Positions 1-64,000 of a stretch of 64,000 bases of DNA are shown here, one piece after another (positions within the stretch are counted from its first letter, which is position 1; each line of letters starts with the position of its first letter). Where the stretch lies: positions 192,001-256,000 of the forward strand of contig CAWJSJ010000001.1 in assembly GCA_963845565.1 (NCBI GenBank). Reading direction: 5' to 3'. Position numbers and translations under genes: made by a program. The notes under the pieces are model-generated. The model was not told where the DNA came from. It ran no database searches and was given only the letters and a program-made list of their open reading frames with translations. The stretch comes from an uncultured Methylomirabilota bacterium (lineage in GTDB: Bacteria > Methylomirabilota > Methylomirabilia > Methylomirabilales > 2-02-FULL-66-22).

Positions 1-752
1 TGCTCTTGCTTGATCCTCCTGACGAGCTCCGCAAGAGCCTTGGCCGAGGGCTCCTTGCCGGGGCTGGCCACGATGAAACCCTTGACCGCGAGACCGTAGC
101 GGTTGGCGAAATACTGGAACGCGTTATGAAACGTGACGATCTTGCGTCGCGCGGCCGGAATCTTCCCTACTTCGGTGCGAATCCAGGCGTCCAGTTCGTC
201 CAGTTTCGCCTTATAGGCCTGAGCGCGTTCGGTATAGGCGCCGGCGTTGGTCGGGTCCACTTGGCTGAGGCCGTCGCGGATCTTGTCTACGTACGCCTTG
301 ACGAGAATCGGGTCGAGCCAGACGTGTGGGTCCTGTCCCTCGGCGTGGCTGTGGCCGCCGTGGCTGTGACCGGGCCTCTTGATCGTGGCGAGTCCTTTGG
401 AGAGCTCGATGACGGGTACATCCGGCTTCTTGACGCTCCGGATCGTCTTGTCCCACCATTCCTCCAGCCCGGCGCCGTTGAAGAAAACAACCCGCGCCTG
501 GGAGAGGAGCCTGATGGATTCGGGCGTCGGCTGAAAGGTGTGCGGATCAGTCCCGGCAGGCGCCAGCGCCCGGACCTGCACCGTGTCCCCGCCGACGTTC
601 GCGACGACATCCGCGAGGACGGTGTTACTGGTGACAACCGAGACGGACGGATTGATCTGCGCCGACAGGGCATTCCGAGACGCGGCGACAAGACCGATTG
701 CCGTCATGCACACCAACCCTGAAACGACCACACCGCGACAGGCTGTCTTCAT
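1..752 (-). CDS. Metal (Zn/Mn) ABC transporter substrate-binding protein, ZnuA/TroA family; runs off the window edge
   Basis: Manual translation from ATG 752: MKTACRGVVVSGLVCMTAIGL...APAGTDPHTFQPTP...NGAGLEEW...HSHGGHSHAEGQDPHVWLDP. DPH and DPHVWLDP motifs and a His-rich loop. Confidence 0.9.
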   Translation of the reverse strand, partial: MKTACRGVVVSGLVCMTAIGLVAASRNALSAQINPSVSVVTSNTVLADVVANVGGDTVQVRALAPAGTDPHTFQPTPESIRLLSQARVVFFNGAGLEEWWDKTIRSVKKPDVPVIELSKGLATIKRPGHSHGGHSHAEGQDPHVWLDPILVKAYVDKIRDGLSQVDPTNAGAYTERAQAYKAKLDELDAWIRTEVGKIPAARRKIVTFHNAFQYFANRYGLAVKGFIVASPGKEPSAKALAELVRRIKQE

Positions 753-769
753 TCAGAATCTCCCGGGAT

Positions 770-1198
770 TTATTTCGAGCAGCGGACGCATAATCCATAG
801 AATTGGAGGTCGTGTCGACGCACCACGAAACGTGTCCGCTCTCGGATCTTCCGCTCAAAGGGCCCGATCAGGCAGTCTTCGAAATCGGTCACACTTCCGC
901 ACTGATCACAGATGAGGTGGTGGTGATGTGCGCGGTGGTTGTCGGAGAGCTCAAACCGCTGGCCTCCGGTCACGCGGTCGGCCAATACCAGGATGCCGAG
1001 CCGTCGGAACAAGTGGATGGCGCGATACACCGACGTCAGGTTGATCTGCCGACCCCGGATCCGTTTATGAACCTCCGCCACGGTCATGGGCTGAGAGTGT
1101 TCCACAAACACCCGGAGCACTTCCTGCCGTGGCGGCGTTTGGCGGAAGGCTTTGCGATCGAGTTGAAGCGGACCAACAGCGCGCCGGTTGGATTCCAT
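770..1198 (-). CDS. Fur-family metalloregulator (Zur-like by context)
   Basis: TPPRQEVL...SVYRAIHLF...HHHHLICDQCG...FYGLCVRC; directly upstream of the ZnuA-like gene. Confidence 0.9.
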   Translation of the reverse strand: MESNRRAVGPLQLDRKAFRQTPPRQEVLRVFVEHSQPMTVAEVHKRIRGRQINLTSVYRAIHLFRRLGILVLADRVTGGQRFELSDNHRAHHHHLICDQCGSVTDFEDCLIGPFERKIRERTRFVVRRHDLQFYGLCVRCSK

Positions 1199-1208
1199 GG
1201 TCTTCCTC

Positions 1209-1225
1209 TTGCAAATGATTTGCAA
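1209..1225. promoter_or_regulatory. Fur-family operator (perfect 8-1-8 inverted repeat)
   Basis: TTGCAAAT-G-ATTTGCAA, AT-rich, 10 bp upstream of the regulator start codon. Confidence 0.75.
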
Positions 1226-1347
1226 TCATACTCGGAGAGTGGGGGAAGTCAAGAATGATTCGGCTGGACTGAGATTCGCGCCCGGAATTGTGGACGGCGA
1301 ATTGCGGCGAGAAACGCGGAGGAAGCCGTGCTTGCGGCTTCAAGCCG

Positions 1348-4047
1348 TCAGGGGTTCGGCGGGGTAACCACGATCTGCACCAAACGATCCGGATGGATGT
1401 ACTTCCGGGCGGCGGCCTGGGCCTGGGCGGGGGTGACCGATCGGAGATCGGCCGGGAATCGCGCGGGGAAATCGACGCCGAGACCAAAGAGTTCCGTGTC
1501 CCGCAGCACGAACGCCATCCCCATCTGATCCTCCATGGAGAGGACCAGCGAGCCAATGGCCGCGGCGCGGGACTCCTCCAATTCCTCGGCGGTTACTCCG
1601 TCCTCCCGCAGCCGGTCGGCTTGTCGAACGACCGCGGCGATGGCTCGCTCCACCAGGGCGGGGGTTGTCTGCAGGGAGACGACCCACGGACGTTCCCCGA
1701 GCACCGGGAAGAAGTAGCTGTACACGCCGTACGTCATGCCCCCTTCTTGCCGAAGGGATTTCATGAGGCGGCTGTTCAACTCGCCGCCGCCCAAGATCCG
1801 ATTGGCCAGAAAGGCGGCGTAGTAATCGGGGTTGTCCCGGGTGATGCCGTTGCCTCCCAGCATCACGATGGCCTCGGACTTTCCGGGTAGAGGGATCGTA
1901 CGTCGCGAAACGGACGTGACGAGGGGCATGGGGGGTCGCGGGACGGACGGAAGGGCAAGGGGACTCCAATCGCCAAAGGCTTTCTCGACGGCTGCGAGGA
2001 CTTCCTCCGGCGTGCGGTCCCCGACCACCACCAGGACGGTCCGGTCCGGACGATAGTGTGTTGCGTGAAACTGGACGACGTCGTCGCGGCGGATCGTGTC
2101 CAAGTCCTCTCGTTGACCGGCGGCATTCCGATGCAGCGGATGACCCGGCGGGAACAGTTGCGCAAACAATTCCCGCTGCGCCAGGGGTTTGGGCTCCTCC
2201 GCCTCACGATCCAGACGGGCTCTGAGTTGTCCGAGGGCCTTGGTGACTTCGTTGGGCGGGAAGATGGGATTCCGGAGGCATTCGGCGAGGTGTCCGAGTA
2301 CGACATCGAAATGCTCGGTCAGCATCTGGGCGGTGATCCCCACGGTCTCCCGCTCCGCGCGGATTGAGCCTGTGGCCCCGAGGAACTCGATCCGGTCCGC
2401 CAGATCAGCCGCGGTGTGATTCGGTGTCCCGCGCGTCATCAACTCTGCGGTGAGGGCGGCGAGACCTGATTTCCCGGGCGGATCCTGGACCGAGCCGGCC
2501 AGGAGGTAGCCCTTGATGGCGACGCTCTGCGCCACGCGATTTTCCGCAGCAATGACCGTGAGGCCATTCGGGAGGACGCGTCGGACGACCTTGCCGGTTG
2601 CGGGGACGGTCGAACCCATTTGCGCCGGACCAGGGGTCGCTGGGACGTCGAGGGCCCCAGGCGGCTCCGGTGCGCGGTGGACGGACCCACGGCCGCTCGT
2701 CGGAACCTGTGGGCTGGCCGACCCGCCTTGCGGGATAAACCACCCGACCGTCCTCTGGTCCGTCCCGAAATACGTCCCGGCCACTCGCTGGACGTCGGCG
2801 GCGGTGACCTGCCGGATTCTCTCGAGGACGCGGTCGAACTCCCCATGGCCGACGGTCATCTCGAGCTTGCCGATCGCCCCGGCCATCCCGCTCACGCTTC
2901 CATAGTCGATCGTCAGATCGGCGCGCACCTGATTGATGGCCTTCTGCAGCTCGCGATCCGTCACGCCCTCCCGGCGGATCCGTTCCAGGACCTGCGTGAG
3001 GGCATCTTCGACACGCTGGTGGGACACGCCCTCCCGGGCCGTGAGATAGAATCCGAACCACCCTGGGTCGATCCGCCGCGCGTAATCGCTGGCCAGCGTC
3101 GAGACGAGGTCGGTTTCCACGAGGGCCTTGTGCAGCCGCGAACTCTTGCCGTTCGTCAGGATTCCGTCCAGGACCAAGAGCGCAAAGTGATCGGGATGGG
3201 CGGCGGCGGGGGTGCCGTAGAATACCTGGAGGTGGGCGGTGGAGCCCGCTCCCTTGACGACGACTCGGCGCTCTCCCGTGCGCGCGGGCTCGCGGGTGAG
3301 GACCGGCGGAGGCGGGGAACCCGCGGGCAGGTCGCCGAAGTACTTCCGCACGAGATCCAGCGTGGCCTCGGTGTGGATGTCCCCGACGATAATCAGAACG
3401 GCGTTGTTCGGCTGATAGTGGGCCTGGTAGTAGGCCAGGATCGCCTCTCGCGTCAAGGACTGCACGTCGGCCTTCCAGCCGATGATCAGATTGCGATACG
3501 GGTGCAACAGGAACGCGGTGGCGCGCGTGATTTCTTCGAGGAGTTCCTCAGGGTCGTTCAGGCGCCCCTGGAGCTCCGACAGGACCACGCCGAGCTCCGT
3601 CTTGAGTTCGTCGGGGTCGAGTGCGCAGTTCATCATCCGGTCGGATTCGATGCGTAACGCGGTCTCCAGCCTGTCGCTGGGGAGGGTCATGTGATAGGCC
3701 GTGTAGTCGTAGCTGGTGAACGCGTTGTGGCGGCCTCCAGCGAGCTGGACGAGTCGGTCGAGATCGCCGGTCTTCATGGACTTGGTGGCGCGGAACAGCA
3801 TGTGCTCGAGGACGTGGGAGATGCCGGTCGCGCCCGGTCGCTCGTTCCGGGAGCCGACCCGGTACAGTGTCCAGACGGTCACGACGGGCGCTGCGCGCAA
3901 CTCCTTGGTGAGGACCTTGAGGCCGTTCGGGAGGATCGTTTCTCGTATGGCGGAGGAATCGGCAGTTCCAGCGGCGGCCACGAACGGGAGCGCGAGGGCG
4001 ATACACACGATGAAGCCGACGATCACGCGGCGACGTAGCATAGTCAC
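1348..4047 (-). CDS. M16 (pitrilysin/insulinase) zinc protease with signal peptide
   Basis: GISHVLEHMLF (HxxEH), NAFTSYDYTAY, two LPNGL-starting halves; 899 aa. Confidence 0.93.
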   Translation of the reverse strand: MTMLRRRVIVGFIVCIALALPFVAAAGTADSSAIRETILPNGLKVLTKELRAAPVVTVWTLYRVGSRNERPGATGISHVLEHMLFRATKSMKTGDLDRLVQLAGGRHNAFTSYDYTAYHMTLPSDRLETALRIESDRMMNCALDPDELKTELGVVLSELQGRLNDPEELLEEITRATAFLLHPYRNLIIGWKADVQSLTREAILAYYQAHYQPNNAVLIIVGDIHTEATLDLVRKYFGDLPAGSPPPPVLTREPARTGERRVVVKGAGSTAHLQVFYGTPAAAHPDHFALLVLDGILTNGKSSRLHKALVETDLVSTLASDYARRIDPGWFGFYLTAREGVSHQRVEDALTQVLERIRREGVTDRELQKAINQVRADLTIDYGSVSGMAGAIGKLEMTVGHGEFDRVLERIRQVTAADVQRVAGTYFGTDQRTVGWFIPQGGSASPQVPTSGRGSVHRAPEPPGALDVPATPGPAQMGSTVPATGKVVRRVLPNGLTVIAAENRVAQSVAIKGYLLAGSVQDPPGKSGLAALTAELMTRGTPNHTAADLADRIEFLGATGSIRAERETVGITAQMLTEHFDVVLGHLAECLRNPIFPPNEVTKALGQLRARLDREAEEPKPLAQRELFAQLFPPGHPLHRNAAGQREDLDTIRRDDVVQFHATHYRPDRTVLVVVGDRTPEEVLAAVEKAFGDWSPLALPSVPRPPMPLVTSVSRRTIPLPGKSEAIVMLGGNGITRDNPDYYAAFLANRILGGGELNSRLMKSLRQEGGMTYGVYSYFFPVLGERPWVVSLQTTPALVERAIAAVVRQADRLREDGVTAEELEESRAAAIGSLVLSMEDQMGMAFVLRDTELFGLGVDFPARFPADLRSVTPAQAQAAARKYIHPDRLVQIVVTPPNP

Positions 4048-4165
4048 AGCACCCTCCCCACGGCGGTTCGAACTTTCATGCCAAACTAGTTGAGCAAGCG
4101 GGCAGGGTCAAGGCAATTTCCCGGTTGGGTATGGGAGATCGGGCGTTCGGGGGTGCCGGGATGTG

Positions 4166-5320
4166 TCAGCCGAGGCGCTTGTGAAAGCGAAGCGTGCTGG
4201 CCGTCAGAACGCTGAGTCCAAGGAGAAGGAGGGCGAGCATCTGCGGCCAGAGAATCTCGACCCCGTTTCCCTTCAGGAAGATGCCCCGGATGATGACGAG
4301 GAAGTAGCGGAGAGGGTTCAGGTACGTCAGGTACTGGATCGCCTCGGGCATGTTGGCGATGGGGAAGGCGAATCCGGACAGCAGCATGGCTGGTTGAAAG
4401 AAGAAGAAGGTGGACATGAGGGCTTGCTGCTGGGTCTTGGAAATCGTGGAGATGTAAAGGCCGATCCCCAGGACCGGGAGGAGAAATAGGGCGGTGGCCC
4501 CGAAAAGCAGGACAAGGCTTCCCCGAATCGGCACGGTGAACCAGAGGACCGCCACCGTGGTAATGATGAGGACATCGAAGAACCCGATGAGAGCGAAGGG
4601 CAGAGTCTTTCCCAGGATCAGCTCGGCCGGCCGAATGGGCGAGACCAAGAGCTGCTCCATGGTTCCGATCTCCCGTTCCCGGACGATGGCCATGGCGGTC
4701 ATCATCATCAGGGTCAGCATGATGAGGATGGCGATGACCCCAGGGACGTAGTAGTTGCGGCTTCTGAGGTCCGGATTGAACCAGGCCCGGGACCGGAGCT
4801 CGACCCCCGGCAGGCCGCCGGACGGCATCGGGGCGACCCTGCCCGCGGCCACCGCGCGCGCGGCGAGCAGGACGGGGAGCTTCTCGCGATTGACCTGAGC
4901 GATGATCCGGTTGGCGTAGTCCAGGACCACGCCGGCAGTATTGGAGTCGGTCCCGTCCACGATGACCTGGATGACGGCGGTGCGCCCCCGGGCCAGGTCC
5001 CGAGCGAACCCCGGGTCGAACTGGATGGCAGCCTTCACCGCCCCCTGGTCGATCAGGGCGCGCAAGACCTCCGGGTCCTCGACCCATCGGACGACGCGGA
5101 AGTAGCCGGAGCTCTCGAAGCGCCGCGTGATCTCCCGGGTTTCCTGGGTCCGGTCGAAGTCGGCGACGGCGGTGGCGACCTGGGTGACGTCGGTGGTGAC
5201 CGCGTAGCCGATGACGAAGAGCTGGATGATCGGCGTGCCGAAGATCACGGCCTTCATCCGGGGATCCCGGAAGATCTGGACGAATTCCTTGATGAGCATG
5301 TGTTTGAGGCGCTCCCACAT
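4166..5320 (-). CDS. ABC-2 permease (YbhR-like)
   Basis: MWERLKHMLIKEFVQIFRDPR...AIVREREIGTMEQLLVSP. Confidence 0.9.
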   Translation of the reverse strand: MWERLKHMLIKEFVQIFRDPRMKAVIFGTPIIQLFVIGYAVTTDVTQVATAVADFDRTQETREITRRFESSGYFRVVRWVEDPEVLRALIDQGAVKAAIQFDPGFARDLARGRTAVIQVIVDGTDSNTAGVVLDYANRIIAQVNREKLPVLLAARAVAAGRVAPMPSGGLPGVELRSRAWFNPDLRSRNYYVPGVIAILIMLTLMMMTAMAIVREREIGTMEQLLVSPIRPAELILGKTLPFALIGFFDVLIITTVAVLWFTVPIRGSLVLLFGATALFLLPVLGIGLYISTISKTQQQALMSTFFFFQPAMLLSGFAFPIANMPEAIQYLTYLNPLRYFLVIIRGIFLKGNGVEILWPQMLALLLLGLSVLTASTLRFHKRLG

Positions 5321-5328
5321 GGCTCGAT

Positions 5329-6454
5329 CTACTCCAGGCTCTTCCGAAAGGCCCGGTGGGCGGCGGTCATGACCACCAGGGAGAATAGGGCCAGGAAGAG
5401 CACCTCCATGCCTAGGACGCGCAGACCGACGCCCTTGAGGAAGATGCCCTTCAGGATCGTGACGAAGTAGCGGGCAGGCACCACGTGCGTGATGGCTTGC
5501 AGCCACCCCGGCATGTTGGCGATGTCGAAGACGAACCCCGACAACAGGAAGGCGGGGAGAAAGGTGACGACCATGGCCGCCTGGCTGGCGAGGATCTGGG
5601 ACTTTGTCTTGATGGAGACCAGCATCCCCAGGCCGAGGGCCCCCAGGAGGAAGACCAGGGAGAGGATGAGGAGCAACGGCAGGCTACCCCGGAAGGGCAC
5701 CCCGAAGACCGTCGTCCCCACCAGCACCGAGAGGACGACGTCGACGAAGCCGATCCCGACATAGGGGAGCAGCTTCCCCAGGATCAGCTCGGGCACCCGG
5801 ATGGGTGTGGCGATGAGCTGTTCCATGGTCCCCCGCTCCCATTCGCGGGCGACCGTGAGCGAGGTCAGGAGGGCGGCGATCACCATCATGATCACCGCGA
5901 TGAGGCCGGGGACGATGTAGTTCTTGCTCTGCAGCTCCGGGTTGAACCAGACGCGGGGGCGGCCCTCCACCGGGAGGTCGCGGGGGCTTGACATTGAGCC
6001 GTTCCGCGACGATACGGGTGGAGTAGCGCGCGGCGATTCCCTCCAGGTAGTTCAGGGCGATGGTCGCCGTGTTGGAATCGCTGCCGTCCAGGAGCGCCTG
6101 GACCGGAACGCGCCGACCGAGGGCCAGGTCGCGCGCGAAGTTCCGGGGGATCACCAGGGCCACCTGGGCTCGACCGGAATCGAGCGCCCACTCGACGTCC
6201 CGGTAGTTCTCCGCCCTGGCCACTGGGGTGAAGTAGCGGGTGGCGGTGAACTGCTCCAGGAACTCCCGGCTCGTGGCGCTCTGGTCCTGGTCGTACACGA
6301 TCGTCTTCAGGCGATCCACGTCCAGGGTGAGGGCGTAGCCGTACAGGAAGAGCAGGATCATGGGAATGACGAAGGCCATCCCGAGGCTTCGCGGATCGCG
6401 ACGGATCTGAATGATTTCCTTTCGGGCCACCGCCAACAGTCGAGCGATGCGCAT
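5329..6454 (-). CDS. ABC-2 permease (YbhS-like), one frameshift near 5990
   Basis: N-half MRIARLLAVARKEIIQIRRDPR (5684..6454) and C-half VWFNPELQSKNYIVPG...AREWERGTMEQL (5329..5994) lie in different frames. Confidence 0.85.
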
Positions 6455-6456
6455 TT

Positions 6457-7437
6457 CTAGGCTCTCCGCCCTCGGCTCTCGGCTCTCGGTTCTTCCCGTC
6501 GGTCTTCCGCTTCGATGAGGGATACGAACACGTCCTCCAGCGACGGGAGGATCTTCTCCACGTGCTCGACCCGGAGTCCGGCCGCCTCCAGTGCACCCCG
6601 CACGGCGGGGGCGGCCGCCGCCGCATCCGAGACGACCACATGCAGGAGCGTGCCGAAGAGCGCGGCCTCGCGCACGCCCGGAACCCGCGGGGTGACTTCC
6701 AGGGCCTCCACGGGACGGTCTACCGCTACTTCCAGCACGTCGTCGGGCATGTGTTCGCGCTTGAGCTGGGCGGCCGTCCCCAGGGCGATCATGCGCCCCC
6801 GGTAGATAAGGGCCAATCGGTCGCAGTACTCGGCCTCGTCCATGTAGTGGGTCGTGACGAACACGGTGACGCCCTGGCGCGAGAGACGCTGGATCAGATC
6901 CCAGAAATTCCGCCGCGAGATCGGATCCACGCCCGAGGTGGGCTCATCCAGAAAGAGAATTCGCGGCTCGTGCAGGATGGCGGCGCCGAGGGCCAGCCGC
7001 TGCCGCCAGCCGCCGGCCAGTTCGCGCGTGAGGCTCTGCTCTCGTCCCACCAGTCCCGCCATCTCGAGCGCCCACGCCTTGCGTGCGGCCTTCCTCTCCT
7101 TGGGGATGCGGTAGATGCCGCCGTAGAAGTCCAGGTTCTGCTCGACGGTGAGATCCTCGTAGAGCGAGAACTTCTGGGACATGTAGCCGATGATCTCCTT
7201 GATGGATTCCCCCTGGGTCCGGATGTCAAACCCGCCGACCCAGCCGGATCCACCGGTCGGGGAGAGCAGGCCCGTGAGCATCCGGATGGTTGTGGACTTC
7301 CCGGCCCCGTTGGGTCCCAGAAACCCAAAGATCTCTCCCGCGGGGACCTCGAACGAGAGGCGGTCCACGGCGACGAAGTCGCCGAAGCGGCGCTCGAGAT
7401 TCTCGACCCGGACCGCGAGGTCAGGCCGCCCGTTCAT
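6457..7437 (-). CDS. ABC transporter ATP-binding protein
   Basis: GPNGAGKS, LAGGWRQR, LDEPTSGVDP. Confidence 0.93.
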   Translation of the reverse strand: MNGRPDLAVRVENLERRFGDFVAVDRLSFEVPAGEIFGFLGPNGAGKSTTIRMLTGLLSPTGGSGWVGGFDIRTQGESIKEIIGYMSQKFSLYEDLTVEQNLDFYGGIYRIPKERKAARKAWALEMAGLVGREQSLTRELAGGWRQRLALGAAILHEPRILFLDEPTSGVDPISRRNFWDLIQRLSRQGVTVFVTTHYMDEAEYCDRLALIYRGRMIALGTAAQLKREHMPDDVLEVAVDRPVEALEVTPRVPGVREAALFGTLLHVVVSDAAAAAPAVRGALEAAGLRVEHVEKILPSLEDVFVSLIEAEDRREEPRAESRGRRA

Positions 7438-8395
7438 CGGGCGCTCCGCTCCCACGCTCGACCATGGAGATGAAGACATCCTCCAGCGACGGGGCGATCC
7501 GTCGGGCCTCGCGCGGCGCGAGGCCGGCTGCCTCCAGCGCTGCCTGGACGGCGGGGAGACCACGGGCGGCATCCTCGACCGCAATGTGGAGGTGATGGCC
7601 GAAGAGCGTGACGCTCTTGATTCCCGCGACGCCGGCCAGGACCTCGCGCGCCCGCCAGGCCTCGGTGACGAGGATCTCCACCAGATCGCCCGCCATCAGG
7701 CTCTTGATCTGACGGGGCGAATCCAGGGCCAGGAGCCGCCCCTGGTGCATGAGGCCGACGCGGTTGCACCGCTCAGCCTCATCCAGATAAGCCGTCGTGA
7801 CCAGGATCGTCACTCCCTCCTTCAGCATCTCGTAGAGGATCCGCCAGAAGTCGCGTCGGGAGACCGGATCCACGCCGTTGGTGGGCTCGTCCAGCAGGAG
7901 GATCTTGGGCGTGTGGATCAGGGCGCAGGCAAGGCCCAGCTTCTGTTTCATTCCGCCCGACAGCTTGTCGGCCAGCCGGTCCTTGAACGGGGTGAGGTTG
8001 CTGAACCCCAGGAGACGCTCGATGCGCGGCGCCCGTTCCTGGCGCGAGACCTCGAAGAGATCCGCATAGAAGAGGAGGTTCTCCAGCACGGTGAGGTCGC
8101 CGTACAGTCCGAATCGCTGGGACATGTATGCGATACGGTCCTTGACCGCCTCGGGCTGCGTTCGAACGGAGCGGCCTGCGACAAGGGCGTCGCCGTCCGT
8201 TGGCGGCAGGATGCCCGCCAGCATCCGGAGGGTCGTGGTCTTTCCGGCGCCGTCCGGACCGACCAGGCCGAACAACTCCCCGCGTGGGATCGTCAGGGTG
8301 AGGCGATCCACGGCCGTGACGGGGCCGAACCGCCGCGTCAGCGCACGAATCTCGATCGTCGGGCCCTCGTGCTCTTGAAATCCGCCGCTGTTCAT
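7421..8395 (-). CDS. ABC transporter ATP-binding protein
   Basis: GPDGAGKT, LSGGMKQK, LLDEPTNGVDP. Confidence 0.93.
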   Translation of the reverse strand: MNSGGFQEHEGPTIEIRALTRRFGPVTAVDRLTLTIPRGELFGLVGPDGAGKTTTLRMLAGILPPTDGDALVAGRSVRTQPEAVKDRIAYMSQRFGLYGDLTVLENLLFYADLFEVSRQERAPRIERLLGFSNLTPFKDRLADKLSGGMKQKLGLACALIHTPKILLLDEPTNGVDPVSRRDFWRILYEMLKEGVTILVTTAYLDEAERCNRVGLMHQGRLLALDSPRQIKSLMAGDLVEILVTEAWRAREVLAGVAGIKSVTLFGHHLHIAVEDAARGLPAVQAALEAAGLAPREARRIAPSLEDVFISMVERGSGAPDERAA

Positions 8396-9615
8396 TTCCC
8401 GGACCCCTGACCCCCAGCCCCTGTTCCCAGGTCAATCCTCGCATCCGCCGGCATGCCCGGCTTCAACTCCTGGTTTGGGTTGTCCACGCTGATCTTCACG
8501 GCAAACACCAGCTTCACCCGCTCCTCCTGGGTCTGGACGTTCTTGGGAGTGAACTCGGCCTCGGAGTTGATGAAGGTGATCTTGCCGGGATAGACCTTGC
8601 CGCGGAAGGAATCGGTCGTGATCTCCGCCGTCTGGCCCAACCGGACGTGGCCGAGCCGAGGCTCCGGAACATAGATCTTGAGCCAGATGTTGCCCAGGTC
8701 GGCGATCGTCACGGCGGGAGTACCCGCAGCGATCATCTCCCCGGGCTCCACGTGCTTCCGGAGAACCACGCCGGCCTGCGGGCTCGCGAGGACCGTGTAC
8801 CCGAGCTGTGCCTCCGCAGCGGCCAAGGCGGCGCGATCGCGCGCAATGTTGGCCTGGATCGTTGCCAGTTCCTGCCGCCTCCGGGAAACCTCCAGAGCGC
8901 CCGTCTGTGCGAGGAGCAGGCCTGCGCGGGCCTGTTGGACGTCCGCCTCGGCCCGGCGGATCTCCTCCTGACGTGGACCCTCTTTCGCCAGGTCGAGCCG
9001 TTCGACGGCGTTCCGGTGTCGCTCCACCGCCACGTCGAGGCTCGTGCGGGCGGTGTCGCGCGCCTGCGCCGAGACGCCACCCTCACGGTACAGCGCCTCC
9101 ATGCGCCCGAGATCCGCCTGGGCGTTCTCCAGCACGGCCTTGGCCTCGCGGACCTCGGCCGCGGCGCGCTGCAGATCCTGCGGCCGGGAGCCGCTCTTGA
9201 GTTCCGCCAGCCGCTCGTCCCGAGCGGTCAGGCCGGCCTGCGCCTCGGCGATCCGGGCGCGAGTCAGTGCCTCCTGGAGGGCGATCTCGGTCTGGAGCTG
9301 CGGCAGGCGCGTCTCGGTGCCCGCCAGCGACGCTCGCAAGCGGCCGACGTCCGCTTCCAGCTCCTTACTCTCCAGTGTGGCCACGGGGTCGCCGGCCTTG
9401 AGGCGTTGGCCTTCGTCCGCCGGACGGGCGATCACCCGACCGGGGATCTTGAAGCTCACCGCGATCTCGGTGGCCTCGATGGTCCCCGAGGCGACGAGGA
9501 CCCCCTCGGGTGGACGTTGCCACCAGCGCCAGAGAGCGGCGCCGGAGGCGAGCAACCCCGCCACCACCACGACGATGGCGATCCGCATACGCTTCCTGCC
9601 ATTGGCGCCGCTCAT
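8392..9615 (-). CDS. HlyD-family membrane fusion protein (YbhG-like)
   Basis: N-terminal TM, ASGTIEA, long coiled coil, AEFTPKNVQT, LKPGMPAD. Confidence 0.9.
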   Translation of the reverse strand: MSGANGRKRMRIAIVVVVAGLLASGAALWRWWQRPPEGVLVASGTIEATEIAVSFKIPGRVIARPADEGQRLKAGDPVATLESKELEADVGRLRASLAGTETRLPQLQTEIALQEALTRARIAEAQAGLTARDERLAELKSGSRPQDLQRAAAEVREAKAVLENAQADLGRMEALYREGGVSAQARDTARTSLDVAVERHRNAVERLDLAKEGPRQEEIRRAEADVQQARAGLLLAQTGALEVSRRRQELATIQANIARDRAALAAAEAQLGYTVLASPQAGVVLRKHVEPGEMIAAGTPAVTIADLGNIWLKIYVPEPRLGHVRLGQTAEITTDSFRGKVYPGKITFINSEAEFTPKNVQTQEERVKLVFAVKISVDNPNQELKPGMPADARIDLGTGAGGQGSGK

Positions 9616-10374
9616 GTTCCGCTCCTCATGCCGGTGCGATCGATCCGGGTTCGGTCGGCGGACGGGGCGGGTCCGCGCCGGACGACCGAGGGTCGCCGCC
9701 GCCGTCGCGGCCGCGCGACGACCTCCGGGGCCTTCCGCGCCAGCAGGCCGTTCAGAAAGATGTCAGTGACGGTCGTGACGACCGCATCGTCCGCGATGGG
9801 GTAGATCCGCTCGCCGCCCAGCAGGCGCTGGCTGACGGCGAAGATCAGGAACATGCCGATGAAGGCGCGGGAGGCCACCATGGCGTCCACGTCGCGGAAC
9901 TCGCCGGACCGGATGGCCGTGCGGATCACCGCGGCGAACCGCCGGTTGGCCACCAGAATCCCTTCCCGGTACACCTGGGCCGCGATCTCGGGGAACTGCG
10001 CGACCTCGCCCACCACGGTACGGAACATGGCCAGGTAGGCCGGACTGGACAGGAACCGATAAATGTCCTGGCCGATCAGCGGCGAGCCGTCCCTCCAGCG
10101 AGGACGCGGCGCGGCCGGTGCGCGGCTCCGTGGAGGGAATGACGGCGGTTATCCGCGTCTTCAGCATGGCGGTGAAGAGCGCCGCCTTGCTGGGGAAGTA
10201 AAGGTAGATGGTGCCCTTGGTGATCCCGGCCTGCCGGGCGACGTCATCCAGGGTGGCCTGGTGGAAGCCGCGCGCACCGAAGACCCGGAAGGCGGCCTCG
10301 AGAATCTGACGGGGCCGCTCGTCCGGCCGGCGCTGCCAGCGACGGGGGTGAGGGATGGTGTGTGCGGCGGTCAT
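9612..10374 (-). CDS. TetR/AcrR regulator, frameshifted near 10080
   Basis: HTH ATLDDVARQAGITKGTIYLYFPSK; the C-terminal domain continues in ORF 9612..10028. Confidence 0.85.
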
Positions 10375-10441
10375 GGCGCCTCCGGATATTTGACCAGTTG
10401 GTTGGACGATAGCCCGGCGGGAGGCGAGTGTCAATAAGTAT

Positions 10442-10453
10442 CTGACCGGTCAG
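10442..10453. promoter_or_regulatory. Likely TetR operator palindrome
   Basis: CTGACCGGTCAG perfect palindrome upstream of tetR; related TGACCAGTTGGTT at 10391. Confidence 0.5.
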
Positions 10454-10505
10454 TTAATAGGAGCGCAAGTCACTGCCGGCCTCGGCGGCAGGAAGCGGGG
10501 CGGTG

Positions 10506-11345
10506 CTACGGGCGGGCGCCGTTCGGTTGGTGTGGCGTGCGGAGCGCAGTGGGCCCAGCCCGCCACCAATCCCAGGCGATCAGGCCGAGCGGCACTGCGA
10601 CCAGCAGGATCAGGATGAGGAGGGACGTCGTCCGGTGGGTGAAGACCTCCAGCACCTCTTCCCAGGCATGGGACGCCGGGACGAGGCCTGCCTCCATGAA
10701 CTCGTGCAGTCCGCCGGCCAGGAGTTTGACCACCAGGATCAGGAGGACCAGTCCGGTGACGGCAAAGAAGCGGGTTAGACGCAGTCGCCGGCCCCCCCGG
10801 ACCAGGACGATGCCGAAGAGAGCGGCCAGCGAGAGCCCCAGGCAGGCCCCGATGCCGGTCCAGAGTGGCCGGCCGCTCTCTGTCCCGGCCAGGGCGGTGA
10901 GGAACAGGATCGTCTCGACGCCCTCGCGCAGGACCATGACGAAGGCCAGCGCAAACACGCCCAGGGCGGCCCGGGCGGACATCCCGCCCGGGGCCGCATC
11001 GGCGACGAGCGATTCCAGGCGTTGCTCCAGACGCGCCTTCAGCGTGCGGCCCGCCCGCCACATCCAGAAGACCAGGGATCCCACGAGCGCGGCGGCGAGG
11101 AACATCAGCGCCCCCTCGACGGCGGGGCCGTCCGCCACGATGCCGAGGCGGCGGACCAGGAGGGCGGCGGCCAGACTGGTAAGGGTCGCCGCGCCAAGCC
11201 CGAGGAAGACGTGGCGGCAGTAAGCGCTCCGACCCGTTCGCCGCAGGTAGGTCACCAGGATGCCGACGACCAGGGAGACCTCGATCCCCTCGCGGAGGAC
11301 CACCACGAAGCTCTCCAGGACACTGTGCAGGACAAGCATGACCAT
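10506..11345 (-). CDS. FTR1/EfeU-family iron permease
   Basis: Two REGxE motifs (LREGIE, LREGVE) and multiple TM segments. Confidence 0.9.
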   Translation of the reverse strand: MVMLVLHSVLESFVVVLREGIEVSLVVGILVTYLRRTGRSAYCRHVFLGLGAATLTSLAAALLVRRLGIVADGPAVEGALMFLAAALVGSLVFWMWRAGRTLKARLEQRLESLVADAAPGGMSARAALGVFALAFVMVLREGVETILFLTALAGTESGRPLWTGIGACLGLSLAALFGIVLVRGGRRLRLTRFFAVTGLVLLILVVKLLAGGLHEFMEAGLVPASHAWEEVLEVFTHRTTSLLILILLVAVPLGLIAWDWWRAGPTALRTPHQPNGARP

Positions 11346-11404
11346 TTTCCTCCGCGTCTATGTGAACCCTCGCCCCGGTTCGGAACGCGTCGGTCGTGTT
11401 CCTG

Positions 11405-13426
11405 TCAGAGCAAGGAGAGAATGCCCCGCGCCGCTCCTCCCACGAGGAGCGCCAGGACGACGGTGAACGATGAGATCAGGAGGGCGCGCCGCCAGCCGAG
11501 TTCCCGCGCCAGGATCGAGATGGTGGCGACGCATGGGACGTAGAGGGTATTGACGAGCGCATACACGACGATCTGGTGCGGTTGCATGAAGCTCAAGAGA
11601 TTGCTGGCCTGCGGCCCGTACTGTGCGATGGCGAGGGTCACCAGGAGCTGCAGCGCCAATTCCTTTCGGAGCACGGCCACGATCAGGGTCAGCCCGGCGA
11701 CGGCGGGAAGCCCGAGCCAGCCCTCCATGATGGGCCGAAGGGGCCGCGCCAGGGCCCACAGCAGGCCGGTTTCGTAGAGGCCGCCCAGGACGATGCTCCC
11801 GCCCACCACGATGGGCGTGGCGACCACGACGAATTCGCGGAAGTGGCCCCAGGTGCGCTTCATCATGGGCCAGAGCGTCGGCCGGCGGAAGGGGAACATC
11901 TCCATGACCAGGCCGGTGCCGCTCCCCGGCAGGAATCGGTCGAGGCCGATACCCGTACCCAGCGCCACCAGCGCGGTGACCCCGTACACCGCCAGGGCCC
12001 ACTGCCAGCCCGCCGTGATGGAGACGGCTCCCAGGATCACCGCCGTGCGTGCGCTGCAGGGCGTGAGCACGATCAGGGTGCTGGCGATGATCCGCTCCCG
12101 CATGGTCCCCAGGACGCGGGTGCCGAGGATGGCCGGAACGTTGCACCCGGCGCCCGCCACCAGGGGAATGACGGCGCGACCGTGCAAGCCCATCTTGTGC
12201 ATGACGCGGTCTGTGAGAAACGCCACCGCATTCATGTACCCGGTGTCCTCCAGGAGGGCGAGCAGGAAGTAGAAGGTGAGGACGTAGGGGATTCCGATCG
12301 CCAGCGCGGCGTTGATCCCGGCGTCGAACCCCCAGAGGAGCGTCCGGGACAAGGCGTTGTCCCCCAGGAGCGCGACGAACGGCCAGCGGATGGCCGGCGA
12401 GGCATAGGCGGTCCAGAGTGCGCCGAACCCGACGGACAGCCAGTCGCCCACCACGAACAGGAAGGTGAATATCCCGGCGAGCACTAGGGCCAGGACCAGC
12501 AGGCCGGTGCCGGGCGCTGTGGTGAACTGCCACAGCCGATCGGCGAGCAGGGCCCGTTGGCGCCGGCGATGCTCGACCTCCGACGCGATCAGGCCTGCCA
12601 GGCCATGGCGCTCCCGCATGAGGAGGAGCCCCGGCTCCTCTCCCCGCAGGTCCCGGAGGGTTCCCGTCAGCTCCTCGTGGAGGCGCCGCAGGTCGTCCGC
12701 ATCCGGCGCGTCCGCGAGCCAGGCGGCGAACTCGGGGTCGCCTTCCAGGAGGAGGACCGCCACCGCGCGCGGCGGCAAGCCGTGGGGGCGATCGTTCCGG
12801 GTGGTCAGGGCGCGCTCCATCTTGCCGATGGCGGCCTCCACATCCTCGCTGTAGCGGAGCCGCACGCGGAGGGGCGTGGGGCGCGAGGCCCGCCGGACCA
12901 CCTCGGCCATGAGGGTATCCAGGCCGGTCCCGCGGGTGGCGACGGTGGGGATCACGGGGCTTCCCAGGATCTCGGTCAACCGCTCCGCGTCGATCCGGAT
13001 GCCGCGGGCCTCGGCCTGGTCCACGACGTTCAGGGCCACCACCAGCGGGATGCCGAGGTCCAGAACCTGGAGCCCCAGGTACAGGTTGCGGGCCAGGTTG
13101 GTGGCATCCAGCACCAGGATGACCGCGTCGGGTGCGCCGTCCAGCAGGGCCTGGCGGGCCACCCATTGATCGTCCGAGACGCCGCCCAGTGCGTAGGTGC
13201 CCGGGAGGTCAATCACGCCGATGCGCTGGTCCCCCAGGCGGGTGATGGCGAGCTGGACCTCGACCGTCTTGCCGGGATAGTTGGCCGTGGCCACACCCAT
13301 TCCCGTCAAGCGATTGAAGATGCTGGATTTCCCGACGTTCGGGTTCCCGGCGAGGGCGACGGTCAGCGTGACGCCCGTCCGCAATTCCTGCAAGGCCCCG
13401 TGACAACTCAAGGCCACGATCGTCAC
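11405..13426 (-). CDS. feoB: Ferrous iron transporter FeoB
   Basis: GNPNVGKS, NYPGKTV, DLPGTY, LEDTGYM, GCNVPAI, YVPCVAT. Confidence 0.95.
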   Translation of the reverse strand: MTIVALSCHGALQELRTGVTLTVALAGNPNVGKSSIFNRLTGMGVATANYPGKTVEVQLAITRLGDQRIGVIDLPGTYALGGVSDDQWVARQALLDGAPDAVILVLDATNLARNLYLGLQVLDLGIPLVVALNVVDQAEARGIRIDAERLTEILGSPVIPTVATRGTGLDTLMAEVVRRASRPTPLRVRLRYSEDVEAAIGKMERALTTRNDRPHGLPPRAVAVLLLEGDPEFAAWLADAPDADDLRRLHEELTGTLRDLRGEEPGLLLMRERHGLAGLIASEVEHRRRQRALLADRLWQFTTAPGTGLLVLALVLAGIFTFLFVVGDWLSVGFGALWTAYASPAIRWPFVALLGDNALSRTLLWGFDAGINAALAIGIPYVLTFYFLLALLEDTGYMNAVAFLTDRVMHKMGLHGRAVIPLVAGAGCNVPAILGTRVLGTMRERIIASTLIVLTPCSARTAVILGAVSITAGWQWALAVYGVTALVALGTGIGLDRFLPGSGTGLVMEMFPFRRPTLWPMMKRTWGHFREFVVVATPIVVGGSIVLGGLYETGLLWALARPLRPIMEGWLGLPAVAGLTLIVAVLRKELALQLLVTLAIAQYGPQASNLLSFMQPHQIVVYALVNTLYVPCVATISILARELGWRRALLISSFTVVLALLVGGAARGILSLL

Positions 13427-13548
13427 CCTTCTCTTGACGTAAGAGCCGTTACGAGAAGCGTGTCTATCCGGGAATGTCTCCGGTCACGCTATGCTTTGAC
13501 AACGATGTACCCCGCGCGGGCCAGGGGCGCATCACAGGGTGTCGGGCG

Positions 13549-14265
13549 TCACCGACCGCGCCGGCGGTTGCGGTGCCGGCGGGGCTCCGGGTCCGTGCCG
13601 CCGCGGACCAGGATCTTGGCGGCCACGTCGCGCCCGATGGCGTAGCGCGCGCCGCCCACCCGCACCAGCAGCGGCCCCCCGAAGGGCGCGACTTCCTCCA
13701 CCGACAGCTCCGCCCCTGGCAGGAGGCCCAGGCTCGCCAGATAGCGGAGCAGGGCCGCCTCCTCCTCGGTGATCTGCTCGATCCGCACCTGTGTACCGGC
13801 GGGAACGGTGTCCAGGGTTCGAGTGTACGCGGCGGCGATCCCGTCGCTCCCCGGAATCGGGCCGCCGTGTGGGCACGTCTCGGGATCGTTCAGAAGCGAC
13901 GTCAGCCGGGCCTCCGCCTCGGGGGTCAGCGCATGCTCCAGCCGCATGGCCTCGTCGTGGACGCGATCCCAGGGGAGACCCAGAACATCGGTGAGCAACC
14001 GCTCCGACAGCCGGTGCCGGCGGAGGATGGCGGCTGCCTGTCGCCGCCCCTCGTCGGACAGGGCCAGGCAATCGGATTTCGCCTCTAGCAGACCGCGGAC
14101 TCGGAGCTCCCGCAGGGCGGCCTCGGCGATGGGGGCGGGGACCCGGGCGAACGCCGTGACGTCCTGCGTGGTGGCGGCGCGGCCCTGGTCCACACTGCGC
14201 TGGAGGGCTTGCAGGCAGTCCTCCAGGATCTCATCGGTTACCGTCGGGCTCTGGTCGTCGGTCAT
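13549..14265 (-). CDS. DtxR/MntR regulator with C-terminal FeoA (SH3-like) domain
   Basis: RRHRLSERLL...EAMRLEH...CPHGGPIP...LGLLPGAELSVEEVAPFGGP. Confidence 0.9.
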   Translation of the reverse strand: MTDDQSPTVTDEILEDCLQALQRSVDQGRAATTQDVTAFARVPAPIAEAALRELRVRGLLEAKSDCLALSDEGRRQAAAILRRHRLSERLLTDVLGLPWDRVHDEAMRLEHALTPEAEARLTSLLNDPETCPHGGPIPGSDGIAAAYTRTLDTVPAGTQVRIEQITEEEAALLRYLASLGLLPGAELSVEEVAPFGGPLLVRVGGARYAIGRDVAAKILVRGGTDPEPRRHRNRRRGR

Positions 14266-14768
14266 GACGCGCTCCTCGGTCGTGCGTGGCCGGGGACGGC
14301 CCGGGACCCGCCGGTCGTCCGGCGTCCCTCCAGCCGGGCACAGTCGCGGCAGACGCCGTAGAGCTCGAGCCGCTGCTCGGTGACCGAAAAACCCTGGCTG
14401 TGCGCGACCTTGGCACCGAGCGCCCGCAGGGTGGCGTCCTGAAATTCTTGGATCTTCCCGCACCGGGTGCAGATCAGGTGATGGTGCGTCCAGTCGGCCG
14501 GGTTGGGATCGAACCGGGCATAGGTGTCCCCGAACTTCCGCTCGGTGGCCAGACCGGCCTGGCGGAGCAGCTTCAGCGTGCGGTACACCGTGACCAGTCC
14601 GATGGAGGGGTCCTGGGCCCGGATCTGATGGTACAGTTCCTCCGCGCTGATGTGGCGGCCGGCGGCGAAGAACGCGCGCACGATCTGCTCCCGCTGGCGG
14701 GTGCTCTTGAGACCGGCGCGTGTCAGGAAGTCGCTGAAGCTGCGGGTGCCGGAGTCGGAATCGGGCAT
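14262..14768 (-). CDS. fur: Fur-family regulator
   Basis: STRQREQI...HISAEELY...TVYRTLKLL...HHHLICTRCG...YGVCRDC; first gene of the iron operon. Confidence 0.88.
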   Translation of the reverse strand: MPDSDSGTRSFSDFLTRAGLKSTRQREQIVRAFFAAGRHISAEELYHQIRAQDPSIGLVTVYRTLKLLRQAGLATERKFGDTYARFDPNPADWTHHHLICTRCGKIQEFQDATLRALGAKVAHSQGFSVTEQRLELYGVCRDCARLEGRRTTGGSRAVPGHARPRSAS

Positions 14769-14781
14769 GGGAGCTCCTAAA

Positions 14782-14809
14782 TGAAAATGAATGTCAAAAT
14801 CTATTGACA
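14782..14809. promoter_or_regulatory. Putative Fur/DtxR operator region
   Basis: AT-rich TGAAAATGAATGTCA (imperfect 7-1-7 Fur-box-like) overlapping TGTCAA-N6-TTGACA, just upstream of the fur start. Confidence 0.55.
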
Positions 14810-15089
14810 AAATACCGAACGCCTTCGTGGCTGTCAAGTCCAAAACGGAGGATTGTGCGGAAGCAGTACAGACCGTCGCGCAACGTCGTCGGCCTTCCGA
14901 TGCGCGGGGGTCTACCAGACTCGTCGGTGAGCGATGACCGGTGCACCCTGAGGTTATCAGGGTGCGGGGCCAACGCGCGCGGAATGCAGGGGAATGCGGG
15001 CAACACCCTTCGCAACGGGTGTCCAGGTTCCCGACCCACGTATCGAGGCGCCTTGGCAGCGGCGGTTGGACTAGGACATGCTTCCTGGT

Positions 15090-15382
15090 CTACGGTCGGA
15101 TCGCCGGCAAGCATGCGGCGGCCGAGAAGTCGTCGACAGAAGACGGGGATTGAGTGCGCCGGATGCCACAAGGAGAGTGCGCCGAAGGCGGCGGTCCCCT
15201 CGGCTGCCTGCGGGGGGTGCCACGGGGATGCCGCCGGTCTCGCGGCCAAGACCGCGAAGGCCAATCCCAACCCCCGCGCCTCGCACCAGGGCGAGCTCCC
15301 CTGCGAGACCTGCCATCGCGCCCACGCACGGTCGGTGGACTACTGCGCGCAGTGCCACGACTTCGGCCTCAAGGTGCCCTGA
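15090..15382 (+). pseudogene. Small tetraheme cytochrome c fragment
   Basis: Four CxxCH motifs (CAGCH, CGGCH, CETCH, CAQCH). No recognisable start or signal peptide; NPRASH where NPHxSH is usual. Confidence 0.7.
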
Positions 15383-15499
15383 GCGGATCCTCACTCCCCC
15401 ATGCCGAATGATTCAGCCCTGGCCTTCCCTCGGCCAGGGCTGAATCGTTGCCACCGCCTATGGAGCCTGCGGCCTTCCGACGGCGCCAGTCCGCGCGCG

Positions 15500-15916
15500 C
15501 TACTTACTGGCCACCAGGAGCTGGGCACACGCCTCGGCCACCTTGCTGTCAGATTTCTCTTCCCCAGGCATGGTCGCCCATCCCTGTTTCTCGACGTAAC
15601 CATCTCGCTGCCACGAATCGGTCCCTTGCAGGGCAACCAGCTTCTGGACTTTTCCAGGATCCCGCTGGAACTGGACGACACAAATCGGGGCCAAGCGCTT
15701 GGTGACGGCATCGTCCGCCCTCGTATCGGCCATCTTCTGAGCGGTCCCGCCCGTGACCCAGCCGCCCCAGGCGAATCCGACAATCATCGTGAGCACGACC
15801 GAGGCTATGCACGCCCAGAAGGTCATGGTCTTCGTCGGTTGGGTCTCCCGCCACCGTTGTCCCATGCTGAGCGTCTTCTGCTGTTCCATTCTCTTGTCTC
15901 CCTTGTCCTGATCCAT
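15500..15916 (-). CDS. Hypothetical membrane-anchored protein
   Basis: GAGGAGG RBS; TM segment IVGFAWGGWVT; LAPICV; preceded by a sigma54 cassette. Confidence 0.75.
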   Translation of the reverse strand: MDQDKGDKRMEQQKTLSMGQRWRETQPTKTMTFWACIASVVLTMIVGFAWGGWVTGGTAQKMADTRADDAVTKRLAPICVVQFQRDPGKVQKLVALQGTDSWQRDGYVEKQGWATMPGEEKSDSKVAEACAQLLVASK

Positions 15917-16007
15917 GGTGTCCTCCTCGGTGAGTGACGCGTTTCCATCCAGGCTGGCATCGGACTACTGAGGCCTCTTCGAGCACACCTTCCTTGTAAG
16001 GGGAACA

Positions 16008-16168
16008 TGCAAGGCCGAATCCACTCGGCCCTTCCATGGCCCCAAAAGGTCGCCGTCGCTTTGAATCGAGTAGTTGGGGGGTAAGCAGCCCTGGAGCCTC
16101 GGGAGGAGTGGCGGGGGAATCGCACGATATATCGGAGAATCTCAGGGAGAATCTCCGAAGGATCGGAT
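16008..16168 (-). promoter_or_regulatory. sigma54 enhancer-IHF-promoter cassette 1
   Basis: Minus strand: ATCCGATCCTTCGGAG-N16-TCCGATATATCGTG; CAACTACTCGATT; TGGATTCGGCCTTGCA (16023-16008). Confidence 0.85.
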
Positions 16169-16456
16169 GGGGAGGGAGGATGAGCCGTCCCAGACCCACG
16201 CCCCCGGCGCTCGCCGCCGTGCGCGTTGGCGGGCGGGACGGAGCCGCTCTGGACGCCGTCGGAAGCCGCAAATTCATCCACGAACTTCGGGGACGGACAG
16301 GCGGCTAGCGTTCTGAGTTAGAGATTCGCTGACATGATCCAAAGCCCACAGGGTGCGCCAGAGACGCCGCGCCAGACCCGCCCTTCGGACGGGTACCCCC
16401 CAGCCGGCACCGCTGCGCTGCTCGGCCTCTCGCGTCCCCGCTGAGGGGTCCCGCGC

Positions 16457-16605
16457 CTCCGACCAATCGGAGATTCTCCGATATCCCGTACCTTTCCATC
16501 TCGCTCCTCCCTCGAGATTTCCAGACCGCGTCCCCGTAACCGACGGTATTAACAACGTCAAGAGGTCGTCGGGCTGTGCGCGGAGGAGATGGTTCTGGCT
16601 TTGCA
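16457..16605 (+). promoter_or_regulatory. sigma54 cassette 2
   Basis: CTCCGACCAATCGGAG-attc-TCCGATATCCCGTA; TAACCGACGGTAT (16537); TGGTTCTGGCTTTGCA (16590). Confidence 0.85.
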
Positions 16606-16817
16606 TGCCGTTTGTTTACCAGTGGGGCGGGGCCTTCCTGGCCATCTTTGCGTGACGCGTGTAATGGCATACGCACTCCCAGCCCCATCGCGTGAGTCGG
16701 GCGAAATAGTGTCTCGGCCGCGGCCCGCGCCACCGACACCACGCACCGGGTCCCAGGGGCGTGCCGCAGGACAGGCGGCGGTGTGCGCAAGACGGCGAGA
16801 AGCGAGGTACGGGGCAG

Positions 16818-18389
16818 ATGAGTGGTAGCCGACCAGCAGGCGTTCCTTCCGACGCGGCCCTTTCGCGGCCACGCGATGGAGAACCGTCAACCTGCAGGGT
16901 GACGCACTCGATCCTCACGGACCAGGACCCCGGGTTCGTGCCGCTGCTGGATCATCTTACGCGCTATCGCGGGATCGACTTCAGCGGCTATAAGCAGCCC
17001 AGCCTGATCCGCCGCCTGGCGAGCCGCATGCGCGTCGCTGGGGTCGGGGATTGTGTGGATTATCTCGCCTACCTCGACGAGCACCCGCTGGAGTACACCA
17101 CCCTCTTTGACAGCATCTTGATCAATGTCACGGGTTTTTTTCGGGACGAAGTGGCCTGGGGGTATATCCGCGAAACACTCCTCCCGAAGCTTCTCGCCAT
17201 CAAGTCGGCTGACGAGCCTGTCCGGGTGTGGAGCGCCGGCTGCGCCTCGGGCGAGGAGGTCTACACGCTGGCGATGCTCTTCGCGGAAGCCGTGGGGATG
17301 GAGGCGTTCTGCCATCGGGTCAAGATCTACGCCACCGATGTGGACGAGGAGGCCCTCTCACAAGCTCGTCAGGGGGCCTACAACGACGAGGACCTGGAAT
17401 CCATTCCGGCAACGTTACGAACGCGGTACTTCGAAACGGCCGGTTCCCGGCACGTCTTCCGGCCTGACCTGCGGCGGGCCATCGTCTTCGGACGCCAGGA
17501 CGTGTTGCGGGACGCCCCGATCTCTCGCGTGGACCTCCTCGTCTGTCGGAATACGCTGATGTACTTCGACTCCGAGGCGCAAGGGAGAATTCTGGCTCGT
17601 TTTCGCATGGCTCTCGTGGAGGCCGGCTATCTCTTCCTCGGGAAGGCGGAGCTCATCCCCGCGTACACCCACGTCTTCCACCCGGTGAATCTCAAGCACC
17701 ACATCTTCCAGAGGGTTGCCACGCTTGCAGAGACCGGAGTCCGGCCGGGCGCGGGTCTCACCAGTGCCGACGCCTCTGTGCGTCACGGACTCCCGGAAGC
17801 GCGTCGCGGCACTGTGGAGGAGCGAGCGCCAAGCGCAAAGTGGCTGCGCGCTGCCCCTACGGACCTGGAAACGCTCAACGCTGCCTTGCAGGTCACGAAC
17901 GAGGAGCTCGAAACGAGCAATGCGGAATTCGAGTCCACGAACGAGGAGCTGGGGAGCATGAATGAAGAGCTCCACTCCACCAATGAGGAGCTGGAGACTC
18001 TCAACACCGAATTGCACCGGCGGACCAACGAATTGGGTACGACGAATGCGATCCTGCAATCCATTTTGACTGGTGTGCGGGTCGGGGTGGCCGTGGTGGA
18101 CCACGACCTGACCATTCTCCTGTGGAACCACGGGGCCGAAGACCTGTGGGGTTTCAATGCCGACGAGGTGCGGGGGCGGTCCCTCTTGAGCGTCGACCTT
18201 GGCCTGCAGGCGGTGCAACAACAGATCGCCAGTCTTCTGGCGGGAGCCGCGCATCACGAGGAAATAGCGGTCGACGCGATGAATTGCCGTGGCAGGGCCG
18301 TCCGGTGTCGCATCACCTGTACCCCGTTCCTGGGACCGAGGGGGGATCGGGCTGGAGTCGTCCTGGTGATGGAGGGAAAAGCGAAATGA
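16818..18389 (+). CDS. CheR-type methyltransferase with coiled coil and C-terminal PAS domain
   Basis: DFSGYK, INVTGFFRD, RVWSAGCASGEEVYT, YATDVD, VCRNTLMYF, NEELxS/T repeats, LWNHGAEDLWG. Start codon approximate. Confidence 0.92.
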   Translation: MSGSRPAGVPSDAALSRPRDGEPSTCRVTHSILTDQDPGFVPLLDHLTRYRGIDFSGYKQPSLIRRLASRMRVAGVGDCVDYLAYLDEHPLEYTTLFDSILINVTGFFRDEVAWGYIRETLLPKLLAIKSADEPVRVWSAGCASGEEVYTLAMLFAEAVGMEAFCHRVKIYATDVDEEALSQARQGAYNDEDLESIPATLRTRYFETAGSRHVFRPDLRRAIVFGRQDVLRDAPISRVDLLVCRNTLMYFDSEAQGRILARFRMALVEAGYLFLGKAELIPAYTHVFHPVNLKHHIFQRVATLAETGVRPGAGLTSADASVRHGLPEARRGTVEERAPSAKWLRAAPTDLETLNAALQVTNEELETSNAEFESTNEELGSMNEELHSTNEELETLNTELHRRTNELGTTNAILQSILTGVRVGVAVVDHDLTILLWNHGAEDLWGFNADEVRGRSLLSVDLGLQAVQQQIASLLAGAAHHEEIAVDAMNCRGRAVRCRITCTPFLGPRGDRAGVVLVMEGKAK

Positions 18390-20146
18390 GCAATCCGGTG
18401 TGCGATCGACAGGTGCGGGAGGGCCAACGGCGCCTTGATGAGCTCACCCACAGGGTTGGGCGGATCGCGGAACAGCAACCGCTGGTGGGCGAAACCATGA
18501 GGGAACTGTCGACGGCGCTCCAGGAACTGCGTGTGGCGGCCGACGAGCTCCAGCAGCAGAACGAGGAGCTGGCCGAGACCCGCGAACTCGTGGAGGAGGA
18601 GCGCCGGCGCTACCAGGAGCTGTTCGACGACGCCCCCGACGGTTATCTCGTGACCGACGCAAAAGGCACGATCCAGCAGGCGAACGAGGTCGCGGCAAGC
18701 CTGTTGGGCGTGCGCCGGGATTTGTTGCCCGGGAAGCCCCTTGTCGTGTTCGTCGCCAGCGAAGCGCACCGGGCTTTCGCGGCCTTTGTGGCGCGACTGC
18801 ACAACGGATATTCGGAACGCGTCGCGGAGTGGCAGACCACGGTTCAGCCACGGAGTGGTCCTCCCTTTCCCGTCACCCTGACCACGGGCCGGGTCCGCGA
18901 CCGCAAGGGGCGACTCGTCGGCCTGCGCTGGCTGCTGCGAGACAGCTCCGAGCGGGTGCGCACCGAAGTGGCCCGTCGCCAGTGGGAGGCGCAACTCCAG
19001 CATACCCAGCGGCTCGAAAGCCTCGGGGTCATGGCCGGGGGCATCGCACACGACTTCAACAACCTGCTCGGGGGCATCCTCCTTTCCACCGAGCTGGCCC
19101 TTCTCCACCTTCCCCAGGACGCGCCGGCCCGCGCCGACGTTGAGCAAGTGGTGACGACCGCGCATCGGGCTGCGGACCTCACAGGCCAGATGCTGGCCTA
19201 CTCGGGCAGGGGCACCTTCCGCGTCCAACCGATCCTGCTGCCCGCCCTCATCCGGGAAATGGAGCCGTTGCTTCGCGCCTCGCTGCCGAAAACCTGCACT
19301 CTCGATCTTCATCTGGGGGAGGCGGTCCCCGCGATCGAGGCGGATGCCACCCAACTGCGCCAGGTCGTCATGAACCTGGTCATCAACGCCGGCGAAGCCA
19401 TCGGCGACGCGGCCGGGGTCGTCACGGTGCGCGTCGGTGTACGCGAAGTCGACCGTGCGTACCTGGCGAAGGGCGTGCTCGGCAACGAGATACCCGAGGG
19501 ACCGTCCGTCTCCTTGGAAATAACAGACACCGGGTGCGGCATGCCCGAGGAGACGAAAGAAAAAATGTTCGAACCCTTCTTCACGACGAAGTTCGCCGGA
19601 CGCGGCCTCGGCCTCGCCGCGGTGCTGGGGATCATTCGTGGTCATCATGGCGCGATCCTGGTGATCTCGCAGCCTGGGCACGGAACCCAGATCGAGGCGA
19701 TCTTCCCTCCCACTGCTCGGCCCGCGGTTGCTCCCTCCGCCCCGACACCGGTTCCTCCCGCGTGGAGGGGCGAAGGGACGATCCTGGTGGTGGACGACGA
19801 CGCGCATATCCGTTCTGTTGCTGCGCTCGCCCTGGAGAAGACAGGCTTCACGGTGTTGACCGCGGCCGATGGACGGGAAGCGGTCGCAGTCTTCCGTGAA
19901 CATGCGGAGACCGTCCGCGCGGTCATCCTCGATCTGACGATGCCCCATATGGACGGCGCCGCGACCGCGCGCGCGCTTCGCCAGATCCGGCCAGACGTCC
20001 GAATCGTCCTGTCCAGCGGCTACACCAAGGAGGATGCCACCAGGCAGTTCACCGACCGGGACTTGATCGGCTTCCTCCAGAAGCCCTACGCGCTCAAGGA
20101 TCTGCTTGGCACGATCCGGACGACCCTGGAGTCCCCGGACCGCTAG
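18386..20146 (+). CDS. Hybrid histidine kinase (coiled coil-PAS-HisKA-HATPase-REC)
   Basis: GGIAHDFNNLL, NLVINA, DTGCGM, FEPFFTTK, GRGLGL, receiver VVDDD...DLTMP...QKP; start overlaps the CheR stop. Confidence 0.93.
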   Translation: MSNPVCDRQVREGQRRLDELTHRVGRIAEQQPLVGETMRELSTALQELRVAADELQQQNEELAETRELVEEERRRYQELFDDAPDGYLVTDAKGTIQQANEVAASLLGVRRDLLPGKPLVVFVASEAHRAFAAFVARLHNGYSERVAEWQTTVQPRSGPPFPVTLTTGRVRDRKGRLVGLRWLLRDSSERVRTEVARRQWEAQLQHTQRLESLGVMAGGIAHDFNNLLGGILLSTELALLHLPQDAPARADVEQVVTTAHRAADLTGQMLAYSGRGTFRVQPILLPALIREMEPLLRASLPKTCTLDLHLGEAVPAIEADATQLRQVVMNLVINAGEAIGDAAGVVTVRVGVREVDRAYLAKGVLGNEIPEGPSVSLEITDTGCGMPEETKEKMFEPFFTTKFAGRGLGLAAVLGIIRGHHGAILVISQPGHGTQIEAIFPPTARPAVAPSAPTPVPPAWRGEGTILVVDDDAHIRSVAALALEKTGFTVLTAADGREAVAVFREHAETVRAVILDLTMPHMDGAATARALRQIRPDVRIVLSSGYTKEDATRQFTDRDLIGFLQKPYALKDLLGTIRTTLESPDR

Positions 20147-20261
20147 GGTGCCCGAACCCGGCGATGCCGGACGCGACGATCAACACAGCAAGGGGACCCC
20201 GGCCACCGCGTCGCCAGTCGCGAGGAACGTTCGCGTCCGGGGAACGTGCATCGGTATCCCC

Positions 20262-20412
20262 ATCCGACCTGTCGGAGCCCCTCCGAGATATCGTGCGTTT
20301 CCCGTGACTTTCACAAATGAGACAACGCACGAACACCCCTCCCAACCCCATGAGTCGACAGGGCTGAAACGGTGTCCGGCCACCTCGAGCGTACGGTGGA
20401 TCTGGCCTTGCA
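20262..20412 (+). promoter_or_regulatory. sigma54 cassette 3
   Basis: ATCCGACCTGTCGGAG-cccc-TCCGAGATATCGTG; CAACCCCATGAGT (20343); TGGATCTGGCCTTGCA (20397). Confidence 0.88.
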
Positions 20413-20555
20413 TATTCAGTCTGCTATAACGCCGCCCTGGCTCGGCACCTCACCCGAAAGGTGGACGCGAGGGTCGGTCTGGCGGCGGGCTCTGTCGCGC
20501 GAGACCGCGCGAGGGGCGAATGAAAGGCCGCCGCAGGCGGCGGAGGGGCAGGGCC

Positions 20556-20816
20556 ATGGCGCTTGACATGTTCGTGATGTGGGTTGTTGCGGGGCTGATT
20601 GCCGGCTACGTGGCCGGGCACGTCATGAAGGAGGGCGGGTACGGGCTGGCTGGGGACCTCATCCTCGGGGTTGTCGGCAGCATGGTGGGGGGCTGGCTCT
20701 TCTCTGTCTCGAGGATCTCGCCGGACGCGGGGCTGGCCGCGTTGACCATCATCGCGTTCATCGCGGGGATCGCCATGATCTTCGCTCAGCATAGGCTCTG
20801 GCCCATGCACGCCTGA
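20556..20816 (+). CDS. GlsB/YeaQ/YmgE (transglycosylase-associated) membrane protein
   Basis: WVVAGLIAGYVAG...GYGLAGDLILGVVGSMVGG. Confidence 0.85.
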   Translation: MALDMFVMWVVAGLIAGYVAGHVMKEGGYGLAGDLILGVVGSMVGGWLFSVSRISPDAGLAALTIIAFIAGIAMIFAQHRLWPMHA

Positions 20817-20909
20817 AGACCGTGCCCCACATCTCAGTGGGCCGTGTCGCGACGGAGCGCGCACGGCGACCGGCCCTGGCTTGGGTGCCAGATGACTGAG
20901 GATCCGACA

Positions 20910-21215
20910 ATGCCGACCTACGAGTATCAATGCCGCTCGTGCGCGCAACGGTTTGAGGCCCGCCAAAGCATCATGGCCTCTCCGCGCAGGCGGTGCCCGC
21001 GCTGCGGGAAGAAGGTGGACCGCTTGATCAGCGCGGGCGCCGGGTTCCTGTTCAAGGGGTCGGGCTTCTACACGACTGACCATCGCTCGAAACCCTACCA
21101 GGAGGCGGCGAAGAAGGACCAGGAGGGAGGGAGCAAGGTTCGCCCCGCCGAGAATGCCCCCTCGAAAAGTGCCGCAGGTCCGAAGATGGACGCAGGCCAT
21201 GGGCAGCAGACGTGA
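20910..21215 (+). CDS. FmdB-family zinc-ribbon protein
   Basis: MPTYEYQCRSC...CPRCG...FKGSGFYTTD. Confidence 0.88.
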   Translation: MPTYEYQCRSCAQRFEARQSIMASPRRRCPRCGKKVDRLISAGAGFLFKGSGFYTTDHRSKPYQEAAKKDQEGGSKVRPAENAPSKSAAGPKMDAGHGQQT

Positions 21216-21555
21216 GACCGAACGCCGCGGTGGCGTCGGCGCCGCCATTCCGGCGACGGAGCCGCCCACGTCTCCGGTCCGAGCGGGGGCGGCTCCGTCG
21301 CCGTGCCGGTGGCCCACGCTGGCGATGGTGAGTCGGGCGATCGGTGACGTCGACGCCGCCTTGGCGGCGGATCCCCTCTTCCATCGCTGCCCGGACGGAC
21401 ACCAGGGGAGGATCGACGTGCGCTATTGGTACCTGCGGCCGCTGGAATTCTCCTGTCGCCACTGCGCCGAAGGCGGACGCGTCTGCGTGGTCGACCCACG
21501 GACCGTGGTCTGTCGCCACCGGACCGGACACCCCGTCCTGGAGGGATAGAGCGCC

Positions 21556-23436
21556 ATGGACAAAAAGCACATCGTGTCGGTGTGGTACTTCCTCGCCGCC
21601 TTTCTCCTCCTGATGGCGCTGCGGGACTACGTCTTTGCGCCGCACGTCGATACCCTCTCATACGGGGAGTTCAAGACCCTGGTGGAGAAGGGGAAGGTCA
21701 GCGAACTGGCGATCGGCGCGCAGGTCATCTCGGGGCGCCTGAAGGTGGATGGACTCGCGGGGCTCCTCCCACCGGCACGGGTCGAGGCGTTGGCCAAGGC
21801 CGGGACAGCCGATCAGCAGTTCGTGACGGTCCGGGTGGACGACCCCGCGCTCGTCCACGATCTGCAGCAAGCGAATGTCAACTTCCGGGGGGAGGTGACG
21901 AGCACCTGGCTCCCGACCTTGCTGGGCTGGCTGATCCCCATGGGGATCTTCTTCCTCATCTGGCGCTACGCCCTCAAGAAGATGGGGGGCGGTGGGGGCC
22001 TGGGTGGGCTCATGACGCTCGGAAAGAGCAAGGCCAAGGTCTATGTCCAGAAGGACACGGGGGTGACCTTCAACGACGTTGCCGGCATTGACGAGGCCAA
22101 GGCCGAGCTGGTCGAAGTCGTCGAGTTCCTGAAGACGCCGGAGCGCTTCCAGCGGCTGGGCGGGAAGATCCCGAAGGGGGTCCTCCTGGTCGGCGTCCCC
22201 GGGACGGGAAAGACGCTGCTGGCGAAGGCCGTGGCGGGCGAGGCCAAGGTGCCCTTCTTCAGCCTGAGCGGCTCGGACTTCGTCGAGATGTTCGTCGGGG
22301 TGGGCGCCGCGCGGGTCCGGGACCTGTTCGCCCAGGCGGTCACGCATGCGCCGAGCATCATCTTCATCGACGAGCTGGACGCCCTGGGCAAGGCCCGGGG
22401 CATGAACCCCATGGGGGGCCACGACGAGCGGGAGCAGACGCTGAACCAGCTCCTGGTGGAGATGGACGGCTTCGAGACCAACAAGGGCGTCATCATCATG
22501 GCGGCCACCAACCGGCCGGAGATCCTCGACCCGGCCCTGCTCCGGCCTGGCCGGTTTGACCGCCAGGTCCTGGTGGACCGGCCGGACCTCAAGGGGCGCG
22601 AGGCCATCCTCCGAGTCCACGCCAAGGGGGTGACGATTGGCCCGGAGGTCGATCTGGCCGCGATCGCCGCCAAGACGTTCGGCTTCGTCGGGGCGGATCT
22701 GGCGAACATCGTGAACGAGGCCGCCCTCCTCGCCGCCCGCCAAGGCAAGGAGGCGGTCGGGAAAGCTGATTTCGACGAGGCGATCGACCGGGTGGTCGCC
22801 GGGCTGAAGAAGACCCGGGTGATGAGCGTGAAAGAGCGGGAGATCGTGGCCACTCACGAGGCCGGACACGCGGTGGCAGCGGAGCTCCTGCCGGGGACCG
22901 ACCCGGTGGCGAAGGTCTCCATCGTCTCGCGGGGGATTGCCGCGTTGGGGTACACGCAGCAGCTCCCGACCGAGGATCGGTATCTCATGACCCGTTCGGA
23001 GCTGTTCAACCGGCTCTGCGTCCTCCTGGCCGGCCGGACCGCCGAGGAGATCGCCTTCAGCGATGTCTCGACCGGCGCCCAGAACGACCTCCAGCGGGCC
23101 ACCGACCTGGTGCGGCACATGGTGGCCCAGTACGGCATGAGCGAGAAGGTCGGCCTGATGACCTACGATGGAGGCGGACGGACGGCCCTCCTCCCGGGTC
23201 TGCCCCAGCCCCGTGAGCACAGTGAGGAGACGGCGCGACTTATCGATTCCGAGGCGAGCCGGATCCTGGTCGAGGCGCACGTAAAGGTCAGTGCCCTCCT
23301 CACGGAACAGTGGAGCGTCGTCGAACAACTCGCGCGCCGACTCCTAGAGAAGGAGGTGGTGGAGCGGGAGGAGCTGCAGACCTTGCTGGCCGGCGTGAAG
23401 CTCTCCGGGGACGGCGGCCGGGAGCGGGAGGCGTAA
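21556..23436 (+). CDS. ftsH: ATP-dependent zinc metalloprotease FtsH
   Basis: Two TM segments, [27 protein letters not shown]. Confidence 0.96.
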
Positions 23437-23518
23437 GGCAGGCGCCAAGAGTATCGGGGTGGGTCGGTGGTGGAAACGGAACGAGATCCGGACGGATGTC
23501 CGGAGAGGAGCAGGAACC

Positions 23519-23731
23519 ATGGCAACAGGCACGGTCAAGAAGCTGGTCCGGGATCGAGGTTTCGGGTTCGTTCAGGGGTCAGATGGCGTGGAGCTCTTCT
23601 TCCACCGGTCGGCAATCCTGGGAGAGGGATTCGACGCGCTGACGGAGGGACAGGCCGTCGAGTTCGATGTCGAGAAGGGAGACAAGGGACCGCGAGCGGC
23701 GCACATGAAAGTGAGCGCCCCCAGCATCTAG
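23519..23731 (+). CDS. Cold-shock domain protein
   Basis: MATGTVK...RGFGFV...LFFHRSAI...KGPRA. Confidence 0.93.
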   Translation: MATGTVKKLVRDRGFGFVQGSDGVELFFHRSAILGEGFDALTEGQAVEFDVEKGDKGPRAAHMKVSAPSI

Positions 23732-23871
23732 ACGGGCGAGGTCTCGAAACTTCACGGGGTTTGCCCTCGGTCGTTCGGCTGTGCGAGGGGTCGGGGGCAA
23801 TACCCCGGTGGGGTTGGGTCGGAGCGTGACCATGGGAAAGGAAGACGGTCTTCCTCGAAAAGGAGGTTGCG

Positions 23872-24258
23872 ATGAAAGTCAAGGAACTCATGCGAACGTC
23901 TGTGGCGAAGGTCTCGCCCGTCGCGACCGTGAGGGAGACACTCTCGATGATGGATGACTCCGGTGTCAGCTCGCTGCCCGTTGAGGATGCGGAGGGTTGC
24001 CTCTTGGGTGTGGCGAGACTCGCCGTACTTTCCCGGGCGCTCGCCGATGGAAGCGTCGCGTCCTCCGCCGCTGTCGGGGATGGTCTGTCGTCCCATCTCG
24101 TCACGGCCACGCCGGAGATGGATGCGGCCAGAGTGGCCGAGATGATGCGCGACAGAGGGGTCGACGACATCATGGTCGTCGAGGGCAGGTACCTCGTTGG
24201 CGCGCTGTCCCTGGCCGAAGCCGGGAAGGCGGACACGGGTCTACGCCCCGCGTTGTGA
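23872..24258 (+). CDS. CBS-domain protein
   Basis: MKVKELM...VSSLPV...LLGV; AGGAGG RBS. Confidence 0.8.
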   Translation: MKVKELMRTSVAKVSPVATVRETLSMMDDSGVSSLPVEDAEGCLLGVARLAVLSRALADGSVASSAAVGDGLSSHLVTATPEMDAARVAEMMRDRGVDDIMVVEGRYLVGALSLAEAGKADTGLRPAL

Positions 24259-24324
24259 CCGTCTGCGGGTCAGTGAGCGACTCCAGTACTGCGGCGACGT
24301 TCGTGACCGACGAGGAGGCGCCGA

Positions 24325-25836
24325 ATGCAGCGGGGCAGCGGACGACATCAGCACGACCTGATGGCCATCGCGCGACGGGTGATGGTCGAGCGTGACTTGC
24401 TCCCGGACTTTTCGTCGGCCGTGATGGCGGAAGTCGCGCGGAGCCAGGCGGCGCCCGCCAACGGAGCGCCGAAGATGCGGGATCTGCGGGGGCTTCTCTG
24501 GTGCTCGATCGACAACGATGATTCGCGGGACCTCGATCAGCTCACCTTGGCAGAACCGATCGGCGGTGGGGTAGTACGGATCCTGGTGGCAGTCGCGGAC
24601 GTGGACGCAACGGTCGCGCAGGGCTCGGCGACGGACGGCCACGCGCGGCACAACACCACCTCGGTGTACACGGCCGCCGCGATGTTCCCCATGCTGCCCG
24701 AACCGCTATCGACTGATCTCACGTCCCTCGGCGAAGGCGAGGATCGGGTGGCGCTGGTGGTGGAGATGGCGGTGAACGCCGACGGAACCGTGGGCGCGCC
24801 AAACCTCTATCGCGCCGTGGTGAAGAATCGCGCCAAGCTGGCCTATGTTGCGGTCGCCGCGTGGCTCGACGCGACGGGACCGATCCCGAGTCGGGCGGCC
24901 ATCGTGCCGGGCATGGAGGCCCAGCTCCGGCTCCAGGACCAGGTCGCGCAACGGCTGCGGGAGGTGCGACACCACCACGGGGCGTTGAGCCTGGAAACCA
25001 TCCAGGCGCGGCCGGTGTTCCAGGGCGAGACACTGACTGACCTGGAGGTGGAGCATCCCAACCGGGCTCGGGCGCTGATCGAGGACTTCATGATCGCGGC
25101 GAACGGCGTGACGGCGCGCTACCTGGAGGCCCAGGGCTATCCATCGCTCCGCCGGGTCCTGCGCTCCCCGGAGCGGTGGGCGCGAATCGTCGAGCTGGCC
25201 GCCGGGTTGGGGACATCCCTGCCCCCGCAACCGGCCGCGGCTGCCCTGGACGCGTTCTTGACGGTGCGCCGCCAAGCCGATCCACTGCGGTTCCCCGACC
25301 TGTCGCTAGCCATCGTCAAGCTGATGGGGCGCGGGGAGTACGTCGTGGAGCTTCCCGGCCAGACGGCGCCCGGACACTTCGGGTTGGCCGTGCAAGCCTA
25401 CACCCATTCCACGGCACCCAACCGTCGCTTTCCTGATCTGATCGCTCAGCGGCTTCTGAAGGCGGCGCTGGCGCACAGCCCGGCCCCGTACGCAAACGCG
25501 GAGCTGCAGGAGCTGGCCCAGCACTGCACCGAGGCGGAGGACCGCGCGAACAAGGTCGAGCGCCAGGTGGGGAAATCGGCCGCCGCGCTCCTGCTGGAGC
25601 CTCGGATCGGAGAGCAGTTCGACGCGATCGTCACGGGGGCGTCGCAGAAGGGGACCTGGGTCCGCATCCTCCGGCCGCCGGTGGAAGGCAAGCTGGTGCA
25701 TGGCGCCGACGGGCTGGACGTCGGCGACCAGTTGCAGGTCACGCTGATTGGGACCGATGTCGAGCAGGGCTATATCGATTTCTCACGGGTGGGCGGCTCG
25801 CCGGCCATGAGCCTTCGGTCCCGGCCGACCCGTTGA
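24325..25836 (+). CDS. RNB-domain (RNase II/R family) ribonuclease
   Basis: SIDNDDSRDLDQ, IEDFMIAAN, HFGLA..YTHSTAPNRRFPDL. Confidence 0.9.
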   Translation: MQRGSGRHQHDLMAIARRVMVERDLLPDFSSAVMAEVARSQAAPANGAPKMRDLRGLLWCSIDNDDSRDLDQLTLAEPIGGGVVRILVAVADVDATVAQGSATDGHARHNTTSVYTAAAMFPMLPEPLSTDLTSLGEGEDRVALVVEMAVNADGTVGAPNLYRAVVKNRAKLAYVAVAAWLDATGPIPSRAAIVPGMEAQLRLQDQVAQRLREVRHHHGALSLETIQARPVFQGETLTDLEVEHPNRARALIEDFMIAANGVTARYLEAQGYPSLRRVLRSPERWARIVELAAGLGTSLPPQPAAAALDAFLTVRRQADPLRFPDLSLAIVKLMGRGEYVVELPGQTAPGHFGLAVQAYTHSTAPNRRFPDLIAQRLLKAALAHSPAPYANAELQELAQHCTEAEDRANKVERQVGKSAAALLLEPRIGEQFDAIVTGASQKGTWVRILRPPVEGKLVHGADGLDVGDQLQVTLIGTDVEQGYIDFSRVGGSPAMSLRSRPTR

Positions 25837-26079
25837 ATGGATTGGGGACGCTTTTCTGACCGGCCGGAGGTTCGATTCCATCCCGACCGGACCGATGTCG
25901 CACCAGCGCGGAGCATTTCAACATCGAGTCCCGTCTCGGGAGATCCCGGCTCCAGCACTCTCGCTGTGTGTGCCTCCAACAGGTTACATCGAATGCTGGC
26001 GCCGGGCGGCTGCCAGGGACTGGGAATCCGAGGCTCGGGGTGGCCCTGGGACCGGCTGGTCCTGAACTGGTGGAACGCC

Positions 26080-26727
26080 GTGGAGAGCCTCCAGGGATTC
26101 GTCGAACAGTTCACATACCTCGGCGTGTTCGCCGTGCTCGTCCTGGGCAGCCTGGGGGTGCCTATCCCCGAGGAGATGGCCATCATCGCGGCCGCCGTCC
26201 TGAGCCACGAGGGGCTCGTCCGGTGGTGGCTGGCGCTTCTCATCTGTCTCCTGGGTGTGCTTTCCGGCGATATGGCGCTCTACTGGGTCGGTCGGCACTG
26301 GGGGGCCGACGTCCTCGCCTGGCGCGCGGTCCGGCTCGTGCTGACGCGCAAGCGGGAGCAGTGGCTGAAGGCGGCGTATCGGCGGCATGCCCTGAAGACC
26401 ATCGTCACGGCGCGGCATGTCATGGGACTCCGCGCCGCGGCTTTTCTGACGGCGGGCATGGCGCGCGTGCCGTTCTGGAAGTTCGTCGTGGCCGACGCGG
26501 GCACCGCGCTGGTCGGCGTCCCGCTTTTGTTTGGATTGGCCTTCTTCTTCACGGATCAGATCCAAGCCATCGTGGCCGACGTGCACCGGGTGGAGCGCTG
26601 GCTCGCGCTCGCCGGCCTCGTGGGGCTCATGGTGGTGCTGGGCGTCGGCGTGTGGCGATGGAAACGGCGTCTCGCGACGGAGAAGCTTGAGGGGGAACGG
26701 ACCGAGACGCCTGCAGTTCGCCCGTGA
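26080..26727 (+). CDS. DedA-family membrane protein
   Basis: GVPIPEE, SGDMALYWVGR, ARHVMGLRAAAFLTAG. Start codon approximate. Confidence 0.85.
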   Translation: MESLQGFVEQFTYLGVFAVLVLGSLGVPIPEEMAIIAAAVLSHEGLVRWWLALLICLLGVLSGDMALYWVGRHWGADVLAWRAVRLVLTRKREQWLKAAYRRHALKTIVTARHVMGLRAAAFLTAGMARVPFWKFVVADAGTALVGVPLLFGLAFFFTDQIQAIVADVHRVERWLALAGLVGLMVVLGVGVWRWKRRLATEKLEGERTETPAVRP

Positions 26728-26778
26728 CTCCCGCTTCCAGATGCCCCCGCCCGCGCGCTGCCGCTGGACACCGCGCCC

Positions 26779-26928
26779 CTCCGACCCCTCGGAGCCGCTC
26801 CGAAATCTCGGACGAGTCCCGTCTGCTGATCCGCGCGGATGTGGCCGTCGGATCCCATCCAACCACGCGATTAGTCCGGACGAATGCCCCTTCGGCCACC
26901 TTGGGAGCGGGGTGGATCTGGCCTTGCA
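26779..26928 (+). promoter_or_regulatory. sigma54 cassette 4
   Basis: CTCCGACCCCTCGGAG-ccgc-TCCGAAATCTCGGA; CAACCACGCGATT (26860); TGGATCTGGCCTTGCA (26913). Confidence 0.88.
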
Positions 26929-26998
26929 TACTCTGTAGCCGAGGGGGCCGTAGGGAAGCCGGAACGCCGGCGCAGCCGCCGAAGAAGGCAGGAGGGCC

Positions 26999-27259
26999 AT
27001 GACTCTGGAACTGTTCGTGCTGTGGGCCATCGGGAGACTGCTGGCCGGCTGGCCGACCGGGTGGATCGTGAATGGCAGCGGGTACGGACTGATGGGCGAC
27101 ATGGCCCTCGGGCTCGTCGGTAGCCTCTTGGGGAGCTGGATTGTCCTGGCGCTTGGGGTGTCGGTGGGCGCGGCGCTCCTCGCGGTAGGTGGCGGTGCGG
27201 TCATCGGAGCGGTCCTGCTGATCGGCGCCCAGCGCGTGCTCGAGCACGTGCATGCTTAG
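26999..27259 (+). CDS. GlsB/YeaQ/YmgE paralog
   Basis: GYGLMGDMALGLVGSLLG; similar to 20556..20816, both end in HA. Confidence 0.8.
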   Translation: MTLELFVLWAIGRLLAGWPTGWIVNGSGYGLMGDMALGLVGSLLGSWIVLALGVSVGAALLAVGGGAVIGAVLLIGAQRVLEHVHA

Positions 27260-27328
27260 GGACGTGAATGGTGGTGAGAGGAGCGAACGGTTCTCACGGG
27301 GCTGGTCGTTCGCTGTGGAGGAGAAGAG

Positions 27329-27472
27329 ATGACAAGATTAGTGAGTCGCATGCGGATCGGCGTCGTCCTTTGTTGCCTCGTGGCGATCTTCATGGCGGGG
27401 TGCGCCACCGCCCGCGGCGTTGGGCAGGACACGCAATCGCTCGGGCGCAGCATCGAGAAGAAAGCGCAATAG
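27329..27472 (+). CDS. Entericidin EcnA/B-family lipoprotein (47 aa)
   Basis: Manual translation: ...AIFMAGC-ATARGVGQDTQSLGRSIEKKAQ; lipobox; GGAGGAG RBS. Confidence 0.85.
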   Translation: MTRLVSRMRIGVVLCCLVAIFMAGCATARGVGQDTQSLGRSIEKKAQ

Positions 27473-27545
27473 CGGGGACGGCAAGATAGGCGCGGCGCTG
27501 GCCTGGGCCCATACACGGTCCGTCACTGGGCGGAAGGAGGTTGTC

Positions 27546-27698
27546 ATGGGAACGATTCTGCTCATCGTATTGGTGCTGTTCGTTGTCGGGGCGCTCCCGA
27601 CCTGGCGGCACAGTAGCACCTGGGGGTACGGCCCGAGTGGCGGGCTCGGTCTGGTCCTTCTGATCCTGTTGGTCCTGGTCCTGACCGGGCGCCTCTGA
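27546..27698 (+). CDS. DUF3309-family small membrane protein
   Basis: MGTILLIVLVLFVVGALPTWRHSSTWGYGPSGGLGLVLLILLVLVLTGRL. Confidence 0.88.
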   Translation: MGTILLIVLVLFVVGALPTWRHSSTWGYGPSGGLGLVLLILLVLVLTGRL

Positions 27699-27747
27699 CG
27701 AGGCCGCCCTCGTCACACCTTATGCCGCCTACACGAGGAGATCTGTC

Positions 27748-28038
27748 ATGCGAAGCTATGAAGCGTTTCTCTTGGGCGCGATCACGGGCGGCGTCGCCGT
27801 CTGGGTTTGGGGGAAGGAGATCACGGGCTACCTGCAGGAGCAGACCCGCGGGGTGCGCACGCAGGCCGCGGAGCGCATCCACGCGGTCGAAGAGAGCGCG
27901 GAGCAGCTGCTCGACCGCGGCGGGGATGCCCTGCGGCGCGCCGAGGAGGTTCTGCAGGATACCAAGGCACACGTCCGCGAGACGCTCCAGAAGGGGCAGG
28001 ACGCGATTCGTCCCGCCCCGACAACCGGCGGAGTATGA
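27748..28038 (+). CDS. YtxH-like small helical protein
   Basis: FLLGAITGGVAV N-terminal anchor followed by amphipathic helix. Confidence 0.6.
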   Translation: MRSYEAFLLGAITGGVAVWVWGKEITGYLQEQTRGVRTQAAERIHAVEESAEQLLDRGGDALRRAEEVLQDTKAHVRETLQKGQDAIRPAPTTGGV

Positions 28039-28242
28039 CCAAACCGTCCACCAGGTGAGCTGAAGGTGGGCGCGCGGACATCGGTCCGGGGATCGGGCCG
28101 CTGCCCACGTCGTCTTACTGTGCGGTGCGTAAAGTAGGCGACACTCCGGCCGGGACCGCACAGTCCGGGGGGGCAGCGCGGCGGGCGGTGGAGCCATTGT
28201 TCTGTGCTGCGTAGTATGTCCGCTCATTCATAGAGGTCCAAA

Positions 28243-28446
28243 ATGATGCGACACTTTCTGGCTGTGATTGTCTTTGGACTCGTCATCGCGTTCGGCGCGG
28301 CCGCGTGCGACAAGGGCCCGATGCAAAAGACGGGCGAGAAGATCGACCGCGCCACGGGTCAGGACAAGGTGATCGGAACGGGTCCCCTCGAGCAGGCGGG
28401 CCGGAACGTTGACCGGGCTGTGAAAGACCTCAAGAAGCTCGACTGA
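28243..28446 (+). CDS. Small lipoprotein
   Basis: AAAC lipobox followed by DKGPMQKTGEKID...GPLEQAGRNVD internal repeat. Confidence 0.75.
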   Translation: MMRHFLAVIVFGLVIAFGAAACDKGPMQKTGEKIDRATGQDKVIGTGPLEQAGRNVDRAVKDLKKLD

Positions 28447-28565
28447 AGCGTCAGGGTTGTCGGTGGGGTCAAGGTGATTTTCGCACAGCGCGTGTTCGAG
28501 TGCGCGCAAGTCTGCGGACGCACGCCGCATCGGCGGGACGCGACCGCCCCACAAGGAGGAAGATC

Positions 28566-29285
28566 ATGAAACGGTACACGATGTGGAACACAGTCCGGAC
28601 TGCTATGACCGCCCTCGCGCTGGGCGGACTGATCCTCGGCCTGGCGCCGTCGGCCTGGGCCGACGATGCCCAGGATGCGACCCAACTCGTCGACAAAGCG
28701 CGTCTGACGTTTGAAGCCTTCATTGGGGACAAAGACATGGGGCCGGCCCTCCGGTCGCTCGTCAAGGGAGCCAAGGGTGTGCTCGTCTATCCCCAGATCC
28801 TCCGCGGCGCCTTCATCGTCGGGGCCTCGGGTGGCAACGGCGTGTTCCTGGCCAAGGATGACAAGGCAGACGTCTGGAGTGGTCCGGCCTTCTACACCAT
28901 CGGACAGGGCAGCTTCGGGCTCCAGGCCGGGGGCGATGCCTCGGAGGTCGTGCTCGTCGCTCTGACCGAGCGGGGCGTGACGGCCATGCTGGCCAACAGC
29001 GCCAAGCTCGGCGCCAACGCCAGCGTGGCGGCGGGACCAGTCGGGGCGGGGGCGGAAGCCTCCACGGCCAACATCAGCGCCGACATCCTCGCCTACTCGC
29101 GCGCCAAGGGTCTGTACGCGGGGATCTCGCTGGATGGCGCGGTGGTGGCGACCCGGGACGCCCTGAACCATGCCTATTACGGCAAGGAAGTCACCCCTAC
29201 CGACATCCTCGTCAAGCGGACGGTGAAAAACCCGCAGGCCGCTAGCTTGATCGACGCCGTGGCCAAAGTCGCCCGCGGGAAATAG
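28566..29285 (+). CDS. Ysc84/SYLF lipid-binding domain protein, secreted
   Basis: WSGPAF, GSFGLQAGG, AAGPVG, YSRAKGLYAGISLDG. Confidence 0.9.
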   Translation: MKRYTMWNTVRTAMTALALGGLILGLAPSAWADDAQDATQLVDKARLTFEAFIGDKDMGPALRSLVKGAKGVLVYPQILRGAFIVGASGGNGVFLAKDDKADVWSGPAFYTIGQGSFGLQAGGDASEVVLVALTERGVTAMLANSAKLGANASVAAGPVGAGAEASTANISADILAYSRAKGLYAGISLDGAVVATRDALNHAYYGKEVTPTDILVKRTVKNPQAASLIDAVAKVARGK

Positions 29286-29303
29286 GCCGTTGTCAAAGAA
29301 TAA

Positions 29304-29699
29304 ATGGAGACATCGATGCTGTATGTGACCGACACCCCCAAGGATGTGGCAACCGCCACGCGGGATCTGGAAGAAGCGGTGAAGCGCAACAAGTTCGGCG
29401 TCCTGCATGTGCACGACCTCCAGAAAACGCTCAAGGAGAAGGGCGTGGACTTTCCGAACGCCTGTCGGATCCTGGAGGTGTGCAACCCGCAGCGGGCCGT
29501 CCAGGTGCTGACGGGGAACATGGGAATGAACATGGCCCTGCCTTGCCGGATCTCTGTCTATCAGGACGGGGGGAAGACCAAGATCGGCATGATTCGGCCG
29601 ACCGCCCTCCTGGCGCTCTTCCCCGGGGCCGCCGCCCTCAAAGCGGTCGCGGAGGACGTGGAGCGGGAGACCATACAGATGATTGACGAGGCGCGCTAA
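29304..29699 (+). CDS. DUF302 protein
   Basis: FGVLHVHDLQKTL...ILEVCNP...LPCRISVY. Confidence 0.88.
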   Translation: METSMLYVTDTPKDVATATRDLEEAVKRNKFGVLHVHDLQKTLKEKGVDFPNACRILEVCNPQRAVQVLTGNMGMNMALPCRISVYQDGGKTKIGMIRPTALLALFPGAAALKAVAEDVERETIQMIDEAR

Positions 29700-29715
29700 A
29701 GGAGGAGAAGAAGAG

Positions 29716-29934
29716 ATGAACGCAATCAAGCTCGCGGCAATCGCGTTGATTGTGGTCGGCATCCTGGGGTTGGCGTATGGCAGTTTCAGTTACACCAAGG
29801 AGACCCACGGGGTCAAGCTGGGTTCGCTCGAGCTGTCGGTGAAGGACAAGCAGACGGTCAACGTCCCCGTCTGGGCTGGCGTGGGGGCGATAGTGGCCGG
29901 CGGCGTCCTGCTGTTTTGGCGCAAGCAGAGCTAG
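29716..29934 (+). CDS. Small two-TM membrane protein
   Basis: GILGLAYGSFSYTKETH...VNVPVWAGVGAI; GGAGGAG RBS. Confidence 0.8.
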   Translation: MNAIKLAAIALIVVGILGLAYGSFSYTKETHGVKLGSLELSVKDKQTVNVPVWAGVGAIVAGGVLLFWRKQS

Positions 29935-30099
29935 GCCCTGCGTCAGAGCCGCCTGACGACCCCTCGTGCAGCGGACGCGTGTGCTGCCGGGGCGTACAGG
30001 ACCGATTCGAGCCTCCAAAGTGCTCGATCTCAAGTTGCCCACCCGGGAAGCGCGCACGAACGAACTCGCGCCTCGGACACCCCGATGATCGCGGCCCCT

Positions 30100-30250
30100 C
30101 TCCGACTGATCGGAGCGCATCCGATATTTCGTACCGCTCCCACCGGTCTCTCCGCGCAAGGGTCGCCGCAGCATCATGAGGAAACTCGCGATTCGAAAGT
30201 GGCGGGACCTCGTTTGGCAACCTGAGAAGCGGAGTGGATCTGGCTTTGCA
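30100..30250 (+). promoter_or_regulatory. sigma54 cassette 5
   Basis: CTCCGACTGATCGGAG-cgca-TCCGATATTTCGTA; GAAACTCGCGATT (30181); TGGATCTGGCTTTGCA (30235). Confidence 0.88.
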
Positions 30251-30338
30251 TCTTCGGCGGACAACAGGTGGGTTGGATACGCAAGGCACGGAGCGAACTT
30301 GTCGTAGAATCCGCCACCGCGCTGCAAGGAGCACGAAC

Positions 30339-31409
30339 GTGAACTTCCAACAACGAAGTGCGGAAGGACGAAAGGATCGACGTGCACCAACCGCGACACT
30401 CCGGTCTGCCAAGTCCATGTGGAAACGGATCGTGTCCCGCTATGAGAAGCCGTCCCTGAGCCGCAGCGTGTGGCAGGCGGCGAACACGTTCGTCTCCTAC
30501 GGGGTTCTGTGGTATCTGATGCAGCGAAGCGTGGCGATTTCCCCCTGGATCACGCTGGCCCTGGCGCTCGTTGCCGCGGGTTTTCTGGTGCGCCTCTTTA
30601 TCATCTTTCATGACTGCGGCCACGGGTCGTTTTTCCAGTCACGGAAGGCCAACGACACTCTGGGCGTGATCACCGGGATCCTGACCTTCACACCCTACTA
30701 CCAGTGGCGGCACAAACATGCCATTCACCACGCCACCTCCAGCGACCTGGACCGGCGCGGCACCGGCGATGTCTGGACCATGACGGTGCGAGAGTACCTC
30801 GATGCCTCTGGCTGGCGGCGTTTTGCCTATCGGCTAACACGCAACCCTCTGGTGTTGTTCGGCATTGCCCCGCTCCTCTTGCTGGTGTTCGGACAGCGGT
30901 TCCCGTGGCGAAAGGCAGACCGACGAGAGCGCACCAACGTCCTGTGGACGAATCTGGCAATCCTCGGGATGGCCGCGCTGCTCACCTGGTGGATGGGCCT
31001 CAAGGCGTACCTGATGATCCAATTGACGGTCCTGATGATCGCAGGTTCCGTCGGGGTGTGGTTGTTCTACGTACAGCATCAGTTCGAGACCACCTATTGG
31101 GAGCGGCGCGGTCAATGGGACTTCGTGACGGCGGCCATCCGGGGGAGTTCCTTTTACAAGCTTCCCAGGGTGTTGCAATGGTTCACGGGCAACATCGGAT
31201 TCCATCACGTCCATCACCTGAGCCCGGGGATCCCCAACTATAATCTGGAGAAGTGCCACAAAGCGGATCCGCTCTTTCAGGACGTCGAGCATGTCACGCT
31301 ACTCTCCAGCCTGAGATCTCTTACCTACCGCCTGTGGGATGAACAGCGACAGAAATGGGTCGGCTACGGTCACGTGAGAGCGCTGCGCCGCGGATGGCCA
31401 ACCGGCTGA
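30339..31409 (+). CDS. Membrane fatty acid desaturase (Bacillus Des-like)
   Basis: His boxes HDCGH, HAIHH, HHVHH; FYVQHQFE. Confidence 0.92.
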   Translation: MNFQQRSAEGRKDRRAPTATLRSAKSMWKRIVSRYEKPSLSRSVWQAANTFVSYGVLWYLMQRSVAISPWITLALALVAAGFLVRLFIIFHDCGHGSFFQSRKANDTLGVITGILTFTPYYQWRHKHAIHHATSSDLDRRGTGDVWTMTVREYLDASGWRRFAYRLTRNPLVLFGIAPLLLLVFGQRFPWRKADRRERTNVLWTNLAILGMAALLTWWMGLKAYLMIQLTVLMIAGSVGVWLFYVQHQFETTYWERRGQWDFVTAAIRGSSFYKLPRVLQWFTGNIGFHHVHHLSPGIPNYNLEKCHKADPLFQDVEHVTLLSSLRSLTYRLWDEQRQKWVGYGHVRALRRGWPTG

Positions 31410-31661
31410 ATCCGAACGGCCTCTGCACTGGTCGCGGAACCCGTCCGTACGTGAGGGGCGCGAACGCGGCGAAGATCCCTTTGCGCTGTGCACGCTCATC
31501 CGCGCGATGGCTGACGCCCCCGTCATCGAAGGCGCAAGGAACCGTGGGGAACAACGAGGGAAAGGACGCGCAGATTCCAAACCAATCTGAGGAGCGTGAT
31601 CGCGCGGGAAGTCAGGTCGCGGCACGTTGATCCGGTGGTGATCGGTTGAAAGGAGGAGGTC

Positions 31662-31832
31662 ATGGACGTCAATTTCTGGTTGGGAATTCTCATTGGGCTC
31701 ATTGTCGGGGGCGGGGCGGTCTGGTACTTCAAGGTGCGTTCACTCCAGGGGTCCGTCATCACGATGACCGGCGAATACCGGACCGCCGAGAAGGGACGAA
31801 AGGACCTCGAGGCGAAGAGCAGGCAGCACTGA
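31662..31832 (+). CDS. Small single-TM protein (56 aa)
   Basis: AGGAGGAGGT RBS; MDVNFWLGILIGLIVGGGAVWYFKVR... Confidence 0.6.
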   Translation: MDVNFWLGILIGLIVGGGAVWYFKVRSLQGSVITMTGEYRTAEKGRKDLEAKSRQH

Positions 31833-32161
31833 ATCAGTGCGGGATGGTTGAGACCAAGCCCCGACCCTAGACGGGGGATACTCGCGTGTGAGAATGTGGA
31901 CACGAGAGGTGAGTTGCAGAGGTCCACGGCGCTGGTCGGGGGGAAGCCGTGCGTGATCCAAGTCGGCCAATCCCCTCGTCAGAGCCGCCGAACCCCTCGC
32001 TGCGGCGGATGCGCGTCGCTCGCCCCAAGAGGCGAACGATGAGCGTAGCTTCCACCAGAGGGATGAAGGCGGGTGTTGAAACAGCAGGCGAGGTCCAGAT
32101 CCGCCGCTGGGTGAGTCCGAAGCACTCTGGCCCGAGCGACCCCACTATGTGTCACTTCCCC

Positions 32162-32312
32162 CTCCGACCCCTCGGAGCCGCTCCGAGATCTCAGGCGGTT
32201 TCCGCCCAAGCCTTCACGGGGCTTCCTCGGCAGCCACTTCGCTAACCCTCCGGTTCGTCAGTGCGAAGACCGCGTCGGACCCCTCGCCGCGTGGGGTGGA
32301 TCTGGTGTTGCA
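32162..32312 (+). promoter_or_regulatory. sigma54 cassette 6
   Basis: CTCCGACCCCTCGGAG-ccgc-TCCGAGATCTCAGG; TAACCCTCCGGTT (32243); TGGATCTGGTGTTGCA (32297). Confidence 0.88.
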
Positions 32313-32406
32313 TAGGCATGGGAGAGAGGACGCCGACCGGAGGGAGCGAGGGGCGCGGGTCCCGCGAGGTGCCGAGGCGTGAGGTTGTCGGAGGGAGGTG
32401 GGGGTC

Positions 32407-32487
32407 ATGGAAACCGTGTTGATCATTGTGCTCGTGTTGTTTGTGCTCGGTGGAGGGGGTTGGGGCTACTCGCGGTGGCGCCGGTAG
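32407..32487 (+). CDS. 26-aa membrane microprotein
   Basis: METVLIIVLVLFVLGGGGWGYSRWRR; GGAGGT RBS; paralog at 62885. Confidence 0.8.
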   Translation: METVLIIVLVLFVLGGGGWGYSRWRR

Positions 32488-32634
32488 CGCGCGGGGCCCC
32501 GTGCCGGGCCCCGAGGCACTGTCTTGCTTTCACGGTCCGGCCACGAGCGGCCACCCGAGCGCATGGGGTGCCCCGAGGGTGCCGCGTGCTGGGACGGACC
32601 ATCAGACACAGAAACCAGCAGCAGGAGGAATCTC

Positions 32635-32814
32635 ATGAAAGCCAGCACGAAGGACCAGGCGGCAGGCAAGTTTCACGAGGTGAAGGGCAAGGTCAAAGAG
32701 ACGGCGGGACGCCTGACGAACAATCCCGACCTGGAAGCCGACGGCACTGCGGAAAAACTCGCCGGCAAAATGCAAGACAAGATCGGCCAAGTCGAGAAGG
32801 TTCTGGGGAAGTAG
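32635..32814 (+). CDS. CsbD-family stress protein
   Basis: GKFHEVKGKVKETAGRLTNNPDLEADGTAEKLAGKMQDKIG. Confidence 0.92.
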   Translation: MKASTKDQAAGKFHEVKGKVKETAGRLTNNPDLEADGTAEKLAGKMQDKIGQVEKVLGK

Positions 32815-32933
32815 GCACGCGACGGAGCAACCGCCGGATCGCCCTCGGGGCCGCGGTTGGCGGTGGCGATCCGGAGCAGGAGCATTCAGCAGATGGCGCG
32901 GAGGACTGCACATCGCAAGACGGGAGGAGAGAC

Positions 32934-33740
32934 ATGAAGCGCTTTGTCGTAGCAACCGTGGGATTCGTTGTCGGCGTCGGTTTGTTGTGGGGCTGCGCCT
33001 CCATGCAAACCTGGCCCGCGAGTGAACGGAGCGCAGAGAACAAGATGGCGCTCATCCAGGAAGAGATTGGGGACGGGCTGAAAACCGGCGCGCTGACCCC
33101 CGATCAGTCCCAGAGTTTTCTGACGAAACTGAAGGTGATTCACACCGACTATACGGCACTGCGAGATAAACCGGTCTACCGGGAGGAATGGAACGGCCTG
33201 CAGGCCAGACTGGATGCACTCGGAGAGGACGTCAACAGGGCGCGTGCCCGGACCACCCGTCGGGACGACCCCCGCAATGGGGATCGGATCGTCGCCCTCC
33301 AGCGGCGCCTTGACGAGGGGCGCAGCGACGGGCGGCTGCCGCAGCCCGAGGGGCGCGACTTGCAGGCCCGCCTCGACACCATTCGGGGGGATTATTCCCG
33401 GATGACGGACGGCGGACGAACCATGTCGTACGAGGAGCAGGACCGCGTACAGGGCCGGTTGGTTGCCCTCGACGCAGATGTCACCAGGGCGCTGGCCCCG
33501 ACCGCCCGCCGGGACGACCCCCGCAATGGGGACCGGATTGTCGCCCTCCAGCGGCGGATTGATGATGGACGGAACAGCGGGCGCTTGCCACAGACAGAGG
33601 GGAGAGAACTACAGGCTCGACTCGATGGCATCCGGAGCGATTCTTCGCGGATGACGGACGGCGGCAGAGGCGCGACGTACGCGGAGCGCACGGACATCTC
33701 CCGTCGGCTGGATTCAGTGGAACGGGAACTCGATCGCTGA
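32934..33740 (+). CDS. Lipoprotein with an internal ~83-aa helical repeat
   Basis: LWGC lipobox; RRDDPRNGDRIVALQRR occurs twice, 249 nt apart. Confidence 0.8.
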   Translation: MKRFVVATVGFVVGVGLLWGCASMQTWPASERSAENKMALIQEEIGDGLKTGALTPDQSQSFLTKLKVIHTDYTALRDKPVYREEWNGLQARLDALGEDVNRARARTTRRDDPRNGDRIVALQRRLDEGRSDGRLPQPEGRDLQARLDTIRGDYSRMTDGGRTMSYEEQDRVQGRLVALDADVTRALAPTARRDDPRNGDRIVALQRRIDDGRNSGRLPQTEGRELQARLDGIRSDSSRMTDGGRGATYAERTDISRRLDSVERELDR

Positions 33741-33912
33741 GGGGAGCGGGTGCTGCGCGCGGGGCCGCCGCGGTCGTGTCTCGCTGAGGCGACGCCGCCC
33801 GGCCCCGCAACCTCGCCGTGATCCGCCACGGCCAGCGCGGGGAGCACCCGGGTGTCACGAGGAAGTACACCCGGGGATTCGCTACGGATAATCCGAACAG
33901 AGGAGGGCAGCC

Positions 33913-35832
<1,920 letters not shown>

Positions 35833-35945
35833 GCGGACCAGTGCCGGGGAGCGGTGGGCCGATCTCGGTGTGACACGGCCGCAGGTCTCGGAGGCGCCCG
35901 GCTCCGATGGTCGCCGCCCGGCCGAGACGCAACAAGGAGGGCACG

Positions 35946-36749
35946 ATGCTACGGAGTATGAAGAAAGAGCTCAAGGGGTTCACGATCGGCGCGACCGATG
36001 GGGACATCGGCACGGTCATGGAATGCTATTTCGACGATGCGAGCTTCACGGTCCGGCATCTGGTGGTCGACGCTGGGAGTTGGCTGAGCGAGCGCAAGGT
36101 CCTCATCTCGCCGCAGGCCCTCCGGGACGTTGATTGGGTCGGCATGCGTATCTACGCGGCATTGACCAAGGCCCAGGTGGAGCAGAGCCCGGCAATCGAC
36201 ACCGACCGGCCGGTCTCGCGCCAGCACGAGATCGCGTACTACGACTACTACGGGTATCCGTATTATTGGGCGGGCCCGTACCTGTGGGGTGCCGATCCCT
36301 ATCCCGTCCCGCGCGCGGGCCGGGCGATGAGCTTCGAGAACGAGCGGCGCTGGGACTGGGCCGGGGAGCGCGGGGATCCGCATCTCCGGAGCTCGGCCGC
36401 CGTGACCGGCTACCACATCGCTGCCACGGACGGCGCGATCGGGCATGTCGAGGACTTCCTCGTGGACGAGGCGACGTGGGCGATTCGCTACATGGTCGTG
36501 GATACGAGCAACTGGTGGTCCGGCAAGACGGTACTGGTGTCGCCGGAGTGGATCGCGCGCATAGACTGGAATGAGTCGAAGGTGCACGTCGATTTGACGC
36601 GCGAGCAGATCGAGAACAGCCCGGCGTTTGATCCCGCCGAATCGGTGCAGCGCGACTACGAGACGCAGCTTTTCGACCACTACGGCCGGCCCCGCTATTG
36701 GAATGACTTACGAGACGAGGCACCGTCGTCGCGCCGCCGCGCCGCCTGA
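35946..36749 (+). CDS. Tandem PRC-barrel protein
   Basis: Two ATDGxIG...Y/FxDD...VVD..W repeats; YYGYPYYW linker. Confidence 0.9.
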   Translation: MLRSMKKELKGFTIGATDGDIGTVMECYFDDASFTVRHLVVDAGSWLSERKVLISPQALRDVDWVGMRIYAALTKAQVEQSPAIDTDRPVSRQHEIAYYDYYGYPYYWAGPYLWGADPYPVPRAGRAMSFENERRWDWAGERGDPHLRSSAAVTGYHIAATDGAIGHVEDFLVDEATWAIRYMVVDTSNWWSGKTVLVSPEWIARIDWNESKVHVDLTREQIENSPAFDPAESVQRDYETQLFDHYGRPRYWNDLRDEAPSSRRRAA

Positions 36750-36840
36750 ACGACCGGCGCCAAGCCGCCGGCGGTCCAGACCGGCTCAGGGATCGACCGC
36801 GGGCGCGGCCGGGCGGCGCCCGCGAAGGAGGCGGAATCGC

Positions 36841-37230
36841 ATGAGGACTCGCCTTTACATTTGCTCCTTTCTCATCAGCGTGACGCTGGTTTCCCCGGGG
36901 GCCGTCGTCGTGGCAGCGGAGCCCACGGTGGCCTGCCGTACTCTCGCCTCACGTTTCGGGACGGCTGTGGCCGAACTTGACGCGAAATCTCTTGTCAATC
37001 TGGGGATTTGCGTTGCGGTCGAACTTGGGGAGCGCGCGGGCGCTGCAGAACCTCCAGCGTTAGCTCCGGGAGATACCGCCTCTCCATCTTTCCCTCCAGC
37101 GGTCGGTACCCCTTCTGAGGCGCCTATCGAAAGCAGCCTCTCGCCACCGCGAGGCAAGTATGGCGAATGGCATCCGTCGGCACTGTGGCGAGAAACGTGG
37201 CCCGAGCCAGGTCCTTGGGAAGGACGGTAG
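36841..37230 (+). CDS. Hypothetical secreted protein
   Basis: AGGAGG RBS, signal-like N-terminus, abuts the next gene. Confidence 0.55.
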   Translation: MRTRLYICSFLISVTLVSPGAVVVAAEPTVACRTLASRFGTAVAELDAKSLVNLGICVAVELGERAGAAEPPALAPGDTASPSFPPAVGTPSEAPIESSLSPPRGKYGEWHPSALWRETWPEPGPWEGR

Positions 37231-38721
37231 ATGACAAGTCCACGCCTCCTGGTGACGTTCGCCGGAATGCTCTTCTGGTGCACCGCGGCCCTCGCGCAGG
37301 TCCCGGCCGGACCCCCCGCCAAACCCGCAGCCCCCTCGGACCGGGCCGGCTATGCCCTGCCCGACGGCACCGGCACGAAATGGACGGGCGACCTGGATGG
37401 GATGATCAAGCGCCGCCAAATCCGAATCCTGGTCCCCTACTCGAAGACGCTCTACTTCGTCGATCGAGGGACGCAGCGAGGGATGGTCTATGAGATCGGC
37501 CGGCAGTTCGAGGACGATCTAAACAAACGACTGAAGGCAAAGACTAAGCGGGTTCGCGTGGAGTTCGTGCCCGTCGCCCGTGACCAGATCATCCCGGCCC
37601 TTCGGGAGGGGCGCGGGGACATCGCCATGGCCAACCTGACGATCACGCGCGAACGCCTGGCGCTGGTGGACTTCTCCAATCCCGTCGAGCGCAACGTGAC
37701 CGAGATCGTGGTCACCGGCCCAGAGGCCGAGCCGTTCGCCATGGTGGCGGACCTGTCCGGGAAAGAGGTCTACCTCCGCCAGTCCTCCAGCTTCTACGAG
37801 AGCATCGCGCAGCTCAACGCCGAATTCGCCAAGGCGAAGAAGGCGCCGGTGAGGGTGCGCCTGGCGCCCGAGAACCTCGAGATCGAGGACATCCTGGAGA
37901 TGGTGAACGCCGGCCTGGTCCCGGCGACCATCGCCGACGATCATATCGCCGCTTTCTGGAAGCAGATCTTCCCCAAGCTCACGCTCCACAAGGACGTCGC
38001 GGTTCGGACCGGCGGGGAGATCGGGTGGATGCTCCGGAAGGACTGTCCCAAGCTCAAGACCGCGTTGAACGCCATGTTGGCCCGCTATCCCGAGGGCTCG
38101 GCCCGGCGGAATCAGCTGTTCCAGACGTACCTGAAGAGCACCAAGTGGGCGACGGCGGGAACCTCCAGGGAGGAAATTGCCAAGTTCGAACGCTTGGTCG
38201 CATTCTTCCGCAAGTACGGGGAAAAGTACGACATGGACCACCTCCTGATGATGGCACAGGGCTATCAGGAATCCCAGTTTGACCAAGAGGCCAAGAGTCC
38301 GGTCGGGGCCATCGGCGTGATGCAAGTGATGCCGGCGACCGGCAAGGAAATGGACGTGGGCGATATCACCCGTCTCGAGCCCAACATCAACGCTGGGGTC
38401 AAATACATGCGCTTCATGATGGACCAGTTTTACGCCAACGAGCCGATGGATGCGCTCAACAAGGGCCTCTTCACCTTCGCCTCGTACAACGCCGGGCCGG
38501 GGCGGATCCAGCAGCTCCGCAAGCAGGCCATCCAACGCGGGCTCGACCCCAATCTCTGGTTCAACAATGTGGAAGTGATCGTCTCCGAGAAGATCGGGCG
38601 CGAGACCGTGCAGTACGTGAGCAATATCTACAAGTACTACCTCGCCTTCCGGATGGGCGAGGAGGAGCGCGAGGCCCGGGCCAAGGCCAAGGACGCCGCC
38701 AAGCAAGAGGCGGGCACATAG
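37231..38721 (+). CDS. MltF-like lytic transglycosylase (substrate-binding domain plus SLT domain)
   Basis: GRGDIAMANLTIT, YQES, GAIGVMQVMP, SYNAGPG, ETVQYV. Confidence 0.9.
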   Translation: MTSPRLLVTFAGMLFWCTAALAQVPAGPPAKPAAPSDRAGYALPDGTGTKWTGDLDGMIKRRQIRILVPYSKTLYFVDRGTQRGMVYEIGRQFEDDLNKRLKAKTKRVRVEFVPVARDQIIPALREGRGDIAMANLTITRERLALVDFSNPVERNVTEIVVTGPEAEPFAMVADLSGKEVYLRQSSSFYESIAQLNAEFAKAKKAPVRVRLAPENLEIEDILEMVNAGLVPATIADDHIAAFWKQIFPKLTLHKDVAVRTGGEIGWMLRKDCPKLKTALNAMLARYPEGSARRNQLFQTYLKSTKWATAGTSREEIAKFERLVAFFRKYGEKYDMDHLLMMAQGYQESQFDQEAKSPVGAIGVMQVMPATGKEMDVGDITRLEPNINAGVKYMRFMMDQFYANEPMDALNKGLFTFASYNAGPGRIQQLRKQAIQRGLDPNLWFNNVEVIVSEKIGRETVQYVSNIYKYYLAFRMGEEEREARAKAKDAAKQEAGT

Positions 38722-38862
38722 CCCGGCGCTGGGGGACCGAATGAGGTCGGCAAACCCGCCCCGCCCGGTGGGCTCGCGCGGCGGCCGGTAGACGGATCGC
38801 CCCGCGGACCCCAGCAGCAAAATCCTGTCGCGTGGTCTCGCGGAAGTTTCGGGCAGAAGGAG

Positions 38863-39132
38863 ATGGGAATGAAACAAGACACCCTGACCCAGATCATGGC
38901 GTTCGCCCACTCTATCGCGCACTACCTTGGCACCTGGATCGTCGCCCTGATCCAAAGGATCCTCCCCATGACGAAGGAGCTCTCGACGCTCGCGGATCCG
39001 ATCGGCTACCTCGCGATCCTCTCGATCTTCGTGATCGTCACGGCGACCGCGAAGAAGGTGGCCATCGTCATCCTCCTCGTGGGATGGGTGCTGATCATCA
39101 TCAGGATCGTGCTCATGGCCCTGGGGGTCTAA
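38863..39132 (+). CDS. Small membrane protein
   Basis: Hydrophobic 89-aa ORF with AGGAG RBS. Confidence 0.7.
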   Translation: MGMKQDTLTQIMAFAHSIAHYLGTWIVALIQRILPMTKELSTLADPIGYLAILSIFVIVTATAKKVAIVILLVGWVLIIIRIVLMALGV

Positions 39133-39221
39133 TCCGGACGTGCGGAGTACTCCCGGTTCGTAACCAAGAGGGGAGCGACGGGGTTTCCTGGAGTGAAGGG
39201 AGATAGGGTTGTATGGATGCC

Positions 39222-40955
39222 ATGGGATCTCCGTACAAACGTTTGGTCATCGCCTCCTACCGCCTACCATTCAGGCGCTCCGAGAAGAACGGTCAAAAAA
39301 AGAGTAGAGCAATCCTCTGGGGGGTTGGTGTCTGCGCTGGTGGCCCTATCCCGCAACGCCGAAGCGGGTGAGCCCTATCACAATGTGGTATGGGTCGAAA
39401 AAGGGGACGAGGATCTTACCGAGGACATGCAGGCGGGGGAAACCGGGGTCAATTTCCGCCTGGTGCCGGTCGCAATCGAGGCCGGCCTCGACAAACAATT
39501 CTACGGCGGGTTCTGCAACGACCTCCTCTGGCCCCTGTTCCATTATTTTCCGTCACGCGCCGTGTTCCACGAACGCTACTTTGACGGCTACGTCGCGGCC
39601 AATGCCCTCTTCGCGGACAAGATCAAATCACTCGTCCAACCGGGCGACTTCATTTGGATCCACGACTACCATCTCTTTCTCTTACCAGCCCTGCTCCGGG
39701 AGGCGCTGTCGTCCGCCACGATCGGCTTTTTTCTGCACATCCCCTTCCCGACCTTCGAACTGTTCCGCATTCTGCCGCGGCCCTGGGGCGAAGCGCTCCT
39801 CACGGGGATGCTGGGATCCGATTTGATCGGCTTCCACGTCTACGATCACTGCCAATACTTTTTGCGATCCGTCTCCCGGTTCCTGGGGAGCGAGATCACC
39901 AGGAATACGGTGGCCGTGGAGGACCGTATCGTGCGCGTCGATGCCTATCCCATCGGCATCGATTATGAGAAATTCAGCACCGCGGCCGTTCGTTCGCCCG
40001 AGGTGGCAGCGGAGAAGACGAAAATCCTCAGTGACCTCAAGGACCAAAAGCTGATCTTTTCCGTAGACCGGTTGGATTATTCCAAAGGCCTTCTGGATCG
40101 TCTGGCCGGGTTCGAATACTTCCTGGATGCGTACCCGGAATGGATCGGGAGGACCGTGTTCAATATGGTCATTGTTCCGTCACGCGACACGATCGCTAGT
40201 TATCAAGAGATGAAGCACGAAATCGAAGCCGCCGTGGGGAGGATCAACGGAAAATACAGCACGATGGCCTGGCTTCCAATCCTCTACCAATACAAGTCCC
40301 TGTCGTTCGCCGGAGTTGGTGGCGCTCTACAGTCTGGGCGACGTTGGCCTGATTACCCCTATTCGCGACGGCATGAATTTGGTCGCCAAGGAATATATCG
40401 CGTGCGAAACCGCGGAGAAGGGCATGCTCATCCTCAGCGACACCGCCGGGGCATCCGCCGAGCTCAGTGAAGCCCTCTTGATTAATCCGACGGACAAACG
40501 GGAAGTTGCGGATGCGTTACACCGGGCGCTGACCATGCCGGCACGTGACCGGGGCATCCTGGTATCCCGGATGCAGAATCGGATCCGAAGATACTCGGTG
40601 TTTTCCTGGGCCGCGGATATCATCCAGAGCACGGCGGGCATCAAGCAGGAACAGGAACTGCGGAAAGTGAACCTGCTGACGATTCCCATTGAATCCCGGC
40701 TCGTCATGCAATACCGGCAGGCCGCGCGGCGGGTGATCTTCTTAGATTATGATGGGACGCTCGTTCCCTTTTCGAGAATCCCGGAATTGGCCATTCCGGA
40801 CGTACCGACCCTGCGCCACCTACACCTCCTGGCCAAAGATCCCAAGAATCGTGTGTTCATCATCAGCGGACGCGCCAAGGATTTCATGGAAGAGTGGCTC
40901 GGCGACCTCGATGTTTTTCTCTTCGCCGAACATGGCGCGTTTCAAAAGCCCCGGG
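39222..40955 (+). pseudogene. otsA: Bifunctional trehalose-6-phosphate synthase/phosphatase (OtsA-OtsB), frameshifted and 3'-truncated
   Basis: SSGGLV, LWPLFHY, WIHDYHL, FLHIPFP, VDRLDYSKG, DGMNLVAKEY, FLDYDGTL, SGR, AEHG. Similarity stops after AEHGAFQK. Frameshifts near 39290 and 40312. Confidence 0.88.
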
Positions 40956-41229
40956 CAGCGTCTCGGCGAGCCTACCCCCGCCCCCCAGCCGTTACCAGCG
41001 CCGCACGTTCGGATGTCTGGTGGGGAACGGCTCACGCGTCGTGTGTCGGTCCTCGGTCGATTCTCGGGCAACGCGCTTCCCATTCGCCAATCGTCGGGAA
41101 AGGTGACAGATTTCGCCACGACGGAAATGCGACCCCCCGACGCCTGTTCTGCCGTACGTGGTCGTAACCGTCGAGCGCCATTGGCAAGGCTGGATCAAGA
41201 GACCGGCTGTTATGGGTGTGCCGTGATCA

Positions 41230-41245
41230 CGGCACATTGTATGCT
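41230..41245 (+). promoter_or_regulatory. Possible canonical-type sigma54 box without the island enhancer
   Basis: CGGCACATTGTATGCT (GG-N10-GC) about 65 bp upstream of ORF 41312. Confidence 0.4.
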
Positions 41246-42492
41246 CCCTCATCCGGAGGAGTCGAGCGGGTCAGGCGTGGCAAGCGCAACAGGGAGGAAG
41301 GGGGTAGGGTGATGCATGCGGAGGTGAATCACGACAAGCTGAGGACCGCCTTTATTGCGGGGCGACTTGATGCCGCCAGTGAGCGGGGCGAGACGATTCC
41401 GGATGGCGTAGAGGTGCTCATGAGAATCGTGCTGGGCGAGGCCGATATCAACGTCTTAGCGCAGTACGCGAAGGTGCTGTTCCAGGAGACGGCGAAACCT
41501 GCCGTCTCGCCCATGGCATCGGTCCGGGAAGAACGAGGGGAGGTCCCCCGGAACGGCCAGGGTGTCGGCGGCGTCCCGGTCCCGCCGAGTCTCTTGAGGA
41601 CGTGAACGGACTGAACACCGCGTCGGTGGCACCGCGCTGCACGGAATCGAGGGCGGAGGCGATCCTCGGGGAACGCTGTCACGAGCGTCGGGAACCACGT
41701 CGGCACTCGGGGTGTCTCTAGCGCCTGCAATCGCTTGATCTCTTCTAGCACCTCAGCCTTGTTGATCACACCCTTTTTCTCTAAGACATTCAGCAGGGCT
41801 TCCAGTTGGAACGCTTGGGCGAGGACGACTTCTTCCAGTGGGACCGTCTGCCTACCGCCCAGGACCGTAGCCATCGTCACCTCCGTGGTGGTCCGCGTCG
41901 TATGCCTCCCGTTGGTGTATCAACTACGCCTCAACAAATCGGCGGAGGAACAATTCTCGCGTCACGGCGGTCGGTTGCGCCTCCAGGGTCGCCAGGAGTT
42001 CCGTGAGCCGGTCCACGGGAAGGTTGACCCGGTCCGCGAGTTCCATGAGCGCCAGGGCGTGCCGTTCGTCGGGGGCCGCGCTCGGGTCTCGGCCATCGCC
42101 GCGTGGATTTCTGCCAACAGATCGGCAGACACCTCCCCGGCCTCGACGGCTTCCGCGACGCGACGCAGCAACCACGTCTCGAAGGGCTCGGTTGGATCAG
42201 GCATGCGCGTCTTCCACCCCAGAACGGAGGTATCAATGACCAACATCCAAGAAGTAATCTTGGGAGCGCGTGATGGACTTGCCGCTGGCGCAGTCAAAGT
42301 TCCTGGACAGGATTATCCAACTTTGGCGACACATGCTGCAGATGCAACGCGGATGGGATCAATCAAGACAGCACGTTGAATGCCTGGATTGGCGTGAAGG
42401 TCCCCCCCAAATGACTATTATCCAGTCATCGTAGGTGGGTACCATTATCTTATATCTTCGCGGCGACGAAGCCTGCCTTACGCCAGATGGGC

Positions 42493-42967
42493 TCATCGAT
42501 CCGACGGCCTTACTCCAGGCCATGGGTTTCCCCGCGGCGCCGGTGGCGACCACACCTGGGGTGGCGCGGCCACAGCTTGGGCCGGACGTCGGGCCTTTGG
42601 CAGCGCCTGCGGCTGGCACGGCGGGCAGGTCGCTGCGGCCTTCACGTCCATCACTTGCTTCTTCAGCCCCTGGTTCTCTGCCCGCAGCGCGTCCAGCTCC
42701 TTGGTGGTGGCCTGCGACGCGGCGGGCTCTCGCTGTGCCTCTCTCGGCGCGGCCGTGGGGGCTGGCGGGGTGTGGAGTCCGGTCATCACCGCGCCACCGA
42801 GGACCGCCACCGTCAGCAGTGCCCCAGCCGGAACACCGAGCAGAAACAAGCGTCGGCTCCCGGCAGCGGTGGATTCCCAGGTGATGTACTCCACTTCGGT
42901 CGCATAGTACTCGCGGTATTCATAATGCCGGCGTCCAGCGGTTGGCCAACCACCCAAAGAGTCCCAT
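42493..42967 (-). CDS. TM-anchored coiled-coil protein, single-repeat paralog of 56533..57973; one frameshift near 42923
   Basis: YEYREYY...TM...ASQATTKELDALRAENQGLKKQVMDVKAAATCPPCQP. Confidence 0.7.
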
Positions 42968-44677
42968 CTGGCAACTCCCTGCTCGAACGCCTCTGTCGCC
43001 GATTGGTTTAGGATTTATGGTAGCCGAGCAACCCCACCATCGCCAGCCTTCGTTCAGGGCAGCCCATCCGAATACGCCACCAGGAAGTCTCCAGAGTCGC
43101 CAGGAGCACGTTCATGGCCCCAGCGCGGTATATCCCCCCCGCGATGTTTCGGAAGGGTGCGCGTTGGTGCGGTGCCCGTGCCGGTCTGAACCGGGAGGAT
43201 GCCATTGAACCTCCTGGTGGTGCGCAGAGGACTAGCGACGACAGATGCCGGGCTTCTATTGGGAACGGTGGCTGCGTGGGCCGCGAGTGGGCAGCGCCCC
43301 CAACGGCAACACCGAATCATGCAGGGAAAGGTGAGAAGAAAGTACGCCGAGCGCCGCTGGCTTTGAACGATGGACGGCAGTGCCGCGAGGTGCTGCAGGG
43401 TGTCGGCGAGGGCCGCCCGCTGCGCGACGGTGAGCGTCGTGAACCGGAGGCCGCTGCGAGCCACGAGGCGGGATTCGCCTCCCCCGCATGCGCTTCCACC
43501 CGGACCGCGCTGCATGATACGATGATCACGTCACCGCCGAGACGTTCGCGCCTCCTGAGGGGCTACAGCGGCTCGCTGACGCGCCTCATCTTCGCCGGGT
43601 CCCCAAAGAAACGCTACGAGCAGGAGGCCCAGCCAAGCGCCAAGGGCGACGGTAACGCAGATGAGCGCCAGACGTTTCATCGTCATGCCCTCTAGTCCCG
43701 CGCGGCACGATCCATCGGGGGTGACGATCAAACCCTAAAGAACGGGGGCCTGGTGTCAAGCGACATTCCTCTGCCGCGGGCCGTTGGGCCCGTCTGGGGG
43801 ATCCGGTGACACGCAGATGGACCCACCCCCCGGCCTGATCCCGGTGTCGATGACCGGTGCAGTCCTGCTCCCGACTGAGGTTGAGTTTACGGCTGGGACT
43901 CGCCGCGGGAAGTGGTGGCGCCGCCAGGGGGCGATGGAGCGGCGGACGGAAGACGGTGCCCACGGCATCGTCAGGGGAGATGCCATGAGATTGCTTGGAG
44001 ACATCCTCAGCATCTTGGTCTTCGTGTCGGCGCTCGGCCTCGCCGCCGTCGCCGCCGGGGTGGGGCTCGATGCGTGGTGGTGCCGGTGCGAGGCCCTGGA
44101 GCCGCGGAAGGCGTCACCAGACGGAGGGAGCCATGACGCGGAAAGCGCCTGAACCCCCGGTGCTCGTCTATCGTGGCCTGCACCGGTGCGATCAATGCGG
44201 CGGGCCGCTGGCCCCGGGGGAGATCGGCGGGATCTGCAGGAAGTGTCGCGACGCACTCCCCCGGCCACGCCGACAGCCGACGCGGCGGAAGCCCCCTGGA
44301 CGGCCACCTGAAACAAACTCGCCTTAGCGTGTCCTGAGAGGAGCGAACCCTGTGTTCAAGGACCTCTGCCACCAGAAACCGAACGTGCGGCGGTGAGCAC
44401 CCTTGTGGTAGCATTCCAGCAACCACTCCGGCCGTGTCCGGTCTGCGGCCAGGCCATGCTGGGGCGCCGAACGTCGGCCTGCTCTGACAAGTGCCGCGCC
44501 ACCAAGAGGCGGCGACAAAGGACCGAGACGCAGACGGAGCGGGATCAACGAGTGCGGGAGGTACTGGAGGCGGCGATGGGGGCGATGGCAGCAGAGGGAT
44601 GAGTACGGGGGTGGACGGTGGATTTCCCCCAGGTGAGTCGTACTTTGTTATACGGCTACCTGGCAAGGGAGTGAATC

Positions 44678-45142
44678 ATGACCTGGCTAATCGTGGGACT
44701 GCTCGCTCTGGGTATTTCTGCTTCTGGGTGCGCCAAGACAGTGAAAGATGTTGCTCCAGTATTCACCAGGGCCGGATGGTACAACATGTCCGTCAAAGAG
44801 GACGACGGCGAGCCGGTAACCCAATACAGCCTGTGGGTTGCCGAAGTGGACAGTGATCACACCGCTGCACAACACTACGCGGAGACCATGGCCCCGCACC
44901 CGGGCACACTCCAGATATGTATTGTCCCGAATTTGTCCCTCTACAGTTACCAGTGGTCCATGCTCATTCGGGAAACAGATGAGGCCGGCACGATCAAGGA
45001 CGGCAAGGTGTTGGATTCCTATGAGAACTTCCTCTATACAAGACTATACGGCAACAGCTACGATTGCTGGACCACGAAAATGTTACCCGCCGTGTGGTAT
45101 CGCATACAGGTGACCAAGTTCTGGTATGACGAAGCAAAGTAA
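44678..45142 (+). CDS. Hypothetical lipoprotein
   Basis: ASGC lipobox; visibly lower GC than flanks. Confidence 0.7.
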   Translation: MTWLIVGLLALGISASGCAKTVKDVAPVFTRAGWYNMSVKEDDGEPVTQYSLWVAEVDSDHTAAQHYAETMAPHPGTLQICIVPNLSLYSYQWSMLIRETDEAGTIKDGKVLDSYENFLYTRLYGNSYDCWTTKMLPAVWYRIQVTKFWYDEAK

Positions 45143-46989
45143 GGAACGGATCTTCCTATGGCGGCTAGACGCCCCCGGGGAACGCACCGCAGCGGGCTAT
45201 TCTAAAGAGGTACGACCCATGCGGTGCGCCCGCTGTGAGGCGGACTTTACTCCCAAGAACGTGCGCGGCTGGCGAAGGCGCTCACGGTGACGGTGGGAAA
45301 GCTGGTGGAGTGAAGGGGGGCCACGCGATGAAAGTGGCACTCAGCGCATCCTGGGAGCTGACCACAGAGCACGCGGCATCGATCGCCGGCCAGCCGGTGC
45401 TGGTGCATCGCGGGACGGGGGAAGCCTACGCCCCCTGGGACGTGTTGCAACCGTTTCCGTCCTGGGCGTGGTCCACGGCCGCGGTGGCGGTCGCGCGGTT
45501 GGCCAAGCAAACACACCTCGACGCGGACGGCGCGGCGCTGGTGGCGCGGTTTGTCGGGCGCCTGCCGCTCGGGTAGGAGGCAGGCGGCCCGCACGATGAC
45601 GGTGGGGAAGTTGGTGGAGTAGCCCGGTCGGGGACGACAAAGAGTGGGCTTGAAGTGGAGGCACAGAACCGGTGAGCGAGCCACCCATCTACAAAAAGCA
45701 CCGAATCCACACCACACGGTTGTTCAGCGGACCCTGGATTAGCCTGATCGTGAACATGGGAAAGAAGACCGTCCCCACCAAGGACGCCCTCACGGACACC
45801 GTGACGCGCGTACCGGGAGAATACGCGCTGGAGGATGAGGCCATCCAGGCGGCGAGAGCCTACATCGATCACGAGGTGAGGGAGGCCCCGGAGTAGACAA
45901 CCCCAAACGGAAGACGCCCCCGCGGATGCGTGACCGGACCGGGCGTCGAAAGGATGCGGTGCGATGGCCCGACTCGCGGGGCAACCGACAAGGAACCCCT
46001 TCGTGACCCTGGTGACCATGCTGGACGATGATCAACTGACGGAGTGGCTTCGGATCCTGCCCGAGTTGGGGCCCGTCGGGAGGCAGGCGCACGCGGCAAC
46101 GAAAAAGGCGATGATCGAGACACACCGGACGTTAACCGTGCCCGAACCGACGCGGCCGGTCACGGTGGACCGCTCCACCTGTCGGCAGCGGGCGTGCTAT
46201 TGCCACGATGACGCGGTGTGGGTGCCTGGTGTCTTCGCGGGCGGCTGTTCCTTGTGTGGCTGTCGGCGGGCAGAGTAGGAGGCGACCATGGACCGCGTGT
46301 CTCTCCGGGCGAAGGACGTGGGTGCCGAGCCGACTCTGCGCGGGCAGACCGGGTGGGCGCATCGCCCGGCAAACGCCATGAGCGACACCTGGGGTTGTCA
46401 CGCGGACAACGCAACGCGCGTGCCGTGCAATCGGAGCCCAATAAATCTGGCCAATCAGAACCATGCACGAAGCGTCGCGACGGCCCCCCACATCGAACCC
46501 CAATGCGGGCCATGGGCGCGGGAGATGCTGAGGCCAGCCATGTCTGGACCAAATCGCCGCCCGGAACGCTCTAACCTACTCAAACAATCCCCTTGATTTC
46601 GACCTTCCAAATGCCATCGATTCCCGCTCGGAATGCGGGGGCCTACGGCAGACGCCCCTTCGCGACGAAGACCGTCCCCCGGACGTTGAATGCAAGCGCG
46701 GCTGCCACCACCGGGGCCACCACCGGGCGTATCCCCCCTGAGGTACGGCCAGCGCCACAACCCGGGCCGGCACGAAGGATCGGTGTGCGCCGGGCGCGTT
46801 GCGTAGAACGCCGGGCGCTGCCCAACGCCTGTCCGCACCTGATCCTCGAGAGGCATCGTCGCGCCCCCCTTTTCTGCGCACCGGGAGTCCCGTTCCCGAG
46901 GGGCTCGGGGGACGCAGGTGCGCCCGAAGGCACGCCGAAAGATGACGGCATTCGTAGGGCGGCCGTCTCCAGATTTCCCGGGTCGGGCG

Positions 46990-47557
46990 CTATTGGGGCG
47001 GTGGGGGGGGCGGCGGCGGGAGGGATTGCGAAGAAGCGGGCGGCCCGGGACGAGAGCCGGGCGGGGGCGGGGGCGGCGGCGGTGGTGGTGAGTCGATCCG
47101 TCGATGCTGCTGCACCGCCCCTGGAATCTGGTTCCCGTTCGCATACATGCACTGCTGATACGCGATATCGTACCGCCGCTGGGCGTCCCATCCGTAGGCG
47201 TGCCCGGCGTTGGCGCCCACCGCCGTACCGCCCAACAGGCCGCTCCCGGCCCCGATGGCCGCCCCGATGCCGGGGTTCCCAGAGGCGGCACCGATCGCCG
47301 CCCCCAGCCCGGCCCCGAGGACCGTCCCGAGGACCGCGCCGGCGGCCGTGTTTTGATTGACGGTCTCCTGGGGCGACAGGCCGATTTGCTGGCCCGCCCA
47401 CTGCCGGCAGGTCGCGTCTTCGGTCTGGAATTGCTCAAAGGGTTTCCCGGCGGCGGGCCAGTACCATCACGCTGGGGCCCGTCGGCAGGGTGGCACAACT
47501 GCTCAGCGCCAGTGCCGACAGTACGGCAAGGCCGAGGAAGCATCGCGGACGCCGCAT
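46990..47557 (-). CDS. Glycine-zipper lipoprotein with Pro-rich tail (frameshifted)
   Basis: LSSC-ATLPTGPSVMVL...GAVLGTVLGAGLGAAIG...QRRYDIAYQQCMYANGNQIP. Confidence 0.75.
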
Positions 47558-47566
47558 CGTTCCCTC

Positions 47567-48014
47567 CTACCGGTCGGGCGGATTCGGCGACGGCACCACC
47601 GTCATCCACCCGCCGGGGCAGTCTTGGACGTACGGATAGTACGCCCCCGCGTTCTGGCAGTAGTACCAGTAGGCGGCCGCGGCGGCGTGGGATCCTGCTG
47701 GATATACTCCGTGGGCGGCTGCTGGATCACCACGGACTGGCCGCTTGAGTAGTCGGGGTAGGGCACACCCCCCCACCATCCAGGGTATCCCCACCACCCC
47801 GGGCCGCCCCACCAACCAACGCCCCCCCGATGAAGACCCGCGGGCCCCCGTACCGATACGGATACGGGCCTCCCACGCGGTACGCGCCGCCGCCGTGAAC
47901 GCCACCCCCTCCCCCGCGGACTCCGCCAGCGGGGCCTGCGCCCGCCTCGGCGGAGAGGGCGGAGCCCGCCAACAGCACCCCTATCACCATGATCGCCCAG
48001 GCGATCTGTTTCAT
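47567..48014 (-). CDS. Secreted Gly/Pro/Tyr-rich protein (frameshifted)
   Basis: Signal peptide MKQIAWAIMVIGVLL; C-terminal YWYYCQNAGAYYPYVQDCPGGW motif. Confidence 0.7.
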
Positions 48015-48496
48015 GGCCAATCCTCCTCTGCCCGACCCGAGCGGTGGTTCGGGCTCCACGATTCCCTGCGGCCCGGCCAATGGCGCCAATCCCCGCGCAT
48101 CGCCGCCCCGCGTCTCGCGGGTGCAGAACCGCCCCCTTTGGGCCGTGGATCTTCGTCTCTCTTTCCTATTATACTCGGTTAGGGCTCGGAGGGTTTCAGG
48201 GTTTCTGGTGGCAGGCCGGAATCGGTCCTCGAATCCACTGGTGAGCATCAGAAGCCGGATCGGAACTCGTGGTACGGAGGGCCGTTCAACCAGTACCGTC
48301 CGGAAATTTACATTAACACCAAACACCCCTGGAGAATCCCACTCGTCCGTAACTCCTCTTGAACAACAGAGCAACGCCTGACGGGTTCGATTCCCCTCCG
48401 GGTCCGGCCCTAACCACTCGCTGAAATCAGGGATTGACTCTACGGAGACATTCTTTTCGCGCTATAATCTGACCAGATCGATTGCGGAGGGGTTGA

Positions 48497-49696
48497 ATGT
48501 CCGAAGAGATTCTGATGGAGACCGCGGTAGCGACAGTGCCGCAGTGGTATGAAAGCGAGTACGCACAAAACACGTATGAACTATCTCTGGACAAAACCGT
48601 GTTTAGGTTCTGCAGCCACAACCCGCTCACGCCTCAGCTGCACCTGCTGCATTTGTACATGCAGAACGCCCTTGGCCGCTGGCGCACGCAGATGCCCGCC
48701 ATCCCGACACCGAGATCGCTCCAGCAGGTCGAGGAGGAGGTGGCCGTCCGCTGGCTGGAAAATTTCGATGCCACGGTAAACTGGAACAAGTTCATTGCCT
48801 ACATCGAATATGTCAGGTTCAGGACATACGAGAACGATCGGGTGATGATCAACCTTGTGATCGGCGCCGGCGACGGCATGCTGCCGCTGTCGGACAAAAC
48901 CATACAGAAGATCGTCGATCCGCTGTCGTCGAGCCAGCAGGTATATTTCCGGGTGGACAGGGAGCTTCGGTTTCTTGATTATCAGGAAATCTTATGGAAG
49001 GAGATCCGCGAATCGTCCGAGTACAAGTTCATCCCGGCGTTCCTGGAGCCGTTCGCATCCATCCTGCAGGAAGGCGAATTCTCCGTGCATCTTACCCGGC
49101 ACGGTGACATCTTCATCATGGACTCGCGCGGGCTCATCACCGCCAACAGGAAGGGGCGCTGGCACGTTTACGACGCGCAGACTTTAAAAAACAGCGTGTG
49201 CGGCATCCTGGGCAACATCACCGTGGGAAACAACCTCTTCGAGCTGATGTTCAACATCAGTTACAGGCGGCACGGCGCGCTGCTCGTATACGATCCGGCC
49301 CACAAGGTTCTCGCGCAGGTGGTGAACCCGGAGTCGATCATCGGGGGCGCGTCGCCTTCCCCCGACGCGGCCCGCGCCATGCTCAGCCCGGTCATCCGCG
49401 AAATCCGGCTTGGCCGGACAGATCGCCTGATCAGCAAAAAGAACCTGTTCCTCGAAATCGCGGGGCTGGACGGCGCCGTGATTTTCGACGATGGGGAGTT
49501 GCTCGCCGTGGGCGCTATGATAAAATCACATCCGAACCTCGGCAGCTACCTTGGCGCGCGCACCATCGCCACTCAATCCGCGTATCGCTACGGCGGGATC
49601 CCCATCAAGGTTAGCGCGGACGGCGACATCCAGATACTCTTCGAGAGCAGCGACCACAATCACCGCGCAAGCGACGCCGAACTGACGTTTATGTGA
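48497..49696 (+). CDS. Diadenylate-cyclase (DisA_N/DAC)-like domain protein with uncharacterised N-terminus
   Basis: RRHGALL...LDGAVIF...GARTIAT...KVSADGDI matches the DAC motif order; RHR is replaced by RTI. Confidence 0.7.
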   Translation: MSEEILMETAVATVPQWYESEYAQNTYELSLDKTVFRFCSHNPLTPQLHLLHLYMQNALGRWRTQMPAIPTPRSLQQVEEEVAVRWLENFDATVNWNKFIAYIEYVRFRTYENDRVMINLVIGAGDGMLPLSDKTIQKIVDPLSSSQQVYFRVDRELRFLDYQEILWKEIRESSEYKFIPAFLEPFASILQEGEFSVHLTRHGDIFIMDSRGLITANRKGRWHVYDAQTLKNSVCGILGNITVGNNLFELMFNISYRRHGALLVYDPAHKVLAQVVNPESIIGGASPSPDAARAMLSPVIREIRLGRTDRLISKKNLFLEIAGLDGAVIFDDGELLAVGAMIKSHPNLGSYLGARTIATQSAYRYGGIPIKVSADGDIQILFESSDHNHRASDAELTFM

Positions 49697-49990
49697 GGTG
49701 TCACAATTCCGGCCACCGGGAGGGAGGGTCGCGCCGCCATCCGACGATGGAGCGTGGACAGGGGGGGGACGCGCGGCAGCCCTGCGACCTTTCTCCACGA
49801 ACCCCTGTGGTCCGCAAACACTCCGTGCGGACTCGCCTTAGGCTACCTATGCGGTGGCCGGCGGAAGAGGCGAAGCAAAGCATTGCACAATTATGGGTCC
49901 GTCCCCCCGGCACCACGATTTTGCACAACAGTCCGGCAGGAGGCTATCAGACAATTCGCCTTCGCGCCCCCGCTGCGCGTCCGCCCCTTC

Positions 49991-50140
49991 CTCCAGAATC
50001 TCGGAGCCCCTCCGATATGTCGTGCGGTTTCCGTCGATCCCCCCATGCTAGGCTCGACTCGGCATCGGCGCGAATCCGGTAATTTGAAAGGGGCGCAGCC
50101 CCCTCTGCCCCGTGATTCCGAGGGTGGATCTGTTGTTGCA
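49991..50140 (+). promoter_or_regulatory. sigma54 cassette 7
   Basis: CTCCAGAATCTCGGAG-cccc-TCCGATATGTCGTG; GAATCCGGTAATT (50072); TGGATCTGTTGTTGCA (50125). Confidence 0.85.
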
Positions 50141-50244
50141 TCTTTCATCCCCTAGGGACGCGAAGTTCCGCCTGGGAGGTCATCGTCTGGGCTGATGGGG
50201 CGCCGCTCCCGACGCGGGGTTGCTGAACGAAGGAGGTGAGCCGA

Positions 50245-50469
50245 ATGGCGCAACGAATGGTGCTGCTGCTCTTGCTGACACTAACGGTCGGACTCGGCGG
50301 GTGCTATTGGCACGATGGGGGCCGGGAGGAATACCGGCCCGGGGGCTATCGCCAGGGGTACAACTCCCAGGGGTATCTTTACTATCCCCAGGGGTCCAAT
50401 GAGTCCGTCTGGCATTTCCGGCGGGGGGCAAACACGCCTGGATACGAGTACGACGGCGCGCATCGCTAA
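50245..50469 (+). CDS. Small lipoprotein
   Basis: LGGC lipobox; AAGGAGGT RBS; Tyr/Gly-rich. Confidence 0.7.
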   Translation: MAQRMVLLLLLTLTVGLGGCYWHDGGREEYRPGGYRQGYNSQGYLYYPQGSNESVWHFRRGANTPGYEYDGAHR

Positions 50470-50565
50470 GGCGCTCCGGGACGGCTCGGGATGCGTTCCT
50501 TCGCCGTCCTCATTTCTTGCCGCGGGCCAGAACGGCGACGGATTCGGAGGAAAGGAGGAACATCG

Positions 50566-51036
50566 ATGGACGCGAAGGTTCGGCGGGACTTGATTGCGAA
50601 GTACAAGAACGGCTGCGGAGTCGTCTCGGCGGCGCTGGAAGGGATCACCGACAAGGAATTGGATGCGCGCCCCGCGCCCGGAAAATGGTCGGCCCGAGAG
50701 ATCACCCATCACTTGGCCGACAGCGAGATGATCGCGGCGATCCGGCTACGCATGCTGCTTGCCGAGGATGCGGCCACGATCCGCGCGTATGACCAGAAGC
50801 TCTACGCGGGGCGCCTCCACTACGACCGCCCCATCCAGGCCTCCCTCGCCGCGTTTCGCGCGGCCTGCGAGTCCACGGCGGAACTCCTCGAGCGAATGAC
50901 CGAGGGCGAGTGGGCCCGACAGGGCACCCACAGTGAGAGCGGGCGTTACTCCCCTGAGAAGTGGCTCGAGGTCTACGCCCAGCATGCGCACACCCACGCC
51001 GAGCAGATCCGCAAAGCCCGCGCCGCCGCCAGGTAG
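50566..51036 (+). CDS. DinB/YfiT-family protein
   Basis: PGKWSAREITHHLADSE...HAHTHAEQI. Confidence 0.88.
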   Translation: MDAKVRRDLIAKYKNGCGVVSAALEGITDKELDARPAPGKWSAREITHHLADSEMIAAIRLRMLLAEDAATIRAYDQKLYAGRLHYDRPIQASLAAFRAACESTAELLERMTEGEWARQGTHSESGRYSPEKWLEVYAQHAHTHAEQIRKARAAAR

Positions 51037-51168
51037 GGGGAATTCGGAAGCGAAAGAGAGAAGGGGGCCTGTGGGTCACGGACTTCGCGGTGTGAGCGGA
51101 GCCCCGAGACTTCCCGGGAGCCCTGTCAAGGGTTGGTTGACGATGATCCCTCGAGAATCTGGTGTGTT

Positions 51169-51459
51169 CTATCCCAAGATCACTTCGTAGAATTTGGGAG
51201 TAGGTTTGCCATCGAACAGGGGCTTGACCTGTTCGCCGGCTTTCTCATGAACTGCACTGCTATGCATCGAGTGGAAGGTGGCCTGATCTTCAAACTCGAC
51301 GACCGCCGCGTAGTTGCCTCCTTCTAACGGCTTCAAGAGTTTTCGGGCTCTGAAACCGCCAAAAGTTGAGAATGCTCGGTTTGACGAAGCAAACCACTCT
51401 CGGAACTCGGCATCTTTGCCGGCTTTGATCGGGGGGAAAGAAATCAGAGCGACAAACAT
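51169..51459 (-). CDS. Antibiotic biosynthesis monooxygenase (ABM)-domain protein
   Basis: GKDAEFREWF...GFRARKLL...YAAVVEFED...H. Confidence 0.75.
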   Translation of the reverse strand: MFVALISFPPIKAGKDAEFREWFASSNRAFSTFGGFRARKLLKPLEGGNYAAVVEFEDQATFHSMHSSAVHEKAGEQVKPLFDGKPTPKFYEVILG

Positions 51460-51556
51460 GATCACCTCCGTGTTGTTGCACGGGCGGGTGAGGCGCCCTG
51501 TTCACGACCATCGCGTCAGGCCGCGATTCCGCGCCCGCTTATAAGAGCCCGCTCGC

Positions 51557-52378
51557 TTACGCCTTGAAGAAGGCGAGCAGATCCGCGTTGATCTGGTCCT
51601 TCTGGGTCGCGCACAGGCCGTGCGGCGCGCCTTTGTACACCTTCAGTTGCGCGTTGTTGATCAGCTTGGCGGCCAGCAGGGCCGACGCGCCGATGGGCAC
51701 GATCTGGTCGTCGTCGCCATGTAAGATGAGCGTTGGCACATCAAACTGTTTGAGATCTTCGGTGAAATCCGTCTCGGAGAACGCCTTGATGCAGTCGATG
51801 ACGCCTTTGAACCCTGCTTGCATCCCCGCGAGCCAGAACGCATCCCGCAGGCCCTGCGAGACCTTGGCGCCGGGCCGGTTAGCGCCATAGAACGGCGTGG
51901 TGAGGTCCTTGAAGAACTGCGAACGGTCGGCGAGGACGCCGGCGCGGATCTTGTCGAACGCGTCGATCGGCAAGCCACCGGGATTGGCCGCCGTCCTCAG
52001 CATCAGCGGTGTCACCGCACCGATCAGCACGGCCTTGGCCATCCGCTTCGTGCCGTGGCGGCCGATGTAGCGTGCCACCTCGCCGCCGCCGGTGGAGTGG
52101 CCGACATGGATCGCGTTCTCTAGGTCGAGCGTTTTCACGAGCGCCGCAAGGTCGTCAGCGTACGTGTCCATGTCGTTGCCCGTCCAGGGCTGGCTCGAGC
52201 GCCCGTGGCCGCGGCGGTCATGGGCGATGCACCGGTAGCCGTGGGCGCCCAGAAACACCATCTGGTCGTCCCAGGCGTCCGCGTTCAGCGGCCAACCGTG
52301 GCTGAACACCACGGGCTGTCCCGTGCCCCAGTCTTTGTAATAAAGCTGCGTGCCGTCTTTGGTCGTGATCGTGGCCAT
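51557..52378 (-). CDS. Non-heme haloperoxidase / alpha-beta hydrolase
   Basis: [39 protein letters not shown]. Confidence 0.93.
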
Positions 52379-52441
52379 GGACCCTCTCTTTTCGGTGCAG
52401 GCTCGCGTCCGCATCAATCCGTGGAATGCGAAGAAACCAAT

Positions 52442-52609
52442 CTACGCAGTGACTTGTCCCGCGCAGCCCGGATGGCTGCAACCGCAGCCGATGACGGTAA
52501 TGTCCATGCCCTTCGCCCCCTCGCAGGGCGCGCTGCAATACCGGCTGTCGGGGGTAGCGATACACCTGCAGATTGGGTTCGCGCATTTCCCCTGCTTCTC
52601 GTCCGCCAT
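52442..52609 (-). CDS. Metallothionein-like peptide (55 aa, 8 Cys)
   Basis: Manual translation: MADEKQGKCANPICRCIATPDSRYCSAPCEGAKGMDITVIGCGCSHPGCAGQVTA; AAGGAGG RBS. Confidence 0.8.
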   Translation of the reverse strand: MADEKQGKCANPICRCIATPDSRYCSAPCEGAKGMDITVIGCGCSHPGCAGQVTA

Positions 52610-52934
52610 GTGTCTTGCCTCCTTTCCCTACCACCACTCGCCGATTTCTATCGACACCCTCGGTGAAACGAAAATCCAGCATTCGGGCTTTCTGAAACCA
52701 AATATGCAACCGTGGCGTGTGTGGATTGGTGCGGTCACGCCCCGCGTCACCTTGTCTCGACCGGACCACTGGTCGATACAGCAGCCGAACGCCGTCTTGG
52801 TGACGACCCAGACGGATCGGGATGGGCGACACAGTGCGACGAGCCATCCGGCCCCGCGGCCGGGGGATCGCGCCGGAGCCAGCGTGCGACTGTCCGGGCA
52901 GTGCCCCCCCCGGTCCCGCGGGGTCCGCGCGATG

Positions 52935-53096
52935 CTACCCGTGGGAACGCAACCCGCCGAACATGTACACGAGCACTGCCACGAGCAGCACCGTCCCGAA
53001 GATCCCCAGGCCCCCGCCGGCCCCCCAATGGGAATAGCCGTAGTAGCCGCCGCCTCCGCCGAACAACAGCACCAGCACAATAATGAGCAGTAACAT
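52935..53096 (-). CDS. DUF3309-like small membrane protein
   Basis: MLLLIIVLVLLFGGGGGYYGYSHWGAGGGLGIFGTVLLVAVLVYMFG. Confidence 0.8.
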   Translation of the reverse strand: MLLLIIVLVLLFGGGGGYYGYSHWGAGGGLGIFGTVLLVAVLVYMFGGLRSHG

Positions 53097-53169
53097 CGAA
53101 CGGTTCCTTTCCGCGGGGGAATCCGGCGGTCCATCGTGCCGTCCCGGTATCCCGCTGTGTAGGTATCGG

Positions 53170-53320
53170 TGCATAACCGGGTCCACCGCTCGCGGCCCGC
53201 GGCTCGCCGGGGTCTCCGCCTCGCGAAAACAAATGGTTGGACGGAAGGCGGGGACGCCCGCGCCACGGCTGGGCCGACGGGAATTCCCCGAGATTTCGGA
53301 ACGCCTCCAAGATCTCGGAG
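53170..53320 (-). promoter_or_regulatory. sigma54 cassette 8
   Basis: Minus strand: CTCCGAGATCTTGGAG-gcgt-TCCGAAATCTCGGG; CAACCATTTGTTT; TGGACCCGGTTATGCA (53185-53170). Confidence 0.85.
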
Positions 53321-53367
53321 GGCGCGTGGCGGTCCGCGGGCCCGCCGCGCGCGGCACGGCCGCCCCC

Positions 53368-53518
53368 ATCCGACGGGTCGGAGTTGGTCCGAAATCTCGG
53401 GGGGGTCCGGTCGGTGACCCCACGGAGATGTTGCGGCGACATCTTATCCAACCAGTTGATTACACGGGGCCGGGACCGTGTCAGGCCCATCACCCCGCGG
53501 GGTGGTTCTGGTGTTGCA
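53368..53518 (+). promoter_or_regulatory. sigma54 cassette 9
   Basis: ATCCGACGGGTCGGAG-ttgg-TCCGAAATCTCGGG; CAACCAGTTGATT (53449, exact reverse-complement match to the IHF consensus); TGGTTCTGGTGTTGCA (53503). Confidence 0.9.
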
Positions 53519-53595
53519 TATTCAGATGAACGAGAGGTGCACAGGCGCCGGGTTTCGCTTGAACACGTTGGTATCGATGTCGAAAGGAGCCAACC

Positions 53596-54150
53596 ATGGC
53601 ACGCGTAATGATGATTGCAGTGTTGGTGCTGAGTCTGGGGCTGCTCGCGGCCCCCGGGTTCGCCGCCGAGAGCACGGCGACGAAGGCTGGCACGACGGCC
53701 ACCGGCGAGGTCACGGACTCCTGGCTCACGTTCAAGACCAAGCTGGCCTTGCTGGCCGACGAGCGGGTCAGCAGTAACGACGTGAGCGTGAAGACCGTGA
53801 AGGGCGTGATCACGCTCCACGGGAAGGTGGGCAGTGCCGAGGAGCAGAAGGCCGCCGAGGAGATAGCACTGAAGATCGAGGGGCAGAAGAAGGTGGTCAA
53901 CCAATTGACGGTGGTACCGACGGCGCAGCGGAAGATGGTCGATCGCCAGGACGACCAGATCGTGACGGACGTCAAGCAGGCACTCACGAAGGAAGCGTCC
54001 CTGAAGAAGGCCACCATCGACGTCCGGGCCGAGAAGGGGATCGTCACCCTGACGGGGAAGGCGCCGTCCCTCGCGACGAGCGTCCGCGCCTCCGAGGTGG
54101 CCCGGCGGGTGTCCGGCGTGCGCGCCGTGCGGAACGAGCTGACGTTGTAG
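53596..54150 (+). CDS. Dual-BON domain (OsmY-like) periplasmic protein
   Basis: Signal peptide; TDSWLTFKTK...GVITLHG...VVNQL and a second BON ending GVRAVRNEL. Confidence 0.92.
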   Translation: MARVMMIAVLVLSLGLLAAPGFAAESTATKAGTTATGEVTDSWLTFKTKLALLADERVSSNDVSVKTVKGVITLHGKVGSAEEQKAAEEIALKIEGQKKVVNQLTVVPTAQRKMVDRQDDQIVTDVKQALTKEASLKKATIDVRAEKGIVTLTGKAPSLATSVRASEVARRVSGVRAVRNELTL

Positions 54151-54615
54151 CACGCAGGAACAGGCCCAGGGGGAAACCCCACGCCTAGCCCGGACAGGAG
54201 GGCTCCGAGGGTTCTGGTGTGGTGGGTCGTGCGCCGTGTAGCCCGGCCGTAACGCGGACCACCGCCCACGTGGCGCGCCATACCCCGCAGGGCAGCAGGA
54301 GAAAGACGATGATCCGTAGCGCTATGCACGTCGAAGGGCCCGCGGACCGCACGGTAGCGGCGGCGCGCCTCGCCAGGCTCGCACTCGCCAGCGCGGCACG
54401 CGCGGTACGCGCGGCCACGGGAGCCGCGATGGCTCGCCCGAGGCCGATGGGCATATCCGGGTATTGGCCGAATCCCTCGTCCACGGAGGGCGGACGACCC
54501 TGGCCGCCGGCGCCACCCCACTGGTAGGGATCCGGCACATCGCCCCGGCGGGGCCCGACGGGAGGGTACGGGGCCGCCCCAAGAGCGCAATCGTATCACC
54601 GCACCTCGAGACCTC

Positions 54616-55615
54616 ATGAAATACCTCGGCCATCTTTCTCACAAAGATCCGCTCTACGGGTATCTCCGCCATGACATCCTCTCGCAGCTTGGCGTCAATG
54701 GGGTCCCTCCTGACTTCCGGGTGTATAGTATTCCCGCATCCAACCATGTCTATCTTTATGAAGATCAAGGCAGCGGGACTCGCCTGGTCGGAAAGTTTTT
54801 CGGCGGCATCGCAAACCGCTCGCCGGAGACGGGTTTGCACTACATGGAGCGAGAATTCAACAACCTTCATTATCTGCGCAGCCTCGGGTTTACCGGCTAT
54901 CCTCATTACGTCGCCCGCCCCCTTGGCCGCAACGGCAGCGTCGATTGCGTGCTGGTGGAGGAGTTCTGTTTGGGGACGCCGCTCGCCGATTTCATCGTGA
55001 AGGCAATTCGGGAAGGAGCGAAGGAGCCCCTTTTCCAAAAACTGACGGCGCTCGCCTATTTTCTCGCCACTGCGCACAACCGGACAGCGACCGGAGACCG
55101 GGTGGACTTCAATAGCGACTGCACGTACTTCGACCGGATTCTGGACCAGTTGAAACAGTGGGGATATCCTTGGATGGGAGGAGGCACAGGAATTCTACCG
55201 GCTGAAAGACCGGTGGCGGGAGAAAGGATGCATGTGGGAGGACTTTCAGGTCCTTGTCCACGGCGATGTGACTCCCAGCAATATCCTCTTCGGTGACGGC
55301 CTTTGGGTCATCGCAATCGACTTGGAGCGAATGAAGTTGGCGGACCGGGTCTTCGACGTCGGGCGGGTTGCCGGCGAGATCAAGCATTTCTTCATGCAGT
55401 ACGCGGGCGACACGCTGCAAGCGGAGCCCTTTATTGGCCACTTCCTCTGGGAGTACGCCTGTCATTTTCCCGACCGGGACGGCGCCTTTACGTCCATTAC
55501 TCGCCGCGTGCCGTTTTACATGGGGCTCACGCTGCTGCGCATCGCCCGCAACTCATGGATCAGCGGAACGTATCGGCGGCAATTGCTGGATGACGCCAAG
55601 AACACACTGAGGTAG
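54616..55615 (+). CDS. Aminoglycoside-phosphotransferase-family kinase (frameshift near 55170)
   Basis: VLVHGDVTPSNILF, IAIDLER in the second frame; N-lobe in 54616..55296. Confidence 0.8.
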
Positions 55616-55622
55616 ACGCATC

Positions 55623-56347
55623 ATGGCAATAAAAGGCATCGTGTTTGATCTCTATGGAACCGTGATTGACATCGAGACCGACGAGTCCCTGGAAGAGATC
55701 TACCGCAGCTATCGCCCATTATCTGACCTATCACGGGGTCTACCTGCACCGGTGGGAGGTCCGGGACCGTTACTACGCGATCATGAAACAGCAGAAAGAA
55801 GAGCGCGGCGAGAACTACCCGGAAATAGACGTGGAGGCCATCTGGAATACCTTCCTCAGGCAGGAAGGCATAGAAGCACCCCTCGCGCGCCGAGAACTGG
55901 CCACGATCCTCGCCCAGCTCTACCGGGCAATCTCCCGGAAACGTCTCCAGCTCTACCCCGAGGTGACGAGGGTGCTGGACGCACTACGCCCGACCTACCG
56001 CATGGCGCTTGTCTCCGACGCGCAGCCCTGCTTTGCCCTGCCGGAGATGAAGGCCGTAGGACTCGAGGGCTATTTCGACCCGATCATCATCTCCGCGCAC
56101 TACGGATTCAGGAAACCCGATGCGAGGCTTACCGCGAAAGGCCCTCGACACGTTGAACCTCGTGCCGACCGAGGTGATCTGCGTGGGCAACGACATGTAC
56201 CGGGATATTTACGGGGCAAGCCGGCTCGGCATCAAGACCATCTTCGTCGACTCCAACCAGGGAGCCAAATCCTATGAGAATGTGACCCCTGACTATGTTG
56301 CGCCCCGGTTCGAGGATGTCCTCAGGGGGGTGGCGGCGCTCAATTAA
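55623..56347 (+). CDS. HAD-family hydrolase (two frameshifts)
   Basis: FDLYGTVID, VSDAQ, RKPD, VGNDMYRDIYGA spread across three frames. Confidence 0.85.
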
Positions 56348-56532
56348 TGACGTGTCGTCGACGGAAGGCTGCGACTGCCGGTGCGTCGCCAGGACGGCGG
56401 CTCCGGTTGCAGGACGCTGGTGGCGCATTCGGACGGGCTGCCTTGAACGAAGGCTGGCGATGGTGGCGTTGCTCGGCTACAATAAATCCTAGACCAATTG
56501 GCGAGGGAGGAGTTCAGGCAGGGAGGTGCCAG

Positions 56533-57973
56533 ATGGGACTCTTTGGGTGGTTGGCCACCCACTGGACGCCGGCATATGAATACCGCGAGTACTTTGGGAA
56601 CGAAATGGAGTACATCGCCTGGGAATCCACCGCTGTTGGGGGCAGGCGAGGGTTTTTGCTCGGTTTTCCGGCCGGGGCACTGCTGACGGTGGCGGTCATC
56701 GGCGGCGCGGTGATGACCGGACTCTACACCCCGCCTTCCCAAACAGTGGCGTCGAGCGAGGGACAGCGAGAGCCCACCGCGTCGCAAGCCACGACCAAGG
56801 AGCTGGACGCCCTGCGGGCAGAGAACCAGGGCCTGAAGAAACAAGTGGTGCAAGTGAACACCGCGTCGCAAGCCACGACGAAAGAGCTGGACGCCCTGCG
56901 GGCAGAGAACCAGGGCCTGAAGAAACAAGTGGTGGAAGTGAACACCGCGTCGCAAGCCACGACCAAGGAGCTGGACGACGCTGCGGGCAGAGAACCAGGG
57001 GCTGAAGAAGCAAGTGATGGACGTGAACACCGCGTCGCAAGCCACGACCACGGAGCTGGACACCCTGCGCGCAGAGAACCAGGGGCTGAAGAAACAAGTG
57101 ATGCAAGTGAGGGCCGCGGGGTCGCAAGCCACGACCAAGGAGCTGGACGCGCTGCGGGCAGAGAGCCAGGGCCTGAAGCAGCAAGTGATGCAGGTCAACG
57201 CCGCGTCGCAAGCCACCACCAAGGAGCTGAACGCGCTGCGGGACGAGAACCAGGGCCTAAAGCAGAAAGTGGTGCAAGTGAACACCGCGTCGCAAGCCAC
57301 GACACAAGGAACTGGAGGCGCTGCGGGCACGAGAACCAGGGCCTGAAGCAGCAAGTGATGCAGGTCAACACCGCGTCGCAAGCCACGACCAAGGAGCTGA
57401 ACGCGCTGCGGGACGAGAACCAGGGGCTGAAGAAGCAAGTGACGGACGTGAAGGCCACCGCGTCGCAAGCCAGGGCGAAGAGGAAGTGCGGAAGTGAAGC
57501 GCGTGAGCGCCACGCTGGCCGCGCTGCGGGCAGAGAACCAGGGCCTGAAGAAGCAAGTGATGGCAGGTGAACCACCGCGTCGCAAGCCACGACGAAGGAG
57601 CTGGACGCGCTGCGGGCAGAGAACCAGGGCCTGAAGAAGCAAGTGATGCAAGTGAAGGCCGCGTCGCAAGCCACGACGAAGGAGCTGGACGCCCTGCGGG
57701 CAGAGAACCAGGGCCTGAAGAAGCAGGTGATGCAAGTGAACACCGCGTCGCAAGCCACGACGAAGGAGCTGGACGCGCTGCGGGCAGAGAACCAGGGCCT
57801 GAAGAAGCAAGTGATGGACGTGAAGGCCGCAGCGACCTGCCCGCCGTGCCAGCCGCAGGCGCCGACAAAGGCCCGACCCCCGGCCCAAGCTGTGGCCGCA
57901 CCACCCCAGGTGTGGTCGCCACCGGCGCCGCGGGGAAATCTACTGGCCTGGAGTAGGGCCGTCGGATCGATGA
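56533..57973 (+). CDS. TM-anchored long coiled-coil repeat protein (several indels)
   Basis: GGAGGT RBS; MGLFGWL...TM...12 repeats of 28 aa...TCPPCQP...WPGV.PSDR. Confidence 0.75.
56779..57828 (+). repeat. 84-bp (28-aa) tandem repeat, 12 units
   Basis: Unit ASQATTKELDALRAENQGLKKQVxxVNT starts at 56779, 56863, 56947, 57032, 57119, 57203, 57287, 57373, 57460 (longer variant), 57577, 57661, 57745. Confidence 0.95.
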
Positions 57974-58072
57974 GCCCATTGGCGTAAGGCAGGCTTGGTC
58001 GCCGTTAAGATAATGGTACCCACCTACGACGACTGGATAGTAGTCCTTTAGGGGTAAATCGGACCCGGTGTC

Positions 58073-58362
58073 CTCGACGAGATCGCCGAGCTCCCGCTGG
58101 AGCTGCAGGTCAAGCTGTTGCGGGGCCTGGAGAGCGGGCAGCTGGAGCGGCTCGGCAGCACCAAGACCCTCACGGTGGATGTCCGGGTGATCGCCGCGAG
58201 CAACCGCGGCCTGGCCGCCCTGGTCGCCACCGACAGCTCCACCTTCCGGGTGTCGGTGGGGACGGCCCCCGCGGCCCGGGCGGCGCCGCCGCGCTGCTCG
58301 GCCTCAACCCCACCACCCTCGTGTCCCGCCTCAAGAAGCTCGGCCTCACGCGTCCCCGCTGA
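58073..58362 (+). pseudogene. Remnant of a sigma54 enhancer-binding protein (FhlA-like HTH)
   Basis: LDEIAELPLELQVKLLR...ERLGSTKTLTVDVRVIAASNR, then an internal deletion, then GPGGAAALLGLNPTTLVSRLKKLGL. No GAFTGA loop or N-terminus. Confidence 0.88.
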
Positions 58363-58374
58363 GCGATCCCGCCC

Positions 58375-58525
58375 CTCCGACCGATCGGAGAGGCTCCGAT
58401 ATATCGTGCGTTTCCCCTCGATGTCTCCGCTGAGATCTTTCCGCCGCATCCCAGCCAACCTCCTGATTCCACCGAGCGGGGACTCGCCTCGGGCCCCCCG
58501 GCGCGCGGCTGGAACTGGCTTTGCA
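58375..58525 (+). promoter_or_regulatory. sigma54 cassette 10
   Basis: CTCCGACCGATCGGAG-aggc-TCCGATATATCGTG; CAACCTCCTGATT (58456); TGGAACTGGCTTTGCA (58510). Confidence 0.9.
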
Positions 58526-58671
58526 TAGTCCAGGGACCAGGGGGGAACGCGGCACGGCGGGCGGTTGGCCGTGCGAGGGCCCGCTGCCTGGGCGACGAGA
58601 CGGAGCCCGATCGGTCCACGGCACCATCCGCACGAGATGGCGGCGAGCCACTCGGAGAGGAGGGAGGGCTC

Positions 58672-58746
58672 ATGAGTTCGATCGTGTACCTGGTCGGCGC
58701 GGTGGTCATCATTGGCGTCGTGCTGAAGATGCTGGGCGTCTATTAA
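58672..58746 (+). CDS. 24-aa membrane microprotein
   Basis: MSSIVYLVGAVVIIGVVLKMLGVY; strong GGAGG RBS; first ORF after cassette 10. Confidence 0.7.
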   Translation: MSSIVYLVGAVVIIGVVLKMLGVY

Positions 58747-58808
58747 GGCGCGGACCCGGGCCGGCGTTGGGTGTCGCATGCACCAGAACGGATCGAAAGG
58801 AGACACAC

Positions 58809-59811
58809 ATGACACGGGGAATGATGATTGCGGTGGTGGTGCTGAGTCTGGGGCTGCTCGCGGCCCCCGGGTTCACCGCCCAGGAGACGGCCGGGGCGGC
58901 CAGGCGCGACGGCTCACCGGCGAGGTCACGGACTCCTGGCTTACCCTCAAGACCAAGCTGGCCTTGCTGGGCGACGAACGGGTGAGCAGTACACGACGTG
59001 AGCGTGAAGACCGTGAAGGGCGTGATCACGCTCCACGGGAAGGTGGCCAGTGCGGAGGAGCAGAAGGCCGCCGAGGAAATCGCCCTCACGATCGAGGGAC
59101 ACAAGAAGGTGGTCAACCAATTGACGGTGGTGCCGAGGCGGAGCGGAAAATGGTCGATCGGCAGGACGACCAGATCGTGACGGACGTCAAGCAGGGGATC
59201 AAGAAGGATGCGTCCCTGAAGAAGACCGACATCGACGTGCGCGCCGAGAAGGGGATCGTCACGCTGACGGGGAAGGCGCCGTCGCTGGAGACCAGCGTCC
59301 GCGCCTCTGAGATGGCCCGCCGGGTGTCCGGCGTGCGCGCCGTGCGGAACGAGCTGGTCGTGCCAGCGCCGGGTCCAGACGGCCCCGGCGCCCGGCCGGT
59401 CGCGGCCCGCGGCGACGACCGCGCGCGTCGACCGCGTCGAGGCCCGCATCACCATGCTGCATGCCACGCTCAACATCACCCCGGCCCAGGAAGAGCTCTG
59501 GACGAACGTCACCCAGGTGATGCGGGACAATGCGCACACCATGGACGCGCTCACGACAGGCCCGGGCCGACCAGGCCACGACCATGACCGCGGTCGAGGA
59601 TCTCAACTCCTATACCGAGATCACCAAGGCCCATGCCGAGGGCCTCACGAAATTCGTCCCCGCCTTCGAGGCGCTCTATGCCAGCATGTCGGACGCGCAG
59701 AAGGCCGAGGCGAATACCATGTTCCGCGGGCACCAGCGCCGCCCCACGGCGGCGAAGGCGCCGATGCCCAAGAGCCCCGCGATCGCGACGAACGCCGCGT
59801 CCATCAAATAG
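58809..59811 (+). CDS. Dual-BON paralog apparently fused to an LTXXQ/Spy-like domain (multiple indels)
   Basis: Near-copy of 53596..54150 with no stop after NEL, then ARITMLHATLNITPAQEELW...LYASMSDAQK. Confidence 0.7.
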
Positions 59812-59859
59812 GGCACCCGCCACGCGCGCGAGGATGCGCGCCCAGAACGGAGGGTCAGC

Positions 59860-60210
59860 ATGAGACCATCGACAGGACGGGCCACGCAGGGGCGCCCGCG
59901 CGTCCGGCACGCTCGGGCTGGCGCTCGCCGTCGCGGCGGTGCTGGTCGGGGGCGCCCTGGCGCCGGCGTTCAGCGCCGATCTACAAGCAGCGCAATCGGC
60001 AACAGGAGCGCGACTGGCGGGCGCATCAAAGCTACCAATGGACGCATCACCCCGCCCGGCGGGCGCATCCACGGTACCAGCGCGCGTATCCGCGCCTATC
60101 GGTACTACGCGCCGCCGCCCGGTGATGTACGCGCCGCCGCCGGTCGTCTACGCCCCGCGCCGTCGCCGGGGATCAGCCTCTTCTTCGGCTTCCCCCTCGG
60201 GCATCGCTAG
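59860..60210 (+). CDS. Hypothetical secreted Pro/Tyr-rich protein (frameshifted)
   Basis: LAVAAVLVGGALAPAFS...YYAPPP.VYAP..PGISLFFGFP across frames. Confidence 0.5.
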   Translation: MRPSTGRATQGRPRVRHARAGARRRGGAGRGRPGAGVQRRSTSSAIGNRSATGGRIKATNGRITPPGGRIHGTSARIRAYRYYAPPPGDVRAAAGRLRPAPSPGISLFFGFPLGHR

Positions 60211-60312
60211 GAGGCGGCGCGACGGGCAGACGGGTCGGGCGCACGGCCGCTCGCCGGCGGGGCGGGCGCCGGAGGTCAAGGGGGGACAACCCTTTTCACA
60301 AAGGAGGGCACG

Positions 60313-61087
60313 ATGTTGCGAAGCATGAAGGATCTCCACGGGTTCACGATCGGGGCCACCGATGGGGACATCGGCACGGTCACCGACGGCTATTTCGACG
60401 ATCTGAGCTTCACGGTGCGCTACGTCGTGGTCGACACGGGGGGGTGGCTGACGGGACGCAAGGTGCTCCTCTCGCCGATCGCCGTCCGAACGATGGACTG
60501 GGCGCAGAAACGGCTCACGGTCGCGCTGACGAAGGCCCAGGTGGAGAAGAGCCCACCGATCGACACGGACAAGCCGGTCTCGCGGCAGCACGAGACCGCC
60601 TACTACGGCTACTATGGCTACACCCCGTACTGGGCGGGGGACTATCTCTGGGGCGCGTCACCCTATCCCTATCTCGGGAGCGGGGCCGGCCCCGAGTGCC
60701 GCGGACCTCGCGCGGGAGCAACGCTGGAATTGGGCGGCCAAGGCGCGGGAGGACCCACACCTGCGGAGCGCGCGCGCGGTGACCGGCTACTACATCCAGG
60801 CGACGGACGGCGACATCGGCCACGTGGAAGACTTTCTCGTGGACGACCAGTCCTGGACGATCCGCTACATGCTCGTGGACACCACCAACTGGTGGGCCGG
60901 CAAGAAGGTGCTGGTGGCCCCCGCCTGGATCAAGCGGGTGGACTGGGCCGAGTCGAAGGTGCACGTGACCGTCACGCGCGCGCAGATCAAGACCAGCCCC
61001 GAGTACGAGCCCGCCCGGCCGGTAGAGCGCGTCTACGAGACGCGGCTGTACGACCACTATGGCCAACCCCGCTACTGGCGGGAGTAG
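60313..61087 (+). CDS. Tandem PRC-barrel protein, paralog of 35946 (frameshift near 60690)
   Basis: MLRSMKDLHGFTIGATDGDIG...DPHLRS...ATDGDIGHVEDFLVDD...YDHYGQPRYW. Confidence 0.88.
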
Positions 61088-61162
61088 CGCGACCGACCCC
61101 GGCCTCCGGGGCGCGCGCGCTCGGGCGCCCCGGCACATTCCCGTCGATGAAAGGAGACGACC

Positions 61163-61330
61163 ATGGTGAAAGATCCGGTGTGCGGCATGCAGGTCGACGA
61201 GAAGAAGGCGGGCGCCATCTCGGCGTACAAGGGAACGACGTACCACTTCTGTGCCCCCACCTGCAAATCGAAATTCGACGCGAGCCCCGAGAAGTTTACC
61301 GGCAAAGGCGTGACCCCCGCCGGGAAGTGA
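61163..61330 (+). CDS. YHS-domain protein
   Basis: MVKDPVCGMQVD...YKGTTYHFCAPTCKSKFDASPEKF. Confidence 0.9.
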   Translation: MVKDPVCGMQVDEKKAGAISAYKGTTYHFCAPTCKSKFDASPEKFTGKGVTPAGK

Positions 61331-61413
61331 CCGGGGGCTGACGGGCGGGGGCGTGCGGGACGCGCCCCCGCCTACTGCCGTGCCCGGGGCGCCACCGCGC
61401 TGACAAAGACGAA

Positions 61414-61536
61414 GCGATCTACGAGCACGGCCTGCTCCGAATCGATGCGCCCTTCAAAGATCCGATGGAAGATGCTATGAAGGTCGCCATCAAAGCAGGT
61501 GGCGTGGAAACCAAGACCAAGAAAATCGAAGCCTGA
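61414..61536 (+). pseudogene. Hsp20/alpha-crystallin C-terminal fragment
   Basis: AIYEHGLLRIDAPFKDPMEDAMKVAI resembles AxYxNGLLxI; no 5' part. Confidence 0.6.
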
Positions 61537-61705
61537 TGACCCGATAACTTGAGAGAGTCTCTTCTCATCCCACCACGGATGACGCCAGATTCATCGGGCC
61601 GGACCCTACCGCTGGAGGTGCCACCCGGGTTCTAATTTCATCTAGGTAAACCCCCGGCTCTCCCGGGGGACTCCGAGAGTGTGACAGTTCCGGGCGTGCC
61701 TGCGT

Positions 61706-62461
61706 GTGGTCCGCGGACCAGCCCGGGAGAGAAGAGAACATGGTCCACATCGCAACTCCAAGATAATGTGGCGCCGTCGCCCTCAGCAAAGTTCAACAGC
61801 GCGCGGCACAACGCCTACGGATGCCCTTCGCGGACAGGTTTCGAAACTCGCGTACGCGTGGGAAAAAATCCGAGAATTGCCTCACCGCCAAGAGGATCGG
61901 CTTCTTCTGTTCGCCAGTGGCGTAGATATCTATCGCACCCAAATCGCGCGTGAGCTTTGGCCGATTTCCTTTCGCCATCTCCGCCCCATTCATATCGTTA
62001 CGGACCAAGCCGGTGCAAGCGCCAAAATGCAAGCGCGAGCGCAGACGCTTCGCACATTCGCGCGATCCGTGCCCTCCGGACACACGGTCACCTCGGCCGA
62101 GATTGATCGATTGATGCCATCGGTGACGCCGTTTCGCGCAGTGGAGGACGAGGACGGAACTTTCATCCTCTTTGAGGGAGTCGGTCGCTACCATGCGATT
62201 CGCGAAGCCCTGGGGGAGGATGCCATTTTGGATATTTGGGTTGAGGTGTTTCGGACGAAGGATCCGGCTCGCACCCTGAGGTTGGTCCATGACGTTCAGC
62301 GCGCCAATGGTCTCCGATCGGGTGTGCCGGGGCCGCTGTTGGATTTGATCGGTCCTGCGAATTCCTCAACTCCTGGATTCTTGGCTCGAGTATGGGAGCA
62401 CGGATTGATCCGGAGTTTTGTGCAGGCCCTGCGCCGGAAGTTCCCAAAAACGGCTGGCTGA
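61706..62461 (+). CDS. Hypothetical protein, possible ParB/sulfiredoxin-like motif
   Basis: PFRAVEDEDGTFILFEGVGRYHAI resembles PIxV...xxxDGxHRxxA; lower GC; start uncertain. Confidence 0.45.
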   Translation: MVRGPARERREHGPHRNSKIMWRRRPQQSSTARGTTPTDALRGQVSKLAYAWEKIRELPHRQEDRLLLFASGVDIYRTQIARELWPISFRHLRPIHIVTDQAGASAKMQARAQTLRTFARSVPSGHTVTSAEIDRLMPSVTPFRAVEDEDGTFILFEGVGRYHAIREALGEDAILDIWVEVFRTKDPARTLRLVHDVQRANGLRSGVPGPLLDLIGPANSSTPGFLARVWEHGLIRSFVQALRRKFPKTAG

Positions 62462-62595
62462 AATCAACCCGTTGTGGCGCGAAGCGCTCGCGGCGCCGCA
62501 TGCCTTCCGATTCGTCCGCCCCGACCGCGCCAGTCGCTTCGCCCTGGCTCGCCGCCGCCCCCGGAGCCCGCGCCAGCGCGCGAACGCGTCCCAGA

Positions 62596-62745
62596 CTCCG
62601 AGATCTCGGAGCCGCTCCGATCCCTCGGGCGGGTGTCGCCGGTCCCTCCGCGGCACAGGTGTCGCCGCCTCCCACCCAACTGTGTAACTCCACAGGGCAG
62701 AGACCTCCCAAGGCGCGGGAGGAGCGCGATGGATCTCGTATTGCA
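62596..62745 (+). promoter_or_regulatory. sigma54 cassette 11
   Basis: CTCCGAGATCTCGGAG-ccgc-TCCGATCCCTCGGG; CAACTGTGTAACT (62677); TGGATCTCGTATTGCA (62730). Confidence 0.88.
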
Positions 62746-62884
62746 CGTGTCCTGAGGGTAAGGGCCGTTTCCTCGCGCACAACGCTCACGGGCAGGAGCG
62801 GGGGGAGCAGGCCGGGACCGGCGCGTCCGCCGTGCGGCGCACGGAGACGCCGGAGCGAGATCTTCCGGGAGGGAGGTGGAACAC

Positions 62885-62971
62885 ATGGACCTCACAACGA
62901 TTGTGATCGTGCTGCTCGTCGTGGCGGTGCTGGGCGGGGGCGGTTGGGGATACTCGCGGTGGCGCCGGTAA
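62885..62971 (+). CDS. 28-aa membrane microprotein
   Basis: MDLTTIVIVLLVVAVLGGGGWGYSRWRR; GGAGGT RBS. Confidence 0.8.
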   Translation: MDLTTIVIVLLVVAVLGGGGWGYSRWRR

Positions 62972-63152
62972 CCGTAACCCTCGCCGCGGAGAGATCTGCC
63001 CCCGGGGCGGCCCGCCACCGTCCTGTGGAGTCGGAGTGTCGTGCGCCCTGGGGGGCGAGAGACACGCGGCCGCCGCCTCGTGGCCGTGTCGGGGCCAGAG
63101 GGGGCGCTGGCTGCGTGTCGGGACGAACTAACCTTTAAAGGAGGGCGAACCC

Positions 63153-63467
63153 ATGAAGACAGCGAGACCGATGGTGCGAACGCTCCTGGTACTGCTGGCG
63201 CTGGTCGTGATCGCCGGCTGTGCATCCACCCGGACCCAGGAAAGCGCGGGGCAGTACACGGATAGTTCCGTGATCACGGCGAAGGTCAAGGCCGCGATCT
63301 TCGACGACAAGACCCTGAAGGTGTTGGACATCAACGTGGAGACCTTCAAGGATGTCGTCCAGTTGAGCGGCTTCGTGAATTCGGCTGAGACCAAGAACCA
63401 TGCGGCCGTGGTGGCCGGCCGCGTCAGCGGCGTGAAATCCGTCAAGAACGATCTGATCATCAAGTAG
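63153..63467 (+). CDS. Single-BON lipoprotein
   Basis: IAGC lipobox; DSSVITAKVKA...INVETFKDVVQLSGFV...VKNDL. Confidence 0.92.
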   Translation: MKTARPMVRTLLVLLALVVIAGCASTRTQESAGQYTDSSVITAKVKAAIFDDKTLKVLDINVETFKDVVQLSGFVNSAETKNHAAVVAGRVSGVKSVKNDLIIK

Positions 63468-64000
63468 GGGGGTTCGAGGCGGGGAGGGTGCGCGTGGCGC
63501 CGTCGCCCGGCCCCACGCCCCCGTGGCGTTGCCGACATCCGTAGCACGCTGCGGGGGGTGTGGCGGCGGCACGGCGGCGTTTCGACGCGGCGGGCCTCGG
63601 TGGCCCCAGAAGCACAATCGTATCCCCTAAAGGTCCGCCCTTGGCGCCGTGATGCTTTCTCTCGCTTCGCTACGGCGCGGTCGGACGGGGCACCAGAGGA
63701 GCGAGCGTAGTCGGGTGCTCCGGGGGCGGGAAGTTCTCTTTTGTGAAATAGTCCATGGAACGATGTGACCCGTCGGCGTTTCAGCCCCATCCTAGAGTTA
63801 GGGCGTCGTCCGTCTGTGGTCCTCATGGCGTGAGGCAGCATGGGCCGCCACAATACTCCTTCCCTTCATTCGCCCCGAGGCCACGGCGGTAGCAGCCCGC
63901 ACGTCGAGGGGGGAGCTTTGCTGCGAGGGAGCGATCGAGCCATGCCCGATGTTCGGGGGCAGCGGTGCTGGGTGATTGGCTGCAGCTGCTCCCGGACGCC

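Follow-up and report, generated by a model that had tools for sequence, protein, structure and literature searches.

Copies of one enhancer-IHF-sigma-54 promoter cassette on a Methylomirabilota island point to a regulon under an FhlA-like activator

The window analysed here, a stretch of 64,000 nucleotides from an uncultured Methylomirabilota bacterium (genome G000), carries 11 cassettes that each combine an enhancer, an IHF-like site and a sigma-54 promoter element. Comparisons within and between genomes make it probable that these cassettes are the sigma-54 promoters of one regulon under the activator P0001, a regulon that has grown partly by duplication. The shared cassettes had been noted in a sequence-only reading, and we confirmed this observation, all 11 being present where they had been placed (Table 1); the accompanying interpretation, a sigma-54 regulon under one activator, was supported.

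The enhancer is a tandem palindrome, TCCGA-N4-TCGGA-N5-TCCGA-N4-TCG, and the spacings previously described for it held: TGG follows the start of the second palindrome (TCCGA) by 113-115 bp in 11/11 cassettes, and the first palindrome starts 19 bp further upstream in 10 of the 11. In cassette 1, a short duplication has shifted the first palindrome to 144 bp before TGG. The -24/-12 element has the exact GG-N10-GC spacing claimed, with the consensus TGGATCTGGYBTTGCAT, its core being found at all 22 scanned genome sites and at a 23rd site. Specifically, TGGATC rather than the usual TGGCAC forms the -24 element in 14 of 27 intergenic matches of the island, whereas matches outside it have mostly CAC or CAT. 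The proposed IHF-like 13-mer matches best at -54/-53 (reverse WATCAANNNNTTR) and is enriched by position, with a mean of 1.95 mismatches there versus a median of 6.25 over other offsets at the 22 genome sites; 21 of these sites have three or fewer mismatches and only two are perfect.

Table 1. Cassettes, genes facing them and activator-gene remnants in the window
Feature	Position	Strand	Remarks
hyp138 (138-aa membrane protein)	15500..15916	-	no Pfam or NCBIfam family
cassette 1 (first palindrome displaced)	16008..16167	-	faces 138-aa membrane protein gene; predicted +1 ~15997
scar, last ~14 codons of activator gene, internally deleted	16400..16444	+	
cassette 2	16458..16605	+	predicted +1 ~16616
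CheR-PAS gene, PAS-histidine kinase-receiver gene	16899..20146	+	
cassette 3	20263..20412	+	predicted +1 ~20423
small membrane protein, presumably of the GlsB/YeaQ/YmgE family; Zn-ribbon, FtsH, cold-shock domain, CBS, RNB nuclease, VTT/DedA	20556..26727	+	GlsB/YeaQ/YmgE-like protein with a weak PRK10457 match
cassette 4	26780..26928	+	predicted +1 ~26939
GlsB-like (similarity), entericidin EcnA/B, DUF3309, YtxH-like, small lipoprotein, Ysc84/SYLF lipoprotein, DUF302	26999..29934	+	YtxH-like is a label assigned in this analysis
cassette 5	30101..30250	+	faces fatty-acid desaturase (30417-31409); predicted +1 ~30261
cassette 6	32163..32312	+	predicted +1 ~32323
CsbD, 268-aa ORF, extra DnaK, PRC-barrel, SBP3-SLT, trehalose-6-phosphate synthase (GT20) domain	32635..40470	+	
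cassette 7	49992..50140	+	faces small lipoprotein-like ORF and DinB/YfiT-family gene (50566-51036); predicted +1 ~50151
DUF3309, alpha/beta hydrolase	51557..53096	-	hydrolase: Pfam Abhydrolase_1 only; we take it to be non-haem chloroperoxidase-like
cassette 8	53170..53319	-	predicted +1 ~53159
cassette 9	53369..53518	+	back to back with cassette 8; perfect IHF consensus; faces double-BON (OsmY-like) gene (53596-54150); predicted +1 ~53529
activator-gene remnant, broken	58070..58362	+	part of AAA domain and HTH end; 86-94% nucleotide identity
cassette 10	58376..58525	+	remnant directly upstream; BON/LTXXQ-like block 3', 89% identical to C1 291602-293046, then PRC-barrel, YHS; predicted +1 ~58536
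cassette 11	62597..62745	+	faces BON lipoprotein (63153-63467); predicted +1 ~62756

A scan of the whole genome, which the sequence-only reading had proposed, revealed 12 further cassettes, of which one lies on a different contig and 11 in the same insertion (C1 207-335 kb); the island, put earlier at ~48 kb, measures ~128 kb. As a held-out test, we trained a matrix on the sites of the window; it identified 11 new strong enhancers elsewhere in the genome, 11/11 of them at 113-115 bp from a sigma-54 site, and the 23rd copy of the cassette, slightly degenerate, follows the stop codon of the activator gene. The proposal that one activator controls most of the island stood in that one activator co-occurs with the motif and abuts it, but "most" was overstated, because own cassettes are lacking in 40.5-48 kb of the window and for most minus-strand operons of C1 293-320 kb. 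The island site is empty in relatives: in G004, G020 and G014, fur and the homologs of right-flank genes are neighbours. In G009 the cluster is located at a different site. A tyrosine integrase is absent from C1 and a tRNA from the window, the island ends share no repeat longer than 12 bp, and the composition is not deviant (GC 65.7% versus 65.9%). Segmental duplications are present in the island.

Chance accounts poorly for this arrangement: the window has 10 occurrences of the composite pattern, against none in 100 order-4 Markov simulations of the window, with 0 matches in the remaining 5.23 Mb of the genome and 0 in shuffle-type controls. A window match at 40560, coding-like and without an enhancer, was rejected. 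The motifs are indeed common to the copies, as claimed, but they are not all that is shared, the copies being homologous duplicates. This homology, together with the duplicated segments, would fit a dispersed repeat, a miniature mobile element or neutral duplication debris instead of working promoters, an explanation that we regard as highly improbable, since the three motifs have stayed in phase while the spacers, noted earlier as diverged, have decayed to 42% identity (mean pairwise value, 0.42). In addition, 23/23 genome sites are intergenic and directed into the next gene according to an analysis-specific gene caller, in line with the claim that the cassettes face adjacent genes; the window has no Rfam match; and another lineage has the same architecture around a -24/-12 element of different sequence.

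The more than 20 cassette copies were apparently derived from the tail of their own activator gene. Two window cassettes carry a broken activator 3' end, suggesting that duplication of gene tail plus cassette was at least one way in which the promoter spread. These two (cassettes 2 and 10) are the only ones with clear coding remnants before them among the 21 cassettes not beside an intact gene, weaker short matches to the activator gene being found at about four more. In G009, an activator gene lies between two divergent cassettes, at the place of the window scar 16400..16444. The ancestral unit may have been activator gene, cassette and ABM-family gene, in that order, with copies of the activator tail plus cassette inserted before new genes and the coding part decaying thereafter. 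The broken tails would thus catch regulon growth in the act, with promoters copied rather than arisen singly.

As for the activator, it is likely to be P0001, an FhlA-like GAF-AAA-HTH enhancer-binding protein encoded at C1 288347-290479, 32 kb right of the window, with an intact AAA domain, a GAYTGA loop and an HTH; GAYTGA is a tolerated variant of the GAFTGA loop according to the text available from PMC4641369. A check for rpoN found one copy in the genome, along with about 31 full sigma-54 activator domains and five HU/IHF-family genes, not resolved into ihfA and ihfB. Among the 31 activators of G000 only P0001, encoded by the sole intact copy of its gene, has the PTTLESR helix. Its N-terminal coiled-coil/PAS module shares 98% DNA identity with that of a kinase gene 5 kb upstream, part of a cheBR-kinase-kaiC-kaiB-kaiB cluster, and its sensory input may therefore be rewired; the common activator form is GAF-only, of about 521 aa, compared with 710 aa for the G000 protein. 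An AlphaFold model of the activator (pLDDT 87.7) retrieved only generic activator AAA domains in a fold search, and for the GAF domain the solved GAF structures matched no better than E~0.05, so that no ligand clue emerged. Plasmids contained no close activator, the best match reaching 56% over the AAA part.

Orthologs of the activator (69-91% identity) are present in 7 of the 20 genomes of the genus, all within the eight motif-positive ones, and in 0 of the 12 motif-negative ones, five of which had only 54 of their 55-82 candidates scored; as kin, the genomes are not independent. The eighth motif-positive genome, G012, has one strong enhancer but lacks both a sigma-54 match at the usual distance and an ortholog at E<=1e-120. 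In a protein search, an enhancer half lay within 90 nt of the stop codon in 11 of 13 ortholog genes, the two that fail a strict adjacency test both being in G006. The spacing, whose conservation in relatives had been named as a check, was retained: in stretches fetched from eight genomes, a generic sigma-54 site lies 112-117 bp away from 36 of 41 strong enhancers. The order of the genes has been shuffled from species to species, and G014, a single contig, has eight cassettes and two activator genes. Composite-pattern matches in G018 (two) and G020 (one) lack the first palindrome and were taken as chance, the control also giving one. That another of the ~31 activators drives the cassettes, for example an NtrC-type protein encoded 3.4 kb from the C2 cassette or one of the C5 paralogs, of which one is sister to the ortholog clade, is very unlikely, because the frame of that sister ends before the HTH, the others differ in their recognition helices, and only P0001 orthologs were found to track and abut the motif (P0001 alone was profiled across the genus).

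We infer binding, IHF looping, start sites and stress induction from these sequences as follows. Two P0001 dimers would bind the tandem palindromes, IHF would bend the DNA at about -54 from TGG, and the activator ATPase ring would open the sigma-54 holoenzyme at TGGATCT-N4-TTGCA, about 115 bp away, so that 23 promoters before general-stress and protein-quality genes would be switched on. Sixteen RNA runs were found, none containing half of the sampled words. RNA contigs from four RNA-library runs of four studies (88% likeness) cover most genes; starts, strand and level are not derivable from them. Two of these contigs begin 18 and 30 nt past predicted +1 sites (at 20441 and 26969), a hint at most.

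The targets include CsbD, BON, DUF3309 and entericidin proteins and a second GroESL, DnaK and FtsH. By phmmer, the island has all genome matches to CsbD, entericidin, OtsA-type proteins and dodecin, and 7/7 BON. The general-stress set of CsbD, OsmY/BON, YmgE, EcnB and OtsA-type proteins is present in G000 and partial in relatives; GroES/GroEL, GlsB-like and ABM genes lie 3' of a cassette in five of eight relatives, and hyp138, for which an Atlas search gave unnamed clusters only, in six of the eight examined. In the accessible portions of two reports, CsbD/YjbJ, YmgE and EcnB are RpoS targets in Salmonella (PMC5437024), and csbD and ecnAB are EcfG targets in Sphingopyxis (PMC7083833). As CsbD is restricted to 3 of the 20 relatives, including a motif-negative one, and motif-negative genomes commonly have BON genes, the general-stress label fits best for G000, G009 and G005. 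G000 also has an RpoS/RpoD-like group-2 sigma factor that falls below RpoS cut-offs.

The same promoters and activator may instead answer one cue, such as low pH, low oxygen/redox or heat, a possibility that deserves attention even though we lean against it. Chaperonins are the best-conserved targets, and the Bradyrhizobium-like targets described below include HdeA and DUF308, the latter presumably HdeD-like. Island Usp, CBS, hemerythrin and cation ATPase genes resemble the oxygen-limitation NmpR regulon as far as the available part of PMC11841059 describes it. However, the G000 targets cover osmotic, envelope, chaperone and small-protein classes typical of RpoS/EcfG regulons, and near-invariant GAF positions include no conspicuous metal or haem ligand residue. 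We consider it improbable that the regulon is the output of the adjacent clock-like KaiC/KaiB and CheBR signalling cluster. The long activator form is the last gene of kaiC-kaiB-kaiB-PAS in G000 and G005, KaiC is above the NF006799 cut-off, and the shared N-terminal module matches the kinase after cheBR, but the search for KaiC succeeded in just 3 of 20 relatives, G014 not among them, the kaiBC genes of G006 and G002 are on contigs without a cassette, and the GAF-only form prevails. Kai dependence as a general feature was rejected.

Beyond the genus, a scan of 230 further genomes of the phylum gave no match to the enhancer pattern. L007 carries the label of a different phylum but has the genes and length of a G008 contig, and we did not treat it as a separate lineage. 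Of 79 metagenome sites selected on the enhancer alone, 64 have a sigma-54 site at 109-117 bp, and two more only at 100-103 bp, about one helical turn shorter. Bradyrhizobium-like contigs pair the same helix with the same enhancer at ~50% protein identity, and the enhancer adjoins related activators; the targets differ, being sulfatases, HdeA, DUF308 and porins. In a sampled order of Acidobacteriota, one of eight fetched loci has the PTTLESR helix plus the same enhancer, and a second combines an ABM gene with the gene of a related GAF protein. One-mismatch enhancer matches occur in 10 of 151 genomes from the order of G256 (reversed control, four genomes), with a strict sigma-54 site at the usual distance in 0 of 8 fetched loci. 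The pattern was found in none of 401 evenly sampled genomes of the class of G257, and this sample did not confirm it in a named Bradyrhizobium genome; 9 of 10 genomes of distant homologs and the viral contigs likewise gave no match. The switch seems to occur also in culturable soil bacteria. Cultured Bradyrhizobium species are named as carriers of close relatives of the activator of the second lineage, so that binding, signal and partner should be testable in a tractable host.

Sigma-54 promoters of the NifA/nifH and NtrC/glnAp2 type have upstream activator sites and IHF, and the sigma-54, enhancer and IHF mechanism is textbook knowledge. The cassettes resemble these systems in the GG-N10-GC core, the tandem palindromic enhancer 100-150 bp upstream, the intervening IHF site and an AAA+ activator with a GAFTGA-type loop (here GAYTGA), but differ in a new enhancer sequence and in TGGATC instead of TGGCAC. 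The literature searched gave no description of the enhancer motif, activator subfamily, regulon size or stress content. In Desulfovibrio vulgaris, most activators control one to four operons and the largest 12, by the part of PMC4641369 at hand, versus 23 promoters here. FhlA/HyfR, the nearest characterised protein in the tree, has the same GAF-AAA-HTH layout and a similar C-terminus, and automatic annotations give the activator this name; it shares 39% identity with FhlA, with the helix (K/N)PTTLESR versus KRTTLLSR in FhlA. The curated FhlA model was not passed (372 and 369 bits versus a cut-off of 830), nor were the NifA and NorR cut-offs reached; no formate hydrogenlyase or hydrogenase genes are among the annotated genes downstream of cassettes, and E. 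coli hyc/hyp intergenic DNA has no tandem motif by eye. For a large and uncharacterised group of proteins that carry the database label "formate hydrogenlyase activator", our analysis supplies a probable activator with its putative binding motif and 23 predicted targets.

Like tLST, in the available text of PMC8290217, the cassettes lie on an accessory island with extra protein-quality genes (FtsH) and envelope-stress proteins. In that text, tLST is constitutive in expression, highly conserved and incompletely understood in its control, whereas here gene order is shuffled and many operons have their own sigma-54 cassette. The tLST core (sHsp20, ClpG/K, YfdX, HdeD and KefB in fixed order) was not seen among the scanned G000 island proteins, some small ORFs being left out of the scan, and only FtsH is common to both. 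NmpRSTU of Myxococcus xanthus likewise has a sigma-54 activator, tandem sites and USP and CBS-type genes, but its activator has a phosphorylated receiver domain, its site is GCGCA-N5-TGCGC and it has seven bound promoters, by the accessible sections of PMC11841059.

The single switch proposed here for chaperone and general-stress genes is apparently undescribed, and this uncultured lineage (Methylomirabilota/NC10) may run a general-stress gene set on sigma-54. Tentatively, and with more doubt than confidence, we suggest a fourth design of general stress response besides RpoS, SigB and EcfG, built on a movable island by copying an activator-tail promoter; its activator family (PTTLESR helix, TCCGA-N4-TCGGA enhancer, ABM partner) would serve as a soil-stress switch across phyla, with domain shuffling changing its sensory input, here to a CheBR/KaiBC module. 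If so, the promoter being at the activator-gene tail, each duplication would recruit new genes. General stress responses (RpoS, SigB and EcfG) have OsmY-like BON proteins and OtsA among their target families, and the overlap of RpoS, SigB and PhyR-NepR-EcfG with the present targets extends to CsbD/YjbJ, YmgE-like and EcnB proteins. In contrast to those systems, the common promoter here is of the sigma-54 type with an activator ATPase, not one for a sigma-70-family factor, the targets are clustered on an accessory island, and second copies of GroESL, DnaK and FtsH are included.

The sequence-only reading had described eleven copies of one promoter cassette in the window, each combining a tandem-palindrome enhancer, an IHF-like 13-mer and a sigma-54 -24/-12 site, and all eleven were recovered as described: the second palindrome begins 113-115 bp ahead of TGG in every copy, and the first lies 19 bp upstream of the second in 10 of 11. 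The palindrome pair forms a single larger dyad, TCCGA-N4-TCGGA-N5-TCCGA-N4-TCG, and the sigma-54 core consensus of the window sites is TGGATCTGGYBTTGCAT. Using matrices trained on these 11 sites, we located 11 extra strong enhancers in the source genome (5.36 Mb, 66% GC, 98.7% complete), each again 113-115 bp from a sigma-54 site, and a 23rd, slightly degenerate cassette directly 3' of the stop codon of P0001, a candidate activator gene 32 kb to the right of the window. The 13-mer fitted best at -54/-53, where 21 of 22 sites had at most three mismatches (mean 1.95; 6.25 at other offsets). Spacer identity averages 42%, bearing out the divergence noted earlier, and all 23 cassettes were intergenic by our own gene caller, each directed at the next gene, as had been proposed. 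A composite pattern matched 10 times in the window, with no match in 100 Markov simulations or in the other 5.23 Mb of the genome. The motifs and their phase are direct observations, and we give hardly any credence to the cassettes being a non-functional repeat.

As a sigma-54 regulon requires, the genome carries one rpoN gene; it also has five HU/IHF-family genes and about 31 full sigma-54 activator domains. Among these 31 activators, the recognition helix PTTLESR occurs only in P0001. Orthologs of P0001 (69-91% identity) were found in at least 7 of 20 genus genomes, all of these motif-positive; among the matches listed there was none in the 12 motif-negative genus genomes, and none in G012, which has one enhancer. 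An enhancer half lies within 90 nt of the stop codon in 11 of 13 ortholog genes from the protein search, the two misses, both in G006, having a site that is degenerate or farther away; over all loci the count is 34 of 36, most of these loci having been chosen by enhancer. Co-occurrence and adjacency are matters of observation, and it is very unlikely that another activator of this genome drives the cassettes. Most orthologs are GAF-only proteins of about 521 aa; the N-terminal module of P0001 shares 98% DNA identity with the beginning of the kinase gene upstream and is, judged from sequence, a recent domain shuffle. P0001 is the last gene of a cluster with cheB/cheR and kai genes, and the regulon might be a Kai/CheBR output; this appears unlikely, since a KaiC turned up in no more than 3 of the 20 relatives, G014 not among them, and is therefore not required. 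In G006 and G002, kaiBC is accompanied by different PAS partners.

Features of the source genome and of one contig of a third lineage (window positions count from the start of the window, which is C1 192001-256000; C, contigs of the source genome; L, fetched loci)
Feature	Position	Strand	Remarks
hyp138, gene for a 138-aa membrane protein	window 15500-15916	-	most consistent target across relatives
Trehalose-phosphate synthase frame	window 39193-41300		ends at 40470; coding-like sequence with phosphatase-type motif runs on, which suggests either that a bifunctional gene is broken or that the assembly is in error
Stretch without cassette	window 40749-48400		short ORFs without Pfam match; GC partly lower
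Inverted copy inside the cassette-free stretch	C1 234404-235083		88-92% identical to DNA next to the coiled-coil repeat
84-bp tandem repeat	window 56775-57824		8.2 + 3.7 copies; encodes 28-residue coiled-coil repeat; frame interrupted
Broken activator gene before cassette 10	window 58070-58362		86-94% nucleotide identity
Ten extra strong enhancers	C1 256.9-331.0 kb
One extra strong enhancer	C2 978776
~185-bp repeat	C1 261603-261787, 309340-309495		internal palindrome; many 81-89% copies on other contigs; REP/MITE-like
cheB/cheR fusion, PAS kinase, kaiC, kaiB, kaiB, PAS, activator	C1 280606-290479 (L002)		partly also in G005
P0001	C1 288347-290479		PAS-GAF-AAA-HTH
19-bp word beginning TAGGAGCCGTTAC	e.g. 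C1 415783, C2 1570651		150 copies across all contigs; probably dispersed repeats or ends of a mobile element
RpoS/RpoD-like group-2 sigma factor, short	C1 984405-985262 (L288:1905-2762)		between DegP-type protease and response-regulator phosphodiesterase
Second region, two paralogous activators	C5 643-712 kb (L234-L237)		ABM gene followed by sulfatase-, HAD- and DUF2092-like genes and multihaem genes; several look fragmented
Sigma-54-like site	C5 646766		CTCCAA-N5-TTGGAG-like palindromes upstream
PAS-GAF activator, third lineage	L183:2684-4522		52%-GC contig; same helix (PTTLESR), same enhancer after stop

Remnants of the activator gene are visible beside the cassettes. Specifically, cassette 10 comes after a broken activator gene, and the block on its 3' side is 89% identical to the one that the intact gene has downstream; cassette 2 comes after the gene's last ~14 codons, and at this place G009 has an activator gene, carrying a frameshift in its assembly, between the same two divergent cassettes. 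Weaker short matches reach upstream of about four more cassettes, and G005 has four activator copies with an enhancer after each. We infer that the cassettes spread by duplication of gene tail plus cassette, with decay afterwards, a route evident for two and extrapolated to the others.

Predicted targets in the source genome include CsbD, several BON proteins, four DUF3309-like proteins, entericidin, YtxH/DUF948, PRC barrels, a trehalose-6-phosphate synthase domain, dodecin, a fatty-acid desaturase, Usp, CBS, DinB/YfiT, and extra DnaK, FtsH and GroES/GroEL. In phmmer searches of this genome, matches to CsbD, entericidin, OtsA-type proteins and dodecin lay only inside the island, as did all seven BON matches; BON genes are present in motif-negative genomes too, and just three of the 20 relatives have CsbD, one being motif-negative. 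Fetched stretches of eight relatives held 42 cassettes in seven genomes, with hyp138 following a cassette in six of the eight and GlsB-like, GroES, GroEL and ABM (the family of the gene beside the activator) each in five. No family could be assigned to hyp138, and its Atlas clusters are nameless. By analogy with established sigma-54 biology, from which binding, looping and induction are drawn, activator dimers would occupy the tandem palindromes, IHF would bend the DNA between enhancer and core, and sigma-54 opening would lead to stress-gene output, a scheme that we consider likely as a whole. A single specific cue instead of general stress would be compatible with the same wiring and is possible, if on the doubtful side. 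The genome also has a group-2 sigma factor, and the sigma-54 regulon may therefore supplement rather than replace a conventional stress response.

The island had been put at ~48 kb; its extent proved larger, an insertion of ~128 kb, because fur, left of the cluster in the source genome, adjoins the homolog of C1 335204 in G004 and G020 and that of C1 338968 in G014. The proposal that one activator controls most of it would hold for many operons, and not for window 40.5-48 kb or, at C1 293-320 kb, for the majority of minus-strand operons, which are cassette-free. Island GC equals genome GC, and neither a tyrosine integrase nor an end repeat was found for it. The cluster is at another site, with its blocks shuffled, in the closest relative, G009, and cassettes are distributed over four loci in the single contig of G014. 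The exact enhancer pattern occurs in 6 of 20 other genus genomes (8 with one mismatch allowed) and in none of 230 other genomes of the phylum. Three gains or losses are needed to place the regulon on an RpoN tree, consistent with a single gain and two losses or with within-genus transfer. The label candidate division NC10 is attached to a 90%-cluster member of the island GroEL, and Candidatus Methylomirabilis sp. to an ABM homolog; going by these labels, the source genome is probably of the Methylomirabilota.

Scanning metagenomes by enhancer alone brought up 126 stretches, and the analysis covered the 80 whose flanks were fetched. A generic sigma-54 site lies at 109-117 bp in 64 of 79 distinct sites, and only at 100-103 bp in 2 further ones; where both flanks were readable, 60 of 68 were positive. 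The core is mostly TGGATCT at the 46 high-GC sites and mostly TGGCCCG at the 33 lower-GC sites, whose neighbouring activators are of the GAF type, share 50-52% identity as well as the helix with the genus form, and whose downstream genes encode sulfatases, HdeA, DUF308, DUF2092 and porins. One of these activators has homologs at 81-86% in Bradyrhizobium sp., B. quebecense and B. manausense, and its DUF992 neighbour clusters with a Bradyrhizobium protein; the enhancer was not seen in any named Bradyrhizobium genome. In the order of an outside genome, G256 (locus label Vicinamibacterales), one-mismatch matches came from 10 of 151 genomes and, for the control, from 4, and a related protein and ABM gene adjoin two of eight fetched loci. 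Activator and promoter followed by an ABM-family gene recur in the genus, in the second, Bradyrhizobium-like lineage and on Geobacteraceae- and Acidobacteriota-labelled contigs.

The literature (full text, few subscription papers; RegPrecise/CollecTF outside scope) yielded nothing on the motif, the activator or a CsbD/BON regulon run by sigma-54; the motif tables in PMC4641369 and PMC6615313 may be relevant to novelty. P0001 is FhlA-like, but it scores under the FhlA, NifA and NorR cut-offs, and E. coli FhlA is placed outside its clade. In the Geobacteraceae homologs, helix and palindrome both differ from those of the genus activator. The second region of the source genome, on C5, resembles the Bradyrhizobium-like regulon. 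The promoter mechanism is of the ordinary sigma-54 type; what appears to be new is the motif-activator pair, the size of the regulon, its stress content and the visible copying route.

Follow-up and report, generated by a model that had tools for sequence, protein, structure and literature searches.

The window analysed here (the whole stretch of 64,000 nucleotides) carries 11 copies of a cassette in which an IHF-type site lies between an enhancer (TCCGA-N4-TCGGA-N5-TCCGA-N4-TCG) and a -24/-12 box (TGGATC-N5-TTGCA), with nine copies on the plus strand (enhancer starts 16458, 20263, 26780, 30101, 32163, 49992, 53369, 58376 and 62597) and two on the minus strand (16155 and 53319). Nine of the 11 fall inside the range covered by the preliminary description (20262..63467), which had recognised the cassettes and overlooked the IHF-type site located 54 bp upstream of the -24 box. 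The cassettes and the genes that they lead are arranged as follows:

15500-15916: 138-aa membrane protein of no known family, led by the 16155 cassette
16008..16155, minus: cassette; enhancer 16155-16123, IHF-type site 16076, box TGGATTCGGCCTTGCA 16023-16008
16420..16444, plus: activator-gene remnant (last codons and stop) before the 16458 cassette
16458..16605, plus: cassette leading a CheR-PAS gene (16899-18389) and a PAS-kinase-receiver gene (18386-20146)
20263..20412, plus: cassette; IHF-type site 20343, box TGGATCTGGCCTTGCA 20397-20412
20556..26727, plus: genes behind the 20263 cassette, namely GlsB/YeaQ-like (20556-20816), zinc-ribbon protein, FtsH paralogue (21556-23436), Csp (23519-23731), CBS protein, RNB nuclease, DedA/VTT
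26780..26928, plus: cassette; IHF-type site 26860, box 26913-26928
26999..29934, plus: genes behind the 26780 cassette, namely GlsB/YeaQ-like, entericidin (27350-27472), DUF3309 (27546-27698), unnamed 96-aa membrane-anchored ORF, lipoprotein, Ysc84, DUF302, small membrane protein
30101..30250, plus: cassette leading a fatty-acid desaturase (30417-31409)
32163..32312, plus: cassette; box TGGATCTGGTGTTGCA 32297-32312
32398..40470, plus: genes behind the 32163 cassette, namely DUF3309-like 26-29-aa ORF, CsbD (32635-32814), 268-aa repeat lipoprotein, second DnaK (33913-35832), PRC-barrel, MltF-like protein, broken OtsA/B
49992..50140, plus: cassette; genes behind it are a 74-aa lipoprotein (50245-50469) and DinB/YfiT (50566-51036)
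53170..53319, minus: divergent cassette leading a DUF3309-like ORF (52935-53096) and, farther on, an alpha/beta hydrolase (51557-52378)
53369..53518, plus: cassette with an exact IHF consensus CAACCAGTTGATT at 53449, leading a two-BON protein (53596-54150)
58071..58362, plus: internally deleted activator copy (AAA fragment and HTH end, 86-94% identical DNA)
58376..58525, plus: cassette right behind this activator remnant, leading a 24-aa membrane ORF (58672-58746)
~58809-59811, plus: frameshifted BON-LTXXQ gene behind the 58376 cassette
62597..62745, plus: cassette; genes behind it are a DUF3309-like ORF (62876-62971) and a lipoprotein with BON domain (63171-63467)

Genome-wide, a first scan recovered 22 cassettes and a looser matrix 24 (22/24 within one 123-kb island), and the enhancer-to-box spacing is held at 132-134 bp in all genome copies. 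Control searches returned no cassettes in the reversed and complemented genome, and 0-1 in each of ten other enhancer-box spacing windows. The GG-N10-GC (-24/-12) box is present at 24/24 cassettes (its -24 element, TGGATC, being non-canonical) and the palindromic enhancer lies upstream at a conserved spacing, as is characteristic of regulons driven by sigma-54 and a bacterial enhancer-binding protein (bEBP), where enhancers sit some 80-150 bp upstream and an intervening IHF site is common but dispensable. Mean identity among copies reaches 0.70-0.83 in enhancer and box, 0.44-0.53 in the spacers and ~0.3 in the flanks. The IHF consensus fits best at column -54 relative to the -24 T, where mismatches average 1.9-2.1 (background 6.6), with sites of <=2 mismatches in 10/15 own copies and 28/44 dereplicated metagenome copies, and in 16/24 own copies when the full set is considered. 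The earlier proposal of sigma-54-type promoters at the stress genes is thus borne out by the fixed arrangement of enhancer, IHF-type site and -24/-12 box. Sigma-70 consensus promoters numbered 0 in 20001-39500 (vs 2.0 +/- 1.6 in shuffles, a weak test at 66% GC), terminator matches were at chance level, and no tRNA or Rfam RNA was found in the window. As neither a tRNA within C1:150-400 kb nor a GC step at the island (0.657 vs 0.66) was detected, a recent horizontal transfer of the island is not supported.

Among the products of well-studied general stress regulons, csbD and ytxH are SigB targets, and osmY, ecnB and otsBA are RpoS targets. Pfam confirmed the entericidin, DUF3309, CsbD, three BON, two PRC, Ysc84, desaturase, FtsH, DnaK, Csp and DinB assignments of the preliminary description; its two GlsB/YeaQ proteins stay below the Pfam cut-off (E ~1e-3), although a metagenome homologue passes it. 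On the other hand, the supposed YtxH-like ORF (27748-28038) has no Pfam or NCBIfam match (a real YtxH is located 432 bp past the window end), and Pfam assigns the presumed haloperoxidase to the alpha/beta hydrolases. The general-stress marker set (CsbD, BON/OsmY, GlsB/YeaQ, entericidin, YtxH, trehalose) is present, with otsA/B broken near 40310-40470 in this assembly, and the genome's only CsbD match and all three DUF3309 matches sit in the island; catalase, Dps and Ku were absent from the island proteins scanned. Frameshifts are frequent among island genes (the BON gene at ~58809 and the PRC gene at ~60313 are each split across frames). Furthermore, the island carries Usp, CBS, P-type ATPase pieces, dodecin and ABM, together with second or third copies of dnaK, groESL and ftsH, and many targets lie outside classic general stress (CheR, desaturase, OmpA, ABM, DUF1207 and an unnamed 91-aa family). 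Among five of 23 RNA runs compared (X1, X6-X9), assembled contigs from four libraries overlap parts of cassette-led genes, and X6 and X9 also span the enhancer at ~26780; these are contig-level overlaps that give no read-out of expression or starts, and the start-place table for them lists no entries.

One of the 31 full-length bEBP matches in the genome lies in the island: an FhlA-like protein (PAS-GAF-AAA+-HTH) whose intact gene is situated outside the window (G000:C1:288347-290479), with a cassette directly behind its stop codon. All orthologue copies with an intact 3' end (seven congeners) carry an enhancer within ~200 bp of the stop, and all but one the -24/-12 box too. Across related activators, the recognition helix and the enhancer half-site change together (KPTTLES with TCCGA, KPTTLEA with TCCCA/TCCAA, NPSTLRS with CGCGA, PATTLES with CCCGA and KRTTL with TGTCA/G), the last pairing also fitting E. 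coli FhlA and its hycA-hypA intergenic DNA (TGTCG/TGTCA...CGACA repeats and TGGCAC-N5-TTGC). Because a cassette lies behind its stop codon and the enhancers of related activators follow the recognition helix, this protein, the island's only intact enhancer-binding protein, is likely, as far as sequence can tell, the activator of the cassettes. The earlier notion of one enhancer-binding protein accordingly finds one FhlA-like best candidate here, but does not extend to the sister order, where other activators occur. The activator scores 372.9 bits against NCBIfam FhlA (cut-off 830), being FhlA-like rather than FhlA, and its loop reads GAYTGA instead of GAFTGA (invariant in 86/86 close homologues). 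Its GAF model (pLDDT 91) matches GAF folds of a generic kind (12-20% identity), and no cysteine occurs in the consensus, so that no ligand is implied. A CheB/CheR-kinase-KaiC-KaiB-KaiB-PAS operon is found upstream of the activator gene; kaiBC adjoins the activator in 2/8 genomes examined and in 0/122 short metagenome loci.

The genome encodes one rpoN (above the TIGR02395 cut-off, RpoN box intact), five IHF/HU genes, one group-2 sigma and seven ECF sigmas, and its other sigma-54 boxes, among them those of a P-II-like and a flagellar-type gene, have the sequence TGGCAC/T. No SigB-family sigma exceeded the TIGR02980 cut-off (0/5 genomes), and a loose SigB promoter pattern precedes 1/10 cassette-led genes, where it overlaps the -12 box. 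PhyR was not found in this genome (the sole PhyR_sigma2 match is a 191-aa ECF without receiver domain), and the EcfG motif GGAAC-N16-CGTT occurs at 0/10 cassette-led genes, a search without positive control since it also found none at four alphaproteobacterial plasmid csbD genes. The suggestion that sigma-54 acts instead of SigB, RpoS or EcfG hence agrees with the lack of SigB and PhyR, but 'instead of RpoS' is unproven, as the group-2 sigma is RpoS-like (285 aa, 218 bits vs a cut-off of 379 on TIGR02394) and kept in 27/27 genomes on the Methylomirabilales side.

In its exact form, the cassette is an accessory trait: it occurs together with the activator in 7/20 congeners, one further congener (G012, 95% complete) having a shortened cassette alone with no activator orthologue found, and its pattern matched 1/230 other genomes of the phylum, probably by chance (lone matches in G139 and G013 were treated likewise). 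These counts speak against a lineage-wide programme run by this very cassette and activator, as had been envisaged. Multi-copy cassettes are seen only in genomes with the activator, a co-occurrence that is partly physical linkage among kin that are not independent. Moreover, the ftsH-csp-groESL block is also found in congeners without a -24/-12 box just upstream; in the 420-900 bp examined, none precedes the glsB-ftsH-csp block of G020, G013, G019 and G012 or the glsB-led operons of G044 and G072. Metagenomes yielded 138 cassette matches (129 unique, spacing 131-136 bp), whose first ORFs (n=100) include 16 GlsB-like, 15 BON and ~18 DUF3309-like. A GTDB scan for the exact cassette (incomplete, congener matches being left out) returned six loci, four titled as other phyla. 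The genes of L021 are 57-80% identical to those of this genome, L022 and L023 (contigs of 4.7-6.4 kb) are identical to each other in the region of the cassette, and the genomes behind L022, L023 and L025 have one cassette each and no activator orthologue; mis-binning or labelling is possible for these loci, and the co-occurrence of motif and activator across phyla, raised earlier as a check, gained no accepted case. Outside the phylum, a -24/-12 box within 260 nt was present at 0/9 plasmid-borne csbD genes (nine of 16 matches fetched, from Alpha-, Beta- and Gammaproteobacteria and Bacillus), and a DUF3309 search of plasmids gave no match.

Within the sister order, which we infer to be Rokubacteriales, canonical -24/-12 boxes precede 27/46 csbD genes (0.7 expected; 11/17 genera) and 16/24 DUF3309 genes, as compared to 0/23 csp controls, and perfect boxes number 41 in 380 kb of cluster vs 3 in 400 kb of control DNA (the enrichment being absent in 2/11 genomes, G135 and G165). 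The csbD boxes adjoin unrelated NtrC-type activators, with TGTCG-N6-CGACA or YTAC-N5-GTAR as candidate enhancers; the latter also matches 5/23 csp controls at one mismatch and is a candidate only. Genes for LigD, SOD, DUF1328, glycogen debranching and ferritin-like proteins are further members of these clusters. Sigma-54 wiring of such genes beyond this genus is therefore upheld by the boxes common before csbD and DUF3309 in the sister order (the tree being a quick version without bootstrap).

Taken together, we consider it reasonably probable that the some two dozen sigma-54-type modules are fired together by the island's FhlA-like activator, delivering a broad stress set that is probably independent of the classic stress sigmas. 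A signal would reach the GAF/PAS region of the activator, whose dimers would bind the tandem TCCGA/TCGGA half-sites ~134 bp upstream and assemble an AAA+ ring; with the spacer bent by IHF, ATP hydrolysis would open the sigma-54 closed complex at TGGATC-N5-TTGCA. The output would consist of small membrane and periplasmic proteins (GlsB/YeaQ, DUF3309-like, entericidin, CsbD, BON) together with spare chaperones and proteases, and the regulon would have grown by copying of the ~150-bp module before existing genes, sometimes with the activator 3' end. The weakest step is that the CheB/CheR-kinase-KaiC-KaiB-KaiB-PAS operon may set the level or state of the activator. More tentatively, we suggest that a fourth general-stress architecture may extend across the class Methylomirabilia, in which a CsbD/BON/DUF3309/LigD-type programme is run by sigma-54 and an ATP-dependent activator, having been coupled to unrelated activators on more than one occasion (an FhlA-like one and TCCGA here, NtrC-like ones in the sister order), module-copied in this genus and maybe KaiBC-gated.

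A programme that keeps this wiring but answers a single condition (redox/oxygen shift, heat or protein damage), in a dormancy or low-oxygen manner, would account for the Usp, CBS, P-type ATPase, dodecin and ABM genes and the extra dnaK, groESL and ftsH; one-component GAF/PAS sensors, moreover, usually read one ligand, and the island presumably resembles the DosR and lxa gene sets. We regard it as unlikely, given that the first genes behind the cassettes are mostly GlsB, BON and DUF3309-like, that the sister-order clusters bring in LigD and its companions, and that csbD and ecnAB are direct targets of the general-stress factor EcfG in Sphingopyxis granuli, according to the available text of PMC7083833. 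Reading of TGGATC-N5-TTGCA by another holoenzyme (RpoS-like group-2 sigma or ECF), or binding of the enhancer by another of the ~30 bEBPs, appears improbable: GGATC resembles the ECF GGAAC -35 element, the box departs from the genome's canonical sigma-54 boxes and the group-2 and seven ECF sigmas are at hand, but the stretch past TTGCA in which a -10 element would be expected is unconserved (identity 0.31), sister activators with the same geometry have canonical TGGCAC/T boxes, and the enhancer follows this activator's helix, with multi-copy cassettes only alongside it.

The cassettes might also be mainly by-products of segmental duplication (activator 3' end plus promoter), many of them dead in a decaying patchwork. 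The spacers are more alike than the flanks, so the copies share ancestry, activator remnants precede 2/11 window and 21/111 metagenome cassettes, and several targets are frameshifted; nevertheless, motifs and spacing were held while spacers drifted to ~50% identity, 23/24 own cassettes lead a same-strand ORF within 420 nt whose start carries a loose ribosome-binding motif (the exception, at C2:978757, is without the motif, yet was called as a gene in the first genome scan), first-gene families recur in metagenomes and the frameshifts may be assembly errors, which renders this origin very improbable in our view.

Control of general stress responses is commonly attributed to three factors of the sigma-70 family (RpoS, SigB and EcfG). 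Although the outputs of the RpoS, SigB and EcfG-PhyR-NepR regulons overlap with the island genes, the promoters here are of the -24/-12 type with enhancer and IHF-type site, and the genes are clustered in an accessory island. The activator is 41% identical over GAF-AAA-HTH to E. coli FhlA (a group III GAF-AAA-HTH bEBP of hyc, hyp and fdhF, with UAS and IHF) and shares with it an FhlA-type helix and tandem short inverted half-sites upstream of the -24/-12 box; it differs in having one GAF and a variable PAS, the helix [KN]PTTLES, the enhancer TCCGA and the loop GAYTGA, and in its ~24 promoters with stress-protection instead of formate/hydrogen targets. Nla28, the sigma-54 bEBP of starvation in Myxococcus xanthus, is, unlike the island activator, a two-component developmental regulator, and the available accounts of its targets (regulatory, metabolic, envelope) name no CsbD/BON/GlsB-type set or island. 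PspF, ZraR and NorR, which like the island place stress genes under sigma-54 control, have small single-stress regulons. The same control is exerted over two operons by Desulfovibrio vulgaris DVU3305, labelled 'general stress response, transmembrane transport' in the available text of PMC4641369. The available parts of the Ralstonia rpoN2 and Bradyrhizobium RpoNp literature mention no general-stress regulon, and in agreement with the earlier impression of an undescribed architecture, we found no published account of general-stress genes wired to sigma-54 in this way.

If this reading is true, soil/sediment Methylomirabilia would turn on their stress response through an ATP-gated, all-or-none switch whose activator is exchangeable, which would explain the control of these genes in lineages without SigB or PhyR. 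Furthermore, activator genes each followed by their own enhancer would provide FhlA-like proteins with a natural recognition code from helix to DNA, and the island would clearly illustrate how a regulon grows when its promoter is duplicated. As compared to the non-circadian KaiC of Pseudomonas, in the text on which (bioRxiv 10.1101/2022.01.26.477890) sigma-54 is unmentioned, kaiC-kaiB-kaiB-PAS lies here directly upstream of the bEBP gene, in only two of the eight genomes examined.

A repeat search of the window revealed two motif families at a constant distance from each other, and a matrix scan of the source genome (5.36 Mb) for the resulting cassette (enhancer TCCGA-N4-TCGGA-N5-TCCGA-N4-TCG, with the box TGGATC-N5-TTGCA lying 132-134 bp from the enhancer start) recovered 11 copies in the window and 22 genome-wide (24 with a looser matrix). 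Control scans returned no cassettes in the reversed and complemented genome and 0-1 in each of ten alternative spacing windows. The well-known IHF consensus falls at a single column, which lies 54 bp 5' of the -24 T; mismatches there average 1.9-2.1 vs a background of 6.6, and 16 of the 24 copies have an IHF-type site of ≤2 mismatches. Since mean identity across copies amounts to 0.70-0.83 in enhancer and box, ~0.5 in the spacers and ~0.3 in the flanks, the copies descend from a common ancestor, and their motifs and spacing look selected. The sigma54-type cassettes that the preliminary description had placed before the gene set are real and well formed.

Features of the source genome (C1, contig coordinates; window, coordinates within the window)
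C1:192001-256000: the window
C1:208.0-331.0 kb: island holding 22 of the 24 cassettes found by matrix scan (the other 2 lie on C2)
C1:280606-290479 (L004:4606-14479): one run of a CheB/CheR fusion, hybrid kinase, KaiC, two KaiB, a PAS protein and the activator
C1:984405-985262 (L013): group-2 sigma factor, 285 aa, flanked by degQ and an HD-GYP response regulator
Window 58672-58746, and C1 ~261532, ~269207 and ~291360: members of a 24-aa ORF family
Window 10506-14768, minus strand: iron-related cluster of Fur, a DtxR-FeoA fusion (Pfam) and, presumably (recognised by eye), a FeoB-like gene, just left of the island

The island contains a single one of the genome's 31 full-length bEBP matches (C1:288347-290479), a PAS-GAF-AAA-HTH protein with 41% identity to E. 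coli FhlA whose score is far under the FhlA cut-off. This activator closes a cheB/cheR - kinase - kaiC - kaiB - kaiB - PAS run, whose KaiC scores above the NCBIfam cut-off and is the only one found in the genome; in the 8 genomes examined, kaiBC adjoins the activator only here and in G005. The activator gene shares its first 530 bp, at 98% identity, with the beginning of the upstream kinase; of 86 close homologues, 77 (~500-540 aa) are devoid of this kinase-like N-terminal part. The coiled coil and PAS domain of the activator appear to have been copied recently from the kinase N-terminus. A cassette begins 14 bp past the activator stop. More distant FhlA-like genes likewise carry their own enhancer after the stop (usually with a canonical box), its half-site varying with the recognition helix (TCCCA in G003/G025, CGCGA in G023/G046), and E. 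coli FhlA (KRTTL) together with hycA-hypA DNA fits this series, which, though indirect, is the strongest support for assigning the activator to the cassettes. Two more FhlA-like genes stand in tandem at C5:643555-646900 (L055). A stop and frameshifts break the second, behind which come an enhancer of the TCCAA type, a box resembling -24/-12 and an ABM-like gene; we regard this locus as a putative sister module.

A single rpoN with an intact RpoN box is accompanied by ten sigma-70 proteins (RpoD, FliA, seven ECFs and the group-2 sigma, which scores 218 bits vs the RpoS cut-off of 379). The claim that sigma54 acts instead of SigB, RpoS or EcfG was borne out in part: no SigB-type sigma exceeded the cut-off in 5 genomes, and the single PhyR-domain match of the source genome is an ECF; an RpoS-like group-2 sigma is present all the same, and an RpoS analogue may exist. 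This group-2 sigma occurs in every one of 27 near-complete genomes from families f1 and f4-f8 (the Methylomirabilales side) and in none of the 50 near-complete genomes of the sister order (f9/f10), which carry RpoD-like paralogues; these extra long RpoD-like sigmas (L367-L373, in G164, G168, G187, G245 and G248) give 2-4 sigma-70 region-3 matches beyond RpoD. The other intergenic boxes of the source genome are canonical (TGGCAC/T); the TGGATC form is confined to the cassette, where ≥80% of dereplicated metagenome copies retain it.

Following the general bEBP mechanism, a loop of activator, IHF and sigma-54 would form at each cassette. We consider it very probable that the cassettes are sigma-54 promoters and highly likely that the island activator serves them; the overall reading, in which both would drive a broad stress programme, is one that we favour with some reserve. 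Control by another sigma or another activator seems quite improbable. Activator 3'-end remnants precede the window cassettes at 16458 and 58376. Duplication debris is a very improbable account. A regulon answering a single stimulus, which may resemble the DosR and lxa gene sets, is unlikely.

The gene list of the preliminary description was confirmed by Pfam for most entries and failed for exceptions such as the YtxH-like ORF and the haloperoxidase name. Cassette-first genes encode mostly tiny membrane or exported proteins. The sole CsbD and all DUF3309 matches of the genome sit in the island, BON domains and a YtxH homologue being present outside it too, and the island dnaK, groEL and ftsH are additional copies. 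The familiar CIRCE consensus occurs at the core groESL region on C2 and was not found in the island, and a terminator scan gave chance level only. The 24-aa hydrophobic ORFs directly follow four cassettes and precede BON genes. Two further proteins matched neither Pfam nor NCBIfam: a 91-aa protein with cysteine pairs (C1:321445-321720; five to six paralogues elsewhere), whose gene also follows a TCCCA-type cassette in G025, and a lipoprotein of 268 aa that contains a 249-bp internal repeat (window 32934-33740, between csbD and dnaK). A CheR-PAS gene with a 42-bp repeated Glu-rich coiled coil lies behind a cassette (window 16899-18389), possibly feeding the regulon back onto its own signalling.

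As CsbD (75/170) and DUF3309 (85/251) are common in the phylum without the cassette (tallies that include the unpublished G221, whose locus was left out of the upstream analysis), we examined the upstream DNA of f9/f10, which we infer to be Rokubacteriales. With ≤1 mismatch to YGGCAY-N5-TTGCH allowed and a limit of 250 nt, a canonical box stands before csbD in 27 of 46 genomes, against 0.7 expected (11/17 genera); the 46 are the best-scoring of ~70 positive genomes, and 11 of the 46 come from one genus. Such a box precedes DUF3309 in 16 of 24 (0.3 expected), a count that is not blind since the consensus was set after these regions had been viewed (the csbD and region tests were blind), and the csp control in 0 of 23; in the source genome, 71 of 2683 operon-leading genes have one. 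The Methylomirabilales-side loci (3 csbD, 6 DUF3309) were excluded from this test, and a stricter pattern found no box at 4 DUF3309 loci from f4/f7. Antisense matches (11 and 6) fit divergent promoters of the sister-order clusters. Across 11 genomes (G088, having no control, was left out), perfect boxes numbered 41 in 380 kb of cluster vs 3 in 400 kb of control regions chosen arbitrarily, and those at 1 mismatch 130 vs 42; G135 and G165 displayed no excess. These clusters, of whose 433 called proteins 87 were scanned, encode CsbD, BON, DUF3309, PRC, LigD, ferritin-like, SOD, glycogen-debranching and DUF1328 proteins, kinases and REC-AAA-HTH activators. The latter fall outside the clade of the island activator (quick tree), for which no close orthologue was found in 123 f9/f10 genomes (best 60%). 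Upstream of f10 boxes TGTCG-N6-CGACA recurs (24 sites in cluster vs 1 in control regions, all f10), and YTAC-N5-GTAR is a weaker candidate enhancer in f9.

The component parts (a bEBP regulon, a general-stress gene set) are of known kinds. In the available portions of texts on general stress, sigma54/RpoN, FhlA, KaiBC, Methylomirabilota and Rokubacteria (among them PMC4641369, PMC7083833, PMC6599016, PMC13207237 and bioRxiv 10.1101/2022.01.26.477890) we found no description of a CsbD/BON-type regulon run by sigma-54; genes of this type might appear in the supplementary target lists of PMC4371752, PMC9765219 and PMC12316311. The nearest precedents are Nla28 and DVU3305. We found no published account of the proposed pairing of sigma-54 with a general-stress set, of its apparent recurrence with unrelated activators or of its putative growth by promoter copying.

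An activator orthologue (≥74%) occurs in 7 of 20 congeners, the same 7 that have the cassette pattern; 1 of 230 other genomes had one match, with longer spacing. A cassette whose spacer is shorter by ~22 bp (~two helical turns) precedes the 91-aa gene and groESL in G012 (C45 ~61350-61480, L390), a genome that yielded no activator orthologue. Against generality of the wiring stand the ftsH-csp-groESL block retained in congeners without cassettes, glsB-led operons without a nearby box in two f7 genomes and the plasmid csbD genes from other phyla (0/9 with a box). Metagenomes yielded at least 123 loci (~410 estimated) and at least 129 unique cassettes with a spacing of 131-136 bp; 100 first ORFs comprise 16 GlsB-like, 15 BON, ~18 DUF3309-like, 14 of the 91-aa family and 7 ABM.

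The window also contains inverted duplicated segments (42404-43083 and 56417-58054) with an 84-bp tandem coiled-coil repeat (~28 aa), the repeat sitting in a stretch (41-49 kb) that has no cassettes and a lower coding density.
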